This document shows, piece after piece, positions 1-64,000 of a DNA stretch of 64,000 bases. Position 1 is the first letter of the stretch; each line of letters begins with the position of its first letter. A program made the translations under genes and the position numbers. The stretch spans positions 20,708,001 through 20,772,000 of the forward strand of contig NC_043021.1 of assembly GCF_006345805.1 (NCBI RefSeq), written 5' to 3'. The notes beneath the pieces are model-generated. The model saw only the letters and a list, made by a program, of their open reading frames with translations. It was not told the DNA's origin and did no database searches. This DNA is from Octopus sinensis (lineage: Eukaryota).

Positions 1-82
1 AAAGGCAGAATGACCCGCTCGCTGCGCACGCATCACGGCTGCCCCTTCCTGTCAGCTCCCCAGCTGCTGACATCATCCCACA
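1..82 (-). repeat. 3' LTR (partial)
   Basis: Aligns without gaps to 3804-3885 with 9 mismatches in 82 nt; homology stops at ...ATCCCACA. Confidence 0.9.
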
Positions 83-294
83 TGCCACCATGATCTTAAA
101 GATCACAATCTCTCTACTCCATGTCGTAGTCCACCATCCAACCGGGAGGGCGCCATGCGCGTCGATCTCTTCTCAAGCTGGGCACCTCGTTCTCCCCCTC
201 TCCACAATTGTTGTCCGTCAAAGCGACAATCCTGCGGTGTTCCATCCACGGAGACGTTGTTTCTGGAATTGACCGCCATCACCGTTCCTCTGCT

Positions 295-1060
295 TCATTG
301 AGACATACAGCGCGCCTTCGGTGGCTTAACCCAGACTTTCTCCCATATTTTCATGCAAACAGGTCCCTTCTCTTCCTCGTGGCCTTCCGGCGCTTTGCTC
401 GGGTGCCTCCATTCATATTTAAATACAGCTCTCTGCGGCACAGATTCCTCAGCTTGTCCGGATCGGGGAGACAAGTTGTACCAAAAAACTGCTTCAAGCG
501 GCGAAATGTGCCCTCTTTCCGCTATGGCCTTCACTGTCCGGTGGTGCCTCTCTACGATCCCGTTATCGCTCAGCCTATTCACTGCTCTGAACAAGCGACG
601 CACCTTCCACCAATCAAGCATAACCCTCAATGCTTCCGAACGAAACGCCGCCCCGTTGTCCATCAGCAGTACTTCCACGGGACCTCTCTCTAAAAAATCC
701 CGTTCAACATCTGCGCGATCTCGTCAGCAATGCCCGTTCTCAACTCCCTCCAAATGACCAGCCGGCCTGGCCCACAGTCAACCATGGAGAGGTACATTCC
801 CTGACGGTAGTGCGTCACATCCACAGCTAGCCTTTCCAGTTGTACTCCACTGAAAGGCTTCCCTGTTCATGCCCACATGGAGCAGGGTCAATGGACTGAC
901 ACCTGTCGCAGCTCCCGACCACTTTCCGGATGCTTCTCCTAGTGACGTCAGCATCAATTTTCTTCGCCAGATACAGGGTCCTGTCCACACCCAGGTGATG
1001 CATAGCATGCAGTTTCTTCAGTTCAGAGTCATCAAACCGACCTCTGGTTCTTCCAACCAC
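295..1060 (-). pseudogene. Gypsy integrase, split and partly deleted
   Basis: ORF 827-1060 has the HHCC zinc finger (HAMHHLG...CDRC); ORF 295-678 has DNGAAF...NGIVERHHRTVK (DDE core). Confidence 0.88.
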
Positions 1061-2295
1061 GCTCTTTTCACCCTGGTCAGTGTGTCCGCCCTGTTTTTCT
1101 CCGAAGGCACGAAAACCACGTTCAGCTTCAGTCCGAACTCAGTGATCAATTCACCTAGAACTCCTAGACGGCGCTTCACTAACATCTCCGCAGCACCTTT
1201 CGTCTGCACTCTCCTTTCACCGGTGATCACCGATCCTACCCAGCCAAGCACAGTGGCCGAATCCATCCAGATTTCAATCGTGCGCAGCCCCCATTTCAGG
1301 GCCAAGTTCACCCCTTTCAGCACCGCGTCTAATTCGGCAACATTGATGTGGTTGAAGTCATCTGCTTTCCGAAGCCAGGCCGCGTCCTCCATCGCAGCAC
1401 CTTCGATTGCCAACACAACCCCTATTGCTATACTGCTAGCATCACACCAGATGGTCCCGCATTCCGTCTTGGGCACATACCAGTTCCCCCTGACCGGGTC
1501 TTCCGCTCTCGTCCTCTCCAAGATTTCCTGCATCATCCCACCTTGTCGCCCCAACTCTCCCCCTCCGCTTGTCTCTTGGTGTAACTGCACGCCGTGCACA
1601 GCCATCCAGCGATCGGGTAGTGACCGACCAACTTCCCACACCGAGAACAGCTCTCTCCTGCTGACGCTGGAACTCAGCTCTGGGATTTCATTTCCTCTCC
1701 GGAACACCAATTCACCTGATCTATCTCTTCGCAGCTTCAGCCCCAGCGCGGCTCCCCCTTCCATCAACTCCAGTGGCTTCGCAATCAGTCCGAACTTCTC
1801 CAGATATCTAACTACCTTGTTGGCTGGCACTACAGTTTCATCCACCAAAATGTCGTCAATGTAGGAGCTGGTGGCCTTTCTAATCTTGCCGTCTTTCCCT
1901 AGGACAGACTTAAGCACTGCCGCCATGATCTTCGGAGCGGAATTCAGCCTGAAACCCAGCCTGGTTAAACAGTACGTCCGGCCTTTGTACCGCACCAGCT
2001 GATATTGCCACAGTTTGTCGCTCACATGGAGCTGCAAGTATGCCAATTTCAAGTTGACAATCGTCGCTGGCTCGGTCGACTGTCTCCACGCACGTAACGT
2101 CTCGCCACAAACGTATGTCGCCTCACCTCCCATGTGACACGATATATGCTGGTTTAGCTCCCTGAAGTCCAGCACCGGTCTAACCTTTTCCTTCGTAGGC
2201 TGCACCACTGCCATCAGGGGTAGCACTCCAACCGCTACCTCCACCTCCCAAGAGACAAGAACCCCTTCCTCGATCCATCTCGTCCTCAAACTCAA
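1018..2295 (-). CDS. Gypsy reverse transcriptase / RNase H
   Basis: RPVLDFRELN, AYLQL, YIDD motif; RNase H CDAS...AELDAV...MDSATV. Confidence 0.93.
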   Translation of the reverse strand: MSLRTRWIEEGVLVSWEVEVAVGVLPLMAVVQPTKEKVRPVLDFRELNQHISCHMGGEATYVCGETLRAWRQSTEPATIVNLKLAYLQLHVSDKLWQYQLVRYKGRTYCLTRLGFRLNSAPKIMAAVLKSVLGKDGKIRKATSSYIDDILVDETVVPANKVVRYLEKFGLIAKPLELMEGGAALGLKLRRDRSGELVFRRGNEIPELSSSVSRRELFSVWEVGRSLPDRWMAVHGVQLHQETSGGGELGRQGGMMQEILERTRAEDPVRGNWYVPKTECGTIWCDASSIAIGVVLAIEGAAMEDAAWLRKADDFNHINVAELDAVLKGVNLALKWGLRTIEIWMDSATVLGWVGSVITGERRVQTKGAAEMLVKRRLGVLGELITEFGLKLNVVFVPSEKNRADTLTRVKRAWLEEPEVGLMTLN

Positions 2296-2331
2296 CCCTG
2301 GCGTGGCCTTTCAGGGTATGCTGGTAACAGC

Positions 2332-2895
2332 TCAGTTTTTCAGCATCGGGGGCTCGTCCTTCCATCTCCACTCTATCGTCCACCGCTGACCATCGAACAC
2401 CGCCTGAAAGTCTTTGTCCTCGATGGTGTAAGCGGCGCAGTCCCTTGCGGGGCTCTGTTCTCTCTGGCGATCCTGACTCGCAGTGCACGATGCCCCCACG
2501 CTTCTGAACGTGACCTCATCTCCCACAATACTGACGCCACCGAGGCAGTTGATGGCGTCCATCCCCATCACCACATTAACCCCATCTATCATGCGTTCAG
2601 TTACAATTACCTGCAGCCTTAGAGTCGCGTCGCACACCACTATCTCTACCTTGCTGCTGCCTCTGCAACGGATTTTGCTGCCGTCGACCGGCCGGACGCT
2701 ACTTGCCCCGTTCCATTTCTTCGTCACCCTTGAAGTCACAAGGGTAGTCATGCAGCCTGTATCCACGAGGGCCCTGAACGTCTTCCCCTCGGCCTCCATG
2801 TCAATTAATGGCAGCGTCTCCAATAGCGCCTCTACTCGTTTGCGGGGAAAGTTCGAGTGGCAGCAACTTCTCCGCGGTCGTTTCCCTGGCCACAA
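2332..2895 (-). CDS. Retropepsin-like aspartic protease (pol N-terminus)
   Basis: ALVDTGCMTTLV active site and VVMGMD flap-like motif; overlaps the end of gag in the -1 frame. Confidence 0.9.
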   Translation of the reverse strand: MWPGKRPRRSCCHSNFPRKRVEALLETLPLIDMEAEGKTFRALVDTGCMTTLVTSRVTKKWNGASSVRPVDGSKIRCRGSSKVEIVVCDATLRLQVIVTERMIDGVNVVMGMDAINCLGGVSIVGDEVTFRSVGASCTASQDRQREQSPARDCAAYTIEDKDFQAVFDGQRWTIEWRWKDEPPMLKN

Positions 2896-3590
2896 TCACG
2901 GGCGATGTGCCCGGTCTGCCTGCATCGATAGCAAATGGGCCCCAGTTGCATACAGTCTCGCACCATGTGCGACCCCTGACATCTAAAACACCGACCTGAG
3001 AACGGCCGCTGTTGTTGCATGGTAGGCTTCTGTACGTCTTTCTTCAGTCGTCGTCCATCTTTACACACCTCCGTCACCGCCATCGCCTTCCGCCCTGAGT
3101 GTCGCATCAACACGCGGGCTTGAGTCACAAGTTCGCTCAGTGCCATCTTTTTAATCCCAGGCAATCGTTGTAGGTGAATCCCTACATCGTCGGGGAACCC
3201 ATTTACAAACGTCAGTCGCGCTGCTCTCTCCAGCCCTTCTCCTGTAAACCCAGCCAGCATCGCTAACCTTCGAACTTCTGCTGCATACTCATCCACCTGT
3301 CCTCCCGTCCATCTGATCGTACCCAGCTTAGCAAAAGCTGTGTATTCACACGCTGTGTAGGCATCCCGCAGACGTTGCTCTATCTTTTTCTTGCTCAGGC
3401 GTTCCTCCTCGTCCATCTCAAGGTATAGCGTCAACGCGCTCCCTTCTAAATACAGCGCCATAAGACTTGCCACATCGCTTATACCTTGCAGTCTTGCCAC
3501 CAGTCTGATTTTACGCATCCAGGCCACTACATCGCCTTCACCATTAAAGGGTCTGATGATGTCGCTGGCGATCCTGATTTTCGCTGCCAT
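2832..3590 (-). CDS. Gypsy gag with two zinc knuckles
   Basis: CFRCQGSHMVRDC and CYRCRQTGHIARDC; N-terminal PFNGEGDVVAW capsid-like region. Confidence 0.92.
   Translation of the reverse strand: MAAKIRIASDIIRPFNGEGDVVAWMRKIRLVARLQGISDVASLMALYLEGSALTLYLEMDEEERLSKKKIEQRLRDAYTACEYTAFAKLGTIRWTGGQVDEYAAEVRRLAMLAGFTGEGLERAARLTFVNGFPDDVGIHLQRLPGIKKMALSELVTQARVLMRHSGRKAMAVTEVCKDGRRLKKDVQKPTMQQQRPFSGRCFRCQGSHMVRDCMQLGPICYRCRQTGHIARDCGQGNDRGEVAATRTFPANE
2880..2886 (-). promoter_or_regulatory. Predicted -1 ribosomal frameshift heptamer G_GGA_AAC
   Basis: X_XXY_YYZ in the gag frame (caG GGA AAC); a -1 slip enters the protease ORF frame (KRPRRSCC...). Confidence 0.75.
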
Positions 3591-3627
3591 CGTGGCGATG
3601 ACTTATATGGAGTGCCGAAATAGCTTA

Positions 3628-3885
3628 TGGTGTGCGCGAGAGATTTGAAATAAAAGAACCTACCTTCTCTTCGCTCAGATGGAGACCCTTCAGTGGTAAC
3701 GGATCCTTCGACACAGCCCGACCTGAACGCTAGAGATAGCAGCTGCTTCTCCCAACCATAACAATGTGATCACCCGTCTTAACTCCACGACGACCGGACT
3801 CGAAAAGGCAGAACGATCCGCTCGCTGCGCGCGCGTCACGGCTGCCCCTTCTGGTCAGATCCCCAGCTGCTAACGTCATCCCACA
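3628..3885 (-). repeat. 5' LTR (~258 bp)
   Basis: Right part matches 1-82; left part (3628-3777) matches the LTR fragments at 48185 and 56466; inner boundary uncertain by a few bp. Confidence 0.85.
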
Positions 3886-4121
3886 GCACTTACATAAAAT
3901 GATGTCATTAAATAACGACTGCATTAAATAAATTTCTACTGAAATAAGTGTTGCAAATTTAAACCTCCGTTCGTCAGTTATATATAAACATATGCAGTAA
4001 TACCTCACTTTCTGAGGACCTGCTTTACGCAGTTTCAGTCTTTAATTAAAAAAAAAAATTAATTGAAAAATCTGTGCATGAGATGGAACAGATCTTAATC
4101 CAGCTCCCTATACCTATTTCT

Positions 4122-4316
4122 TTACTACCCACAAGGGGCTAAACACAAAGAGGACGAACAAGGACAGACAAACGGATAAAGTCGATTATATCGACCCTAG
4201 TGCGTAACTGGTACTTAATTTATCGACCCCGAAAGGATGAAAGGCAAAGTCGACCTCGGCGGAATTTGAACTCAGAACGTAACGGCAGACGAAACACCGC
4301 TAAGCATTTCGCCCGC
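4122..4316 (-). mobile_element. tRNA-derived SINE, family S1 (other copies near 20150+, 21935+, 25751-, 30410-, 32618+, 38432-, 43030-, 50760-, 55540, 60315-)
   Basis: Recurrent body GAGTTCAAATTCCGCCGAGGTCGACTTTGCCTTTCATCCTTTCGGGGTCGATAAATTAAGTACCAG with a tRNA B-box-like head; more than 10 copies. Confidence 0.85.
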
Positions 4317-4380
4317 TGATTTCCTGTTTTATTTAACAGCAGGTGCCACGCAGTGGGACTGAACACGGAATCGTGTGGCT

Positions 4381-4862
4381 TGAAGGAAATTTCTTTATTT
4401 CATATAATTTGCCACAAGGGCATCACACAGATGGAAGCTTTGCGGGCTGGACACGGACATTAATGAGATGAATGATAATGATGCAAAAATGATGATGATG
4501 GGAGAAGACGAAAAGCGCCCGCAGACTTCCGCTTCTCTAAAACATTGTTCTTTTTTCCTTTTTCCCCCCAAAACACAATGAGGCAATAAAGAATTCTTTT
4601 CTCTTTTTTAAATCACACTGAGGTTATAAACCTCGTACATTACACAAAAAGTCACATATTTCACATTTTGTTACCCGGCCGACCAGTATCCTTGCTTCAT
4701 TGAAGCATGTACTCGGTTCCAGGCCGAACCACACAGCCCTATATCTGTAGGAGTCCCCCCGGGAAGGAATTCATGATCCTGCACAGATCACTATCCCATA
4801 GAACCTCACCTCCGCAGCCACCTGCGAAGGCCACTCAGGGTCCTCCGTGAAGGAAATTTCTT
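4381..4862. mobile_element. ~450-bp insertion with a 15-bp target-site duplication inside a SINE head
   Basis: TGAAGGAAATTTCTT at 4381-4395 and 4848-4862; SINE S2 head sequence resumes on both sides. Confidence 0.7.
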
Positions 4863-5228
4863 ACCACACAGCCACGCCTATTTACAATAAACATCTCCCA
4901 AAACAATAGACATGCGACTTAGAGTGATATTTCTTTATTACCCAGTAGGGGCGGCACAGATAAAAAAAAATCACAAGACATTGGGGACATAGAACAAATT
5001 AAAATTATGGGAAATGAATAAATGAAAATGATAATATGAAAGCGATGCTAACGGCCCAATGCGACTTGGAGTGAATTATCGCAAGAGAAGCATGTGCGTG
5101 CGCACGTGCGTTTGCGCGCAATTAATGCATTTGTTATTTAAATAAAGAATTACAATAAACAACGATTACTGAAAAAAATTTAATAAATATCAATTGATAT
5201 GTAATATTCTAAGTTATCTCCCCTACAA

Positions 5229-5268
5229 ATGACGCCGAGCACCATGGAAGTAAAAGAACCGGATTCGG
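5229..5268 (+). CDS. Candidate first coding exon of the CS/p23-like gene (MTPSTMEVKEPDS-G|)
   Basis: ATGs at 5229 and 5244 (accATGG); ends in phase 1, matching the exon at 11295; donor GTACCG is weak. Confidence 0.45.
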
Positions 5269-5865
5269 GTACCGTAACGTTTTATTTACGATTCATTTAC
5301 GTTCCTTAAGGCATTTACCATATGTAATCACAATTACGTGTTCGTTGTCGTTGTTCATGTTCTACTTTCAAATGATTTCCCCCTCTTTTCGCTTATCTCT
5401 CAATGCATTGCACACTTTAAGCTAATTGCTCGCCTACGCCTTAATTTTTTTTGTAGAACTTGACAATTTCTAACGAGTGGGGGAGGGATTCCTTTAATGC
5501 AAGTTACTTCGTCTAACTAGAAAATAACTATCGAATCTGTTTTGTTAATTCATATCCCTGTTAAATTAAAACAAGCTAAAATAAATTCGCGGGTAGATCG
5601 TTGGTGTTCTGCTCCGCGATGGGTGAATTTGGTAAACAACAACAAACTTGTCTTGCGTCGGTAACCAACTTGATATGGCGGGACCGTGTCCGGGAATTTG
5701 TTTCATTTCGTAGATTTATGAGATCTGTGTCAGTATATACGTGTGCGCGCCTACCGTCTTCGTTATCCACCCCCTTTTTTTTTATATATTAGACACTAAT
5801 ATAATCGTTATATACACCACCTGAAAGGTATTTTCTGTAAGTTGTAAGAAAGTCGACTCTACTCT

Positions 5866-6246
5866 CTTTACTCTTTTACTTGTTTCAGTCATTTGACTGC
5901 GGCCATGCTGGAGCACCGCTTCCAATCGAGCAACTCGACCCCGGGACTTATTCTTTTCTAAGCCCAGTACTTATTCTATCGGTCTCTTTTGCCGAACCGC
6001 TAAGTTACGGGGACCTAAACACACCAGCATCGGTCGTCAAGCAATGGTGGGGGGACAAACACAGACTCACAAACATATACACTCATACATATATACGACG
6101 GGCTTCTTCCAGTTTCCGTCTACCAAATCCACTCACAAGGCTTTGGTTGGTCTGAGGCTATAGTAGAAGACACTTGCCCAAGGTGCCACGCAGTGGGAAT
6201 GAACCCGGAACCATGTGGTTGGTAAACAAGCTACTTACCACACAGC
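5866..6246 (-). mobile_element. tRNA-derived SINE, family S2 (other copies near 6420, 13822, 14700, 19385, 19720, 27351, 29275, 43710, 47990, 54640)
   Basis: Minus-strand head GGAGTGGCTGTGTGGTAAG...GGTTCAGTCCC, internal (CA)/(TA) tract and tail GCGGTGCTCCAGCATGGCCGCAGTCAAATGACTGAAACAAGTAAAAGAG; many copies. Confidence 0.85.
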
Positions 6247-8870
6247 TGTTAATTATCCGAAACTTCCCTCTCCCAAATTCTTTTCCCATCTAATTCCAAC
6301 ATACTTGGAGTTTATATCATCTGGAAGTTATTTGTAGAAAATTTCACTAAAAAATATCTTTCTGAAAGTTATGAGGAAACAAACCCTGTGGTGGTGGTAG
6401 AGGCATTCGTCTTTGGTGTCTTTCACTTGTTTCAGTCATTAGACTGCGGCCATGCTGGGGCACCGCCTTGCAGGAAACTTTTAGAGGAAGGAATCGAACC
6501 CAGTACTTGTTTTAAGGCCTGGGACTTATTCAGTTGGTATCTTTTGTCGAACCACTAAGTTATGGGGGGGGGGCGTAATCACACCAACAGTGGTTGTCAA
6601 GCAGTGGTGGGGGGTAAAAATGCAGACACAAAGACACACACACATACACAGATATATATACGACAGGCTTCTCTGAGTTTCCTACCAAATCCACTCACAA
6701 GGCTTTAGTCAGCTCGAGGCTTTAGCAGGGGCCATTTACCCAAGGTGTTATGCTGTGGGACTGAAACCAGAACCATGTGGTTGAGAAGCAAGCTTTTTAA
6801 CCACACAGCCACGCCTGTGTACGGGGGAAGTTGACCTAATTTCAATGTGTTCGAGGAATTTGACATAGTTTAAATGTGTGGCTGTACTGTACACATCCTG
6901 AGTGGGTTTGAAAATTGATCTGGTTTCAGTGAATGTAGGAAGCTATTTGAATGTTGACTGGAAAGTTTTACCAAATTTCAGTGTTTCTGATACCCAGATT
7001 CCTCTTCCTTCAGATAATCTCGCCAACCCATGTATAATGTATGGTTACCATGTGTCTTCTCTACAGCAAGACATCTGTGCTTGTCACTCTAAAATTCTTT
7101 AGCCTCTCAACACCTAGCATAAAGCCACCTTTCTTTCTACTGGAACCCTACTTGGTTGAGGGAGTTTTTTTCTTTGTCTTGTGAGTTACTTGGTCACTTC
7201 ACAAACACCTGTCTCATTAAAAAAGCATTAAAAAAAAACTAAATACAGTGGAAGCTCTGTAAAGTGGTTGGCATTAGGAATGGCATTGAACTGTATGAAG
7301 CACGCCAAAGTAGTCAGACACTTGAGCTAGACACTGTCCTTCAGTTCGTTGGATCCTGTCAAAACGTCCAACCCATACCAGTATAGAAAACAGACATTAA
7401 CCCTTTCATTACTGTATTCATTTTGAGACACTTTGTGTTTCTTTCTAATTTTAAATATAACAAAGAATTTAGTACAATAACTTAATTATCATTAAGCTAG
7501 TGTTAGGAACATTAATTGTGACTAAGATTTGATGGAAGATTTTAATTCAAAACTTATGAAAATAAGACATTTGTACTACAGAGCTGGAGGCGGTTCCAGC
7601 CAGGTTGGTAATGAAAGGGTTAAATGATAGTGGTAATGATGATAATTAGGACAGCGACATACATGCACACACCTCTCAAATCACATCCCATGGGATTTAG
7701 TGGAAATTTGTAACATGTTGAGTGACAACGAAGAGGCTCTGTTGTTGGCTTGTAGTCAAGAACATTTTATCTGGTGGGATTTGAAACTCATATTTATTGC
7801 ATTGCAGCTGACTATAATAATAATAATGAAATTATTGTATACAGTGCTCAGATGCACCACAACTTGTCAAAAGTGCGTATAAAGTATATGCGGTAATATA
7901 CAAATGTCTAGAAAGTGAACAGTGTATGTGTATGGAGGGGAGAAAATCAGGTGTAGTGTTGGCGAATCTCAGGAAGCATGGAAGTTTTGAAGGATGCAGT
8001 GCTCCGACAACTAACAACAATGCCGGCAGTTTGTTCCATGCTTCAGCAACTCTCAGCGTGAAAAAATGTTTCCGAAAGTCATGGGAGCTGTGCTGTTTTC
8101 CGACTTTGTAATTTAAACATGTCCACGGGTGTTAGACAGGTGGATTTTGAAAAGGTGCTCAGAGTTATTGTTTGTAAGATGGTTAATAATTTTATGGGTG
8201 TCTGCCAAGTTAGCTGCCAGACGTCGGAGTTTCAATGTGTCCATGCCCAGGGAAGTAAGGCGTTCAGAATATGTTACCAATTACACCACAAGATGCCTCC
8301 ACACTTGTCACTGAGCTGCTACATTTCCCCTCCCACACTTATTTATTCTTTTATTCTCTTGACTATTGTACCTGTTTCAAACATTTCATTTATTTATCTG
8401 TACCACACCCTGATTTTAATTTGCATACTTTCTCTTTCTTTCTGAGCTGGTTTTTCTAGCTTTTTATTTAACCTCTGTCCATATAATTGATTGTCACTTA
8501 AAGTTTTCTGTTAATTCTAGTACTGTTGTTTATCTCTGAAAGCCTTATTTGTTACATTACTCCATGTATGCATTGCTCCTTGTGTGGTCGAGTCAATGAG
8601 GAAATGTTTAAGTACACCATCGCAGCAATAAAACTGACATAAGTCAAAAACAAAGCCTATCTGTATAATTTGATTTGCTGGTATTAGTAACTAAATCTCT
8701 CTCAAATCATACAAGGATATATTGGATAATGTTGTCATAGCCTATGATCAATAATTTTGAACATAGAACTGCTAGATCAGAGCTAACTTGAAGCTAAAGA
8801 AAACAGGCTGTCCATATTATATTACAATTATAGAAATAATTGGTAAATGATATCGATAAATTTTGTTTTT

Positions 8871-9130
8871 AGATTTGGTTTGCAAGATTCTTTATATGAG
8901 TTTGTGTGTTGAAGCATATTCTGTTGTGCCTGGGGAGAGTCATTTTCTTTTTGTGCCTTATAATGTAATACACCCACCGGTAAAATTTCCACTTGAGACT
9001 ATTGAAAAGGTTGCAAGACGCAACGAAAATTTTAGGAAAATAAAAATAAGAAAAAAGTGGAAATTTTACTGGTGAGTGTGTTACATTAAAAGGCACAAAT
9101 AGAAAATTACTCTCCCCAGACACAACAGGA
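8871..9130. mobile_element. Foldback MITE, copy 1
   Basis: ~60-bp inverted repeats CTGGGGAGAG...AATTTCCAC / GTGGAAATT...CTCTCCCCAG; second copy at 33117-33362. Confidence 0.8.
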
Positions 9131-9164
9131 TATCAATACAGTTAAAGCATATATAAAGGGTGTT

Positions 9165-9830
9165 TCAAAAAATCTGATATTTGAAATGTAAATATTACAG
9201 AAACTACATAGTCAAAGTGTATGAAACTAAACAGGCTTAGCCCTTTTGTTACCAACCCGGCTGAAACCGGCTCAGGCTCTGTAGCACAAATGTGTAGGAA
9301 GATAAATGGAAGCAGGACATTGCCATCACTAATGATCACTCCAAACACCATGATGTTGACTGGATGTTTGATTTTTATCACTCTCGGTACATGTTTTGTC
9401 CTTGATGTCTTGGGATAAAAATTGGCCCTTTCTCATTTTGTATGAGGAATACCGAATGTCTTCATGCACTGCCTGTCTGATAGAAACTCAGACACAACCA
9501 TGTCCCTGTCGATGGACCTGATTGATTTGGAGGGATCGTTGTCAATCATGGCCTGGATCTCACCAACAAATTCAGGAGTTCTTTTCTTATCAGAACGATC
9601 AAAGTGAGTTTTCCAGGCTGCTGTACCTTTGTAATTACCATTAGATTCATCCAATTCTTTGCAAATCCTCAGCACTGCCCTCAGATTGACACCCAAACAC
9701 TCTGAAACGTTTGTACTGGAGCTTCCAGCACGAATGCCAAGCAGTAAAGCATATCACTTCCAAATTTCTGGCAGAGTGAATTGCATTGTGGTACTGTTTT
9801 TCCCATAGATGGTGCCCAACTGACCCTACC
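9165..9830 (-). pseudogene. Tc1/mariner transposase remnant (internally deleted)
   Basis: RSDKKRTPEFVGEIQAMIDNDPSKSIRSI and KHPVNIMVFGVIISDG...PFIF motifs; TA-AAGGGTGTTTCAAAA TIR-like end near 9165. Confidence 0.8.
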
Positions 9831-10284
9831 ATACTGTGTAGTCAACAAAATCGAAAACAAGCAATGTGCAAGCGTGAGATTAAAAATATAAAATAATGAC
9901 AATTTACCAATCACACCTTGTATATTATTTTCATTATCATCATCAACATTTAACATTTGCTGTCTATGCTGGCATGGGTTGAACAGTTTGGCCAGGGCTG
10001 GCAAGCTGATATGGCGTGGTTTTTACAGCTGAATGTCCTTCCTAACACCAACCACTCTGTGAGTGTAATGAGTGCTTTTATGTGCCAGTTGCGTGACACC
10101 AGTATCTGCCATGACTATGATTTCATTGCCTCTGTGAGGCCCACTGCTCAAGAGGTACTTGATATGTGCCACCACCAGCACTGGTGCTACTTTTGCGACA
10201 CTAGCATCGGCCACAGTGCCTCCATGAGACCCAACGCTCGACAGGTGGCGCTTACATGCCACTGACATTGGTGCCAGTTGTGTG

Positions 10285-10590
10285 TTGTTGTTTGTTCCTC
10301 CTCGAGCCATGCCTGGCTCATAAGGGCCGGTTTCCTGGTTTCTTGGCGTATAGGTTCCCCACCTGGATGGGACGCCAGTCCATCGCAGGTGAGCTGCAAG
10401 ATGCAGGAGGAAAGAGTGAGAGAAAGTTGTGGCGAAAGAGTCAGCAGAAGTTCGCCGTTACCTTCTGCCGGAGCCATGTGTGGAGCTTAGGTGTTTCACT
10501 CATAAACACACACATCGCCTGGTCTGAGATTCGAACCCGTGATCCCTCGACCGTGAGTCCGCTGCTCTAACCTCTAGGCCATGTGCCTCT
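10285..10590 (-). mobile_element. tRNA-derived SINE, family S3 (copy at 15180-15470 +; related element at 31945-32300 -)
   Basis: Head GAGGCACATGGCCTAGAGGTTAGAGC...GGTTCGAATC with A- and B-box; body shared with the 15180 copy. Confidence 0.8.
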
Positions 10591-11261
10591 GCCAGTTATG
10601 TGACACCAGCTTTGGCCACAAATATGATTTCACTTGGTTTGATGGGTTTACTCAAGCTTGGCATAATGCCAAAGGTCTTGGTCCTTAGTCATGGCCTCTG
10701 TGAGGTCCAACATTCGAAGATTATGTTTCACCCGTCATCTCATATCTTCCTGGGTCTACTTCTTCCATAAATTCCCTCCACAGTTACAGATCAGCACTTC
10801 TTTACACTGCTCTCCTCATCCATATGCAATAATTTTAAATTATTAATTTAAAAAAAATATTAGGACAAAGTTTTTAACGATGTTTTAATTATTTTTTTAC
10901 AATCTGGTAGGCTTTGTTCAGTTTGACTGTGCAAATGTCACTGTGCATATATATATATATATATATATGTCTGTGTCTCTGTATGTCCATGCATGCATGT
11001 GTGTATGTGTGTCAAGCCTTAATTACATCAAAATTTTACTTCTGTTGTCCATGCTGCCATGGGTTGGATGGTTTGACCAGGGCTGGCAAACTGAAGGTTG
11101 CACAAGACTCCAGTCTGATTTAGCATGGTTTCTACAACTGGATGCCCTTCCTAACACCAGTCACTCCAAGTGTGTAATGGGTGCTTTTACGTGCCACTGG
11201 CACAGGTGCCATTTGCATGATACCAATATATGCCATGACTACAATTTACCACATGTTTATA

Positions 11262-11292
<31 letters not shown>

Positions 11293-11294
11293 AG

Positions 11295-11430
11295 TTATTA
11301 CAACCGAAGTTGATCTGTTTACTGTCCGAGTGAACCTGTCAATGCCAGGACTTCAGGTGAAGAAAAGTTTCATGAAGTTTACGAAACCAAAACCACGTAA
11401 TGCAAAAGTCACCGTCAAATTTGAAGGGAG
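11295..11430 (+). CDS. CS/p23 (HSP20-like) domain gene, exon 2
   Basis: (CT)n-cattacAG acceptor, GAG|GTTTGT donor; encodes (V)ITTEVDLFTVRVNLSMPGLQVKKSFMKFTKPKPRNAKVTVKFEG(R); ends in phase 2, fitting the next exon. Confidence 0.8.
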
Positions 11431-12391
11431 GTTTGTATAAACACGTCTCTCTGTCTATACTCTTTACTCTTTTACTTGTTTCAGTCATTTGACTGCAGCC
11501 ATGCTGGAGCACCGCCTTTAGTTGAGCAAATCGACCCCGGGACTTATTCTTTGTAAGCCCAGTACTTATTCTATCGGTCTTGATACGCCAATTGAATGCC
11601 AGCTAGCTGTATGTGATTGGTCAGAGATTTGGACAGTACTCGTGTGTATGTGTGCACGCACGCAGCTGTATATACATGAACTAGCACTCGGTGTTGCCGG
11701 GTCATAGTGCTAGTCGTAAATACAAGTTTTTCTCAAAAATGCTAAGAGTAAAAGATGTTTTATATGACACATTCTACCAATGTCCGAAGTTTGAAAGTGT
11801 TTAGTTGCAAAAAATCATTTTTTAAATCTGTCGGTCAAAAGGTAAAGACCCATAAAATTAATTACTAGTCATGTACTTCTTGGTAAGGGTAAGATGTATG
11901 ATTCAGTGGTCAGAGTATTTGGCTCACAATCATGAGGTAGCGAGTTCAATTCCTGGACCAGGCTGCGTTTTGCAAGACACTTTATTTTCACGTTGCTCCA
12001 GTTCACTCAACTTATTTACCAATCCCCCATAACTGCTGGCCTTGTGCCAAAATTTGAAACCATTATTATTATGATTCAGGCAGGGAGTGGGCAGAATTAT
12101 TGGTACACTGGACAAAATGCTTAGTGGCAGTTCGCCTGTCTTCACGTTCTGTGTTCAAATTCAGCTGAGTTTCGCTTTGCCTTTCATCCTTTTAGAGTCG
12201 ATGAAAGAAGTACCAGTTGCATATTGGGTTCAGTGTATTCATCAAGCCCCTACCCTCAAATTTTAGGCCTTGTGCCTATAGCAGAAAGAACTATTACATT
12301 GTTGTTGTTGCTGTTGTTGTCTTTTGATTATTTGTTCAAAATCCCTAAATAATATTTGTTTGTTTTATTTCATTTCTGTTAAATCCATCAG

Positions 12392-12488
12392 ACAGCTTGA
12401 AGTGAACGTCATAATGGAAGAGAAAAATGTGAATTATCAGTTCAAAATTAAAAAGTTACCAGGACCAATTGTCAATTGTACTGAAGAG
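12392..12488 (+). CDS. CS/p23-like gene, exon 3
   Basis: ccatcAG acceptor, GAG|GTCAGT donor; encodes (R)QLEVNVIMEEKNVNYQFKIKKLPGPIVNCTEE; phase 2 to phase 0. Confidence 0.85.
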
Positions 12489-12975
12489 GTCAGTTTATTT
12501 TAGCCAAATAAAGTTTCTGTCCTTTTTTTCAGATGAGGAAATAAATATCTCGAAGAGATATTTATGTCTTCTTTTTATTTCTGGCCATTTGTTTTGGTTT
12601 TTGTCCAACACTTGTCTACCTGTCACTGTCTACTTGCATATTACTCACTGTCCATCTGTCACCGTCTCCCTGTTTCTGCTTATCATCGACAATCTGTTAC
12701 TAGCCATCAGATCTGTATCACTGTCTATCATTACCCAGTTATTGTTTAACAGCAGCTGATGAAGTGCAAAGACACAGAAATCCCAAGTCAGCGATTCCAC
12801 CACCACTGCTGGAGCTTTTTCGGCTACTGACGTACTTCTGTGCTCTCTAGTCTATACAAGAAGCATTCTCAAGATGAATTCTACAGTTTTGTGGCTTTCG
12901 ATACTATATCCACATTAGTAAAATATACAAAAAGCTATTTTGAACAAATATTGCTTCCAACGCTAATAACAAATA

Positions 12976-13056
<81 letters not shown>

Positions 13057-14218
13057 GCAGGCATGGCTATGTGGTAAGAAGCTTAATTCTCAACTGCAGG
13101 ATTCTGGGTTCCATCCCACAATGTTGCATTTTGTGCAAGTGTCGTCTACAATGGCCTCAGGCCAACTGATGCCTTGTGATTGGATTTGGTAGATGGAAAC
13201 TGAAAGAAGCTTGTCGTATATTTATGTATATATTTGTCTGTGCGTCTTCATGTCTGTGTTTGTCCTCCACCACCACCTGACAACCGGTGCTGGTGTGTTT
13301 ATGTCCTCGTAACTTAGTGGTTTGGCAAAAGAGACTGATAGAATAAATATCAGGCTTTAAAACAAAATTAGGCCCTGGAGTCAACACATTTGCCTAAAAA
13401 TTTTTCAAGGTGTTGCCCCAGCATGGCTGATGTCTTAGAAATTGTAGTTGTGGCCGATGCCAGTGCCACCTGACCGGCTCCCCATGCCGGCGGCATGTAA
13501 AAAGCCCTATCCGAACGTGGTTGATGCCAGTCCTCCCCACTCCAACTGGCTTCTGTACCAGTAGCACGTAGAAAGCACCATCCAAATGTGGCCAATGCCA
13601 GTGACGCCTCACTGGCTCCCATACTGGTGGCACATAAGAAGTACCCACTACACTCTCTGAGTGGTTGGCGTTAGGAAGGGCATCCAGCTATAGAAGCACT
13701 GCTAGATCAGATTGGAACCTGGTGTTGCCTCCTGGTTTTCCAATGCCCAGTCAAACCATCCAACCCATGCTAGCATGGAAAACGGACGTTAAACAATGAT
13801 GATGATGATATATATATATACTCTTTTTTACTTGTTTCAGTCATTTGACTGCGGCTATGCTGGAGCACCATCTTTGGTCGAGCAAATCGACCCCGGGACT
13901 TATTCTTTGTAAGCCCAGTACTTATTCTGTCGGTCTCTTTTGCCGAACCGCTAAGTGACGGGGACGTAAACACACCAGCATCGGTTGTCAAGCAATGCTA
14001 GGGGGACAAACACAGACACACAAACATATACACACACATACATATATACGATGGGCTTCTTTCAGTTTCTGTCTACCAAATCCACTCACAAGGCTTTGGT
14101 CGGCCTGAGGCTATAGTAGAAGACACTTGCCCAAGATGCCACGCAGTGGGACTGAACCTGGAACCATGTGGTTGGTAAGCAAGCTACTTACCACACAGCC
14201 ACTAATATATATATATAT

Positions 14219-14251
<33 letters not shown>

Positions 14252-15668
14252 GTTTTTGAGGTGCATATATATGTATTTCATTGATACAAGTTAATGGACA
14301 ATGCCATGCAAATTTATAACTGCATTTAATATGCGATCTCCGGTTGTTGAGTCCCATGGAGACAATGACATGTGGCCGAGTCTTTTTGCAGTTTACTGTG
14401 CTTGAGAGGAGACTTCAGGCAAAGTGAAATCATGGTTGTGGTCTGTGTCGGTCACATGTAAAATGCACCTGTGCTCCTGACATGTAACAGGCACCCGGTA
14501 CACTCTGTGGAGTGGTCGGCTTGAGGAAGGGCATCCAACCATAGAAATCAAGATAAACCAGACTGGAGCCTGGCACAGCTCCCCAGCTTACCATTTCCCA
14601 TCAAACCGTCTAACCCATGCCAGCATGGAAAATGGATGCTAAATAATTATGATGATGGTGATGATGATGATTTCTTGCACTAACGAATGTTGTTTAACAT
14701 TTTTTGTCTTTAATCTTTTACCTGTTTCAGTCATTAGACTATGGCCATGCTGGGGCAGCATCTTGAAGGCTTTTAGTCAAAGGACTCAACCCCAGTACTT
14801 AATCTTATTGCGAAGCCTAGTATTTATTCTATTAGTGTCTTTTGCTGAACTGCTAAGTTGCAATGACGTAAACACAACACTAGTTGTCAAGTGGCAGTGG
14901 GTGACACACAGACACAAACATACACACACACATACATGTAATATTGTTTTATTTGTTTCAGTCATTTGACTGTGGCCGTGCTGGAGCACCACCTTCAATT
15001 GAGCAAATCAACCCCTAGTACTTATTCTATCAGTCTCTTTTGCCAAAACGCTAAGTTACAGGGACGTAAACACACCAACATCGGTCGTCAAGTAATGGTG
15101 GGGGAACCAGCACAGACACTCAAATATGTGTGTGTATGTGTGTGTGTGTGTTTGTTTGTTCCCTACCCACGATCACTTAGTGGAGGCACATGGCTAGAGC
15201 AGCGGACTCGCAGTCGGGGGGTCGTGAGTTTGAATCTCAGACCGGGCGATGTGTGTGTTTATGAGCGAAACACCTAGGCTCCACACGGCTCCGGCAGAAG
15301 GTAATGGCGAACTTCTGCTGACTCTTTTGCCACAACTTTCTCTCACACTTTCCTCTTGCATCTTGCTGCTCACTGGTGTCCCGTCCAAGTGAGGAACCTA
15401 TACACCAAGAAAACCGGGAAATCGGCCCTTACGAGCCAAGTATGGCTCAAGAAGGAACAAACAACCATCACTTGACAACAGGTGTTGGTGTGTTTACATC
15501 TCCGTAAAGTAGCGGTTTGGCAAAGGACACTAGTAGAATAAGTACGGGTTTGAGAAAATAAAATATAAAGTCCTAGGGTCAACTCATTCGACTTATAAAT
15601 CCTTCACGGTGGTGCTCCAGCATGGCCGCAATCCAACAACAGAAATGAGTAAAAGATAAAATGTAATG

Positions 15669-16542
15669 GGATCTTTTCGGTTTGAACGGCAGTTTTTTCT
15701 AGCGGTGTCGTATGAAATTGTCACCCATAATTATGACCCTAGTATCGATCTATTGCATTTCGATCTGTTTTAGGGTTAGGGTTAGGGAAGGGTATCTTTT
15801 TTCTTCAGAAATGTAATGGCCGCAGCCTTCGGGCTGAAACATTTTTAAGGATTTAAGGAAACCCAATCTGCTTCTTAAACGAGGGACATATTCATACGGC
15901 ACAGAATGTTTTCACCTCAATAGACGTAATTGGTTGAAATTGCAGAAATTGAAGAAAAAACAACAACAAATATCTTACAAACTATAGAATTTTCTCAATA
16001 AAGCCAAGAGAAAAAGATGTTGGCGATCTTTCGTCTCTAGTAGACTTTTCCGTCGATTTCCGTAAAAAAAATTTTTTTTTTTACATATGGGCTTGCGGGA
16101 ACTTTTGAAGTAATATACGTACATATACACATACACCGAGTAAAAAATTTCAGTTATCTCTTTCTTTCACACATTACTCTGTCTCTTCACACACACTAAC
16201 AGAAGCACTTCACTTACACAACATACTGTCTGTACCCACACCCCATCAAACACTCACATACATGTACATCAATGCTTCCCATGCACGGTAACTTCAAAAG
16301 AATTTCCCTCGTCATACAATCGCTTTCTCTTAGTCTCTTTCGCTGTCATTACTTCAAAAGTTCCCGCAAGCCCATATATAAAAAAAAAAATTTTTTTACG
16401 GAAATCGACGGAAAGGTCTACTAGAGACGAAAGATTGCCAAGATGTTTTATAAACACATTCTACCAGTATACGAAGTTTAAAAGTGTTTAGTAACGTGGA
16501 AATTATTTAAAAAAAAAACTGCCGTTCAAACCGAAAAGATCC
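15669..16542. mobile_element. MITE with GGATCTTTTCGGTTTGAACGGCAGT TIRs, carrying a nested MITE (other copies 17151-17710, 31298-31708)
   Basis: TIRs at both ends; internal TTAGGG repeats; TSD not resolved. Confidence 0.85.
16021..16440. mobile_element. Nested 420-bp MITE with ~93-bp TIRs
   Basis: TIRs 16021-16114 and 16348-16440; AGATGT duplicated at 16015-16020 and 16441-16446; empty site visible in the 31298 copy. Confidence 0.88.
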
Positions 16543-16637
16543 ATATAGTGAACTACACAGTCTCTCTCTCCACATCATTCTTCTTCTTCTTTCACAGTCG
16601 CTCACCTAATTGTTTCCGTACGTTTATTTTCTTTCAG

Positions 16638-16730
16638 TGCGAGAAAGACAGAGTAATTCTTACCCTGACGAAGGAAAACGAAGAATCTTGGGTAGCTTCC
16701 CTTGAGAATGGGCTGGAAACGGCAACATAA
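16638..16730 (+). CDS. CS/p23-like gene, terminal coding exon
   Basis: ttttctttcAG acceptor; encodes CEKDRVILTLTKENEESWVASLENGLETAT*, with the CS-domain end pattern V-x-L-x-L-x-K-x5-W. Confidence 0.85.
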   Translation, partial: CEKDRVILTLTKENEESWVASLENGLETAT

Positions 16731-16890
16731 GCAGCTTGAATGTCTTAACCAGCGCTGATCGATGGAGGAACAGAATACGTCTTATCAAAACTAACTATCC
16801 CTAGCTCTGTATATCTATACATATGTATGTATGTAGGTATGCGTGTGTGTGTGTGTCTGTGTGTGGTAATTGTTAAGTTTAGTTATATCA

Positions 16891-16896
16891 AATAAA
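16891..16896 (+). terminator. Candidate poly(A) signal of the CS/p23-like gene
   Basis: AATAAA 160 nt after the stop codon. Confidence 0.45.
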
Positions 16897-17150
16897 GATT
16901 AAGGGGGAGATAACTAGTAAAGGGACATACATAAGGGTCAACATAAATACCAGATATTATTTACTTTGGAATTGATCAGAATGGCGCACGTGGAAGAACC
17001 CGCGGGAACCACCATTCATTATTCCTGAAAATTGAAATCCTCAACTGTGAATCAATCCTGCAATGTCACCCAATTAGCCGAATCACGAGACAAGATTCTT
17101 CAGTGGTTGGCACGGCGTCGACTAATAAATTTATACTCGTGCGAAAATTG

Positions 17151-17710
17151 GGATCTTTTCGGTTTGAACGGCAGTTTTTAACATAATTTCTAGGTAACTA
17201 AAAAATTTAAAACTTCGTATACTGGTAGAATGTGTTTATAAAACATCATTTTCTCTTGGCTTTATTGAGAAAATTCTATAGTTTGTGAGATATTTCGTCT
17301 TTAATTTCTTGCATTTCGGCAATTTTAACCAATCACTGACCGTCTATTGAGGTGAGCCTAGTATCGATCTATTCAATTTCAATCTATTTTAGATTTAGGG
17401 TTAGTTAGAGTTAGGGGTGGGGGAAGGGTATCTTTTTTTTTTTTCACAAATGTAAATAAACCCAATCTGTTTCTTAAACGAGGGACATATTCATACGGCA
17501 CAGAATGTTGTTTACCTAAATGGACGTCAGTGATTGGTTAAAATTGCCGAAATGCAAGAAAATAAAGACGAAATATCTTACAAACTATAGAATTTTCTCA
17601 ATAAAGCCAAGAGAAAATGATGTTTTATAAACACATTCTACCAGTATACGAAGATTAAAATTTTTTAGTTACCTAGAAATTATGTTAAAAACTGCCGTTC
17701 AAACCGAAAA
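17151..17710. mobile_element. MITE, GGATCTTTTC family
   Basis: Left TIR complete; right TIR lacks the terminal GATCC. Confidence 0.8.
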
Positions 17711-17797
17711 TTGTAATTGTAATTCGCTACTACAGTATTTTTTTTTTTTAACAGTAAGCTAACTTATGTATGGCCCTTTACTAGTTATCTCTCCCAT

Positions 17798-17992
17798 AAA
17801 GTTTATTTGGCGGTCCTATACAAGGACGATGTTGGTGTTGTTTAAGCCCCCAGAAAAAAACATCTTTTCCAGCTGGCTATCAACACAAAACCTGTTGGTA
17901 ACCAGCTGGAAAAGATATCTTCCTGGGGGGCTTAATCAACGCCAACATCGTCCTTGTATAGGACCGCCGCATTCTGTTAGCAAATAAACTTT
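17798..17992. repeat. Foldback inverted repeat (probable MITE)
   Basis: ~65-bp arms GGCGGTCCTATACAAGGACG...CCAGCTGG around a ~25-nt loop, plus an outer AAAGTTTATTTG/CAAATAAACTTT pair. Confidence 0.75.
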
Positions 17993-18084
17993 ACTATTCA
18001 GGACTTACTGTAAATCCCTCGCTGTGAGATTTAAAACAAGTTGTTTTTCTGCCTCTCTATCTAACTCTCTCTCTATATATATAC

Positions 18085-18262
18085 ACGCATTTTTTCTCTC
18101 CTTGTTTCTTTTCTGTGTATCTTTCTGTAGAAGAGCGTAGGCTCGAAACATAAAAGACTTGTTCTATTTCTATTCCTGAGCGCCATTCTAATACAATTGT
18201 TTGTTTGTACTCCACCTGCCTTCGTCTTTTGTTTATTTTCGTAAACCTTCCCGTTATATATA
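18085..18262 (+). mobile_element. Penelope-type short element with a hammerhead-like motif (18120-18157)
   Basis: TCTTT-CTGTAGA-AGAGC GTAG GCTC-GAAACATA-AAAGA; flanked by (TA)n. Confidence 0.65.
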
Positions 18263-18782
18263 TAACTATCTCAAGCTCTGTATGTTTATATACATTTTTA
18301 TACATAAATGTGTGTGCGTGGTGTCTTTGCTGATTTTACTAAGTATTGCTGCTGAATATTGCTGACATTTATGGTTATAGCACTTCAAATTATATCTTGT
18401 TATCTGAAGACATTTATAAACATTATAAACAGTATTTCTGACAGAGTTTCGATCTTGTATATTCTTCTCCAACACTGCCCTATCAGTGCTTATTGCTTTT
18501 CCTAAAACCCAGTATTCTGTTACTGGTCTGAAATTTCAGTGCTAGTATAGTATGTCGTTTACCACGGTGTCAAACAGGGGTATCTACCTTATCTTTCAGA
18601 TATTTCCAGGTATTTCAGAGATAAAACACTTCAGATATTTCAGAGATCAATTAAAAAAAAAAATTTTTTTCAGAATCATAGTTTTAGCATCTAAACACGA
18701 TCACCGAATGGCCCGAGTGTCTCTGCTCCGGTGTCACATAAAATCCGATGGCATTTAAATTATTATAAACGGGTCACTTACC

Positions 18783-19053
18783 TGAATGAATTAGTGAACC
18801 TTTTTCACATTCTCTTTCAATATAATTAGGTTCAGACTGTTCCCGTCACGCCGTTCCACACAAAAGCATCAACAGTCTGAGCCTTGTTTGAGACCAAAAA
18901 CTCACGGCCCATCAATTCCACATCCATGGTTCCTGTTGTTTCCTTGTTCTGCATCATTGTCTTCGAAGAGAGGAGCATTGTCGCCATTCAGCATCCTTCC
19001 TCAATTGTATTTTCATCCAGCTAAATAGGGTTATCTCTTGTTCCAACCATCTT
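18783..19053 (-). pseudogene. Merlin (IS1595/IS1016-like) transposase remnant
   Basis: Hand translation: VGTRDNPI*LDE..KYN*GRMLNGDNAPL...NNRNHGCGIDGP*VFGLKQGSDC*CFCVERRD...ERECEKGSLIHS. Confidence 0.8.
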
Positions 19054-20859
19054 CCCTCGTCGTTCATGAAAAACTATGCCCCCCCCCCCGCGGCACATAT
19101 TGTACCAAGCCTGTTATTGTATTTTTTCAGATTTTCCTGTCAGAGCCACTGCTGTGGTTATGGGTATATGCAAGACAAAGAAAAATATTAGTTCTGAAAT
19201 CTCACTTAGGCTCAGCTTGCAGCTTAATTTGTTGCTAGTGTCCGTAAAATGGTAAAATCGGTTTCCTTGACAAACGGAACGTTCAAGGTAGATAACCCTG
19301 CCTATACTGTTTGACAACGTGGAAGACCGCATAACTATTATAGCACCGAAATTTCTCTCTATTACTCATGTTTATAAATATTTCTATATATCTTTTATCT
19401 TTTACATGTTTCAGTCATTAGACTGCGGCCATGCTGGAGCACCACATCAAAGGATTTTCAGTCAAGTGAATCAATCCCAATACTTTTATTTTTTAAGCCT
19501 AGTACTTATTCTATTAGTCTCCTTTGCGGAATGGTTAAATTACAGGGACGTAACTGCACCAACACCGGTTGTCAACTGGTCAGTGGGGACATATACAAAC
19601 AGATACATACATACATACATACACGCACACATCGATCTTCTTTGAGTTTACCAAATCCACTCACATGGTTTCGGTTGACCCCAGGGTATAGTAGAAGGCA
19701 CTTGCCTGGAAGGGCTTTAGTTGAACGAATCAACCCCGGTACTTATTTTTTTGAGACTGGTACTTATTCTATTGGTCTTTTACACCGAACTGCCAAGTTA
19801 CAGGAATGCAAACAAACCAACACCGGCTGTCAAACAGTGGTGGAGGACTAATGAACAGACATACACATATGTATAGACACACACAGGCTTCTTTCAGTTT
19901 CTGGCTACTAAATCTACTCTCAAAGTTTCGGTTGGCCTGGGGCTATAGTAGAAGACACTTGCCCAAGGTGCCACGAAGTAGGACTGAACCCTGAAACATG
20001 TGATTGGAAATCATACTTCTTATCATATAGTCCATATAGATACAGTTATGCCTCTATCTATCTGTCTGTCTGTATATATATATATATATACATATAATTA
20101 TACACACTCACTGAGTAGCAATTTCTCTTAGTATTATTAACCTTCTTTAGGGTGGTGAGCTGGCAGAATCGTTAGCACACCGGGCGATATGGTTATCGGT
20201 ATTTCATGTCTTTACATTCTAAGTTCAAATTCCGCCGAGGTCGACTTTGCCTTTCATCCTTTCGGGGGTCAATAAATTAAGTACCAGTTGCATACTGGAG
20301 TTGATCTCATTGACTGGTCCCCCCACGCCATTCCCGAATTTCGGGCCCCGTGCCTAGAGTAGAAAAGAGTATTATTAACCTTTTTTTTATATCTATTTCC
20401 GCTTTGCCTTTCAACCTTCTGGCATTGGTTAAATAGATTGACCCCAATACTAATCAACGTCAGTTATTGTTCCTTCCTCTGTAAATTTTTAGCTTTACAA
20501 AATACCTTGTGGTATTTGCTCTAGGGTTGATAGAATAAAGTACTAGTTCAGTATTGAAATCAATGGAATTCACTAACCCCTTGGCTTGGATAAGTGTCCC
20601 AAAGCAAGTGATATACTGTCACTAAATTCAATCTGCTGTGTTGGTTTATTTCTTGAGGAAGTAATTTCATTTCTCTTGTGAAATATATGACCATCATTAT
20701 ATGGACTCCTATTTCCTTGTCAAACAAAATCTTTAATATTTGTCATTTCAAGACTTCATTAATATCTTTCCAAATTGATTGCAAATTATAATTACTTGCT
20801 CACGATCAAAAAAAAAAAAAAAGAAATTCAATTTCCTATAAAATCAATTCTTCCATATG

Positions 20860-20860
<1 letters not shown>

Positions 20861-20946
<86 letters not shown>
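20861..20946. repeat. (CA)n microsatellite
   Basis: Long uninterrupted AC run. Confidence 0.95.
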
Positions 20947-20949
<3 letters not shown>

Positions 20950-22321
20950 CATACCTCTTCTTACGCCATTTCGAGATACATCTTTTTTCAATGCAACCCC
21001 AATCTGAAGAGGACGGATTATAGGGACGTAAACACACCAACACCGGTTGTCAACTGGTCAGTGGGGACATATACAAACATAGATACATACATACATACAT
21101 ACACGCACACACACACATTGATCTTCTTTGAGTTTACCAAATCTACACACTCGCAAGGTTTCGGTCGACCCCAGGGTATAGTAGAAGGCACTCGCCTGGC
21201 CATGCTGGGCCACTTGCACCCTGAACCATGGGATTGGAAATCACGCGGGTTCTTTCTTTTTTTTTTTTTTTTTTTTAAAGAAATTAACAAAAAAAAATGG
21301 AAAAATAAACCCCAATCTCAGTTCATTTATCCGACTTTATGTTGATCTCAGCGAACATATTTAAAGGTATATCAATATAACATCTAAAATACCTGTGCTG
21401 AAAAGGCAAATGGAATAAAATACATTTATTAAAACAGTTATAAGCTAATAAATTTTTTTAATGTTTTTTTTTTTGTGTTACGTTGTCTTTTGAAATAAGG
21501 TTCATGTATGTTGAGGCATGGCTGTATATGTATGCGTGTGACTGGAGACGTCTTATTGCCTGAGCAATTTAGAGTAACAAATTATAAAACTACAAATAAT
21601 ATATAATATTATATACATACATATATACATCATACCCATCTATTTAGAAATAAAACTGTTATTTTATCAAATTGTAATTTTGTTCTTTGTTTTCAATTTG
21701 TTATTGTTTTGTAATTACAGTGTAACAAAATTAAAATTTTGTATATGTCTTTAGTGTTATTTTCTATTTGCTTCTATCTAGAAATCAAAGGAAATGACTA
21801 CTATTCCCTTCACCCATTGCTTTTGTGACCTAGACATCTATGTTTTGAAACAGATCTCTTTTCCATTACATATCAGATTCAGCACTGAGTTGCTGAAGCA
21901 GAAATATCCTTATAGGTGAGATTGAGGTTTATTAAGGTGGCGACCTGGCAGAAACATTGGCACGCCGGGCGAAATGCTTAGCGGTATTTCGCCCGTTGCT
22001 ACATTCTAAGTTCAAATTCCGCCGAGGTCAACTTTGCTTTTCATCCTTTCGGGGTTGATAAATTAAGTACCAGTTACGCACTGGGATCGATGTAATCGAC
22101 TCAATCCCTTTGTCTGTCCTTGTTTGTCCCCTCTATGTTTCGCCCCTTGTGGGCAATAAAGAAATAAGAACCAACCTTATAGTAAATATTCTGCTCAATA
22201 CCACAGATTTGCTTGTCAGCTGCTTGATCCTGACCACATGAGATGAGCAGTAATAGTGTGGGGGGGGGGCATCATAGCCATGTGTTGAGAGGGACTCTAT
22301 ATAACAAAATTTTGATGGAAA

Positions 22322-22580
22322 TCATCATCATCATCGTTTAATGTCCGTTTTCTGCGCTAGCATGGGTTGGGCAGTTCGACCAGGGTCTGGGAAGCCAGGA
22401 GGCTGCACCAGGCTCCGGTCTTATCTGGCAGTGTTTCTACAGCTGGATGCCCTTCCTAATGCCAACCACTTCGTGAGTGTAGTGGGTGCTTTTTCACGTG
22501 CCACCGGCACAGGGGCCAGGGGAGTCTGGCAGCGGCCACGATCGGTTGGTGCTTTTAACGTGCTACCGGCACGGAAGCCA
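22322..22580 (-). mobile_element. RTE-related non-autonomous retroelement with a (GAT)n tail (other copies near 9930, 11040, 13400+, 14480+, 23208, 24697, 26525+)
   Basis: Shared CTGGATGCCCTTCCTAACGCCAACCAC core and CATCATCATCGTTTAACGTCCG end. Confidence 0.7.
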
Positions 22581-23739
22581 GTCAGCTTTCTAGGGGTAAG
22601 CAAATAGGAAATGACAGCTGCTACCCAAGGACAAATGTTGGGTTACACAGGGTTATTTGTGATGTAAATAAAGTTTAACTATTGAGCACATTGGTGATCA
22701 AGCAATGCATAACTGCTGCAGCCTCTGGCTCAGTCTGGTGGACAAAACAGATTCCAGCTATGAAAATCAATGAGTATTAAAAGGCTGAGGAGGAGTTCAT
22801 TTCCGGGCCCTGTGCCTTGAGTAGAAAAGAGTATCATTAACCTTTTTATATCTGTTTCCGCTTTGCCTTTCAACCTTCTGGCATTGGTTAAATAGATTGA
22901 CCCCAATACTAATGAAGTACTGGGATCAACGTCAGTTATTGTTCCTTCCTCTGTAAATTTTTGGCTTTACAAAATACCTTGTGGTATTTGCTCTAGGGTT
23001 GATAGAATAAAGTACTAGTTCAGTATTGAAATCAATGGAATTCACTAAACCCTTGGCTTGGATAAGTGTCCCAAAGCAAGTGATATACTGTCACTAAATT
23101 CAATCTGCTGTGTTGGTTTATTTCTTGAGGAAGTAATTTCACTTCTCTTGTGAAATATATGACCATCATTATATGGACTCCTTTTCTGTTACTATATATA
23201 TATATATATCATCATCGTTTAACATCCGTTCTCCATGCTAGCATGGGTTGGGCGGTTCGACTGGGGTCTGGGAAGCCAGGAGGCTGCACCAGGCTCCAGT
23301 CTGATCTGGCAGTGTTTCTACAGCTGGATGCCCTTCATAATGCCAACCACGCTGTGAGTGTAGTGGGTGCTTTTTACATGCCACCAGCACAGGGGCCAGA
23401 GGAGGCTGGCAATGGCCATGAACGGCTGGGGCTTTTTATGTGCCACTGGCATTGGCCACATTCGGATGGTGCTTTTGTGCATTTTATGTGCCACCGGCAT
23501 GGATATCACAACTACAATTTCCATATATATTTTGTCAAACAAAATCCTTAATATTTGTCATTTCAAGACTTCATTAATATTAATTGGTAGTGATAGTGAT
23601 GGAGAATTATGTTCCAAAATCTTATTTTCTCTAATGCTAGTCATACGTATCAATTAGAATTTCTTCAATCCTTCTCCCAACAGTGGGATTTTCTAGTTTC
23701 CCTATTATCTTGTTTCAGTGTAAGGTTGAGGTCACCATC

Positions 23740-23900
23740 TTCTAATCTATGTTGTGTGGTGTATTCTTCACCTGGAAAGGTTTTTATATTCACATTAGCA
23801 CCTCTGTTCTGTTTCCCAGTGAGAATGTAATCTATCTGACTCGTGTCTTCTCCAGATTGGTAGATGATGTGATTGGTTGGCTTCCTAAAGTGGAGAGAGA
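23740..23900 (-). pseudogene. RTE-type LINE AP-endonuclease C-terminal fragment
   Basis: SQIDYIL...NIKTFPGEEYTTQHRL within ORF 23665-24048. Confidence 0.7.
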
Positions 23901-24347
23901 ATAAAGCTTGAAATGAAATGACAGGGCAAGGGTTATGAATGAAGTTTGTGTTTGTGTGAGAGAGAGAGAGAAGAAACAAAGACTGAAGGGAGGAAGGGGA
24001 CACACACACACACTCGCTGATCAACAGAGAGAGGAAGGAAGAAGTCATGCCATTTTAATCTACCTTTTGTCTTTGAGACAACACACACATACACACACAC
24101 ACACACACAAATACAATTTATGTATCAAAATATAAATACGAACATTATAAAACATGGAATTTCCACAAATTCCATTAGTTTATTGTGATTCGGAAAATAA
24201 TTTGTGTTTCATTGTTTGAAGTAAATCTTCTTCGTTAGTATTTCTTGATTACATTTTTTAATGTCCTGATTTCTTCTTTTTCTTTCTCTTCCATGCTCCT
24301 CTCGACTTTTCCCTCTGCCCTTTCCTAGGTCTTTATGGGGGCTGTCG

Positions 24348-24405
24348 TCAGGGAGCGCCAGATCCAACATGTGTTTTGTCAAGGGGAACATACTGGAGAT
24401 ATACT
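24348..24405 (-). CDS. MIF/D-dopachrome tautomerase family gene, coding exon 3
   Basis: Polypyrimidine-gttttgtAG acceptor; encodes (R)VYLQYVPLDKTHVGSGAP*; AATAAA on the minus strand at 24184-24179. Confidence 0.9.
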
Positions 24406-24985
24406 CTACAAAACATGAAGCACGAAAGAAAAAAAAACGAAAAAAAAAATGAATAAAAACAATAACCCTTTGTTTATTAGTCACAAGGGCACATACGATA
24501 TAAAATGTGTTATATGTGGCAAAATATTTGGGTGGGTTGTTATGTAGTAGGTAGGTAAATAGAGCTGACCCCAAGTCTTGTGAGTGAGTTTGGTAGACAG
24601 TAATTTAAAATAAGCTCATTGTAAGTATATATATATATATATACTTATCTACATGGGGATAATCAAAATTCCTCCTTTTCTGTTACTATATATATATCAT
24701 CATCATCATCATCGTTTAACGTCCGCTTTCCATGCTAGTATGGGTTGGGCGGTTCGACCGGGGTCTGGGAAGCCAGGAGGCTGCACCAGGCTCCAGTCTG
24801 ATCTGGCAGTGTTTCTACAGCTGGATGCCCTTCCTAACGCCAACCACGCTGTGAGTGTAGTGGGTGCTTTTTACATACCACCAGAACAGGGGCCAGAGGA
24901 GGCTGGCAATGGCCATGAACGGCATTGACCACGTTCGGATGGTGCTTTTTATGTGCCACCGGCATGGGTATCACAACTACAATTT

Positions 24986-25029
<44 letters not shown>

Positions 25030-25098
25030 TGTTTATATGTATATTAATATGATTAATAAACATTCTTGTATCTTCCATCTTTTCTCTGTCTCATTATT

Positions 25099-25138
<40 letters not shown>

Positions 25139-25288
25139 TATTTATATATATATATATATATATATAACGGGAAGCTTTATGAAAATAAACAAAAGACGAA
25201 GGCAGGTGGAAAACAAATGAACAATTGTATTAGTATGGCGCTCAGGAAATATAAATAAAACAAGTCTTTAACTTATATATATGCATAT

Positions 25289-25336
<48 letters not shown>

Positions 25337-25494
25337 TATTTATATTATATATATATACATACATAATATACAAATAAATAATTGCAAGAAAACAACTTGC
25401 TGAGTGATACCTAGCATGGCTTTTCACCAGGTAGGAGCTGCCCGACCCAGTTCTTACTGCAATATGACTAAGTGTTGAGGCAGTTACTCAATAA

Positions 25495-26255
25495 CTCAAA
25501 TGTGGATGTAATACACCTTGACTTTGCAAAAGTTTATTGATAAAGTTAATAATGGTATGGCATGCCACAAACTGCATGATCTCGGCATAGCTGGAAAACT
25601 TAGAGAGGGGTTACATGACTTTCTGAAAGATAGAAGTCAGGCAGTAATGGCCAATGGAACCACCTCAATGAAAGCACAAATAGTGAGTGGTGTTACACAG
25701 GGCACTGTCTTGGGATCACTGCTTTTCATAGTGTCCCTCACAGATATACCTATTTCTTTATTACCCACAAGGGGCTAAACATAGAGGGGACAGACAAGGA
25801 CAGACATAGGTATTAAGTCGATTACATCGACCCCAGTGCGTAACTGGTACTTAATTTATCGACCCTGAAAGGATCAAAGGCAAAGTTGACCTCGGCGGAA
25901 TTTGAACTCACAACATAACGGCAGACGAATTACGGCTACGCTTTTCGCCCGGTGTGCTAACGTTTCTGCCAGCTCACAGATATACCCTCAGCTGCCTGGA
26001 TAGCCACCCTTGCTAGCTACACAGACAATATCAAAGTTTCACAGAAAATACAGAACCCCAGTGATGTTGCACACCTGCATCAGGTGTTGGACTCAACTTA
26101 CAGATGGGCCGAGGATAATAATATGCAGTTTAATGCTGAAAAAAATTCCAAACCTTGCACCACCAGTGACCAAAACTGAATATAAAACTTACAAGGTACA
26201 CTGGTCCACAGGGGATTACAATCCTAGAGCCTAAATCAGTGAGGGACCTGTCTCT
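25495..26255 (+). pseudogene. CR1/L2-type LINE RT fragment interrupted by an S1 SINE
   Basis: LDFAK...SGVTQGTVLGSLLF, then SYTDNIK...WAEDNNMQFN; SINE flanked by the TSD CTCACAGATATACC (25737-25750, 25973-25986). Confidence 0.85.
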
Positions 26256-27059
26256 AATTCGCCCTACCTCCTTCCTATTCTGCCCCGTTTTTCCCTCTTT
26301 CCTTCTCTGTCTCCATTTCCATCTCTCCACCCACTCTCTGGGCTCAACTAGGTTTTTAAAAAAATGACCGAGATTTGTCACATGTCCCAATGACACACCT
26401 ATATTAACACCACAGGGGTTGAAGGCCCAACTATAAATACTACCAGTCTTTATATCAAGGGCAAACATTAACCTTTTTAGTATTCAGATTACTCTGTCAA
26501 ATGCAATGCTTATATATTCACATTGGTTTGAAACTCTGCCAGATCAAGATTGGAGCCTGGTGCAGCCATCTGGTTCGCTAGTCCTCAGTCAAATCGTCCG
26601 ACCCATGCTAGCAGGGAAAGCGGACGTTAAACAATGATGATGATGATGGTGGTGGTGGTGATGATCGTCGTCATCGTCTTCTTCTTCTTCGTCGTCGTTG
26701 TCATCGTCGTCATCATCATTATCATCATCATCGTCATCACCATCTGGCCAGTTTGAACATAAGACAGGTAGAAAATTTTAGGTTGGATACAGCCAGTTTA
26801 ACCCTTTCGTTACCATATTTCTGTTGAGTTGTTCTGTGTTTCTTTCAATTAATTTTAAATATAACAAAGAATTTAGTAAAATAACTTAGTTATCATTAAA
26901 CTGGAGTTAGGAAAATAAATTGTGACTAAAGTTTGGTGGAAGATTTTAATTCAGAACTTTTGAAAACAAGAAATTTGTACTAGAAAGCCAGATACCAACC
27001 TACCTGTTTCAGGTAGGATTGGTATCAAAATGGTTAAGCAGAAAGCTGCAATCACTCAC

Positions 27060-27232
27060 CTTTCCTTAGGCAGAGATAGGTTGTGACTGAGGTAGTCCAC
27101 CATGACCTGTGTGTACTTAGGTGTTGTAGAAGCAGTAATCACATCGATAGCTCGTATCTCCAAGAAGGCTGCAGGATCGTAGCTACCAGCACGACAAAAG
27201 GCCAAGTCACTATGCACAATGACACTCATTTT
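27060..27232 (-). CDS. MIF/DDT family gene, coding exon 2 (173 nt)
   Basis: tcttcAG acceptor, AG|GTGAGT donor; encodes KMSVIVHSDLAFCRAGSYDPAAFLEIRAIDVIT...LSHNLSLPKE(R). Confidence 0.93.
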
Positions 27233-27317
27233 CTGAAGAGAAAAAAAGATGACATAACACGTGACAATACTTCAAATGCTTAAGCATGTATGCATACACG
27301 AACACATGCACATACAA

Positions 27318-27952
27318 GGGAAGGGGTGTGCTGAAAAGTTCCTGGCTTTACTCTTTACTCTCTTTTACTCGTTTCAGTCATTTGACTGCGGCCATGCTGG
27401 AGCACCGCCTTTAGTCGAGCAAATCGACCCCGGGACTTATTCTTTGTAAGCCCAGTACTTATTCTATCGGTCTCTTTTGCCGAACCGCTAAGTGACGGGG
27501 ACGTAAACACACCAGCATCGGTTGTCAAGCAATGCTAGGGGGACAAACACACACACACACACAAACACACACACATACACATATATATATACATATATAC
27601 GACAGGCTTCTTTCAGTTTCCGTCTACCAAATCCACTCACAAGGCATTGGTCGGCCCGGGGCTATAGCAGAAGACACTTGCCCAAGATGCCACGCAGTGG
27701 GACTGAACCCGGAACCATGTGGCTGGTTAGCAAGCTACTTACCACACAGCCACTCCTGCACTTTGGGTAAAAAAAAAATACAGGAGAATCAGTTAATTAT
27801 GATTTTATTCAACATATTCCCCTCGGTAATTCACACGCTTATTGTAGCCATTCTTCAGCTTTTCTAAGCCCTGTAAATAGGACCTAAAAGGCTGGGCCTC
27901 CAACCAGGCCTTTTGTGATACCCTTAAAGCCAGGAACTTTTTAGTACCCTCA
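27318..27952. mobile_element. Mariner-like MITE split by an S2 SINE (uninterrupted relative at 28640-28912)
   Basis: TIR GGTGTGCTGAAAAGTTCCTGGCTTTA / TAAAGCCAGGAACTTTTTAGTACC; internal sequence shared with the 28640 copy. Confidence 0.7.
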
Positions 27953-28379
27953 GTATATCTATATCTATAAAACAGTCCTTGACGAAAATTGTATGCACAT
28001 TTTGCTTTGACGGTTAATGGTGGCCAAACCGAGGCTAGGATCGAGCTGAAAATTGGCAGGGATACTAAATGCTCGGTGACGATGCGACCCGCGATGGTTA
28101 AAATTCGCAAGCTATAAGGATGTGGTTGCTATGGCAAAAAGAGTGATTTTTTATCGATTCAAGGGGGCCCAGAGCCCCTCTAGGTTTGTGCAATTGGCTT
28201 TTAATGCCCAGCGGCATGCACTGCAGGTTGTTGTGCTTAATAAATATACATTTTGTCGTGAAATTCCAGCTACTAGGAAAAAAATTTTTCGGTGTGAAAA
28301 AACAAGTGCTTATTGTCTTCATTTTCTTTTTAATTTTTAATAAAATTTTCGTTTTTTCTTAAATTCCTCATCTTTAAAA

Positions 28380-28600
28380 TGTGGCTCGAGTAGACCTGAA
28401 TGAAATCAGGGTGAACCGTTGGCGATTTTTTTTTCCTCTGTCTTCCCTTCTCTGGATCTTTCCTTCTCCTATGTTTCCGACGAAGAGCTCCGCTCGAAAC
28501 GTTAAACCTTCCTTCTTTCCTGAGCGTCCAATAATACTATATTTGTTCCACGTCCTCGCGTTGTTGTGTTTTTTTGTGCTTTCTTGTTTGGATTAACTTT
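28380..28600 (+). mobile_element. Second Penelope-type element with a hammerhead-like motif (28473-28507)
   Basis: GTTT-CCGACGA-AGAGC TCC GCTC-GAAACGTT-AAAC; followed by (TA)n. Confidence 0.65.
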
Positions 28601-28989
28601 ATAATACTAGTATATATATATATATATATAACATATATATGAGGAGGTGTTAAAAAGTTCCTGGCTTTGCATAAAAGAAAATACTGAGTGCAGATATGAA
28701 CAGCACATGGGAACTGGTATTAAGGAAGGATAGGAGAATATTAGATTTATAATTATGGTTTTATTCAACATCTTCCTCTCTCAGATTCATACCCTCATTG
28801 TAGTGGTCCTTCAGTTTTTCTAAGCCCTGTAAAAGAACTTGGTAGGTTGGGCCTTGAATCAGGCCTTTCACAATACTGTTAAAGCCAAGCACTTTTCAGA
28901 ACCCACTTCTATATATTAAGTATATGTAGACAAATATACATACAGGCATATATTTATGTATGTATATATATGTGTGTATATATGTGTGT

Positions 28990-29038
<49 letters not shown>

Positions 29039-29399
29039 TAAATGGAGTTAAACGCAGGTGTTATTCAAATTCTTTTACTTCTGACACATGTTTCAAAGAT
29101 ATCATTGGTATTATTCCAAAGGAATAAAATGACGTAAAACAACGTTTTGGCTGATATACCCTCCACCCTTCATCAGGTGTCTTGGGGAAATTTCAAACCT
29201 GGGTTCTCATTCCTGAGGTATTTCTCAATGTTGTTATCATTATTATTCAGGTTACTGCCTGGAATCAAACTCGGAATCTTGGAGTTAGTACTTATTCTAT
29301 CGGTCGCTTTTGCCGAACCGCTAAGTTACAGGGATGTAAACACACCAGCATTGGTTGTCAAGCGATGTTGGGGGGACAAACACAGACACACAAACTTAT

Positions 29400-29434
<35 letters not shown>

Positions 29435-29618
29435 GGACGGGTTTCTTTCAGTTTCCATCTACCAAATCCACTCACAAGGCTTTAGTCGGCTTGAGGCTAT
29501 AGTAGAAGACATTTGCCCAAGGTGCCACACAGTAGGACTGAACCATGTGGTTTGCAAGCAAGCTACTTACCACACAGCCACTCCTACGCCTATGCCACTC
29601 CTACACCTCTCTCTCTCT

Positions 29619-29654
<36 letters not shown>

Positions 29655-31297
29655 TTAAAAGAATAAAGGTGAAAAATTCAATATTAATTTGATTAATATC
29701 AATTTTAAACCAGTGGTCTAGGATATTAAATTCTGAAGATACAGAAAAATTATATTACATACATATAAGAGAGATGACCACTACGTGGACATCCATTGTG
29801 CTAGAAATAGATCCACCATGGTCTTACCACTAAGAAAGGAATGTTCTCAAGAAAATTTTAGCAAATGCCAGAACGTAAGTGAGAAAGACAAATAAAAAGA
29901 AACAAAATATAGATTAAGCACAAACTAGTTTCACTATTATTACTAACATAATTGGCCGTAGCTCATCAGTGTGATCATGTGATCACACAAATGAGCTATG
30001 GACATCGTGTGATCACACTAATGAGCTTATTAACACTCCCTAGGCAATGTGGAGGAGGGCTGTCCATTTGTTTGACTAAAATCTTTCAAGTGCTCCAGTA
30101 TGGACGCAATCTAATGACTTAAAAGCGCACAAAAACATAAAAGATAAAAGTTGGCCTAGAAATTTATAGTTTTAAGATAAGGAGATAAACTTATTGAAAT
30201 GATTACCTGTACTTTAAAGTGAAGGGTATAGTTGTTGTTTTTTTTAACTAACATCAACACTTATTTGCAAGAAAAAAAATCACCAGAAAACTTTCTTCTA
30301 ATCTTTCCAAATCTTTTTGTTAAAACTGTATTGAAACCATTTGTGGGGAAGAAAGAGATAAAATACAACCCAATAATCTTTTCTACTATAGGAATAGGGC
30401 CTGTAATTTGGGGTGGTACTTAATTTATCGACCCCGAAAGGATGAAAGGCAAAAGTCGACCTCGACGGAATTTGAACTCAGAATGTAGCGATAGGCAAAA
30501 TATCGCTAAGCATTTCATCCAGTGTGCTAGCGATTCTGCCATCTCACCGCCTTAACCCTTTAGTGTTTAAACCGGCCATATCCGGCCCAATATATTCTAC
30601 ATGTTTTATATTTGAACTAGCCATATCTGGCCTCTCACACCTAACCTACATTGACATTCTAAAAATAAATAATCACATTATTGAAACCTCAAAGCTTTGA
30701 GATAGTGCATGATTAATTCAAAACAGTTTGAGTGAAAAAGTATTACATTTAACAGAGTAATCTGAATGCTAAATGGTTAAGCAAATTTCGGTCCCCACAT
30801 TTGTGTCTTACTATCTATAAAATAGAGACCACAACAAGCAACATACATATCCTGCTTGTAACTTTTTGCTTTTATTAATTTCTAGAAAAGGGAAATGAAT
30901 GCAATTTTTGTCATACATCAGAATTATATTTCTTTGAAAGGTGTCGAGCTGGCAGAAAAGTTGGCATGCCAGGCGAAATTTTTATACAAATAATCCATAA
31001 TCCTTGTCCGGTACCAGATAGCCAATGATGATGATGATGATGATAGATCCTAAAAATGATTAAGTTTCTAAAACAAAAAGAATCAATGTAATGTGGGGTG
31101 AAGGCCGAAATAAGACCATAGCGGTACTACTTAAAAAGAGTGGTCCCGGTGCGCACACTAGTGTATTCGCGCATCCGCACTAGCTAGTCGTGACTAGTCG
31201 ATCCTTACTTTGTGTTTTTGTATTTTTTTTACTTCGTTTAGAAAAATTATTCACTTTGTATTTTTATGTTTTATTTACTTTGCTTTAAAAAAATTAT

Positions 31298-31708
31298 GGA
31301 TCTTTTCGGTTTGAACGGCAGTTTTTTCTAGCAGTGTCATATGAAATTGTCACCCATAATTATGACCCTAGTATCGATCTATTGCATTTCAATCTGTTTT
31401 AGGGTTAGGGGTGGGGGGAAGGGTATCTTTTTTTCTTCACAAATGTAAATAAAACCAATCTGTTTCTTAAACGAGGGACATATTCATACGGCACAGAATG
31501 CTTTCACCTCAATAGACGTCATTGATTGGTTGAAATTGCAGAAATTGAAGAAAAAAAACAACAAATATCTTACAAACTATAGAATTTTCTCAATAAAGCC
31601 AAGAGAAAAAGATGTTTTATAAACACATTCTACCAGTATACGAAGTTGAAAAATTTTTTAGTTACCTAGAAATTATGTTAAACACTGCCGTTCAAACCGA
31701 AAAGATCC
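31298..31708. mobile_element. Complete GGATCTTTTC-family MITE (411 bp)
   Basis: Both TIRs intact. Confidence 0.88.
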
Positions 31709-32851
31709 TGATTAAGTTTCTAAAACAGAAAAAGAATTAGTGTAATGTGGGTGAATGCCGAAATAAGACTATAGCGACACAACTGATATACTACTACTGA
31801 TATACTACAGACCTGAAAAGCAGCATGTTAAGACTGCGTCAATAACAACAAAATGCTACATGATCGCAGAACCAACACAGAATAAAAGAACCACAATAAA
31901 TTACGATAGCAAGGCTCTATTATCGATCTAAACACACAACTGTGGAAGCACTCCGTCGGTTACGACGATGAGGGTTCCGGTTGATCCGAATCAACGGAAC
32001 AGCCCGCTCGTGAAATTAACGTGTAAGTGGCTGAGCACTCCACAGACAAGTGCACCCTTAACGTAGTTCTCGGGGATATTCAGCGTGTCACAGAGAGTGA
32101 CAGGTACAACAGAAACGGGAAGTAAGAGTGAGAGAAAGCTGTGGTGAAAGAGTACAGCAGGGATCACCACCATCCCCTGCCATCCCCCTTTTAGGTGTTT
32201 TCGTTCAATAAACACTCACAACGCCCGGTCTGGGAATCGAAACCGCGATCCTATGACCGCGAGTCCACTGCCCTAACCACTGGGCCATTGCGCCTCCACA
32301 CATACACACAACTGTAGCAACACGTTAAACATACCATACTACCACGTTACTAACACATACTAAATCATTACGGTACTATCATCACATCAAACAGCCACGC
32401 AGATATACATGGGTAGCAAAACTCGAACTTCAGTCGAAACACCCAAACCTCACTCCACCTCCCATATTAGAGATAGCAAGGCTTGAACTTCGATCCAAAC
32501 ACACCACTATAACAGCACTTTACTACCACGTCAACAACAACAACAACAGACACATATTACATGCACTGTCACGGCATGAACACTACAACATCACCGACAC
32601 TACAACATCACACGGTATTGGGCGAAATGCTTTGCGGTATTTCGTCTGCCGTTACGTTGTGAGTTCAAATTCCGCCGAGGTCGACTTTGCCTTTCATCCT
32701 TTCGGGGTCGATAAATTAAGTACCAGTTACGCACTGGAGTCGATGTAATCGACTTAATCCCTTTGACTGTCCTTGTTTGTCCTCTCTAATGTTTAGCCCC
32801 TTATGGGAAATAAAGAAATATGTATATGGAGACGACAAAGCGAGCACTTAC

Positions 32852-32959
32852 TTCGATCGGTTTTCCAAGCAACTCGGCAATTTTATGTGAAAGGTGTTTC
32901 TCAAATGCTTTGGGGATTCCAGTCCTGGGCAAACTTGTTCTCAATAGACAAATCGGCAT
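32852..32959 (-). CDS. MIF/DDT family gene, coding exon 1 (36 codons)
   Basis: Encodes MPICLLRTSLPRTGIPKAFEKHLSHKIAELLGKPIE|GTAAGT; N-terminal Met-Pro, LGKP motif and intron after codon 36 as in MIF/DDT genes. Confidence 0.93.
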
Positions 32960-33116
32960 TTTCCTTCAGCTGTTTACGTAACCTTCGACACACCAAGAAA
33001 AGAAAAGCAAATGAATATAGAACTTAACGGAAATTGGCTAGAAGGCAGGTCTGCAAGTCAAAACGAAAGATAGTAAACAATGTATAAAGATATATATATA
33101 TATATACTTTTGCGTC

Positions 33117-33362
33117 TGGGGAGAGTTATTTTCTTTTTGTGCCTTATAATGTAACACACCCACAGGTAAAATTTCCACTTGAGACTATTGAAAAGGTTGC
33201 AAGACGCAACAAAAATTTTAGGAAAATAAAATAAGAAATAGGTGGAAATTTTACCGGTGAGTGTGTTAAATAATAAGGCACTAAAAGAGAATGACTCTCC
33301 CCAGACACAGCAGAATATGCTTCAACACACGAACTCATATAAAGAATCTTGTAAACCGAATC
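33117..33362. mobile_element. Foldback MITE, copy 2
   Basis: Same core as 8871-9130; right arm extends about 60 bp further. Confidence 0.8.
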
Positions 33363-33422
33363 CCCAAACGAAATATATATATATATATACTTGGCTTGAT
33401 GTATAGAGAAATGTTCTTTTAC

Positions 33423-33490
33423 GTTTATGTATGACGGGATGTAGCTTGTGGACTTATGAAGAATAGTATTTCGTTCTTGTTATTTATATA
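33423..33490 (-). promoter_or_regulatory. Candidate TATA box and short 5' UTR exon of the MIF/DDT gene
   Basis: TATATAAATA at 33490-33481, donor C|GTAAAA at 33423/33422, acceptor before 32982. Confidence 0.4.
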
Positions 33491-36033
33491 AGTGCGCGCA
33501 ACCCATATAAGGGTCAACAAGAGTAAACACCGTGTACGAAATATCGCTTGTTAACACACATTCCTTCGTGTTAGAACACACACACACACACACACAATTT
33601 ATCTAGTTGTAACCTCTGGAGATGTGCTAGATAATAATATCAAAAAAACACGAAATTAAAATGTAAGGTCAATTACTAAAAATCTCGTAAACAACAATCT
33701 ATCTAAGTGGAAAGATACGCATGTGTCAGCACACGCACACCTACATATACACATATATATACGTGTATATACATATAGGCAGAGGCAGGTACCGTTAATC
33801 GAAAGGTTAACTTTTATTGAAAAAAGGCATAACTACAGTTTAATGCCCCACCGATTTTGTTGCCTCATAACTTCCAGTGAGATGGATACTTTTTAACGAA
33901 ATTTACACCAAATAATCGCTTATATTCTGTAGATTGAGTATATGTCAAGATTTGTTGAAACAATTTTGCGAGGGGTTGGATAGAGGAGTTTCGGAAAATT
34001 CACAGGACCTACTATTTTCCTCCTCATAACTTTCTGGAAAATAGGTATTTTTTAATGAAATTTGGCGTAACTTCGGTATAGGTACCGGAAGTACCGGATA
34101 CATTTCAAGAAAGTTTTTTTTTTTTTATATATATATGGGGGGTTAGGGTTAGGGTTAGGGGTGGGATAAAAGGTTTTCTGTTATCTTCAGAAATGTAAGC
34201 AAAGCCACTTACGGTACCTATACCGAAGGATCGCCTGAAATTTTATACAAATACCTTTCAAACGGTGTAGATGACGATTACAAAGAAATTTATAAGCAAA
34301 ATTTTTGGAAGGGACGGAGGAGTTTCTGGAAAACGAAGTTTCGGATCAGACGGCCCACATAAGTTGGAATTTCTCTGTTTTGACTGGAATTTTTTCCTAT
34401 GTTTTTCCACTTCAGTATGATGGGAGGCATCCTTTCACAAAAAAAAAAAAAAAAATTGAAAATTTTTTCTTCACTCTCGCTACCCCCTCACAACCCTAGT
34501 CCTGACCATTTAAAGTTTTTTTTACTACGCACTTAAAACTCCTGAGAGAAACAATTTCGTTTTTTAAAAAATCGTTAATAATTGCAAAGGAAAATATATG
34601 ATTTAAAGGAGATCCAACTGTTGTTTCTAGCACATTGCAAAACCTCCCTCCTCGTTTCTTTCTCACTCACACATCTATTGATATGTTTCAATATTTTTCT
34701 CCCCATAAACAAATTTTATGGAATGGTGATGTCAAAGTAGCACGAGCAAAGCCGTGTTATGTGTGTGTGTTAGAAAACCCCCCCACCTAAAAATATCTCT
34801 AGTGTTTATATTAATCTGTCAAATGTAATGCTTATTTGTTCACGTTATTTTAAATTATTCAGATTCAATATTTGCTTGTCTACCTACATAAAAGAGGGAA
34901 AAAACTTGCACACTTTAGCTTTGGTAAGGATTCAATGGCACTAGACGAGCTAGGATCAGCTGAAAATTGCCAGGGATCCTAAATGCTCGGTGAGGATGCG
35001 ACCCGCGATGGTTAAAATTCGCAAGCTATAAAGATGTGGTTGCTATGGCAAAAAGAGTGATTTAAAAAAAAATATTTCAGCATTCAGAAATAGATACGTT
35101 GTAAGGGGAACAACTCAGTAGTTTTAATGATTACATTTTACAAGTAACGACTGTACATAAATATCAAGATTACTTATCTGTTGCGAAATAATATGTGCGT
35201 GTGCATGTGTGCGTGTGTGCGTGCGTGAGTGTGTGCATGTGCGTGTGTGTGTATGTATGTGTGTGTGTATATGCATGTGTGTGTGTGTGCGCGTGTATAC
35301 GAGCGCGAGAGTTGGCTGTTAATTCAATCGAACATAAAGAAATCAAAAAATGTAGTTAAAAAAGCAATTAATAATTTTAAGAATAATTTCACCAAACCTG
35401 ATAGTATGAAAGGTAGCAAAGCATGATAAAAGATAATAAGAGTAGAAATTAATATTGTTTTTAGCATATAAGGGATCCACTGAGTGGTATCTCCTCTTGT
35501 CTATCTATATAAAAGAGGAAAAAAACTTGCACACTTTGGCTTTTGGTAAGGATTCAATGGCACTAGACGTTCTAGGATCGAGCTGAAAATTTACACACCT
35601 ATAGAAGGCGTGGGGTAGTTACGGTCAGAGTAGGTTTCAAGTCTCTATCTCGATAACAAAGGCCCGAAACAATGCATTTTCCGCGAGTGAGTGGATGTCG
35701 TACACTATTGCCTTGAGTTGTGTTCACGCAACATGTTGGATTCTACGCGTGACTGTGCACGTGTTTGCGCGAATGCAACGGAAACATGGGTCGGAAACAC
35801 GTTCAATTTTTGAGTTTTTCGAAAAACAAAATATGAGTATATACGTAGAAAAATTTCCTGAATCGATTGGAGCAAGTTTGAATTCTCTTGCTTGAAAAAT
35901 GCAAATTCTAGCAGTTTTTAGTGTGCCTTTTTAAGGAGTTCTCAGTTGAAAATGGTGTCAAAAAATAGCTCAAAATGACAGAATTATTTTGCAGACCGAA
36001 TCGCCGCAAAAATCGAACGGGAAGTGCTCTTAA

Positions 36034-36388
36034 TCTATATATAAAAAGCTGAAGTTGTCTGTGTGTGGCAGGTTTGGTAGCCTTCAACTAACACTATCTC
36101 CTCCGAGACCCTGCGGTGCAAGTTGACCAAAATTAAGAGTATGATAGAAGACTTGCCCTTCCTTCCGTAGAAGAAAAAAAAAATTCAAATCGGACTATGT
36201 TAGCACCAAAAATTATTTACATCAAAAAGGTGCTTTTTTTCTATGAAAATCCCGATTTTTTTACGATTTTTTTACTGCTGTTCACTTAAAGAGAATAAGA
36301 AGACACATAATGCAAAATTTTTACTTTTCAAAAATTCCAATTCTAAAGGGTCGAAACAAACCCTAGCAACGCCGGGCGATACTGCTCG
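36034..36388 (+). mobile_element. Non-autonomous Helitron
   Basis: A|TCTATATATAAAAAG start; CCCTAGCAACGCCGGG hairpin followed by CTCG|T (CTAG variant); related to 59138-59522. Confidence 0.75.
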
Positions 36389-36960
36389 TGACTTTATACA
36401 TTTTTTACATACAGATTTGAAATTTTGTCAGTGGGTGCTTCATACACCACTGGTTTATAGTTATGTGATTTTAGCTGATCTTGCTGAGTAAATTTGACTT
36501 TTATGGGCAGGTAAATTTAATTGACAGGTGTAAAAGCAATAACATTATGGATAAACATTAAATTTGAAGTTCTTCATGCATCTTACCTAAGACAATCTGA
36601 AAAAAAAAAAAGAAACTTTTAAACGATAATCGATTTTTATGAAATTTTGGGACTAACAGAAGCTAAATGTAACGGAAATTAATTAGTCCGATAATGATTT
36701 TCAAAGTTAACTTAGAAGTTAAATCGTTAACGGAAATGTTAACTTCGTTAATTAACGGACCTACCTCCAGCTCTGCATGTAGGTATACACACGCAAACAC
36801 GCACACACACACACACACACATACACACACACACACACACAACATATTGTCAGTAAATCCTAAATCCCAAAAGAAGCACATTCTAAGTTATAAGCAATAG
36901 AGTATATGAATAAAGATAGATATGGTGTTTTATGGCTGGCTTATAGTCCGGCTATATCTA

Positions 36961-37040
<80 letters not shown>

Positions 37041-37208
37041 CATACATACATATTCTCTTATTTGTTTCAGTCATTTGTGGCCACGCTGGAGCACCGCCTT
37101 TAGTGGAACAAATCTTTGTAAGTCCAGTGCTTATTCTATCGGTTTCTTTTGCTGAACCGCTAAATTACGAGGACATAAGCAAACGATGGTGGTTGGACAA
37201 ACAGAGAC

Positions 37209-37291
<83 letters not shown>

Positions 37292-37689
37292 TCCATGTGC
37301 TTGGCCGGAGTGGGCAGTTGTCTGTTCGTCTTCGCTACGTAAGGTTGGTAGTTTATTTATGATGTGTTCAGAATCAGTTCTGCTGAGGATCATAAGACGT
37401 AAGTTGAATGTGAAATCACGGTGATACAGAACTAAATTCATTTTTTAAATGTCTTGCTTTGAAAAACTGCATTTAGGTATGATTAGTATAATTTTGGTAG
37501 TAATGACTTTGTCCCTCTTAGTGTGAGGCATTTATGTGTAATAATGCCCTCTATACAATATATATATATATATATATATAATTTATTTATGGGCCCTTTC
37601 CAAGCCTAGCCAGGCTCATAGGCCCAGTTTCCCGGTTTCTGTGGCAGCTCAAGAAACAGTAAGAAAGATTGCGAGATAGTTGTACAAAA

Positions 37690-37900
37690 GGGGTCGTTTT
37701 TCGCTTCCATAATGTGAGGCCGTAGTTCAGTCACAACTATACGTGTGCCATTGCACAATCTTGGCTGATCCATGTTTCTAAGAAGCATGATGACTGCCCC
37801 CTTCTTCAACTCAAGATCGTGTGACGCCATCCCGGACGGTTCCAAAGTGTTGAGAAATTCAACCGGATAATGAACAACATCATCCTGGTAAATTTCAAGC
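37690..37900 (-). pseudogene. Helitron RepHel PIF1-like helicase fragment
   Basis: YPVEFLNTLEPSGMASHDLELKKGAVIMLLRNMDQPRLCNGTRIVV...IMEAK within ORF 37606-38001. Confidence 0.85.
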
Positions 37901-38265
37901 CACTGACCGCCGACAACCCGGGTACGCCTCCTTAGTCCAGACCCCCGCAGCATCTCCTGTACCAAGGTCAGCGTTACAAACTTAACCCCCATGAACAGCA
38001 CCGCGAATCCCCAATCCCCAACACTTCTTCATGCCTGTCCACCCCGCATACTGTACGGGTGTGCATCTGCTCCCCGCAGACGCACAAATATGTGTCTACT
38101 GGTGTACATGTATACGCGTGCGCTCCCATATTCACGTGCAGCTATGCGTGTTCACGTCTGTGCACATGCACGCTAGCGTGTGCTCGCGCACGTGTTCTCG
38201 CGCACGTGTGCGTGTCCTCGTATACATATATGCACGGGGATAAAAGTGTGCACGCAGGTGTGTGA

Positions 38266-38304
<39 letters not shown>

Positions 38305-39056
38305 TGTGTGTGTGTGTGCGAGCGCCGATATGTAAATGTACATCTACGCAGACGTACACACTCGTTTAAGTGCGGAGGCATGGATGCAGACATATGGGTA
38401 TATACATGTACACGCATATACATATATATATGTTTCTTTATTACCCACAAGGGGCTAAACATAGAGGGGACAAACAACGACAGACAAACGGATTAAGTCG
38501 ATTATATCGACCCCAGTGCGTAACTGGTACTTAATTTATCGACCCCGAAAGGATGAAAGGCAAAGTCGACCTCGGCGGAATTTGAACTCAGAACGTAACG
38601 GCAGACGAAATACGGCTACGCATTTCGCCCAGCGTGCTAACGGTTCTGCCAGCTCGCCGCCTTATACATATATATACATATATAATCCCACATCTCCCAC
38701 CCCTTCCTACTTCTACCCAACCGCGCGACCGATTTCCTGTCCATCACGCGGCCGATTTCCTGTTCACCATACAATATCTTCCAAGTAATTGTTGTCGCTG
38801 ACACACCAACATCAAAGTGCAACACTGCATGACCTTTCTTGACCAATCGCAGGTTAACGTCTAGTAATAAATATTAACTCTTTTCAATGGAATTCTCATT
38901 CAGACTCAATGGCCAATGACTAGCGACACACTGGAAACTCAGAGCACCAAGAAGTTTAAATCAAACTGTTTTGATTCATATATATATATATATATATATT
39001 TACGGAGATGTACTCGCATAGCAAGTGATTTGATCTGAGATCGTGTGCTGAAACGA

Positions 39057-39170
39057 AAACAATTGCAGCGTGGAAGGTGTTTGTAAGCCATTTAAGAAAC
39101 ACACAAAAGCCGTTCGAACGGCTTTTGTGTTTTTCTTAAATGGCTTACAAACACCTTCCACGCTGCAATT

Positions 39171-39174
<4 letters not shown>
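39057..39174. repeat. 118-bp spacerless palindrome (one mismatch)
   Basis: Arms AAACAATTGCAGCG...GCCGTTC | GAACGGC...CGCTGCAATTGTTT. Confidence 0.92.
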
Positions 39175-39237
<63 letters not shown>

Positions 39238-39989
39238 CAATAATAATAAAGGGTAAAATTAATTAATTAACTCGTAATTAATAATTCCACCAAGTAGTAT
39301 ACGGCATGTTAAAAGGACCATTTTTCGGTAAACTTAAACAATATTTTTATAATTATAATTAGGGTTCAACAAAAATTTGCTTCACCAACATACCGAACTT
39401 TAGAAAAGAGCAGCCAAAGAACCTTAGCTATTTCTTCTACTATAAGAAAAAACTCCCGGACAACAAATACTCAAAACAACCACGTAGACAGAGGGGGAAA
39501 ATAACGAAATTCACTCGGTATTTGATTACCTGTGGACGCGTTTCGGAATTAGATCGGTATGAAGAATGTAAAATCATACTTCATCAAAACATTTTCCTCT
39601 TCAGCACAGAATTCCAAGATTTTAAATTTGAGAGCATTGAAAAAATTGAACATACCTATCCAATTCAAGTGATATCAGACACACTATATCCAATGACCAG
39701 CACCAACGAATTTGTCCCTCGTTCCACAGTCAGCCGGATTTTTTTTGTTGAAGTCATTCCCGGAGTTAACAAAACCCATGTCCCATGGAATGGATAAAAT
39801 TACTCACCGTTGAAGACCACATTTCGACCACGGGCCCTCCAGTCTTTTCTCGGCCGAGACGTTTGTCAGCAAAAGCGGGATTAGGACATACGTTACAGCT
39901 CGGAATTGTATGTCTTTCTTCCAGTAACTGAGTTGCTCCATTACTCATGGTCCCCAGGAAATCCCTATCTGACACCAGTTGTCCAATAT

Positions 39990-41747
39990 AGGTCATCAGT
40001 CCCCTTAGTTCCTCACCATGTACGAAGGCGTGCGTGACAGTTTCACTGACACGCCCGCACCTCGGGCATGCGGGTGGGGTACCAACGCCATGCCTTGACA
40101 ACCTCTCTCGAACTGACAAGGCTGATCGGTAGCACAAGCAAGCCAAGGATGTCTGGAAGTTGTCCAGATATCTCGGCCCGAATGTCCTTCCGAACAGGTT
40201 GACAAGCTGTTCCTCTTCGAAGCCTAGTCTACCCCAGGATGTCGTCGGACATATGCTCTACCAACCCGTAGTGGTAGCCCCGCTAACGGTATTGCTTGTT
40301 CGGGAGAACAGAGCGAGTGCATGTCTGCACTCCCTCTTCCATTCGCTCATTTTTGTTCTTCGCGTGATCCATGCGCCCACGTCCCGAGGGAACGTCAATT
40401 GTGGCAGGAAGAACTTGACATGCGGTGACTACACCCGTTCACCATCCAAGTAGAGCCAGATTTTTCTCAACCTCAGCGCATCATCAGCCAAGAAATCCCT
40501 AACCCACCCTTTAACGGTTTCTGGCAGCACATGAGGCGCCTCACAAGTGGTGGTTTCCCATTCCACAAAAAGCGGAAAAGGATCCATTCCAGCTTGGTCA
40601 GCCACTCTCCAGGGCAAGGCACATCGGTTAGGCGGTTGGTTATCACAGATGCTATAAACACCTGTGCAACCTCGACCCTCCCTAGCAAGGATAGCAACCT
40701 CCCAGATCAAGTCTGGGTTATGGCCGTCACCTTGCCTGTGACCTCGCTCCAGTTTTTCTCCATCTGGAGATCTGGTCCAAACCAGACTCCAAGCAATTTA
40801 ACCGGGCCCTCCGTCCAACGTCCCACGACGCTGTTGGGAGACATCGACTTGCCCCTCCGGGTGCCGAGTTGCAAGCCGACTGATACTTCCTAGTTAATTT
40901 TTGCTCCTGCCACCTCTTCGTATCTTTTGATGGCCTCTTCTACACGAGGTAGCTGCCCTTCATCAGACACGATGATGGTGACATCATCCGCATATGCCGT
41001 CACTCTCCTACCGTAACATAGATCACGCGGATCTCCCCGTGTGGCCTCCAATTTCCGCAGTAGTGGCTCAAGTGCCAATACATACAGAAGCGGGTGCAGC
41101 CCTGGCGAATTGAATGTTCGATCACGAACGGCTTCGAGAAGAAACCGTTTACCCGGACGATTGAATCGATGTCGCTATACATAGCATTGAACCAACTACG
41201 AAAAGTCGGGTCCAGTCCAACCGCCCTGAGGACTGCTCCCAGATACCGATGGTCAACCCTATCGAATGCCTTAGACTGGTCTAAATTCACCAGTGCCCTA
41301 CATTTGCCAGAAATTTTACCCACCCGCTCTATAGTGTCGTGTATGAGGTGAAGGTTGTCGTGTATTGTCCTGCCTGGGATGGCACATGTCTGTGCTTCTC
41401 CCACCAGGTCGCCCACTACAAGTCTCAATCTCTTGGCTAACAATTGGCCAAAATCTTTAACTCTGTGTTTAGCAGAGTTATGGGCCTAAAGTTATTAATG
41501 TCATTCCCATTGCACGAGTCCTTCCTGATCAGTGTCACTACTCCCCGGCTCACATATTTAGGGATTCTCCTGTTCTGCTAGCAGTTCGCATATACACCGG
41601 CCAGTATGTTCCCGAATAAGTTTGGCATACTCTTATAAAATTCGTAAGGAAGACCATCCAGTCCGGGCGACTTGTCCCCGGGGCACTCAGAAAGCACCTC
41701 TATGACCTCCACAAATGTGATCGGCCTTTCATAGCGCTCCGCCTTAC
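39990..41747 (-). pseudogene. Tx1/L1-clade LINE ORF2 fragment, copy A
   Basis: NFRPITLLN, LDQSKAFDRVDH, IRQGC, YADD, GGLG and the zf-RVT CPRCGRVSETVTHAF; frameshifted. Confidence 0.9.
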
Positions 41748-42505
41748 GGTCTCGACATCTCCCTGTGTTCTTCCCTACATTCGTCCCCTGTTCTTTGGTG
41801 CCAAACTATTTGCTCTTACCAAGCCCAATGGTGACTTCCGCCCCATAGCAATTGGTGGTACTCTGCGACAGGTGTGTCTGTCTTCAGTTTCTAAATGCCT
41901 GTCAGCCAAATTTTCTCCTACCCAGCTACGGGTGGGTACTAAGCTAGACTATGAGGCTGAAGCCCATGCCACTAGAGCTTTCACTAACTTGCCTTCTGAG
42001 TCCCCAAAGGTCATCCTTAAACTAGACTTCAAAAACGCCTTCAATTCCATCAGTTGGGATGTCATCTTCCGTGTAGTAAGGGAGACTGCTCAAAACCTCT
42101 ATCACTTTGCTTGGCAAGCTTATCGGGAGCCCTCCAACCTCGCCTTTGGTGACCACCTCATTCCACCTGTCTTTGAAGTCCAACAGGATGACCCACTTGA
42201 ACCATATTTATTATTATTGTCTTTTCTTATCATCAAATATTGATCTGTCGATGCTGGATTAGTGAATACAGGTGTGGGTGGGCAAATGTAGACATACAGT
42301 TGTTTGACCCTTCAGTATTCAGATTATTCTATCAAATGTAATATTTTCTTTTATTCATGTCGTTTTGAAGTTATCCTGAAATTAACAGGATGACCCACCC
42401 ACTTGGACCTTCTCTATTTGCCCTGGCTATTGACGATGTTATCAAGATGGGAGCTGACCTAGACTTGAATGTCTGGTATCTTGACAATGCCTGTTTGGGG
42501 GCTCC
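41748..42505 (+). pseudogene. CRE-like non-LTR RT fragment, copy A
   Basis: FFGAKLFALTKPNGDFRPIAIG...PTQLRVG...KLDFKNAFNS...QQDDPL / LGPSLFALAID...LNVWYLDN; interrupted by an insert with the TSD AACAGGATGACCCAC. Confidence 0.8.
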
Positions 42506-44099
42506 TGCATTGATATTTTTTTCTTTCTCCTTTTAGTTTTTGTAAAATACATTCCTTTTCATTGAATTATTTTAAATGATATCAGTTTATACAACAAAAT
42601 AAGAGACGGAAAATGGGATTTCACGAGAGTCTCTTCTCATATACATTTTTACGTATCTTTTTATAGTTTTTATAAACTTCTTTGAGAAGAAGTGTGTCTT
42701 TTCTATCAGTTCCTTAAGGGGACACTAGAATATTGCAACAACTAAGCAAAACGATGACTAAAAAACGAGGTACTTATTCAAGAAGTCACCTAAGGGGACA
42801 GACACAATCTACACCTGTGATGTAAGACAATTGACTGTACAGTATCTCGCCTGCAAGGTACAGGGATATATATGTATATATATATGTGTGTATGTATATA
42901 TGTATGTATATACATATACTACGTAATATATGTGTATGTATATATATATACACAAAGGCACATAAGCATTATTTATAGAAACATATTTCTGCATAGAATA
43001 TATTATATATTATATAGTATATTCTTATTTCTTTACTACCCACAAGGGGCTAAACATAGAGGGGGCAAACAAGGACAGACAAACGGATTAAGTCGATTAC
43101 ATCGACCCCAGTGCGTAACTGGTACTTAATTTATCGACCCCGAAAGGATGAAAGGCAAAGTCAACCACGGCGGAATTTGAACTCAGAATGTAACGGCAGA
43201 CGAAATACGGCTACGCATTTCGCCCGGCGTGCCAACGATTCTGCCAGCTCGCCGCCCTAATATATAGTATATTCCTGTGAGAGCTGACAACATAAACAGT
43301 GTTTCCATGCCCCTCGTTGTAAAACAGTAAAGTCTCAAAGATTGTTCTTTCGTCTTATTTCATGGTACGGCTGCATTAACGAACCCCTATCTCACATGTC
43401 TGTTCCGTGAAAAGAAAGGAAAACTGAAAACCATAAACAGAACGGATTTACTTTCACTTTCACTTAAATTTCCCCGAAAAGTATAATCGCGCGCGCATTT
43501 CTGTATGTAACGATTGTGGAGGTTTATAATAAAGAATCTCGTTAATTTCATTTTCTGTTTCTGCTCGCTCTATCCATCCACCAGTCCGCCGGATCCATCC
43601 AAGTCCTACCTGCCTACCTGTCTGTCTGTCTTATATGCATGCTTGTGTAATTATGTCAGCGATGCGTTTGTATGAATGTAAATGTACACACACACACACA
43701 CACGCCTCTCTTTTACTTGTTTCAGGTATTTGACTGCGGCCATTCTGGAGCACCGCCTTTAGTCGAGCAAATCGACGCCAGGACTTATTCGTTGTAAGCC
43801 TAGTACTTATTCTATCAGTGTCTTTTCCCGAACCGCTAATATACGGGGACGTAAACACAGCAGTATCGGTTGTCAAATGATGTTGGGGGAACAAACACAG
43901 ACACACAAACACATATATATCCATATACATATATGTCTTTCAGTTTCCGTCTACCAAATCCACTCACAAGGCTGTGGTCGGCCCGAGGCTATAGTAGAAG
44001 ATACTTGCCCAAGGTGCCACGCAGTGGCACTGAACCCGGAATTATGTGGTTAATAAGCAAGCTACTTACCACACAGCCACTCGTGCACCTGTATGTGTG

Positions 44100-44103
44100 T
44101 GTG

Positions 44104-44194
<91 letters not shown>

Positions 44195-44390
44195 TATATA
44201 TATATACATATATATACATATATATATACATAAATATACATAGACATATATATATACATACATATGTATATATATATATGTATATATATATGTATATATA
44301 TATGTATATATGTATGTATATATATGTATATATATGTGTGTATGTATGTATATACATACACTACGTAATATATGTGTATGTATATATATA
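44100..44390. repeat. Compound (TA)n/(TACA)n microsatellite
   Basis: Direct reading; source of the spurious YI-repeat ORFs. Confidence 0.95.
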
Positions 44391-44982
44391 CACACATAGG
44401 CACATAAGCATTATTTATAGAAACATATTTCTGCATTGTTCTTTCGTCTCTTTTCATGGTCAGGCTGCATTAACGAACTCCTATCTCACATATCTCTTCC
44501 GTGAAAAGAAAGGAAAACCCAAAACTTTAAATAGAACGGATTTACTTTCACTTTAATTTCCACGAAAAGCATAATCGCGCGCGCACTTCTGTATTTTATA
44601 CCCTGGCTATTTCAGATGACGCATTCGCTTCCTATCACCTCAAGTCGTCGCTTGCTAAACGCACTCGCAACTGAAATTATATACATTCACACATCTCAAC
44701 AAGCCTTCACTTCTACAATATTATATTTCAATCAATCACTTCGGATACTATGGAATATTAATTAAGACTTCTACACACTACGTTAATCGAATTCTATGCA
44801 TTAAGTATCGGCAATTCTCCTTGATTACGAACGATCCTTTCGATGTCATTTCTCGACTGAATTTAGAAATCCTGGAAATATACATACTGTGAGTAAACTT
44901 TCCACTCTAGAATTATTTTCAATAGCATCTACGGTATTTCTTTCCACCTGGTACGAAGACTATATATACACTCACAAACACA

Positions 44983-45372
44983 ATGAGCCTTAGACTCAGT
45001 CCAAGCGACATCCGCTATACTCAAGATTCAATTGCCTGTAAGTTCCGTAACGGGACAACATTGACAGAAACCATTTCAGATTTAGTCAAAGGTACAATCA
45101 CGCCTGACGGCATTCCTGTAATTTCGGTTTACCTAAAGGATGGGAAATACTACAGCACTGACAATAGGAGGCTATACGTTTTCAAAGAGCTGCAACGTCG
45201 GAGTCAACCAGACTTGAAGATAAGGGTTTACGTTACGTCGGCGGCACTATCACAATCGAAGTTCACGACGCTTAACGATGGCCAAAGTATAACAGTCCGA
45301 AGTGGATCAATAGGCTGGTTAAGCATGGATTTTGATGACTCAAGCACGGATTCTGATGACTTCTTCTTGTAG
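44983..45372 (+). CDS. Small intronless protein with a ParB/sulfiredoxin-like motif, copy A (129 aa)
   Basis: Intact, non-repetitive ORF; IRYTQDSI...IPVISV...YYSTDNRRLYVFK; acidic tail; present in all three units. Fold assignment is by motif recognition only. Confidence 0.75.
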   Translation: MSLRLSPSDIRYTQDSIACKFRNGTTLTETISDLVKGTITPDGIPVISVYLKDGKYYSTDNRRLYVFKELQRRSQPDLKIRVYVTSAALSQSKFTTLNDGQSITVRSGSIGWLSMDFDDSSTDSDDFFL

Positions 45373-45937
45373 AATTATGAATTTAAAAAAAATATTCCAT
45401 TGCTAAAAGAAAGAAAAAACAACAAAAACCAAAAAGCACGTTGCCGAATTTTACTGTTCCGAAAACAATCTATAAACTTCAAATTTACCCTCATGTCACC
45501 GACAGCATCTCTTCATTTAGAGAAGTGTCAAAAATCCAAAGTCTCTTGTATTTTATTTCAATAACCAACTCGCAAACCAAGTCATAATAATTGCCATTAT
45601 GCAAGGAACAAAACAAAACAAAACAAAAAACAATCTTTGCACGGAAAAAGTTAATTTGGGCGGTGTTTGGTTTCCGTAAGTAGTTTTAGTAAATCTTTAC
45701 TCCCTACTTTTAAAAACTGTAAATCTAAAAATGGCCGAAAGCGAAAACGTTGCCGAACGAGTGTGGGACAAAAATAAATAAACTAAATAAAAAATTTAAC
45801 CTTTGAAGGTATTTTTTTAATATGCTGGCCATTGATAAAATTTCTTTTCGTAAAAAATTTCATCCTATATTAGATGTATATATATATATTGTTAGCCACT
45901 ACACACATTTTTTTCTCTCCTTGTTTTTTCTGTGTAC

Positions 45938-45973
45938 CTTTCTGTAGAAGAGCGTAGGCTCGAAACGTAAAAG
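45938..45973 (+). ncRNA. Minimal hammerhead-like motif, unit A (also 52573-52608 and 62131-62166)
   Basis: CTTT-CTGTAGA-AGAGC GTAG GCTC-GAAACGTA-AAAG. Confidence 0.55.
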
Positions 45974-48184
45974 ACTTTTTCTATTTAACGGACTCTTCGT
46001 TTGCCGAACGACATGCACGAATGATTTGTTTATTGTTATCAAATTTTCGTGCCGCACATGAGCTCCCCCTCTTCAAATTGACTTTATCTGAACAGGCATA
46101 CGGTGTGCCACGCGTCAAGTATTGAAGTGATCGTAAAACATCGCGAGATAAAAGTGATTCAAGGTCCAAAATCGAAAATTCGAAATCTGAAGAACTTTCC
46201 ATTATGAACTAATTACATAATCTCCGCTCTATTCTTCTGTTGGGTTGCTAACTCGAGTTTCCGTTGTCAACAAATATTCACATTCTCTGTGTAATATTTA
46301 ATTTCTTTAATAGGGCGAGTGACGTCCTGTTCTGATTCCAACGCTATACCAATATCGAGGGGTCGCCAACCGTCCTCCCCGGCTGAAACTTAAAAAAAAA
46401 AAATGGAGCGGGTACGAAGAGGTTGAAAAAAAGTTTGGGCGTAACTTCGGTATATGTACCGGAAGTACCAGATACATTTCAAGAAAGTGTTGTTTTTTTT
46501 TATAAATATGGGATGTTAGGAGAAAAGGGTTTCTGTTATCTCCAGAAATGTAAACAAAGCCACTTCCGGTACCTATACCGAAGGATCGCCAAAGTTTGAA
46601 ACTATCTTAACCATATCTGTTTTTTCTTTTTGTATTTTTGATAGACTGTAAAAAACGGGGAAAAAATGTAACTCAAAAACCCAAAATAATCTTGGGTAAA
46701 CAAAAATTTGAAAAGAAGAAAAAAAGGTGGCATTCTTTTGTTTTTGTTTTCTTTTCTATCGCAAAGTCTGTTGTGCTAAAAACGGGATTTGAATATACAC
46801 ACACATGTAAGGGCGAAGGTAAAGCGAATGTACACACTACCTTTTTTTTTTTTTCAAAATTTTTTTTTTTAAATATCTGTTTACGATATTGAAGAATACG
46901 ATTTTGTCCCAAAACCACGCTTTCAAAGTTTTAATTTCTTCCACCCCAATTTCTCAATTATTAACTTTTTTTTTCGAATTCTTTTCAATCCATGTAGAAA
47001 AAGAGATTACGAATCTGGGATTTAAAAAAAAAAAATTTAATCCCTCCTCCCCCACCCATCACCTCCCCGCTTTCAAAAAGCTCAAAATTCCCTTGATGTT
47101 TCACGCATTCAAAAATATCAGACCATTACCAGAAAACCCGACATGCTAGAAACAGCAGCTAAACGACATTATTTCTGGAAAAACTTCCTCACTTTCTAAA
47201 AAGTTAAAAGTGAAACATTGGGAGTTTTTAGCCTTTTGAAAGTGGGGAGTTGATGGATATTTGAAGTTGGACAAGGAATTTGAGTGTTTCTTTCAAGAAA
47301 ATTTTTAAAAAAATTCTCAAAGATTCGTCATCTCTCTATATGTCTACGTGGATTACAAGAAGGAGAAAAAAATCCAGCGATTAACTCCTCGATTCTTTTG
47401 CGTGGGATCAGGTACCATGACCTCCTAAAAATGTTGCAAATCCCTTATTTTGGTTCGGAATCCTTCTCGGAATCATTGGAATTTTTTTTTTTTTTTTGTT
47501 TCGTTGAATGAATTCCTGTGACCTAATATGCTACAAAATCCTTTTTGGGGTCCGAAAAACGGGATGGGGTGAGGTGGAAGCCTCGGAAATTTCAACCCCC
47601 ACCCCCCATTGATTTTTTCACCCGCACGATTTTCACTAAGGAAAAAGAAAATAGTAATAAAAATCGGGCCCAAACTAATTTTTGCGTGTGTGTGTGTGTG
47701 TTGAGAAAGATGAACGATTTAAAACAAATATATCTTAATTGTTGTGTGAGAAAGTATATATATTCTGATGATAAAATATTGTATCTTTCAAAAGCATCCT
47801 AAATTTATAGACTACTAGCAGTATCTCCCGGCGTTGCTCGAGATTGTAAGGGAAATAACTATAAAGAATTTTTAGAGAGTTATAGCCAAAAAATAGCAAA
47901 AGATGCATTAAATTCCCCTTCATCAGCTGCCCCTGGTTCGACTCAATGCATGTTTCGAAGGTAAAGGCAGGGATACATATATACATATATACGACGGGCT
48001 TCTTTTAGTTTCTGTCTACCAAATCCACTCACAAGGCTTTGATCAGCCCGAGGCTATAGTAGAAGACACTTGCCCAAGGTGCCATGCAGTGGGACTGAAC
48101 CCAGAACCATGTGGATTGCCTAAATGCTGTCTATAAATAAACGCGAGAATAAAGTTCATCTTCATAGCGAATTCGAATTAAGGC

Positions 48185-48337
48185 TGTGGTGTGTGCGAGA
48201 GATTCGAATATAAAGGAACCTACCTTCTCTTCGATCTGATGGAGACCCTTCAGTGGTAACGGATCCTTCGACACAGCCCGACCCGAACGCTAGAGATAGC
48301 AGCTGCTTCGCCCAAACTTAGCAACGTCTTCACCCGT
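48185..48337 (-). repeat. Gypsy LTR fragment (matches 3628-3777)
   Basis: TGGTGTG.GCGAGAGATT...GAACGCTAGAGATAGCAGCTGCTTC...CACCCGT shared with the 5' LTR. Confidence 0.9.
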
Positions 48338-50285
48338 TTGTCAGCAAAAGCGGGATTAGGACATACGTTACAGCTCGGAATTGTATGTCTTTCTTCCAGT
48401 GACTGCGTCGCTCCATTACTCATTGTCCCCAGGAAATCCCTATCTGACACCAGTTGTTCAATATAGGTTATCAGTCCCCTTAGTTCCTCACAATGTACGA
48501 AGGCGTGCGTGACAGTTTCACTGACACGCCCGCACCTCGGGCATGTGGGTGGGGTACCAACGCCATGCCTGACAACCTCCCTCGAACTGACAAGGCTGAT
48601 CGGTAGCACAACTAGGCCAAGGATGTCTGGAAGTTGTCCAGATACTCGGCCCAAATGTTTTCCAAACAGGTTGACAAGCTGTTCCTCTTCGAAGCCTGTC
48701 ACCCCCAGGATGTCGTCGGACATATGCTCTACAACCCGTAGTGGTAGCCCCGCTGCCGGTATTGCTTGTTCGGGAGAACAGAGCGAGTGCATGTCTGCAC
48801 TCCCTCTGCCATTCGCTCATTTTTTGTTCTTCGCGTGATCCATGCGCCCACTTCCGAGGGAACGTCAATTGTGGAAGGAAGAACTTGACATGCGGTGACT
48901 ACACCCGTTCACCATCCAGGTAGAGCCAGTTTTCTCAACCTCAGCGCATCATCAGCCAAGAAATCCCTAACCCACCCTTTAACGGTTTCTGGCAGCACAT
49001 GAGGCGCCTCACAAGTGGTGGTTTCCCATTCCACAAAAAGCGGAAAAGGATCCGTTCCAGCTTGGTCAGCCACTCCCCAGGGCAAGGCACATCGGTTAGG
49101 CGGTTGGTTATAACAGATGCTATAAACACCTGTGCAACCTCGACCCTCCCTAGCAAGGACAGCAACCTCCCAGACCAAGTCTGGGTTATGGCCGTCACCT
49201 TGCCTGTGACCTCGCTCCAGTTTTTCTCCATCTGGAGATCTGGTCCAAACCAGACTCTAAGCAATTTAACCGGGCCCTCCGTCCAATGTCCCACGACGCT
49301 GTTGGGAGACATCGACTTGCCCCTACGGGTGCCGAGTTGCAAGCCGACTGAACTTCCTAGTTATTTTGCTCCTGCCACCTCTTCGTATTTTTTGATGGCC
49401 TCTTCTACACGAGGTAGCTGCCCTTCATCAGACACGATGATGGTGACATCATCCGCATATGCCGTCACTCTCCTACCGTAACATAGATCACGCGGATCTC
49501 CCCGCGTGGCCTCCAATTCCGCAGCAGTGGCTCAAGTGCCAATTAACAGAAGCGGAGGCAGGCCTGGCGAATTGAATGTTCGATCACGAACGGCTTCGAG
49601 AAGAAAAAACCGTTACCCGGACGATTGAATCGATGTCGCTATATACATAGCATTGAACCATCTACGAACAGTCGAGTCCAGTCCAACCGCCCTGAGGACT
49701 GCTCCCAGATACCGATGGTCAACCCTATCGAATCCTTAGACTGGTCTAAATTCACCAGTGCCCTACATTTGCCAGAAATTTTACCCACCCGCTCTATAGT
49801 GTCGTGTATGAGGTGAAGGTTGTCGTGTATTGTCCTGCTGGGATGGCACATGTCTGTGCTTCTCCCACCAGGTCGCCCACTACAGTCTCAATCTCTTGGC
49901 TAACAATTGGCCAAAATCTTTACTCTTGTGTTTAGCAGAGTTATGGGCCTAAAGTTATTAATGTCATTCCCCTGCTCGGGTCCTTCCTGATCAGTGTCAC
50001 TACTCCCCGGCTCACATATTAGGATTCTCCTGTTCTGCTACCATTCGCATATACACCGGCCAGTATGTTCCCGAACAAGTTTGGCATACTCTTATAAAAT
50101 TCGTAAGGAAGACCATCCAGTCCGGGTGACTTGTCCCCCGGGGCACTCAAGAAAGCACCTCTATGACCTCCACAAATGTGATCGCCTTTCATAGCGCTCC
50201 GCCTTACATGCCGAGAGACACGGGCCGCCGGCCAGGAAATCCCGATTGCATCTTTCCAGTGGGTTTCTGGTGCTGGGATCGATAG
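48338..50285 (-). pseudogene. Tx1/L1-clade LINE fragment, copy B
   Basis: Same motifs as copy A. Confidence 0.88.
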
Positions 50286-50651
50286 CTTACGGTCTCGACA
50301 TCTCCCTGTCAGCCGGTTGATGTTGGTCTTGAGCTCTTGGAGAACCTATCGCAGTTTATAAACTTGTTCTCGTGCGAGTGTGTCTTCCCTACATTCGTCC
50401 CCTGTTCTTGGGTGCAAACTATTTGCTCTTACCAAGCCCAATGGTGACTTCCGCCCCCATAGCAATTGGTGGTACTCTGTGACAGGTGTGTGTCTTCAAT
50501 TTCTAAATGCCTGTCAGCCAAATTTTCTCCTACCCAGCTACGGGTGGGTACTAAGCTAGACTATGAGGCTGAAGCCCATGCCACTAGAGCTTTCACTAAC
50601 TTGCCTTCTGAGTCCCCAAAGGTCATCCTTAAACTAGACTTCAAAAACGCC
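50286..50651 (+). pseudogene. CRE-like RT fragment, copy B (3' part deleted)
   Basis: Ends abruptly after KLDFKNA. Confidence 0.78.
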
Positions 50652-51616
50652 ATACGTAATATGTGTATGTATATATATATACACAAAGGCACATAAGCAT
50701 TATTTATAGAAACATATTTCTGCATAGAATATATTATATATTATATAGTATATTCCTTATTTCTTTACTACCCACAAGGGGCTAAACATAGAGGGGGCAA
50801 CAAGGACAGACAACGGATTAAGTCGATTACATCGACCCCAGTGCGTAACTGGTACTTAATTTATCGACCCCGAAAGGAGGATGAAAGGCAAAGTCAACCA
50901 CGGCGGAATTTGAACTCAGAATGTAACGGCAGACGAAATACGGCTACGCATTTCGCCCGGCGCGTGCCAACGATTCTGCCAGCTCGCCGCCCTAATATAT
51001 AGTATATTCTGTGAGAGCTGACACACATAAACAGTGTTTCCATGCCCCTCGTTGTAAAACAGTAAAGTCTTAAAGATTGTTCTTTCGTCTCTTTTCATGG
51101 TACGGCTGCATTAATGAACCCCTATCTCACATATGTCTTCCATGAAAAGAAAGGAAAACCAAAAACTTTAAATAGAACGGATTTACTTTCACTTTAATTT
51201 CCACGAAAAGCATAATCGCGCGCGCACGTCTGTATTTTGTATCCTGGCTATTTCAGATGACGCATTCGTTCCTATCACCTCAAGTCGTCGCTTGCTAAAA
51301 CACTCGCAACTGAAATTATATACATTCACACATCTCAAACAAGCCTTCACCTACAATATTATATTTCAATCAATCACTTCGGATACTATGGAATATTAAT
51401 TAAGACTTCTACACACTACGTTAATCGAATTCTATGCATTAAGTATCGGCAATTTTCCTTGATTACGAACGATCCTTTCGATGTCATTTCTCGACTGAAT
51501 TTAGAAATCCTGGAAAATACATACTGTGAGTAACTTTCCACTCTTGAATTATTTTCAATAGCATCTACGGTATTTCTTTCCACCTGGTACGAAGACTATA
51601 ATACACTCACAACACA

Positions 51617-52024
51617 ATGAGCCTTAGACTCAGTCCAAGCGACATCCGCTATACTCAGATTCAATTGCCTGTAAGTTCCGTAACGGGACAACATTGACAG
51701 AAACCATTTCAGATTTAGTCAAAGGTACAATCACGCCTGACGGCATTCCTGTAATTTCGGTTTACCTAAAGGATGGGAACTAACAGCACTGACAATAGGA
51801 GGCTATACGTTTTCAAAGAGCTGCAAAGTCGGAGTCAACCAGACTTGAAGATAAGGGTTCACGTTACGTCGGCGGCACTACCACCATCGAAGTTCACGAC
51901 GCTTAACGATGGCCAAAGTATAAAAGTCCGAGGACCATCATCAAACAACCGGTTAAGCATGGATTTTGATGACTTATACATGGATTTTGATGACTTATAC
52001 ATGGATTCCGATGATGAATTTTAA
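51617..52024 (+). pseudogene. ParB/Srx-like ORF, copy B (frameshifted as assembled)
   Basis: 1-nt loss near 51657 and 2-nt loss near 51780 relative to A and C; 3' half matches copy C. Confidence 0.7.
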
Positions 52025-55000
52025 AAAAATATTCCATTGCTAAAAGAAAGAAAAAAACAACAAAATCCAAAAAGCACGTTGCCGAATTTTACTGTTCCGA
52101 AAAAACAATCTATAAACTTCAAATTTACCCTCATGTCACCGACAGCATCTCTTCATTTAGAGAAGTGTCAAAAATCCAAAGTCTCTTGTATTTTATTTCA
52201 ATAACCAACTCGCAAACCAAGTCATAATAATTGCCATTATGCAAGGAACAAAACAAAACAAAACAAAAACAATCTTTGCACGGAAAAAGTTAATTTGGGC
52301 GGTGTTTGGTTTCCGTAAGTAGTTTTAGTAAATCTTTACTCCCTACTTTTAAAAACTGTAAATCTAAAAATGGCCGAAAGCGAAAACGTTGCCGAACGAG
52401 TGTGGGACAAAATAAATAAACTAAATAAAAATTTAACCTTTGAAGGTATTTTTTTAATATGCTGGCCATGATAAAATTTCTTTTCGAAAAAATTTCATCC
52501 TATATTAGATGTATATATATATATTGTTAGCCACTACACACATTTTTTTCTCTCCTTGTTTTTTCTGTGTACCTTTCTGTAGAAGAGCGTAGGCTCGAAA
52601 CGTAAAAGACTTTTTCTATTTAACGGGACTCTTCGTTTGCCGAACGACATGCACGAATGATTGTTTATTGTTATCAAATGTTCGTGCCGCATATGAGCTC
52701 CCCCTCTTCAATTGACTTTATCTGAACAGGCACACGGTGTGCACGCGTCAAGTGTTGAAGTGATCGTCGAACATCGCGAGATAAAAGTGATTCAAGGACC
52801 AAAATCGAAAATTCGAAATCTGAAGAACTTCCATTATGAACTAATTACATAATCTCCGCTCTATTCTTCTGTGGGTTGCTAACTCGAGTTTCCGTGTCAA
52901 CAAATATTCACATTCTCTGTGTAATATTTAATTTCTTTAATAGGGCGAATGACGTCCTGTCCTGATTCCAACGCTATACCAATATCGAGGGGTCGCCAAC
53001 CGTCCTCCCCGGCTGAAACTTAAAAAAAAAATGGAGCGGGTACGAAGAGGTTGAATAAAAGTTGGGCGCGTAACTTCGGTATAGGTACCGGAAGTACCAG
53101 ATACATTTCAAGAAGTGTTGTTTTTTTTTTTAAATATGGGAGATGTTAGGAGAAAAGGGTTCTGTTATCTCCAGAAATGTAAACAAAGCCACTTCCGGTA
53201 CCTAAACCGAAGGATCGCCAAAGTTTGAAACTATCTTAACCATATCTGTTTTTTCTTTTGTATTTTTGATAGACTGTAAAAAACGGGGAAAAAATGTAAC
53301 TCAAAAACCCAAAATAATCTTGGGTAAATAAAAATTTGAAAAGAGAAGAAAAAAGGGTGCATTCTTTGTTTTTTGTTCTTTTCTATCGCAAAGTCTGTTG
53401 TGCTAAAAACGGGATTTGAATATATATATTATATATAATATACACACATGTAAGAGCGAAGGTAAGCGAATGTACACACTTTTTTTTTTTTTCAAAATTT
53501 TTTTTTTTTAATATCTGTTTACGATATTGAAGAATACGATTTTGTCCAAAAACCACGCTTTCAAAGTTTTAATTTCTTCCACCCCAATTTCTCAATTATT
53601 AACTTTGTTTTTCGAATTCTTTTTAATCCATGTAGAAAAACAGAGATTACGAATCTGGGATTTAAAAAAAAAAAATTTACCCCCTCCCCCACCCATCACC
53701 TCCCCGCTTTCAAAAAGCTCAAAATTCCCTTGATGTTTCACGCATTCAAAAATCTCAGACCATTACCAGAAAACCCGACATGCTAGAAACAGCAGCTAAC
53801 TAAACACATTATTCTGGAAAAACTTCCTCACTTTCTAAAAAGTTAAAAGTGAAACATTGGGAGTTTTTAGCCTTTTGAAAGTGGGGAGCTGATGGATATT
53901 GAAGTTGGACAAGGAATTTGAGTGTTTTTTTCAAGAAAATTAAAAAAAAAATTCTCAAAGATTCGTAATCTCTCTATATATGTCTACGTGGATTACAAGA
54001 AAGAGAAAAAAATCCAGCGATTAACTCCTCGATTCTTTTGCGTGGGATCAGGTACCATGACCTCCTAATATGCTGCAAATCCCTTATTTTGGTTCGGAAG
54101 AAGAGGGGGACTCCCCGCTTCTCGGAATCATTGGAATTTTTTTTTTTGTTTCGTTGAATGAATTCCTGTGACCTAATATGCTACAAAACCCTTTTTGGGG
54201 TCCGAAAAACGGGGTGGGGTGAGGTGGAAGCCTCGGAAATTTCAACCCCTACCCCCAATTGATCTTTTTACCCGCACGATTTTCACTAAGGAAAAAGAAA
54301 ATAGTAATAAAAATCGGGCCCAAACTAATTTTTGCGTGTGTGTGTGTTGAGAAAGATGAACGATTTAAAACAAATATATCTTAATTGTTGTGTGAGAAAA
54401 TATATATATTCTGATGATAAAATATTGTATCTTTCAAGAGCATCCTAAATTTATAGACTACTAGCAGTATCTCCCGGCTTTGCTCGGGTTTGTAAGGGAA
54501 ATAACTATAAAGAATTTTTAGAGAGTTATAGCAAAAAAATAGCAAAAAATGCATTAAATTCCCCTTCATCAGCTGCCCCTGGTTCGACTCAATGCGTGTT
54601 TCGAAGGTAAAGGCAGGTATATATATATACATATATACGACGGGCTTCTTTTAGTTTCCGTCTACCAAATCCACTCACAAGGCTTTGATCAGCCCGAGGC
54701 TATAGTAGAAGACACTTGCCCAAGGTGCCACGCCGTGGGACTGAACCCAGAACCATGTGGTTGGTAAGCAAGCTACTTACCACACAGCCATTCCTGATGC
54801 AAAAAAAAAATACACACATGACAACACTCACTCTCTCTCTCTCTCTCACCTCCAATTCATATACATCTTTCACTTTCTGCTCTCACTCCAAGGCAAATGC
54901 CGCTGTATATATCGTGCACACACACACAGGCCAAGCGATACGGACCAAGTCTAGATACACATACACAGGCTGACAAGTATTTACTTTCATTTTCGGTTGT

Positions 55001-56089
55001 TGCCGTTCGGCTTTTCCTGCTTACTCACCGCTTTACATTTACACAATGAATTTCATACACACACACACACACACACACACACTCCCATTGACTTTTATGT
55101 CTATGAGTTGAATAGTGAAACACACTGTATGTGTGTGTGTGTGTGTGTGTGTGAATACAAATATATTAAGTGGAACACGCTCGCACGTGTACCTGCTATC
55201 TTCCATGTATACGTACATCAGTGGTTTTCAACCAGGGTTCCGCCAGTACAGTCCAGGGGTTGCGCAAGAAGTTACAAAAATGCTAAAATCGACAGTAATT
55301 TTTAATTCTCCTGTGCAGATATGTGTGCATATAAGACAATTAAATTGTTGCACAGGGGTTCCTCGAGCCAGTGGAACGTTTCCTTGTGGTTCCGCTCCAG
55401 CAAAAAGGTTGAAAAGCACTGCTCTATACATACATAAATACATCGTGCGAGTGTTTCACTATTCATGAAAGTCAATGGGTCCATGTGTGTCTGTCTTTAT
55501 GACTGTGTTTGTTTCAACCCGACCGCTTGACAACCCATTTTCTTTACTACCCCCACAAGGGGCTAAACACAGAGGAGACAAAGAAGGACAGGCGGATTAA
55601 GTCGATTATATCGACCCAGTGCGTGACCGGTACTTAATTTATCGCTGGCAGAACCGTTAGCACGCCGGGCAAAATACTTAGCGTAATTTCGTCTGTCTAC
55701 ATGTTCTGAGTTCAAATTCTGCCGAGGTCGACTTTGCCTTTCATCCTTTCGGGGTCGATAAATTAAGTACCAGTTACGCACTGGGGTCGATGTAATCGAC
55801 TCGATCTGTTGGTCTGTCTTTCTTTGTTCCCTCTATGTTTAGCCCCTTGTGGGTAAATAAAGAAATAGGTACTTAATTTATCCACATCGAAAAGATGAAA
55901 GGGAAAGTCAACCTCGGCATCATCACCTCATTTTACATGTCTCTGTAAATTTTGGAGTCAATCCGACGGGATCTAGTGGCCTTTAACCCGTTCTCAATGC
56001 CAAAATCAGACGGAAAAACAAACAAACAAATTTTTCGCATTTCAGTTATATAAATAGAGGAGATATTTATATATATATATATATATATA

Positions 56090-56268
56090 TAGGGAGAGTT
56101 TACGAAAAAAAACAAAAGACGAAGACAGGTGGTGTACAAAACAAACAGATGTATTAGTATAACGCTCAGGAATAGGAAAAGTCTTTTACGTTTCGAGCCT
56201 ACGCTCTTCTACAGAAAGAGACACAGAAAAAACAAGGAGAGAAAAAAATGTGTGTAGTGGCTAACGAT
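56090..56268 (-). mobile_element. Penelope-type element with a hammerhead-like motif (56182-56219)
   Basis: Reverse complement of the 18085 family with a TCTTT/AAAGA stem I; abuts (TA)n. Confidence 0.65.
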
Positions 56269-56465
56269 CAATCATGGCGGAAACCACAAATTAACCAACA
56301 CATCGATTGGACCACGTTTATAGCTTATTTTTTAAAACAAAGCACGACATGAGAAAATAGGTGATGTAACATATCTTACGGCTGTTTCTGATCGGATTGC
56401 CTAAATGCTGTCTATAAATAAACGCGAGAATAAAGTTCATCTTCATAGCGAATTCGAATTAAGGC

Positions 56466-56617
56466 TGTGGTGTGTGCGAGAGATTCGAAATAAAGGAACC
56501 TACCTTCTCTTCGATCTGATGGAGACCCTTCAGTGGTAACAGATCCTTTGACACAGCCCGACCCGAACGCTAGAGACAGCAGCTGCTTCGCTCAAACTTA
56601 GCAACGTGTTCACCCGT
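56466..56617 (-). repeat. Gypsy LTR fragment (matches 3628-3777)
   Basis: Same as the 48185 fragment. Confidence 0.9.
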
Positions 56618-58570
56618 TTGTCAGCAAAAGCGGGATTAGGACATACGTTACAGCTCGGAATTGTATGTCTTTCTTCCAGTGACTGAGTTGCTCCATTACT
56701 CATGGTCCCCAGGAAATCCCTATCTGACACCAGTTGTCCGATATAGGTTATCAGTCCCCTTAGTTCCTCACAATGTACGAAGGCGTGCGTGACAGTTTCA
56801 CTGACACGCCCGCACCTCGGGCATGTGGGTGGGGTACCAACGCCATGCCTTGACAACCTCCCTCGAACTGACAAGGCTGATCGGTAGCACAACTAGGCCA
56901 AGGATGTCTGGAAGTTGTCCAGATACCTCGGCCCGAATGTCCTTCCGAACAGGTTGACAAGCTGTTCCTCTTCGAAGCCTAGTCTCCCCCAGGATGTCGT
57001 CGGACATATGCTCTACCAACCCGTAGTGGTAGCCCCGCTGCCGGTATTGCTTGTTCGGGAGAACAGAGCGAGTGCATGTCTGCACTCCCTCTGCCATTCG
57101 CTCATTTTTGTTCTCCGCGTGATCCATGCGCCCACGTCCCGAGGGAACGTCAATTGTGGAAGGAAGAACTTGACATGCGGTGACTACAGACGTTCACCAT
57201 CCAGGTAGAGCCAGTTTTCTCAACCTCAGCGCATCATCAGCCAAGGCATCCCTAACCCACCCTTTAACGGTTTCTGGCAGCACATGAGGCGCCTCACAAG
57301 TGGTGGTTTCCCATTCCACAAAAAGCGGAAAAGGATCCGTTCCAGCTTGGTCAGCCACTCCCCAGGGCAGGGCACATCGGTTAGGCAGTTGGTTATCACA
57401 GATGCTATAAACACCTGTGCAACCTCGGCCCTCCCTAGCAAGGATAGCAACCTCCCAGATCAAGTCTGGGTTATGGCCGTCACCTTGCCTGTGACCTCGC
57501 TCCAGTTTTTCTCCATCTGGAGATGTGGTCCAAACCAGACTCCAAGCAATTTAACCGTCCAACGTCCCACGAAGCTGTTTGGAGACATCGACTTGCCCCT
57601 ACGGGTGGCGAGGTGCAAGCCGACTGATACTTCCTAGTTAATTTTTGCTCCTGCCACCTCTCCGTATCTTTTGATGGCCTCTTCTACACGAGGTAGCTGC
57701 CTTTCATCAGACACGATGATGGTGACATCATCCGCATATCCCGTCACTCTCCTACCGTAACATAGATCACGCCGATCTCCCCGCGTGGCCTCCAAATTCC
57801 GCAGCAGTGGCTCAAATGCCAATACATACAGAAGCGGAGGCAGGCCTGGCGAATTGAACGTTCGATCACGAACGGCTTCGAGAAGAAACCGTTTACCCGG
57901 ACGATTGAATCGATGTCGCTATACATAGCATTGAACCATCTACGAACAGTCGAGTCCAGTCCAACCGCCCTGAGGACTGCTCCCAGATACCGATGGTCAA
58001 CCCTATCGAATGCCTTAGACTGGTCTAAATTCACCAGTGCCCTACATTTGCCAGAAATTTTACCCACCCGCTCTATAGTGTCGTGTATGAGGTGAAGGTT
58101 GTCGTGTATTGTCCTGCCTGGGATGGCACATGTCTGTGCTTCTACCACCAGGTCGCCCACTACAAGTCTCAATCTCTTGGCTAACACTTGGCCAAAATCT
58201 TTAACTCTGTGTTTAGCAGAATTATCGGCCTAAAGTTATTAATGTCATTCCCCTTGCTCGGGTCCTTCCTGATCAGTGTCACTACTCCCCGGCTCACATA
58301 TTTAGGGATTCTCCTGTTCTGCTAGCAGTTCGCATATACACCGGCCAGTATGTTCCCGAACAAGTTTGGCATACTCTTATAAAATTCGTAAGGAAGATCA
58401 TCCAGTCCGAGCGACTTGTCCCCGGGGCACTCAGAAAGCACCTCTATGACCTCCACAAATGTGATCGGCCTTTCATAGCGCTCCGCCTTACATGCCGAGA
58501 GACACGGGCCGCCGGCCAGGAAATCCCGATTGCATCTTTTCCAGTGGGTTTCTGGTGCTGGGATCGATAG
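56618..58570 (-). pseudogene. Tx1/L1-clade LINE fragment, copy C
   Basis: ORFs 57744-58187, 57634-57822 (YADD), 57226-57450 and 56530-56892 (zf-RVT). Confidence 0.9.
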
Positions 58571-59790
58571 CTTACGGTCTCGACATCTCCCTGTCAGCCG
58601 GTGATGCTGGTCTTGAGCTCTTGGAGAACCTATCGCAGTTTATAAACTTGTTCTCGTGCGAGTGTGTTCTTCCCTACATTCGTCCCCTGTTCTTTGGTGC
58701 CAAACTATTTGCTCTTACCAAGCCCAATGGTGACTTCCGCCCCATAGCAATTGGTGGTACTCTGCGACAGGTGTGTCTGTCTTCAATTTCTAAATGCCTG
58801 TCAGCCAAATTTTCTCCTACCCAGCTACGGGTGGGTACTAAGCTAGACTATGAGGCTGAAGCCCATGCCACTAGAGCTTTTACTAACTTGCCTTCTGAGT
58901 CCCCAAAGGTCATCCTTAAACTAGACTTCAAAAACGCCTTCAATTCCATCAGTTGGGATGTCATCTTCCGTGTAGTAAGGGAGACTGCTCAAAACCTCTA
59001 TCACTTTGCTTGGCAAGCTTATCGGGAGCCCTCCAACCTCGCCTTTGGTGACCACCTCATCCCACCTGTCTTTGAAGTCCAACAGGATGACCCACTTGAA
59101 CCATATTTATTATTATTGTCTTTTTTTTATCATCAAACTAGCAGTATCGCCCGGCGTTGCTCGGGTTTGTAAGGGAAATAACTATATAAGCATTTTTAGA
59201 GAGTTATAACAAAAAAATGCATTAAAAATGGAAAAAAATGATGGTGAATTTTTTTTTAATCGTTGACTCATCGTAGACATTTTTAGAGAGTTACTTCCCT
59301 TATATATTAGCGAAAAAAATGCATTAAAATGGAAAAAAATGATGGTAAATTTTTTTTTAATCGTAGACTCATCGTAGACGCGCGCTAATACCCAGAAGGC
59401 CTCGATATGAATCACGACTATAAGATACCCGGTTTTGGTTAAACTGCACCGCAAAATGTGGGAGTAGTTAGGAATATAAATCGTAGGAGACAGACACACA
59501 ACCTCTCTTTTATATATAAAGATATTGATCTGTCAAAGATATTGATTAGTGAATACAGGGGTGGGTGGGCAAATGCAGACATACAGTTGTTTGACCCTTC
59601 AGTATTCAGATTATTCTATCAAATGTAATATTTTCTTTTATTCATGTCGTTTTGAAGTTATCCTGAAATTAACAGGATGACCCACCCACTTGGACCTTCT
59701 CTATTTGCCCTGGCTATTGACGATGTTATCAAGATGGGAGCTGACCTAGACTTGAATGTCTGGTATCTTGACAATGCTTGTTTGGGGGCT
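58571..59790 (+). pseudogene. CRE-like RT fragment, copy C (longest), with nested inserts
   Basis: ORF 58492-59172: DISLSAGDAGLELLENLSQFINL...GAKLFALTKPNGDFRPIAIG...LDFKNAFNS; WYLDN motif near 59760. Confidence 0.82.
59138..59522 (-). mobile_element. Non-autonomous Helitron, 385 bp, present only in unit C
   Basis: Minus strand A|TC...CCCGAGCAACGCCGGG hairpin...CTAG|T; empty AT site in unit A near 42237. Truncated 3' ends at ~47813 and ~54461. Confidence 0.92.
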
Positions 59791-61170
59791 CCTGCATTGA
59801 TATTTTTTTCTTTCTCCTTTTAGTTTTTGTAAAATACATTCCTTTTCATTGAATTATTTTAAATGATATCAGTTTATACAACAAAATAAGAGACGGAAAA
59901 TGGGATTTCACGAGAGTCTCTTCTCATATACATTTTTACGTATCTTTTTATAGTTTTTATAAACTTCTTTGAGAGGAAGTGTCTCTTTTCTATCAGTTCC
60001 TTAAGGGGACACTAGAATATTGCAACAACTAAGCAAAACGATGACTAAAAAACGAGGTACTTATTCAAGAAGTCACCTAAGGGGACAGACACAATCTACA
60101 CCTGTGATGTAAGACAATTGACTGTACAGTATCTCGCCTGCAAGGTACAGGGATATATATGTATATATATATGTGTGTATGTATATATGTATGTATATAC
60201 ATATACTACGTAATATATGTGTATGTATATATATACACACAAAGGCACATAAGCATTATTTATAGAAACATATTTCTGCATAGAATATATATATATTATA
60301 TAGTATATTCCTTATTCTTTACTACCCACAAGGGGCTAAACATAGAGGGGGCAAACAAGGACAGACAAACGGATTAAGTCGATTACATTGACCCCAGTGC
60401 GTAACTGGTACTTAATTATCGACCCCGAAAGGATGAAAGGCAAAGTCAACCACGGCGGAATTTGAACTCAGAATGTAACGGCAGACGAAATACGGCTACG
60501 CATTTCGCCCGGCGTGCCAACGATTCTGCCAGCTCGCCGCCCTAATATATAGTATATTCCTGTGAGAGCTGACACCATAAACAGTGTTTCCATGCCTCTC
60601 GTTGTAAAACAGTAAAGTCTCAAAGATTGTTCTTTCGTCTCTTTTCATGGTACGGCTGCATTAACGAACTCCTATCTCACATGTCTGTTCCGTGAAAAGA
60701 AAGGAAAAACCGAAAACTATAAACAGAACGAATTTACTTTCACTTTAATTTCCACGAAAAGCATAATCGCGCGCGCACGTCTGTATTTTATATCCTGGCT
60801 ATTTCAGATGACGCATTCGCTTCCTATCACCTCAAGTCGTCGCTTGCTAAACGCACTCGCAACTGAAATTATATACATTCACAACATCTCAAGCCTTCAC
60901 TTCTACAATATTATATTTCAATCAATCACTTCGGATACTATGAATATTAATTAAGACTTCTACACACTACGTTAATCGAATTCTATGCATTAAGTATCGG
61001 CAATTTTCCTTGATTACGAACGATCCTTTCGATGTCATTTCTCGACTGAATTAGAAATCCTGGAAATATACATACTGTGAGTAAACTTTCCACTCTTGAA
61101 TTATTTTCAATAGCATCTACGGTATTTCTTTCCACCTGGTACGAAGACTATATATACACTCACAAACACA

Positions 61171-61581
61171 ATGAGCCTTAGACTCAGTCCAAGCGACATC
61201 CGCTATACTCAAGATTCAATTGCCTGTAAGTTCCGTAACGGGACAACATTGACAGAAACCATTTCAGATTTAGTCAAAGGTACAATCACGCCTGACGGCA
61301 TTCCTGTAATTTCGGTTTACCTAAAGGATGGGAAATACTACAGCACTGACAATAGGAGGCTATACGTTTTCAAAGAGCTGCAAAGTCGGAGTCAACCAGA
61401 CTTGAAGATAAGGGTTCACGTTACGTCGGCGGCACTACCACCATCGAAGTTCACGACGCTTAACGATGGCCAAAGTATAAAAGTCCGAGGACCATCATCA
61501 AACAACCGGTTAAGCATGGATTTTGATGACTTATACATGGATTTTGATGACTTATACATGGATTCCGATGATGAATTTTAA
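61171..61581 (+). CDS. ParB/Srx-like small protein, copy C (136 aa)
   Basis: Intact ORF; first 71 codons identical to copy A; tail contains a 21-nt tandem repeat (MDFDDLY x2). Confidence 0.75.
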   Translation: MSLRLSPSDIRYTQDSIACKFRNGTTLTETISDLVKGTITPDGIPVISVYLKDGKYYSTDNRRLYVFKELQSRSQPDLKIRVHVTSAALPPSKFTTLNDGQSIKVRGPSSNNRLSMDFDDLYMDFDDLYMDSDDEF

Positions 61582-64000
61582 AAAAATATTCCATTGCTAA
61601 AAGAAAGAAAAAAACAACAAAATCCAAAAAGCACGTTGCCGAATTTTACTGTTCCGAAAACAATCTATAAACTTCAAATTTACCCTCATGTCACCGACAG
61701 CATCTCTTCATTTAGAGAAGTGTCAAAAATCCAAAGTCTCTTGTATTTTATTTCAATAACCAACTCGCAAACCAAGTCATAATAATTGCCATTATGCAAG
61801 GAACAAAACAAAACAAAACAAAAAACAATCTTTGCGGAAAAAGTTAATTTGGGCGGTGTTTGGTTTCCGTAAGTAGTTTTAGTAAATCTTTACTCCCTAC
61901 TTTTAAAAACTGTAAATCTAAAAATGGCCGAAAGCGAAAACGTTGCCGAACGAGTGTGGGACAAAATAAATAAACTAAATAAAAAATTTAACCTTTGAAG
62001 TATTTTTTTAATATGCTGGCCATTGATAAAATTTCTTTTCGTAAAAAATTTCATCCTATATTAGATGTATATATATATATATTGTTAGCCACTACACACA
62101 TTTTTTTCTCTCCTTGTTTTTTCTGTGTACCTTTCTGTAGAAGAGCGTAGGCTCGAAACGTAAAAGACTTTTTCTATTTAACGGACTCTTCGTTTGCCGA
62201 ACGACATGCACGAATGATTTGTTTATTGTTATCAAATGTTCGTGCCGCATATGAGCTCCCCCTCTTCAAATTGACTTTATCTGAACAGGCACACGGTGTG
62301 CCACGCGTCAAGTGTTGAAGTGATCGTCGAACATCGCGAGATAAAAGTGATTCAAGGACCAAAATCGAAAATTCGAAATCTGAAGAACTTTCCATTATGA
62401 ACTAATTACATAATCTCCGCTCTATTCTTCTGTTGGGTTGCTAACTCGAGTTTCCGTTGTCAACAAATATTCACATTCTCTGTGTAATATTTAATTTCTT
62501 TAATAGGGCGAATGACGTCCTGTCCTGATTCCAACGCTATACCAATATCGAGGGGTCGCCAACCGTCCTCCCCGGCTGAAACTTAAAAAAAAAAATGGAG
62601 CGGGTACGAAGAGGTTGAATAAAAGTTTGGGCGTAACTTCGGTATAGGTACCGGAAGTACCAGATACATTTCAAGAAGTGTTGTTTTTTTTTATAAATAT
62701 GGGATGTTAGGAGAAAAGGGTTTCTGTTATCTCCAGAAATGTAAACAAAGCCACTTCCGGTACCTAAACCGAAGGATCGCCAAAGTTTGAAACTATCTTA
62801 ACCATATCTGTTTTTTCTTTTTGTATTTTTGATAGACTGTAAAAAACGGGGAAAAAATGTAACTCAAAAACCCAAAATAATCTTGGGTAAATAAAAATTT
62901 GAAAAGAAGAAAAAAAGGTGGCATTCTTTTGTTTTTGTTTTCTTTTCTATCGCAAAGTCTGTTGTGCTAAAAACGGGATTTGATATATATTATATATATA
63001 TATACACACATGTAAGAGCGAAGGTAAAGCGAATGTACACACTTTTTTTTTTTTTTCAAAATTTTTTTTTTTTAATATCTGTTTACGATATTGAAGAATA
63101 CGATTTTGTCCAAAAACCACGCTTTCAAAGTTTAATTTCTTAATTCTTCCACCCCAATTTCTCAATTATTAACTTTGTTTTCGAATTCTTTTTAATCCAT
63201 GTAGAAAAACAGAGATTACGAATCTGGGATTTAAAAAAAAAAAATTTAATCCCCCCTCCCCCACCCATCACCTCCCCGCTTTCAAAAAGCTCAAAATTCC
63301 CTTGATGTTTCACGCATTCAAAAATCTCAGACCATTACCAGAAAACCCGACATGCTAGAAACAGCAGCTAAACGACATTATTTCTGGAAAAACTTCCTCA
63401 CTTTCTAAAAAGTTAAAAGTGAAACATTGGGAGTTTTTAGCCTTTTGAAAGTGGGGAGCTGATGGATATTTGAAGTTGGACAAGGAATTTGAGTGTTTTT
63501 TCAAGAAAATTAAAAAAAAAATTCTCAAAGATTCGTAATCTCTCTATATGTCTACGTGGATTACAAGAAAGAGAAAAAAATCCAGCGATTAACTCCTCGA
63601 TTCTTTTGCGTGGGATCAGGTACCATGACCTCCTAATATGCTGCAAATCCCTTATTTTGGTTCGGAAGAAGAGGGGGACTCCCCGCTTCTCGGAATCATT
63701 GGAATTTTTTTTTTTGTTTCGTTGAATGAATTCCTGTGACCTAATATGCTACAAAACCCTTGTTGGGGTCCGAAAAACGGGGTGGGGTGAGGTGGAAGCC
63801 TCGGATATTTCAACCCCTACCCCCAATTGATCTTTTTACCCGCACGATTTTCACTAAGGAAAAAGAAAATAGTAATAAAAATCGGGCCAAACTAATTAAT
63901 TTTTGCGTGTGTGTGTGTTGAGAAAGATGAACGATTTAAAATAAATATATCTTAATTGTTGTGTGAGAAAGATATATTCTGATGATAAAATATTGTATCT

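Follow-up and report, generated by a model that had tools for sequence, protein, structure and literature searches.

Tox-ParBL1 was named in 2012 as a bacterial toxin domain that had been taken up by eukaryotes. It is defined by a motif of the form [NT][RT][RT], mostly N-R-R, which is equivalent to the arginine motif of ParB; it also has a conserved N-terminal Ser/Thr that is absent from classical ParB, and its type member is NGK_2271 of Neisseria gonorrhoeae (PMC3482391). The bacterial systems contain an adjacent immunity gene, Imm-SUKH or Imm44, which is not a defining feature of the eukaryotic members (PMC3482391). Zhang, de Souza, Anantharaman, Iyer and Aravind (2012) listed metazoans among the eukaryotes with ParBL1, and regarded ParBL1 as a eukaryotic acquisition separate from sulfiredoxin (Srx) (PMC3482391). 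Another toxin of this fold, ToxB, serves rare CdiA toxins as a warhead with the ParB-CTPase fold and was found via the Pfam model PF02195; it binds and hydrolyses ATP, its ATPase activity depends on a Box II arginine, and it is toxic in plant cells too (bioRxiv 10.64898/2026.05.05.722872). For the animal members of ParBL1 there is no name, no Pfam model, no structure and no assay; our searches turned up thousands of representatives, and many lineage-specific clusters among marine invertebrates.

In this paper, we describe a locus of Octopus sinensis which we interpret, with a probability of roughly three in four, as a recent tandem segmental duplication that has grown by unequal crossing-over and carries a Tox-ParBL1-type gene. 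The window, i.e. the whole stretch of 64,000 nucleotides that was analysed, covers about 20.708-20.772 Mb of chromosome CM016883.1 (assembly GCA_006345805.1). Self-comparison revealed three collinear head-to-tail units that start exactly at 39860, 48335 and 56615 and show BLAST identities of 95-97% to each other with gaps counted:

39860-48334, plus strand: unit A, the leftmost, truncated at the array edge, without the Helitron and without the 1.63-kb spacer
48335-56614, plus strand: unit B, a recombinant
56615-64000, plus strand: unit C, which extends 2172 bp beyond the window end (9558 bp in full) and is followed by units D and E

The original prediction, made from the letters of the window, had described three collinear units and proposed extending the search to the right to count them. 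The collinearity stands, and the number does not, since two further units, D and E, were found beyond the window in the public flank, giving an array of five units as assembled. The unit periods are 8475 (A to B), 8280 (B to C, predicted as about 8.28 kb), 9558 and 9216 bp, a range of 8.3-9.6 kb. The units differ from each other by 0.3-2.7% in substitutions, whereas the protein of an intact orthologue in O. bimaculoides is only 76% identical, in agreement with the claim that the array is young. The window gave no match in either the Rfam or the tRNA scan. A remnant of a Pif1 helicase lies immediately to the left of the array.

The units contain the following elements, among which the LINE-type reverse transcriptase and zf-RVT fragments, together with a piece matching an LTR retrotransposon, are the retroelement debris that had been predicted:

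39860-41747, minus strand: decayed fragment of a LINE-type ORF2 (RVT_1, zf-RVT), with which every unit begins (B 48335-50207; C 56615-58491)
58492-59137, plus strand: second reverse-transcriptase fragment, in the opposite orientation (A 41764-42237; B 50378-50651)
59138-59522, minus strand: 385-bp non-autonomous Helitron (ends 5'-TC...CTAG-3') that sits between an A and a T and lacks a target-site duplication
60305-60557, plus strand: dispersed repeat of ~240 bp, SINE/MITE-like, 5' of the gene (A 43019-43272; B 50750-51007)
43507-44434, plus strand: A-specific insertion of ~1.09 kb, in which a dispersed repeat occupies 43706-44123 and a (TA)n run 44104-44390, and which also contains the upstream block for the second time
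47815-47842, minus strand: 3' terminus left by an older member of the family of the 385-bp Helitron, in every unit tail (B copy 54461-54488)
54764-56393, plus strand: 1.63-kb spacer in the unit tail, present in B, C and D and absent in A
48113-48334, plus strand: junction piece of 222 bp at the end of units, repeated at 56394-56614; its right edge is the duplication breakpoint of the array

The junction shared by B and C, which the original prediction had pointed out, is thus formed by the 222-bp piece. This piece is missing from the left flank of A, and the same junction is found in B to E; the identity of all internal junctions points to one founding duplication. About 150 bp of the piece are 90% identical to positions 3628-3777. 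These precede, by 38-187 nt, the gag ORF of an LTR retrotransposon on the minus strand at 1-3800; as its other LTR is outside the window, the matched stretch may belong to either the LTR or the leader. The piece had also been considered as the 3' end of the LINE, as a minus-strand ORF crosses it, and this was dropped because it matches the region upstream of gag. We therefore envisage that a block of roughly 8-10 kb, containing the dead LINE, the second reverse-transcriptase fragment, small non-autonomous elements, the gene, an AT-rich tail and the LTR-element piece, would have been duplicated once, which would have created the new junction between the LTR-derived piece and the truncated LINE, and that the array would then have reached five units as misaligned units underwent unequal crossing-over.

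The structure of unit B supports such exchanges. Its left part is A-like, and it is C-like from ~400 bp upstream of the gene. There are 13 sites with the pattern AB versus CDE, all to the left of C-coordinate 60750, and 19 with the pattern BC versus ADE, 16 of which lie to the right of it. The spatial separation of the two patterns (Fisher p = 3e-6; 2e-4 after a dense patch was collapsed) supports the predicted mosaic structure and unequal crossing-over, and unit B would be the visible product of an exchange between misaligned units. A single tree, (A,((B,C),(D,E))), for all large indels without recombination had also been tried, and is refuted by the 13 left-confined sites.

The private changes that had been ascribed to A and B were recovered as well. 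Compared with every other unit, A has two microdeletions at 41748-41763, one of ~84 and one of ~71 bp, and it carries the ~160-bp upstream block, called a promoter block in the original prediction, twice (43341-43506 matches 44435-44594). Unit B lacks 880 bp relative to A (A's 42040-42919; predicted as ~880 bp), or ~1.23 kb relative to C, with the deletion point between 50651 and 50653, and is enriched in 1-3-bp indels. A 346-bp block containing the ~240-bp dispersed repeat is missing from D and E; the empty window-wide Rfam and tRNA scans give no support for typing this repeat as a tRNA-derived SINE. The Helitron that was thought to be private to C is a real element, since it has proper ends (minus strand, 5'-TCTTTATA...CTGCTAG-3') and an uninterrupted A/T empty site in unit A between 42237 and 42238, but it is also present in D and E. 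Its 3' end contains only a short CCCG/CGGG stem (-4.5 kcal/mol, z = -0.59 versus shuffles). The 28-nt Helitron terminus, allowing up to 2 mismatches, occurs four times in the window and seven times in L001 with none expected, indicating a multi-copy family.

The gene carried by the units has an ORF free of introns; its protein, of about 130 aa, looks cytosolic and is without a signal peptide. Five copies were found by tblastn, three of which lie in the window:

44983-45372, plus strand: gene copy A, intact ORF of 129 aa, ParBL1 family (predicted ParB/Srx fold)
51617-52024, plus strand: gene copy B, frame-broken as assembled by two small deletions with stops between them
61171-61581, plus strand: gene copy C, intact ORF of 136 aa, with the domain in residues 1-108 followed by a disordered acidic tail
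61515-61571, plus strand: 21-bp coding tandem repeat, 2.7 copies, encoding the MDFDDLY repeats of the acidic tail (B 51958-52014)

Scans of the protein against Pfam, NCBIfam and PADLOC gave nothing above noise, with PF02195 unmatched, and the PDB, searched by sequence and by profile, yielded chance matches only (e.g. levansucrase) and no Srx chain; the link to the fold thus rests on the predicted structure. The AlphaFold model has a mean pLDDT of 85, which exceeds 90 over residues 1-100. When it was compared with the PDB by Foldseek, the top 18 matches all had the ParB/Srx fold, with probabilities of 0.85-1.0, including Noc, ParB with CTP/CDP, Atu1540, sulfiredoxin, SbnI and 1vk1; the Srx of Arabidopsis (6ky4) was among the best (TM-score 0.57 on the target). 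The original description of the gene as ParB/Srx-like, with ParB, Noc, sulfiredoxin, SbnI and Atu1540 among these 18 matches, is therefore upheld. The protein consists of this one domain and a disordered tail within 129-136 aa, in which neither an HTH DNA-binding domain nor a dimerisation domain was found; the catalytic Cys motif of Srx is absent, and there is no Cys near the NRR motif.

Residues N61, R62 and R63 are invariant in alignments A2, A3 and A5, and R63 is found in at least 90% of the sequences in A4; in the predicted model this N-R-R motif caps the helix 61-73, following a beta-hairpin. S16 in the segment IRYTQDSI is invariant in A2 and the majority residue in A4 and A5, and Q14 is conserved. 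Taken by the published definition and the predicted fold, the motifs of the octopus protein appear to fit Tox-ParBL1.

Altogether 3608 representative homologues were found. The animal ones come from bivalves, from tunicates, from one annelid and from further octopus loci; they are often clustered and are uncharacterised. LOC118767837 is a paralogue on the same chromosome as the array. Among 50 C-terminal-type homologues that were scanned, PT-HINT was present in 12, and RHS, Fil_haemagg, DUF637, PT-VENN and PT-TG in one or two each; in bacterial homologues PT-HINT, RHS, Fil_haemagg, PT-VENN or PT-TG stand N-terminal to the ParBL1 domain. Furthermore, the bacterial homologue P0003 is followed, after 3 bp, by a small ORF, as in toxin-immunity pairs. 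No immunity-like partner was seen in the octopus unit, where the other ORFs have no Pfam match, and nothing homologous to the ORF that follows P0003 is present in the locus. In a neighbour-joining tree built from 260 domain segments, the octopus clade is not resolved as nearer to other animal or to bacterial-toxin sequences. Judged from sequence, the family is under purifying selection outside the array; in two paralogues that lie 8.3 kb apart on another eukaryote-like contig, only the CDS is still alignable, with a dN/dS of 0.31.

The ParBL1-type domain (residues 1-108), which HINT/RHS/haemagglutinin polymorphic toxins of bacteria carry as their C-terminal warhead, has probably been acquired by several animal lineages, through a single or multiple acquisitions. 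It would bind a nucleoside triphosphate and then hydrolyse it or transfer a phosphate, for which the invariant D-N-R-R helix cap, in the place of the ParB GERR box, and IRYTQDS, in the place of Box I, would form the putative nucleotide site. Because the lineage-specific clusters and the variable tails suggest such a role, the protein would most likely be a fast-evolving conflict or immunity effector. A stronger view, which seems to us quite unlikely, takes the array for a bacterial toxin domain that has been domesticated and forms a recently expanding, diversifying family; it would serve the octopus, and molluscs, tunicates and annelids in general, as an innate-immune effector that consumes nucleotides, or would be a selfish toxin-type element. 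If this were true, selection would act on copy number and on the variable acidic tail.

The original prediction had named the gene as the only intact ORF that does not belong to a transposon: it is indeed the only one without a transposon signature, but copy B is not intact, and as assembled only two of the five frames (A and C) are open while B, D and E are broken, so the amplification of a working gene is unproven. That the array is real but its gene copies are dead or dying, a neutral duplication in decay without function in O. sinensis, is unlikely in our view but has a real chance of being right. The three broken frames would be expected, the surroundings are a graveyard of transposons, no other public dataset contains the exact proteins of A and C, and the coding changes within the array number nine nonsynonymous to one synonymous (A versus C: dN 0.021, dS 0), so that the copies may be drifting rather than selected, although the counts are too small to tell. 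On the other hand, full-length frames are kept in A and C with every family-invariant residue, the orthologue in O. bimaculoides is intact, the family is apparently under purifying selection elsewhere, and the frame breaks fall in units with an obvious excess of indel errors. As small indels are over-represented in B, D and E, assembly error is a plausible source of the broken frames, which may be consensus errors. Copy B equals copy C except for one substitution and its two small deletions. The acidic tail is different in A, D and E.

The same indels raise the question of whether the assembly itself could have produced the array, i.e. whether a smaller array or a single copy has been over-expanded by placing uncollapsed haplotypes or error-laden long reads side by side. 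Indels of 1-3 bp are far too frequent for the number of substitutions, unit B having 62 private small indels versus 48 private substitutions (A has 4 versus 49), and D and E differing by 31 small indels against 18 substitutions; the coincident pairs of CDS indels in B and E are odd, and the small-indel excess indicates that the local consensus is poor. Units D and E, which are 99.7% identical in substitutions, could be an assembly over-expansion. However, A, B and C are clearly more divergent from each other (1.6-2.7%) than D is from E (0.3%), the array is free of N gaps, related genes are clustered in further genomes, and the large structural differences (the 385-bp Helitron, the 346-bp block, the 1.63-kb spacer, the 0.88/1.23-kb deletion and the 1.09-kb insertion) cannot be allelic noise within one unit; an assembly artefact of this kind is very unlikely. 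It is highly improbable, finally, that the gene is the cargo of a Helitron or other element and was copied by transposition or transduction. Gene capture is known for Helitrons, each full unit has two termini of the Helitron family, and the Pif1-helicase remnant adjoins the array on its left. However, the units are strictly head-to-tail with one junction and collinear flanks common to all and are not bracketed by Helitron ends, the 385-bp Helitron, as delimited by the empty site in A, excludes the gene, and the Helitron terminus in the tail points away from it.

A recent tandem duplication carrying a Tox-ParBL1-type gene, as we prefer to read the locus, has consequences of two kinds. In practice, the only annotated (RefSeq) model at the locus is a chimera of three units, C, D and E, in a region where the consensus looks rich in indel errors. 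For the family, the five-copy octopus array offers a tractable entry, since its sequences are of two types, its tail varies and an orthologue is available in a close outgroup, and it could show whether animals use a nucleotide-binding toxin fold in immunity or genetic conflict.

Compared with the described systems, the octopus protein resembles Tox-ParBL1 in the predicted ParB fold, the N-terminal Ser and the N-R-R motif, and in having bacterial homologues that are C-terminal to HINT, RHS or filamentous-haemagglutinin modules. It differs in that the octopus protein is free-standing, with ~130 aa comprising an N-terminal domain and an acidic tail and no delivery module, and its gene lies in a young five-unit tandem array without a detectable immunity partner. 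With ToxB it has in common a ParB-fold toxin domain without DNA-binding and dimerisation domains and an arginine-rich motif at a helix start, putatively phosphate-binding in the octopus protein; it differs in not matching PF02195, the ParBL1 branch being a different and more divergent one. Sulfiredoxin, the other eukaryotic ParB-fold protein, is likewise small and single-domain, but has no sequence match to the octopus protein, which lacks its catalytic Cys motif. The array itself, on the other hand, is like the ordinary gene clusters that unequal crossing-over forms in transposon-rich animal genomes, with head-to-tail units, one shared junction, recombinants, and intact as well as broken frames; there is nothing unusual in the mechanism of duplication, and what is special and of interest here is the cargo gene.

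Self-comparison of the window confirmed that the tandem repeat is real, with collinear units starting at 39860 (unit A), 48335 (unit B) and 56615 (unit C), and its reading as a young, mosaic array that arose by unequal crossing-over and carries a ParB/sulfiredoxin (Srx)-like gene is supported by the evidence described here. The original prediction counted three units; A, B and C are indeed collinear, but the total is five, as we have found two extra units, D (start 66173) and E (start 75389), by extending the sequence rightward to count units (locus L001 on CM016883.1, which overlaps window positions 51171-64000 and adds 26 kb; coordinates above 64000 are L001 positions plus 51170). L001 was reached through a protein search with the small ORF, which hit Octopus sinensis LOC118767871, a model encoded on CM016883.1 of GCA_006345805.1; the initial 12,830 bases of L001 are identical to the overlapping window sequence, which places the window at about 20,708,001-20,772,000 of that chromosome. 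A tblastn search of the window and this right flank likewise returned five gene copies, and no sixth copy in the 8.6 kb beyond the fifth. The unit-to-unit periods are 8475, 8280, 9558 and 9216 bp, and the array sequence contains no N gaps. Unit E is collinear as far as 81386, where an interruption of ~3 kb is followed by rearranged pieces only.

The order of elements in the repeat unit is best seen in unit C, which is the fullest.

Elements of the repeat unit, in order, as found in unit C
Minus strand: decayed LINE ORF2 with RVT_1 and zf-RVT, the first element
Plus strand: RT fragment
Minus strand: Helitron of 385 bp
Microsatellite and ~240-bp dispersed repeat, between the Helitron and the gene
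61171-61581, plus strand: the gene
AT-rich stretch of ~2.7 kb, ending in a second, older Helitron terminus
Spacer of 1.63 kb
222-bp piece, the last element; a 150-bp part of it is 90% identical to window 3628-3777

The match of the 222-bp piece lies just upstream of the gag of a minus-strand LTR retrotransposon, whose internal part occupies window 1-3800, runs off the left window end and accounts for the GC content of 54% in the first 4 kb.

Parts of the LTR retrotransposon at window 1-3800
2832-3590, minus strand: gag with zinc knuckle
2332-2895, minus strand: aspartyl protease
1018-2295, minus strand: RT/RNase H
295-678, minus strand: integrase-like ORF

Two dispersed repeat families were also seen. 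The first, SINE/MITE-like, has copies of ~210-250 bp in both orientations with 87-94% identity among them (4104-4315, 21930-22170, 25740-25975, 32619-32827, 38420-38675, 43019-43272, 50750-51007, 55644-55871 and 60305-60557), and window scans gave it no tRNA or Rfam match. The second, of ~400 bp (5864-6246, 6410-6817, 13819-14203, 27351-27758, 29286-29585, 43706-44123 and 54619-54796), has one copy within the insertion specific to A and another in the unit B tail.

The junction at which the 222-bp piece ends on the right and the truncated LINE of the following unit begins is identical in B, C, D and E; the LTR junction proposed to be shared by B and C is present in both, and D and E have it as well. 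The sequence left of unit A at 39860 is unrelated to this internal junction, and the pattern is the signature of a single founding duplication, the junction of which was copied afterwards; the mechanism that formed the array is an ordinary one.

The changes attributed to single units were largely recovered. Unit A shows the two small deletions (~84 and ~71 bp) and the upstream duplication, the latter being part of a 1.09-kb insertion, and it also lacks the 1.63-kb spacer, while unit B shows the 880-bp deletion relative to A. The unit C insert makes a good Helitron. Read on the minus strand, it runs from TC to CTAG; an A and a T flank it, there is no target duplication, and the empty site is intact in unit A at 42237|42238. 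The element is, however, not private to C as had been proposed, because D and E carry copies. Its 3' hairpin is weak, and its 28-nt terminus has 11 matches in the searches of the window and L001 (4 of them in the overlap), where none was expected. Just left of the array, a Pif1 2B-domain helicase fragment (37606-38001, minus strand, E = 3e-18) lies near a Helitron-type terminus 28-mer (36361-36388, plus strand), and the stretch 36361-38001 is the remnant of an autonomous Helitron.

In a five-way alignment, the substitution divergence among units ranges from 0.3% (D-E) to 2.7% (A-B), which supports the proposed youth of the array; BLAST identities of only 95-97% are lower mainly because of gaps. 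The same alignment contains 53 parsimony-informative sites, including 19 that group B with C, 18 that group D with E and 13 that group A with B, and the AB and BC patterns are incompatible with a single tree. They also fall in different stretches: C-coordinate 60750 has all 13 AB sites to its left and 16 of the 19 BC sites to its right (Fisher p = 3e-6; 2e-4 with a dense patch collapsed to one event). As the two patterns both conflict and occupy different parts of the unit, unit B is a recombinant, with a switch point ~400 bp before the gene that falls within the block present twice in A. The mosaicism claimed for the array thus holds, and the recombinant B directly supports either unequal crossing-over or gene conversion.

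Small (1-3 bp) indels are far in excess relative to substitutions: unit B has 62 such private indels and 48 private substitutions, compared with 4 and 49 in unit A, and D and E differ from each other by 31 and 18, respectively. This excess resembles long-read consensus error left over in a multi-copy region, and the local consensus is probably error-laden, which matters because the gene frame, open in A (44983-45372, 129 aa) and C (136 aa), is broken in B, D and E as assembled solely through 1-2-bp deletions. The suggestion that this gene is the only intact non-TE ORF therefore stands for A and C, the remaining unit ORFs having no Pfam match, but not for the other three copies as assembled. 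The coding sequence of B is that of C save for the frame-breaking deletions and one substitution (codon 55), and those of D and E are identical apart from deletions. Copies B (51617-52024) and E (L001 28412-28819) each carry two small deletions at near-identical CDS sites (nt ~41 and ~165), each pair totalling 3 bp, and such matching pairs are unlikely to be independent random errors. The RefSeq model LOC118767871 (protein P0001, 151 aa), which spans 18.8 kb at L001 10001-28819, is chimeric: unit C supplies its first 116 residues, and D and E supply the tail peptides. The open ORFs carried by A and C are absent from the public protein sets.

The protein has no match in Pfam, NCBIfam or PADLOC, and none in the PDB by sequence. 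An exhaustive profile search returned 3608 representative homologues of two kinds. In the first, the domain is C-terminal in bacterial proteins with PT-HINT, RHS, filamentous-haemagglutinin, PT-VENN or PT-TG, a layout that is that of polymorphic toxins; one orphan cassette has a small ORF 3 bp after it. In the second, the domain is N-terminal in small stand-alone or multi-domain animal proteins, all labelled uncharacterised, from bivalves (Mya, Tegillarca, Mytilus, Ostrea, Magallana, Pecten, Dreissena and others), tunicates (Styela, Clavelina), an annelid and other octopus loci. An AlphaFold model from 56 sequences is confident for residues 1-108, and its best 18 PDB matches are all of the ParB/Srx fold (Noc, ParB-CTP/CDP, Atu1540, Arabidopsis sulfiredoxin, SbnI and 1vk1), in agreement with the identity first proposed. 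In the model, the invariant D60-N61-R62-R63 caps the helix after a beta-hairpin. Judged by position in the fold rather than by residue-level alignment, we read this motif as taking the place of ParB GERR, and IRYTQDS (Q14, S16) that of ParB Box I. Tox-ParBL1, a toxin domain already recorded in metazoans, is characterized by a predicted ParB fold, an N-terminal Ser and an [NT][RT][RT] motif (Zhang et al. 2012, PMC3482391). As the octopus gene likewise has these three features, with N-R-R as its motif, we file it under Tox-ParBL1, on that basis rather than by comparison with the type protein; it is a new and uncharacterised member of a family known from computational work.

This family is under selection outside the octopus array. 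A metagenome contig from ENA (L003, 38% GC, 1.33 Mb), which looks eukaryotic, bears two members in the same orientation 8.3 kb apart (1670-2104 and 10001-10381), of which only the CDS can be aligned (88% nt), with a dN/dS of 0.31; protein tables show several other contigs with 3-5 paralogues. In the octopus array, 9 of the 10 domain substitutions are nonsynonymous and 1 is synonymous, a ratio that by a rough binomial estimate is not distinguishable from neutrality.

Around the unit C gene, a TATA-like box lies at -22 of the ATG (window 61060-61170), a candidate mini-intron of ~40 nt (GTGAGT...CAATAG) ~70-110 nt upstream of the ATG, and AATAAA signals ~400 bp past the stop. The unit yielded no immunity-like partner. 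Beyond residue 108 the protein is disordered and acidic, partly derived from a 21-bp tandem repeat, and this tail, which bears F/Y-x-x-L motifs at the end of the array copies, differs among copy types. Several animal paralogues (P0005, P0007, P0008, P0012, P0079, P0138 and P0139), some of them from Octopus vulgaris, O. sinensis and O. bimaculoides, instead have a CaaX-like box (CCVIL, CTIL or CIIM) at their end, which points to prenylation, with anchoring to the membrane, in these branches.

In ParB-fold proteins an arginine motif binds nucleoside triphosphates, ATP being used by sulfiredoxin and CTP by ParB. A 2026 preprint (10.64898/2026.05.05.722872) shows ATPase activity for a CdiA warhead of the classical ParB fold, and that this warhead needs the motif arginine for its toxicity. 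The octopus protein shares the predicted fold and the arginines with these proteins but has no DNA-binding or dimerisation domain; by analogy, it would most likely bind a nucleotide, with hydrolysis or phosphotransfer to follow.

Follow-up and report, generated by a model that had tools for sequence, protein, structure and literature searches.

A tandemly amplified octopus gene for a probable stand-alone Tox-ParBL1 protein of the ParB/Srx fold

Introduction

The ParB fold has lately been recognised as a versatile NTP-binding module that accommodates CTP, ATP or GTP. One family with this fold, Tox-ParBL1, was defined by Zhang et al. (2012; Biol Direct 7:18; PMC3482391), with Neisseria gonorrhoeae NGK_2271 as the type example, and was joined to ParB by profile-profile comparison. 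Tox-ParBL1 domains are marked by a conserved N-terminal Ser/Thr, which classical ParB lacks, and by an [NT][RT][RT] motif, mostly RR, corresponding to the DGHHR of classical ParB toxins (Zhang et al., 2012). They occur in HINT, RHS and filamentous-haemagglutinin toxins with Imm-SUKH or Imm44 as immunity proteins, and they range over Actinobacteria, Proteobacteria, Firmicutes, a euryarchaeon and many eukaryotes, including metazoans (Zhang et al., 2012). The eukaryotic members were proposed to have been acquired from polymorphic toxins, independently of sulfiredoxin (Srx), and nuclease activity was favoured for ParB-type toxin domains (Zhang et al., 2012). In the literature that we searched, the name Tox-ParBL1 is used for this domain only in that paper; searches on the family's NCBI/UniProt identifiers, and on ParB-like together with LXG, matched no literature.

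ToxB, the C-terminal toxin of a CdiA protein, has a ParB-CTPase fold of the PF02195 type (Kaljevic et al., bioRxiv 2026, 10.64898/2026.05.05.722872). It is an ATP-specific ATPase toxin that needs its motif arginine and is blocked by an immunity protein; it shows no DNA binding, and it is toxic in plant cells too (Kaljevic et al., 2026). A 2025 survey of ParB-CTPase folds reported sulfiredoxin as the most common eukaryotic representative. That survey missed the branch described here because it searched with PF02195.

Here we analyse an open reading frame (ORF) from Octopus sinensis, together with its neighbouring copies and its homologues, within a 64,000-nucleotide stretch of DNA (the window). 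A first-pass annotation, made from the sequence of the window alone, had proposed that the ORF encodes an undescribed protein with a ParB/Srx-like fold.

Results

An intact ORF in a tandem array

The ORF, here called copy A (Table 1), had been described in the first-pass annotation as intronless, with a product that carries the pattern P-x-I-x-V...Y-Y-x-x-D-N-R-R-L and an acidic tail and that lacks both a signal peptide and the catalytic Cys of Srx. Each element of this description is borne out. The pattern is present exactly (P45-V-I47-S-V49; Y56-Y57-S-T-D60-N61-R62-R63-L64) within one uninterrupted single-exon frame. The motif reads T-D-N-R-R; the sole Cys of the protein is C19, and none stands at the position of the Cys in Srx GCHR. 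There is no signal peptide, because the N-terminus, MSLRLSPSDIRY, is non-hydrophobic, and the C-terminus, MDFDDSSTDSDDFFL, is acidic and aromatic. No entry in the gene records searched has exactly the product of copy A or of copy C, so that copy A appears to be unannotated.

Table 1. Features of the copy A locus and its tandem copies in the window
Feature	Position	Strand	Basis or remarks
Copy A, intact single-exon ORF	44983..45372	+	ATG to TAG, 129 aa, one unbroken frame
Copy A product			Very probably a stand-alone Tox-ParBL1-type domain with an acidic tail
ParB/Srx-fold core, aa 1–108	44983..45306	+	AlphaFold2, Foldseek and homologue profile matches over 1–108
N-terminal motif T13-Q14-D15-S16-I17, including the family's conserved Ser	45019..45033	+	89-sequence alignment
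D60-N61-R62-R63-L64 motif, N-terminus of helix 61–73	45160..45174	+	Conservation, model, hhalign register
Acidic/aromatic tail, disordered, MDFDD-type modules, local divergence hotspot	45307..45369	+	Low pLDDT, copy comparison
Copy B	51617..52024	+	Frameshifted: 1-bp and 2-bp deletions, codons ~15 and ~55
Copy C, intact paralogue, 136 aa	61171..61581	+	
Conserved ~3.7-kb tandem-unit segment with copy A	44435..48114	+	Equivalents at 51076–54760 and 60626–64000
Retroelement-derived unit part (non-LTR reverse transcriptase and zf-RVT fragments, SINE-like repeat)	39860..43506	.	Self-comparison; repeats at 48335–51235 and 56615–60786

Copy A belongs to an array of at least five head-to-tail units with one gene copy per unit, in which gene-bearing segments alternate with a retroelement-derived block (Table 1). 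Copies A and C are intact, and copies B, D and E are frameshifted. Copy B is a pseudogene or an assembly error; copies D and E come shortly after the window's downstream edge in the same assembly. The amplification proposed in the first pass is thus seen both within the window (copies B and C) and beyond its edge. The three gene-bearing segments are 94.6–96.8% identical (self-blastn); the ~3.7-kb segment with copy A contains no other ORF longer than 86 aa and no second conserved ORF. Positions 51171–64000 of the window match O. sinensis chromosome CM016883.1 (GCA_006345805.1) at 20,759,171–20,772,000 with 100% identity, which by extrapolation places the whole window at about 20,708,001–20,772,000 of that record. 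The window has the character of typical octopus DNA and also holds an LTR-retroelement remnant, a Pif1-helicase fragment, dispersed short repeats and microsatellites.

In the core, copy C differs from copy A at five residues (R72S, Y83H, S90P, Q91P and T104K). The core divergence is 1.6% (5 non-synonymous changes, 0 synonymous), and the divergence of the flanks is 2.2%. Purifying selection leaves no sign in these recent copies, although a count of 0/5 synonymous changes is uninformative either way because it is expected ~1/4 of the time under neutrality.

From residue 107 onward the two intact copies differ in their C-terminal stretch and acidic tail. Over the 72 bp of tail codons (45301–45372), copy A diverges from copies B and C by 26%, against only 0–1.5% in 200-column windows of the unit alignment from ~350 bp upstream to 650 bp downstream of the tail, confirming that the C-termini are variable, as had been noted from the ORFs. 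The tails are composed of modules (MDFDD, then LY or SSTDSDDFF) that are combined differently in different copies. An NCBI gene model in the array, LOC118767871 (151 aa), has its start at copy C's ATG and extends over 18.8 kb as far as copy E, joining the copy C core to tail pieces of the D/E type, with no 5' UTR. By its composition, this model looks like a chimera of tandem copies.

The first-pass annotation had also pointed to IRF-like sites near the gene. The strict ISRE (GAAANNGAAAS) is absent from the 548-bp segment upstream of the ORF. All 11 strict matches in the window lie outside the 548-bp upstream segments, and six of them are the identical sequence GAAACTGAAAG, located within copies of a dispersed repeat family (5864–6246). 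The 8-mer core AANNGAAA occurs four times in the 548 bp, versus ~1.3 expected from the window average, a marginal enrichment for which the three array copies, being duplicates, are not independent samples. The IRF-site argument contributes little. A scan for sigma-70 promoters and terminators, which is irrelevant to an animal gene, stayed at chance level.

Fold of the copy A protein

An AlphaFold2 model of the copy A protein, computed with an 89-sequence alignment, has a mean pLDDT of 85.4, with block means of 81–97 over residues 1–110. Confidence falls in the tail (block means of 47 and 53 for residues 111–129; below 50 for residues 109–118). The model comprises three strands, a helix (27–36), a hairpin (47–52/55–58), a helix (61–73) and two further strands (80–85 and 104–106), in that order, and the strand/helix order is the same as that of the ParB N-domain (beta-alpha-beta-beta-alpha). 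The 129-aa protein contains no helix-turn-helix (HTH) domain, no C-terminal dimerisation domain and no Box III; only the disordered acidic tail follows the core.

We searched the PDB with this model using Foldseek. The top 19 matches all belong to the ParB/Srx superfamily, and the probabilities collapse afterwards. The matches include Noc, ParB with CTP-gamma-S or CDP, Atu1540, plant and human sulfiredoxin, SbnI and KorB, and several of the matched structures carry CTP, CDP or ADP. The E values are modest (best 1.8e-3; TM 0.45 on the full 129 aa).

In the model, DNRR marks the N-terminus of the helix after the hairpin, the place occupied by GERR in ParB, GCHR in Srx and GNHR in ToxB. Alignment of the domain profile with single, approximate ParB and Srx sequences by hhalign placed DNRR on GERR/GCHR with P = 0.033 and 3e-4, weak statistics that make this a check of motif register only. 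The fold assignment made in the first pass is supported by the Foldseek matches, and its equation of the arginine patch with a nucleotide- or phosphate-binding motif (ParB GxxR, Srx GCHR) agrees with both the model topology and the hhalign register.

Family membership and distribution

Searched alone with phmmer, the sequence matched proteins from O. sinensis (94% identity) and O. bimaculoides (76% identity). A further match was a bacterial PT-HINT toxin fragment, a metagenomic protein of 201 aa whose Pretoxin-HINT domain gives way, straight after the HINT 'HNKC' end, to a 45%-identical domain that covers the whole core (E = 4.6e-15). A profile built from five sequences retrieved 3,608 cluster representatives (clusters at 50% identity) at E <= 1e-3, and 1,337 at E <= 1e-10. 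In view of the toxin-fragment match and this body of relatives, copy A is a real gene copy, far from a chance reading frame.

Profiles from Pfam, NCBIfam, PADLOC and PHROG gave no meaningful match to the domain. HMMER searches against PDB sequences, with profiles at the single-protein level and from the 89 sequences, gave chance matches only. PF02195 (ParBc) did not match the octopus protein at E <= 10 and does not figure in the list of 25 Pfam families that the 89 family members match at E <= 1. Kinship to the PF02195-type ParB is visible at the level of fold and motif only.

Among 249 family proteins examined, the domain lies at the extreme C-terminus in 137 and is N-terminal or stand-alone in 96; 19 of the 249 carry two or three tandem copies. 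In the eukaryotic members it is N-terminal or stand-alone. Animal members come from three octopus species (with several paralogues), bivalves (Tegillarca, Mya and Mercenaria), an annelid (Dimorphilus) and tunicates (Styela, Ciona and Clavelina); other eukaryotic members come from the dinoflagellate Amphidinium, the haptophyte Prymnesium and Glomus. All of the named eukaryotic members are annotated as 'uncharacterized'. The O. bimaculoides relative is an intact orthologous ORF, and O. vulgaris has related intact ORFs. A close relative (P0009) is encoded on a Logan contig, which is either transcript or genomic.

In the 89-sequence alignment N61, R62 and L64 are invariant, and Q14, S16, I17, G37, I47, D60, R63, G100 and R106 are at least 90% conserved. 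These positions are common to the eukaryotic and bacterial groups: residue 16, for example, is Ser in 96% of the bacterial-type sequences and Ser or Thr in 89% of the named eukaryotic ones. Copies A and C retain every family-conserved residue. Some second domains of tandem eukaryote-type proteins (P0028, P0019) have GNHRL or GNRRL at the motif position, and such domains bridge the DNRR and GNHR-type forms.

On the basis of motifs, domain architectures and species range, compared by description, we assign the octopus protein with high confidence to the Tox-ParBL1 family of the ParB/Srx fold. The word 'undescribed' in the first-pass annotation is therefore not supported; the family's presence in metazoans was reported, and its toxin origin proposed, by Zhang et al. 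(2012).

Bacterial homologues in toxin-immunity loci

In bacteria and in one archaeon, polymorphic toxins of the PT-HINT, RHS and haemagglutinin types carry the domain at their extreme C-terminus. PT-HINT is found in 26 of the 89 alignment members; RHS, TEN_YD-shell and PT-TG are also present, and one bacterial member is labelled filamentous haemagglutinin by its source.

We scanned contigs, one genome per species, with a profile from the bacterial sub-alignment, the 89-sequence alignment being too diverse for pattern design, and recovered 44 bacterial or archaeal loci. The same scan with an octopus-weighted alignment recovered none. The loci include Streptomyces, Nocardia, Blastococcus, Pseudomonas, Microbulbifer, Paenibacillus, Acetivibrio, Leptospira, Planctomycetes and Chloroflexota, and one archaeon, Methanolobus psychrotolerans. 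At most of the 44 loci the domain closes a long ORF, and about half of these ORFs exceed 1,000 codons before they reach the locus edge.

A small ORF begins within a few bases of the toxin stop codon at most of these loci, and a long ORF with an adjoining small ORF is, as judged from gene order, the signature of a toxin-immunity pair. The downstream ORF is Pfam DUF7660 (~85 aa, ending YE) in 26 of 38 cases, and two other, unnamed classes have ~130 aa and ~140 aa. SUKH was found in 0 of the 38 and Imm44 was not seen by name; one of the unnamed classes could be Imm44 under another name. A Pfam search of immunity candidates from two loci gave no match. Neither the octopus window nor the locus downstream of it contains a DUF7660-like or other immunity-like ORF. 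The link to effector domains of polymorphic toxins that had been suggested for the octopus ORF is thus corroborated by its homologues, which stand C-terminal to PT-HINT, RHS or PT-TG with immunity-like genes downstream.

Origin of the octopus genes

In a rough neighbour-joining tree, built from 234 domains with midpoint rooting and no support values and too weak for transfers between bacteria and eukaryotes to be counted, the eukaryotic N-terminal-type sequences form one group and the bacterial C-terminal-type sequences another. The octopus sequences fall into three lineages that are interleaved with tunicate ones. Members of a second octopus lineage have long Pro/Thr-rich repeats and end in a CaaX box (…CCVIL or …CVIL); they are arranged in tandem as a pair on another chromosome, inside the span of a NUDIX_2 gene that runs on the opposite strand. 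Introns in a CaaX paralogue, suggested by a gene model spanning 4.3 kb, were rejected: the model merges two tandem single-exon copies.

The tree and the paralogues argue against contamination, a transposon passenger or a recent transfer into octopus, and they fit the old bacterial origin put forward in 2012. The first pass had considered a horizontal or retro-origin; a recent one is not supported, in view of the separation of the eukaryotic stand-alone group from the bacterial toxin-type sequences in this rough tree, of the paralogues on at least two octopus chromosomes and of the homologues in other animal phyla.

Discussion

Proposed mechanism and alternatives

The explanation that we favour, with a confidence only slightly better than even, is that copy A is a member of a tandemly amplified family and encodes a stand-alone, NTP-dependent Tox-ParBL1 protein in a possible conflict role. 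Taken separately, an NTP-dependent enzyme mechanism for the octopus protein is close to an even call but falls a little short of it, and a role in conflict or defence is doubtful. The nucleotide-consuming defence or stress effector suggested in the first pass is still a conjecture.

The protein would be intracellular, probably cytosolic, and would stay in the cell because it has no signal peptide and its fold begins at residue 2. An NTP would bind in the pocket between the beta-hairpin and the N-terminus of helix 61–73, where its phosphates would be held by R62/R63, together with N61, and with a contribution from the Q14/S16 loop. By analogy with sulfiredoxin, SerK/SbnI and ToxB, ATP would be the most likely nucleotide. 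It would be hydrolysed, or its gamma-phosphate would be transferred to a substrate. For the family as a whole we infer nucleotide, reaction and substrate alike, and the chemistry may differ from that of known relatives because the domain has neither the Box III (ENLQR) helix used by ParB for CTP hydrolysis nor the Srx Cys. The disordered, fast-changing acidic tail, varied by module shuffling, may serve to bind partners or to cover the basic pocket. Birth-and-death amplification together with a hypervariable tail would point to a conflict role, in immunity or stress, rather than to housekeeping.

It is unlikely that the domain is instead a nuclease (DNase or RNase) that cuts nucleic acid, either foreign or, as part of a death or stress response, the octopus's own. 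Most polymorphic-toxin warheads are nucleases, but ToxB, the sole ParB-fold toxin assayed so far, is an ATPase without DNA binding. Metal-dependent phosphotransfer could become phosphodiester hydrolysis (Zhang et al., 2012), yet no acidic metal-binding triad is evident among the invariant residues (N, R, R, L, Q, S, G, R). The basic RR patch could hold a backbone phosphate, and the need of the bacterial homologues for an immunity protein implies an intracellular toxic activity; the nearest structural matches, however, are nucleotide-bound ParB, Noc and Srx.

We give a similarly low probability to the array being a decaying remnant, with copy A functionless, carried along by segmental duplication and simply not yet disabled. 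Three of the five copies are frameshifted, although the frameshifts may be long-read assembly errors, and half of each unit is retroelement debris. The divergence of the A and C cores is about that of the flanks and all five changes are non-synonymous, an outcome that, as noted above, is uninformative at this sample size. Copies A and C are absent from the records of annotated products, and the NCBI model in the array is chimeric and has no 5' UTR. Both copies nonetheless keep all residues that are invariant across ~90 bacterial and eukaryotic sequences, the O. bimaculoides orthologue (76% identity) is intact, O. vulgaris has related intact ORFs, and the family persists in bivalves, an annelid and tunicates.

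That the ORF is a passenger or component of a transposable element, a bacterial contaminant or a very recent horizontal transfer is, as far as these analyses reach, highly improbable. It is intronless, it lies between non-LTR reverse-transcriptase fragments that are repeated along with it, and its best non-octopus matches are bacterial (45% identity), but it contains no transposase, reverse-transcriptase or integrase domain, the reverse-transcriptase fragments are separate, broken ORFs on the opposite strand, head-to-tail units spaced ~6.6–9.6 kb apart indicate segmental duplication and not dispersed insertion, the locus is inside a 28.9-Mb chromosome scaffold with octopus repeats around it, paralogues with other tails, CaaX ends among them, occur on another chromosome, and the eukaryotic sequences cluster together in the tree, apart from the bacterial ones.

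Significance

The discovery is an incremental one, as the family and its presence in metazoans were already reported in 2012; copy A is a new, apparently unannotated member. The family is invisible to PF02195, comprises more than 3,600 clusters at 50% identity and occurs as intact, amplified copies in several phyla of animals. With the octopus array, this overlooked and experimentally untouched branch of the ParB fold gains a tangible animal case and an entry point. The linkage with DUF7660 offers a ready bacterial toxin-immunity pair for first biochemical work.

A more far-reaching version of the preferred reading, and one that we regard as quite unlikely, is that lophotrochozoans and tunicates have domesticated a toxin warhead as an intracellular ParB-fold NTPase or phosphotransferase effector, amplified in tandem arrays by birth and death, with the hypervariable acidic tail as a built-in inhibitor or sensor that replaces the immunity protein. 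If true, animals would have an innate-immune or cell-death effector of a new class, and the ParB fold a chemistry new to it in animals.

Comparison with known ParB-fold systems

The octopus protein resembles Tox-ParBL1 in its ParB fold, its N-terminal Ser (S16) and its NRR motif (N61-R62-R63). Its homologues likewise occupy the C-termini of HINT, RHS and filamentous-haemagglutinin toxins, and their range takes in an archaeon and metazoans. It differs from the toxins of that family in being stand-alone, with no delivery or pre-toxin part and no adjoining immunity gene, and in its variable acidic tail; furthermore, the homologue loci show DUF7660, with no SUKH and no Imm44 under that name.

ToxB is the nearest experimental precedent, though it belongs to a different branch of the ParB fold. 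Like the bacterial homologues of the octopus protein, it is a ParB-fold antibacterial warhead paired with a small immunity protein; its G-N-H-R aligns with D-N-R-R, and DNA-binding domains are absent from both. ToxB is PF02195-positive and rare (52 species), whereas the octopus-type family is PF02195-negative and much larger, and ATPase activity has been demonstrated for ToxB alone.

Sulfiredoxin, similarly, is a single-domain eukaryotic ParB-fold protein of ~100 aa. Its P-x-[IV]-x-V strand, Y-[FY]-S hairpin and helix-N-terminal arginine align with the octopus domain, and 6ky4 and 1xw4 are among the Foldseek matches. In contrast to the F-G-G-C-H-R of Srx, the octopus D-N-R-R has no catalytic Cys, and the similarity by HMMER is not significant. 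The N-terminal CTPase domains of ParB, Noc and KorB provide the best structural matches (7ol9, 7bnr, 6sdk and 8qa9) and have their arginine motif in the same place, whereas the 129-aa octopus protein is devoid of the HTH, the dimerisation domain, the ParA-binding motif and the Box III ENLQR helix that accompany the fold in those proteins.

Frameshifted copies and gene models across the array

Three of the five tandem copies (B, D and E) carry small indels (Table). In copies B and E the same two positions are affected, one deletion following codon 14 and the other lying at codon 55. The frame, lost by −1 and restored by −2 in copy B and the reverse in copy E, is thus regained ~41 codons on; the out-of-frame codons include stops. 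The indels of copies B, D and E could reflect recurrent mutation or mosaics produced by gene conversion, or could be artefacts of long-read sequencing or polishing across a tandem array.

The NCBI model LOC118767871 (151 aa) covers three tandem copies in L004, the locus that continues the array past the window end (L004 10001–28819, from window position 61171 onward). It fuses the core of copy C with tail pieces from later copies, and it starts exactly at the ATG, without a 5' UTR. No gene on record has exactly the product of intact copy A or copy C, and both therefore appear to be unannotated as such. LOC115211823, the model for the octopus paralogue with a CaaX-type tail, likewise fuses two tandem single-exon copies (10001–10645 and 13529–14269 of its locus, L006).

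Features of the window and related loci (window positions unless a locus is named)
Feature	Position	Strand	Remarks
Dispersed repeat family 1, ~200 bp	4109–4315		about 9 more copies in window
Dispersed repeat family 2, ~380 bp	5864–6246		more than 10 additional copies in window
Long impure (TA/CA)n microsatellite	44062–44457		immediately upstream of unit A
LTR-retroelement remnant	295–3590	−	
LTR remnant: gag	2832–3590	−	CCHC zinc knuckle
LTR remnant: aspartyl protease	2332–2895	−	
LTR remnant: reverse transcriptase/RNase H-like ORF	1018–2295	−	
LTR remnant: integrase-like fragment	295–678	−	no Pfam match
ORF fragment, Pif1 helicase 2B domain	37606–38001	−	E = 3e-18
Broken non-LTR retrotransposon pieces	39766–42243, 48250–50651, 56530–59172		RVT_1 and zf-RVT
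Copy B	51617–52024		two small deletions, −1 then −2
Copy D	L004 ~19201–19660		−1 unlike those of B/E; 4-bp insertion in tail
Copy E	L004 ~28412–28820		two small deletions, −2 then −1
DUF7660, example	L019 3297–3554		
DUF7660, example	L029 3306–3566		

Transposable elements and repeats

The non-LTR retrotransposon pieces recur once per tandem unit at 96–99% identity, and were therefore duplicated jointly with the gene and not inserted separately. Elsewhere in the window, the Pif1 helicase 2B fragment is probably a remnant of a Helitron or Pif1-like element. The two dispersed short-repeat families, at 70–94% identity, are presumably SINE-like; six of the strict ISRE-like matches, each identical (GAAACTGAAAG), fall inside copies of the ~380-bp family. 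The microsatellite has a repeat copy (43706–44125) on one side and the conserved segment of unit A, which starts at 44435, on the other; most of it is left out of the alignments with units B and C.

Octopus paralogues and other eukaryotic members

A second octopus lineage (P0007, P0008 and P0012) has long Pro/Thr-rich repeat tails that terminate in a CaaX-type box (…CCVIL or …CVIL), a sequence that suggests prenylation and membrane anchoring. This lineage (L006) lies on chromosome CM016863.1, inside the range of an opposite-strand gene with a NUDIX_2 domain. Many eukaryote-type members contain two or three tandem domain copies per protein (P0004, P0005, P0006, P0014, P0016–P0019, P0028 and P0033, for example, from bivalve, tunicate, annelid and unnamed sources). 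In the later copies of such proteins the motif is often degenerate (DNER, DNEM or lost) or ParB-like (GNHRL/GNRRL).

A candidate immunity protein in bacterial and archaeal loci

Among the bacterial and archaeal loci (L007–L050), an ORF matching Pfam DUF7660 (~85 aa, WEN...YE) lies directly downstream of the toxin ORF, often overlapping it, in 26 of 38. An unnamed class of ~127–135 aa takes its place in Firmicutes and Methanolobus; in Planctomycetes and an Oxalobacteraceae MAG, a second unnamed class, of ~140 aa, does so. DUF7660 is a strong candidate for the immunity protein that pairs with the Tox-ParBL1-type toxin domain.

Follow-up and report, generated by a model that had tools for sequence, protein, structure and literature searches.

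The tick dae genes offer an example of an interbacterial-toxin domain, that of the Tae amidase effectors, which was domesticated intact in an animal lineage and expanded in a lineage-specific manner, suggesting a role in defence; the antibacterial enzymes that these genes encode are secreted, and their activity has been demonstrated. By contrast, the ParBL1 proteins of octopus described here have no signal peptides and are putative effectors.

For toxins with a ParB fold, a mechanistic precedent is provided by CdiA-CT ToxB, a warhead demonstrated experimentally to be toxic through ATP binding and hydrolysis, and toxic also in eukaryotic (plant) cells (bioRxiv 10.64898/2026.05.05.722872). Unlike the octopus proteins, however, ToxB was detected with PF02195, belongs to the classical Tox-ParB group rather than to ParBL1, is CDI-delivered and is paired with an immunity protein. 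The Tox-ParBL1 group has been defined by the motif [ST]...[NT][RT][RT], and metazoa are already among its described carriers (Zhang, de Souza, Anantharaman, Iyer and Aravind 2012, PMC3482391). The word 'toxin' is applied to ParBL1 from context, because activity has been measured in no organism, and a literature search for activity or other experimental data on any ParBL1 protein found none.

A stretch of 64,000 nucleotides of the Octopus sinensis genome (assembly GCF_006345805.1, contig NC_043021.1, positions 20,708,001 to 20,772,000 of the forward strand; hereafter the window) was found to harbour an intact ORF of 136 aa, here termed ORF C (61171..61581; forward strand, as for all features below unless stated), which consists of a ParBL1 domain, a linker and an acidic repeat tail. 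ORF C is one copy of an uncharacterised, intronless octopus gene residing in a tandem array.

Domain, fold and family of the octopus protein

The Tox-ParBL1 (ParB/sulfiredoxin-fold) domain occupies codons 1-106 (61171..61488), and the end of the bacterial toxin homologue aligns exactly with R106. In bacteria, Tox-ParBL1 serves as the C-terminal warhead of polymorphic toxins (PMC3482391). The octopus domain is homologous to the domains found C-terminal to PT-HINT or PT-TG pretoxin modules in these proteins, with which it shares a conserved N-terminal Ser, an N-R-R motif and a predicted ParB fold. It has 44% identity with the C-terminal domain of one PT-HINT toxin (P0003; PF07591 PT-HINT, then the domain; E = 1e-25 pairwise and 1.3e-14 database-wide), and seven PT-HINT proteins and one PT-TG protein were present among 60 members scanned. 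The motif D60-N61-R62-R63-L64 (61348..61362), which is invariant in the family, lies at a strand-to-helix junction and corresponds to the arginine box of ParB; S16 (61216-61218) is near-invariant. Residues N61, R62, R63 and L64 were present in 80/80 relatives, and S16 and D60 in 77/80. The N-terminal Ser and N-R-R motif are present in ORF C, its paralogue A and all readable copies of the array, in which the catalytic-type residues S16, D60-N61-R62-R63-L64, K93, T95, T96, G100 and R106 are likewise intact, these being nearly invariant family-wide. By the published motif and architecture definition (PMC3482391), the octopus protein is thus assigned to Tox-ParBL1. In contrast to the bacterial proteins, the octopus domain is N-terminal in a stand-alone, cytosolic animal protein without a signal peptide and without a trafficking or pretoxin region, and the protein, which is tandemly amplified, adds an acidic-aromatic repeat tail (CaaX in paralogues).

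The AF2 model of the protein (mean pLDDT 85.8; approximately 96 over residues 1-100) indicates a ParB/sulfiredoxin fold, and the top 19 PDB matches retrieved by Foldseek with this model were all ParB, Noc, Srx, Atu1540 or 1vk1. The best of these were to the N-terminal CTPase domain of ParB/Noc (PF02195; 7ol9, 7bnr and 6sdk, Foldseek probability 0.98-1.00), which carries its arginine-rich motif at the same strand-to-helix junction. However, TM-scores were only approximately 0.4 over approximately 90 residues, the octopus motif is DNRRL rather than GERRxRA, and the HTH DNA-binding and dimerisation domains of ParB are absent, the 136-aa protein having only a disordered tail after the fold. Pfam searches of the ORF at E up to 10 returned no match, PF02195 included, and single-sequence and profile searches of PDB sequences gave nothing meaningful, levansucrase hits at E of approximately 0.4 being noise. 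Like sulfiredoxin, considered a separate acquisition (PMC3482391), the octopus protein is a small single-domain animal protein of the ParB fold, with a TM-score of 0.57 normalised to Arabidopsis Srx (6ky4) and further matches to human 1xw3 and 1xw4. Unlike sulfiredoxin, it lacks the Srx catalytic Cys, has Asn61 in the octopus motif and belongs to a family whose alignment has no conserved Cys, and no sequence-level similarity to sulfiredoxin was found in the Pfam and PDB searches. The domain is probably nucleotide- or phosphate-binding, and S16 and D60-N61-R62-R63 would be the site of such NTP/phosphate chemistry.

The family comprises approximately 1,860 cluster representatives at E <= 0.001, has no Pfam model and is strikingly expanded in molluscs; an intact ortholog of 124 aa (P0002) is present in O. 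bimaculoides. An immunity gene (Imm-SUKH or Imm44) would be expected next to a bacterial Tox-ParBL1 gene, though not next to a domesticated copy. The toxin gene of a bacterial contig (L002) is overlapped at its stop codon, by 4 nt, by an ORF of 130 aa, and Pfam searches of the putative immunity ORFs of this contig gave no match; family matches obtained in the octopus unit were to RT fragments only. Recent bacterial contamination was rejected as a source of the gene, since octopus repeats surround it, it occurs in two or three Octopus species and bivalve homologues have an intron. A secreted or venom role was also rejected, given that the domain begins at residue 1 in the absence of a signal peptide and that paralogues have CaaX ends.

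Structure of the tandem array and inter-copy conversion

The original prediction recognised three copies of the gene, though the array contains at least five, of which A, B and C lie within the window and the two that had been missed, D and E, just past its end. The window portion of the array (39860..64000) was delineated by self-BLAST blocks of 94.6-97% identity, and is composed of segmental-duplication units of 6.6-9.6 kb, each containing LINE/RT fragments, SINE-like repeats and one ParBL1 ORF; RVT_1 and zf-RVT matches were located at 56533-59169. Positions 1-12830 of an O. sinensis contig (L001; CM016883.1) correspond to 51171-64000 of the window at 100% identity, placing copy D at position 19201 and copy E at 28412 of that contig. 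Spacings between units are 6634, 9554, 9200 and 9211 nt, and insertions also vary between units. One of these, a SINE-containing insertion (60282..60625, unstranded), is common to units B and C and absent there in D and E, which gives the B/C lineage an independent structural marker; the SINE-like family has approximately 10 copies in the window. Nothing was found in the window by Rfam (at the gathering threshold) or by ARAGORN. Over 85% of its length, ORF C matches the NCBI model LOC118767871 at 100% identity. Look-ups of the exact proteins of ORF A and ORF C, of P0011 and of the O. bimaculoides ortholog returned no contigs and so yielded neither outgroup DNA nor transcript evidence.

According to their 3' segments the copies fall into type I (A, D and E) and type II (B and C). 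ORF A (44983..45372) is an intact paralogue of 129 aa with a two-unit tail. Copy B (51617..52024) differs from C by one substitution and by 1-nt and 2-nt deletions (net -3) that place codons 15-55 out of frame, and together with D and E brings the copies frameshifted in the assembly to three of five. Over 1.9 kb, B has 20 private indels against 6 private substitutions, so that its frameshifts may be long-read consensus errors; for B, C, D and E combined these counts are 35 and 17, the indels being mostly 1-nt deletions, compared with 1 and 19 in A. Genuine frameshifts in B, D and E would mean that a large part of the array is in decay, and the copies might then be non-functional relics whose pattern has no functional meaning, with which a domain-wide substitution rate close to that of the flanks would agree. 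We nevertheless regard this as highly improbable: no invariant residue has been lost from A or C, both of which are intact, the frameshifts fall among the surplus 1-nt deletions that mark individual copies and are typical of consensus error, the indels that separate the two types are all in frame (3, 18 and 21 nt), the skew of non-synonymous over synonymous changes (N:S) is opposite to that of neutral decay, and the O. bimaculoides ortholog is intact.

The excess of private indels also bears on the possibility that, in this PacBio-era assembly, some 'paralogues' are allelic haplotypes or mis-polished duplicates, such that the comparison of A with C would partly be one of alleles and the patchwork described below partly a result of polishing with multi-mapping reads. 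Deletions of B and E coincide at two places, and NCBI gene models are chimeric across tandem copies at both O. sinensis loci (the array and a second pair, L004). An artefact of this kind is nonetheless very unlikely, as unit spacings and insertions are structurally different, types I and II each occur in at least two independently assembled copies, tandem ParBL1 pairs are also present in the independent O. vulgaris assembly GCA_951406725.2, and clustered, in-frame, amino-acid-changing substitutions are not created by consensus errors.

It had been predicted that A and C share a nucleotide-identical core of codons 1-71, beyond which codons 72-106 carry five substitutions, all non-synonymous. 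Codon comparison bore out both statements, the changes being CGT/AGT (R72S), TAC/CAC (Y83H), TCA/CCA (S90P), CAA/CCA (Q91P) and ACA/AAA (T104K), and the differences between A and C do cluster in the 3' part of the ORF (maximum of 16 per 100 nt, permutation P < 5e-5). The core is, however, no better conserved than the flanking non-coding DNA: differences number 0/208 ungapped columns in the core and 9/944 (raw) in adjacent non-coding sequence (Fisher P = 0.38), the near flanks have 1/610 on the 3' side and 2-3 events in 334 nt on the 5' side, and the A-C identity run (61098-61383) takes in 73 nt of non-coding DNA. Core identity therefore reflects a young, concerted tandem duplication rather than the purifying selection that had been suggested, according to which the DNRRL-containing N-terminal core is held invariant as the remainder drifts. 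In favour of such constraint are the catalytic-type residues from S16 to R106, intact in the readable copies. Against it, the core also lacks synonymous differences, where synonymous-only changes would be predicted; several invariant residues (K93-R106) sit within the divergent part; and across the family variability is equal in the N-terminal and C-terminal halves, with codons 1-52 accounting for 53% of column entropy but for only 2/21 recent changes. We consider purifying selection on the core largely refuted as an explanation, with very little chance of being correct.

Gene conversion, the alternative offered alongside purifying selection in the original prediction, is the better reading. 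In the 5' flank, a short tract (60683..60731, unstranded) partitions the copies as AB|CDE, with B displaying A-like states at four substitution sites and one indel within 50 nt. In combination with sites at 61417-61507 that partition the copies as ADE|BC, all four gametes are observed. The AB|CDE tract is thus incompatible with the grouping of B with C elsewhere, which indicates conversion between copies. The array is a gene-conversion mosaic, with sharply bounded tracts and phylogenetically incompatible neighbouring segments.

The variable 3' segment and acidic-aromatic tail

The two types are distinguished by a hypervariable segment of approximately 190 bp (61417..61608), present as two haplotypes, which spans the last third of the domain (including Y83H, S90P, Q91P and T104K), the linker and tail, and the bases immediately beyond the stop codon. 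Of the 15 substitution sites supporting ADE|BC, 13 lie within 61417-61581, a density of 13/142 compared with 2/1741 elsewhere (Fisher P = 1.4e-13), and the segment's boundaries match the end of the coding sequence. With O. bimaculoides counted, sites 83 (C/Y/H) and 104 (M/T/K) have three states each.

The linker of C (codons 107-115, GPSSNNRLS; 61489..61515) is predicted to be disordered, with pLDDT < 50 from residue 111. It reads SGSIG/AW in type I and GPSSNNR in type II, a contrast made up of nine nucleotide differences and one 3-nt indel, and contains the micro-repeats CATCATCA and AACAAC. The tail of C (61516..61578, stop codon at 61579-61581) comprises three 21-nt (7-aa) units, MDFDDLY, MDFDDLY and MDSDDEF. 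The 21-nt repeat originally noted in C was recovered as two copies of ATGGATTTTGATGACTTATAC (61516-61557) followed by a third, degenerate unit (TRF period 21, 2.7 copies). The accompanying statement that the tails of A and C diverge completely proved wrong, for the tail of A also holds a period-21 array (TRF 2.0 copies, 90% matches), and the tails are arrays from one 7-aa unit family, differing in unit number and type. That of A (45325..45372) reads MDFDDSS-TDSDDFF-L and stop, without the first unit of D and E, which read MDFDGLY-MDFDDSS-TDSDDFF-L and stop; in B and C the order is MDFDDLY-MDFDDLY-MDSDDEF and stop. The tails are separated by gains or losses of units, by one homogenisation of a unit to another and by an in-frame indel of 18 nt bearing the type-I stop codon; on this decomposition, an origin in many independent substitutions was rejected. 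Many of the differences in linker and tail may have arisen in a handful of complex events (slippage, the 18-nt indel and homogenisation), so that independent events are fewer than differing nucleotides.

Tail repeat number varies in 3/3 octopus tandem clusters examined. Acidic-aromatic C-termini were found in 29 animal family members and CaaX C-termini in 17, the acidic-aromatic tail being a feature of the family. For comparison, in 33 of the 43 members with a C-terminal or internal domain, an architecture of the bacterial toxin type, the protein ends with the domain. The tail may serve as an interaction or targeting module.

The arrangement of the array can be accounted for by diversifying selection on a recognition surface and tail motifs, acting over concerted evolution, an explanation towards which we lean, if with nearly as much doubt as belief. 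Unequal crossing-over and gene conversion over short tracts would keep the young repeat units alike, and this homogenisation would leave the N-terminal 71 codons identical, and the promoter-side and 3' non-coding DNA too. One segment of approximately 190 bp, encoding beta5-loop-beta6, the linker and the tail, would escape homogenisation and persist as two old haplotypes (A/D/E and B/C), whose differences are nearly all amino-acid-changing substitutions, in-frame indels and tail units gained, lost or homogenised. This escape would most probably be due to diversifying selection, both on short linear motifs in the tail and on a surface that recognises partners or targets, with the consequence that the array would hold functionally different isoforms.

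Substitution patterns at replicate loci and possible roles

A different origin for the 3' segment is a neutral one, in which a young array under relaxed constraint acquired it by ectopic conversion or unequal crossing-over from a diverged copy, unsampled or lost, with slippage in the tail and a non-synonymous excess produced by chance and multi-nucleotide events. We judge this rather unlikely, though several observations favour it: tract edges are sharp, short-tract conversion is demonstrable in the array, the linker has micro-repeats and the tail differences are few events, and over the domain tree dN (8/318 nt) is similar to the flank rate (46/1529 nt), which fits an omega of approximately 1. 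Searches for a donor of the divergent tract revealed no further copy in the window or in L001, and no close relative among 5.8 billion proteins. A neutral donor, or one under purifying selection, should carry proportional synonymous differences. At the array the numbers are small, as the original prediction had cautioned, and dN/dS is underpowered from this locus alone, given an N:S of 5:0 between A and C (P = 0.22, not significant, with P(syn) of approximately 0.27) and of 8:0 in the domain over the five copies (P = 0.09).

The pattern recurred at a second O. sinensis locus, an unlinked tandem pair of family members (L004). This pair has 2 substitutions in 1050 nt of 5' flank and none in codons 1-52, whereas past codon 52 there are Nd 29 and Sd 3 (pN/pS 2.75; pairwise NG86 Fisher P = 0.08) and a 32-codon difference in repeat number. 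Synonymous divergence of the variable part is raised relative to the flank (3/109 vs 2/1050, P = 0.007), so that part of the contrast reflects age or mosaic history rather than selection, as the neutral account would have it. When the array and L004 were pooled, however, N:S reached 22:1 in the domain (binomial P = 0.003-0.009) and 37:3 overall (P = 0.0006-0.003). The divergent segment stops at the stop codon in the array and is largely within coding sequence at L004, and the two unlinked loci have changed in the same sub-region, with 16/21 recent changes in residues 72-104 against 36% expected from entropy-weighted family variability (P = 1.8e-4) and positions 90 and 91 altered at both. The variable positions are 72, 77, 81, 83, 85-92, 98, 102 and 104. 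The changed positions are those that are variable in the family (P = 0.002), which favours the neutral account.

Selection on the recognition surface and tail remains the most likely cause of the pattern. The suggestion that the C-terminus is diversifying, as in conflict genes, is plausible as a hypothesis, resting on the segment sharply bounded at the end of the coding sequence, on its differences, nearly all of which alter amino acids, on the same pattern at L004 and on the ratio of 22:1.

Further tandem loci were less informative. A third pair, in O. vulgaris (L006; P0008), has no divergence in the domain and is very young, too young to test the domain; another O. vulgaris locus (L005; P0010) is single copy, and a bivalve pair (L003), at approximately 60-79% amino acid identity, is too old for comparison of flank with coding sequence.

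Animal ParB-fold proteins other than sulfiredoxin are essentially unstudied. That a domain used by bacteria against competitors, which it kills, occurs intact in animals, tandemly amplified and combined with variable tails and a rapidly changing surface, marks it out as a promising candidate for a new innate-immune or genetic-conflict effector. Speculatively, and in our estimation improbably as a whole, molluscs (cephalopods, and bivalves on a massive scale) may have turned a ParB-fold toxin warhead into expanded, cell-autonomous defence or conflict effectors. Such proteins would have three parts: a conserved core handling NTP or phosphate; a beta5-loop-beta6 surface, diversifying rapidly, by which a variable partner is recognised or evaded; and exchangeable targeting modules at the C-terminus, in the form of acidic-aromatic linear motifs whose copy number varies or of a CaaX anchor of the geranylgeranyl type. 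Tandem arrays like the present one would store functionally distinct isoforms shielded by selection from homogenisation.

The array offers a tractable case of probable selection against concerted evolution. For annotators, the reference models at both O. sinensis loci are chimeric, and three of the array copies may be wrongly frameshifted.

Family membership and predicted fold

ORF C (61171-61581, forward strand; 136 aa, intact) had its closest protein match in LOC118767871 of Octopus sinensis, and sequence searches of Pfam and PDB returned no match. An exhaustive HMMER search retrieved 1,859 cluster representatives, in which N61, R62, R63 and L64 were invariant and S16, D60, K93, T95, T96, G100 and R106 near-invariant. 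Bacterial members carry the domain at their very C-terminal end, in proteins that also contain a PT-HINT or PT-TG pretoxin module, and its last residue is the one that aligns with R106; in animal members, carried by many bivalves, Styela, Dimorphilus and several Octopus paralogues, it is N-terminal. Judged by sequence, the octopus family matches Tox-ParBL1 (Zhang et al. 2012; PMC3482391), for which a ParB fold was predicted, HINT processing and occurrence in metazoa were noted, and the signature is a conserved N-terminal Ser with an [NT][RT][RT] motif. The family at this locus is built on a bacterial toxin domain that has been domesticated and bears variable tails.

AlphaFold2, supplied with an 83-sequence alignment, reached a pLDDT of ~96 over residues 1-100 and predicted the tail to be disordered, and the best 19 Foldseek PDB hits were all ParB, Noc, sulfiredoxin, Atu1540 or 1vk1. 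In the model, the NRR motif lies at a strand-to-helix junction (strand 55-58, helix 61-73), the location of the ParB arginine box. ToxB, the sole characterised ParB-fold toxin found, is an ATPase of the PF02195 group and not a ParBL1 protein (bioRxiv 10.64898/2026.05.05.722872), hence NTP or phosphate chemistry is a putative property of the ParBL1 domain.

A bacterial metagenome contig (L002) harboured an orphan cassette at 1031-2025, made up of a ParBL1 warhead joined to a truncated PT-HINT module and, downstream and overlapping the toxin stop codon by 4 nt, a 130-aa ORF that has no Pfam match and is a candidate immunity protein. A similar pair, a toxin end and a small ORF, was situated upstream (1-865). 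Contamination as the source of the animal sequences was rejected, as bivalve ParBL1 genes have an intron inside the domain and one adjoins a C1q gene, marking them as established animal genes. In the clam Mactra antiquata (L003), an inverted pair lies 6 kb apart (2928-4357, reverse; 10001-11281, forward) beside a C1q-domain gene, both members being interrupted by an intron after approximately codon 36 and ending in an acidic Ser/Asp tail.

The tandem array and its annotation

BLAST of ORF C against the window revealed two additional copies, A (44983-45372, forward strand; 129 aa, intact) and B (51617-52024, forward strand), the latter differing from C by one substitution and deletions of 1 and 2 nt. 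Two further copies, D and E, extend the array beyond the window. Positions 51171-64000 matched CM016883.1:20759171-20772000 (assembly GCA_006345805.1) at 100% identity, which places the window at 20708001-20772000 of that chromosome. All are embedded in tandem segmental-duplication units of 6.6-9.6 kb that are 94.6-97% identical, and the surroundings are animal DNA, comprising microsatellites, SINE-like repeats and reverse-transcriptase fragments. Since every unit contains fragmented reverse-transcriptase ORFs (RVT_1, zf-RVT; 39860-41747, 48113-50651 and 56394-59172, in both orientations), duplication of the ParBL1 gene carried dead LINE pieces along with it. The SINE-like repeat (~210-260 nt, 87-94% identity) is present in at least nine copies in both orientations (4109-4315, 21930-22188, 25740-25975, 32620-32827, 38433-38674, 43020-43260, 50750-50997, 55644-55871 and 60289-60547) and was not recognised by ARAGORN or Rfam. 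A second interspersed family of ~380-400 nt (68-92% identity; 5864-6246, 6419-6812, 13819-14203, 19391-20035, 27358-27761, 29286-29585, 43706-44088 and 54618-54796) was also found at an O. vulgaris ParBL1 locus (L005), whilst the reverse strand holds relics of an LTR-type retroelement (869-3590), with RNase H-like RVT_3, gag aspartyl protease and zf-CCHC knuckle ORFs.

Private indel events and substitutions numbered 1 and 19 in A, 20 and 6 in B, 6 and 7 in C, 4 and 0 in D, and 5 and 4 in E. The indels were mostly 1-nt deletions, so the frameshifts of B, D and E are likely consensus errors and weak evidence for pseudogenes. Over 1.9 kb of the B unit (51076-53000), 17 private deletions and three insertions, all of 1-2 nt, stood alongside the six private substitutions, an error-like profile which suggests that polishing of the reference assembly was poor across this unit. 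Copies B and E share deletions at the same two places, equivalent to 61212 and 61333-61339 (B, 51658 and ~51780; E, ~28453 and ~28575 of the extended locus L001), which sum to -3 nt in each, so that only codons 15-55 are out of frame; the cause is either a consensus error that recurs systematically in matching contexts or a genuine lesion common to non-adjacent copies of different haplotypes.

The NCBI model LOC118767871 (P0001, 151 aa) covers 18.8 kb, fusing the main part of C with tail units of downstream copies (L001 10001-28819, from window position 61171 onward), and is a chimera because ORF C carries its own stop codon. LOC115211823 (P0009), at the other O. sinensis locus (L004 10001-14272), likewise combines an N-terminal part with a downstream copy's tail; every copy at both loci has its own stop codon.

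A coding-end segment that escapes homogenisation

The original prediction suggested that purifying selection or conversion preserves codons 1-71 whilst the C-terminus diversifies. Alignment confirmed that A and C are nucleotide-identical over codons 1-71 (0 differences in 208 ungapped columns) and differ over codons 72-106 by exactly R72S, Y83H, S90P, Q91P and T104K, every one non-synonymous. However, the near flanks were equally identical (Fisher P = 0.38-1.0): the identity run at 61098-61383 takes in 73 nt upstream of the ORF, and differences affected 1 of 610 columns in the next 3' non-coding DNA and 8 of 334 in the nearest 5' non-coding DNA, six of these eight being one shifted block. Purifying selection predicts synonymous-only change, yet synonymous differences in the core were zero, and this explanation is not supported. 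The core owes its identity to the youth or homogenisation of the entire unit, and its conservation is ordinary concerted evolution.

Partition counts were based on an alignment of all five copies. Fifteen substitution sites separate A, D and E (type I) from B and C (type II), 13 of them within 61417-61581 (13/142 sites, versus 2/1741 elsewhere; Fisher P = 1.4e-13), and the remaining partitions showed no enrichment there (P = 0.19). The segment extends from after codon 72 to 61579-61608, immediately beyond the stop codon. Along the B/C stem, a lineage marked independently by a shared SINE-containing insertion (60282-60625), only two changes occurred in ~1.7 kb of flank, against ~20 nucleotide differences and three in-frame indels acquired or retained in the coding 3' end. 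The predicted division of the gene captured something real but placed the line wrongly, in that the unusual feature is a coding-end segment resisting homogenisation and changing almost only at the protein level.

Conversion, the prediction's alternative, does operate in the array over short tracts, given that in a 50-nt tract (60683-60731) B groups with A, which together with the B/C sites yields all four gametes. With O. bimaculoides P0002 as protein outgroup, three states were evident at sites 83 (C/Y/H) and 104 (M/T/K), and some outgroup states occurred in each haplotype, suggesting two old segment lineages rather than one derived burst.

With the probability of a synonymous change taken as ~0.26-0.28 from the flanking ts:tv of 23:21, the five A-C replacements alone were insufficient to establish C-terminal diversification (P = 0.22). 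Across five copies, all eight domain changes were non-synonymous (E29K, G43S, K55N and the five already named; P = 0.09), and conservative inclusion of linker and tail events gave P ~0.02-0.05, the independence of those events being doubtful. The eight changes occupy family-variable columns (permutation P = 0.002), leaving all near-invariant residues unchanged.

Three further octopus ParBL1 loci served as a replicate check. L004 (O. sinensis CM016863.1) encodes two CaaX-tailed copies 3.5 kb apart (10001-10648 and 13529-14272; 215 and 247 aa), whose YEESPRT repeat number differs by 32 codons. The pair has two substitutions in 1,050 nt of 5' flank and none in codons 1-52, with non-synonymous to synonymous counts of 14:1 in codons 53-106 and 15:2 in the remainder (total 29:3; pN/pS 2.75, Fisher P = 0.08). 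Differences at coding sites from codon 53 (32/489) exceeded those in the flank (2/1050; P = 1.6e-14). In O. vulgaris, L005 has one copy only, and the L006 pair (10001-11326 and 17445-18284) is very young, tail repeat number being the sole difference (441 versus 279 aa) and the domain being untestable; the window array and L004 are thus the informative loci.

Diversifying selection, which would drive the protein-level change in the coding-end segment, is in our assessment somewhat probable as the best explanation. Its main rival is a neutral conversion mosaic, consistent with the short-tract conversion in the array and with L004, where synonymous sites from codon 53 (3/109) likewise differ more often than the flank (P = 0.007), so that the variable part is also older or imported. 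Against neutrality, and in support of C-terminal diversification, the pooled domain ratio of non-synonymous to synonymous changes at the two informative loci was 22:1 (P = 0.003-0.009), reaching 37:3 (P = 0.0006-0.003) for the window-locus domain plus all of L004. Residues 72-104 took 16 of 21 domain changes, where family-wide variability predicts 36% (P = 1.8e-4), and codons 1-52, with 53% of that variability, took two (P = 3e-5); positions 90 and 91 changed at both loci.

The acidic tail

The 21-nt repeat predicted in C proved real (TRF period 21, 2.7 copies), but the tails do not diverge completely, as A also has a period-21 array and one family of 7-aa units serves all five copies: MDFDDSS-TDSDDFF-L* in A, MDFDGLY-MDFDDSS-TDSDDFF-L* in D and E, and MDFDDLY-MDFDDLY-MDSDDEF* in B and C. 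Between A and C, one unit was gained or lost, another was homogenised with the adjacent unit, an in-frame 18-nt indel bears the type I stop codon, and there are a few point changes, one synonymous (TCT/TCC). The F-D-D-L of MDFDDLY occurs twice in B and C, once as F-D-G-L in D and E, and is absent from A.

An acidic stretch closed by an aromatic residue forms the C-terminus of 29 of the animal members retrieved (...DDDDFW, ...DGDLYGW, ...DEDYFF) and a CaaX box (CCVIL, CTIL, CAIL) that of 17, whilst 33 of 43 members with the bacterial toxin architecture (domain C-terminal or internal) have no tail; the tail is therefore an animal-specific recurrent module. The F-D-D-L motif might be a short linear motif of Atg8-type or adaptor-binding character, or the tail might inhibit the basic active site in cis. 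The number of tail units differs between copies in each of the three octopus tandem clusters. In the L004 and L006 paralogues the tail is a long repeat region rich in proline and threonine that terminates in a CaaX box of geranylgeranyl type (CCVIL or WCVIL).
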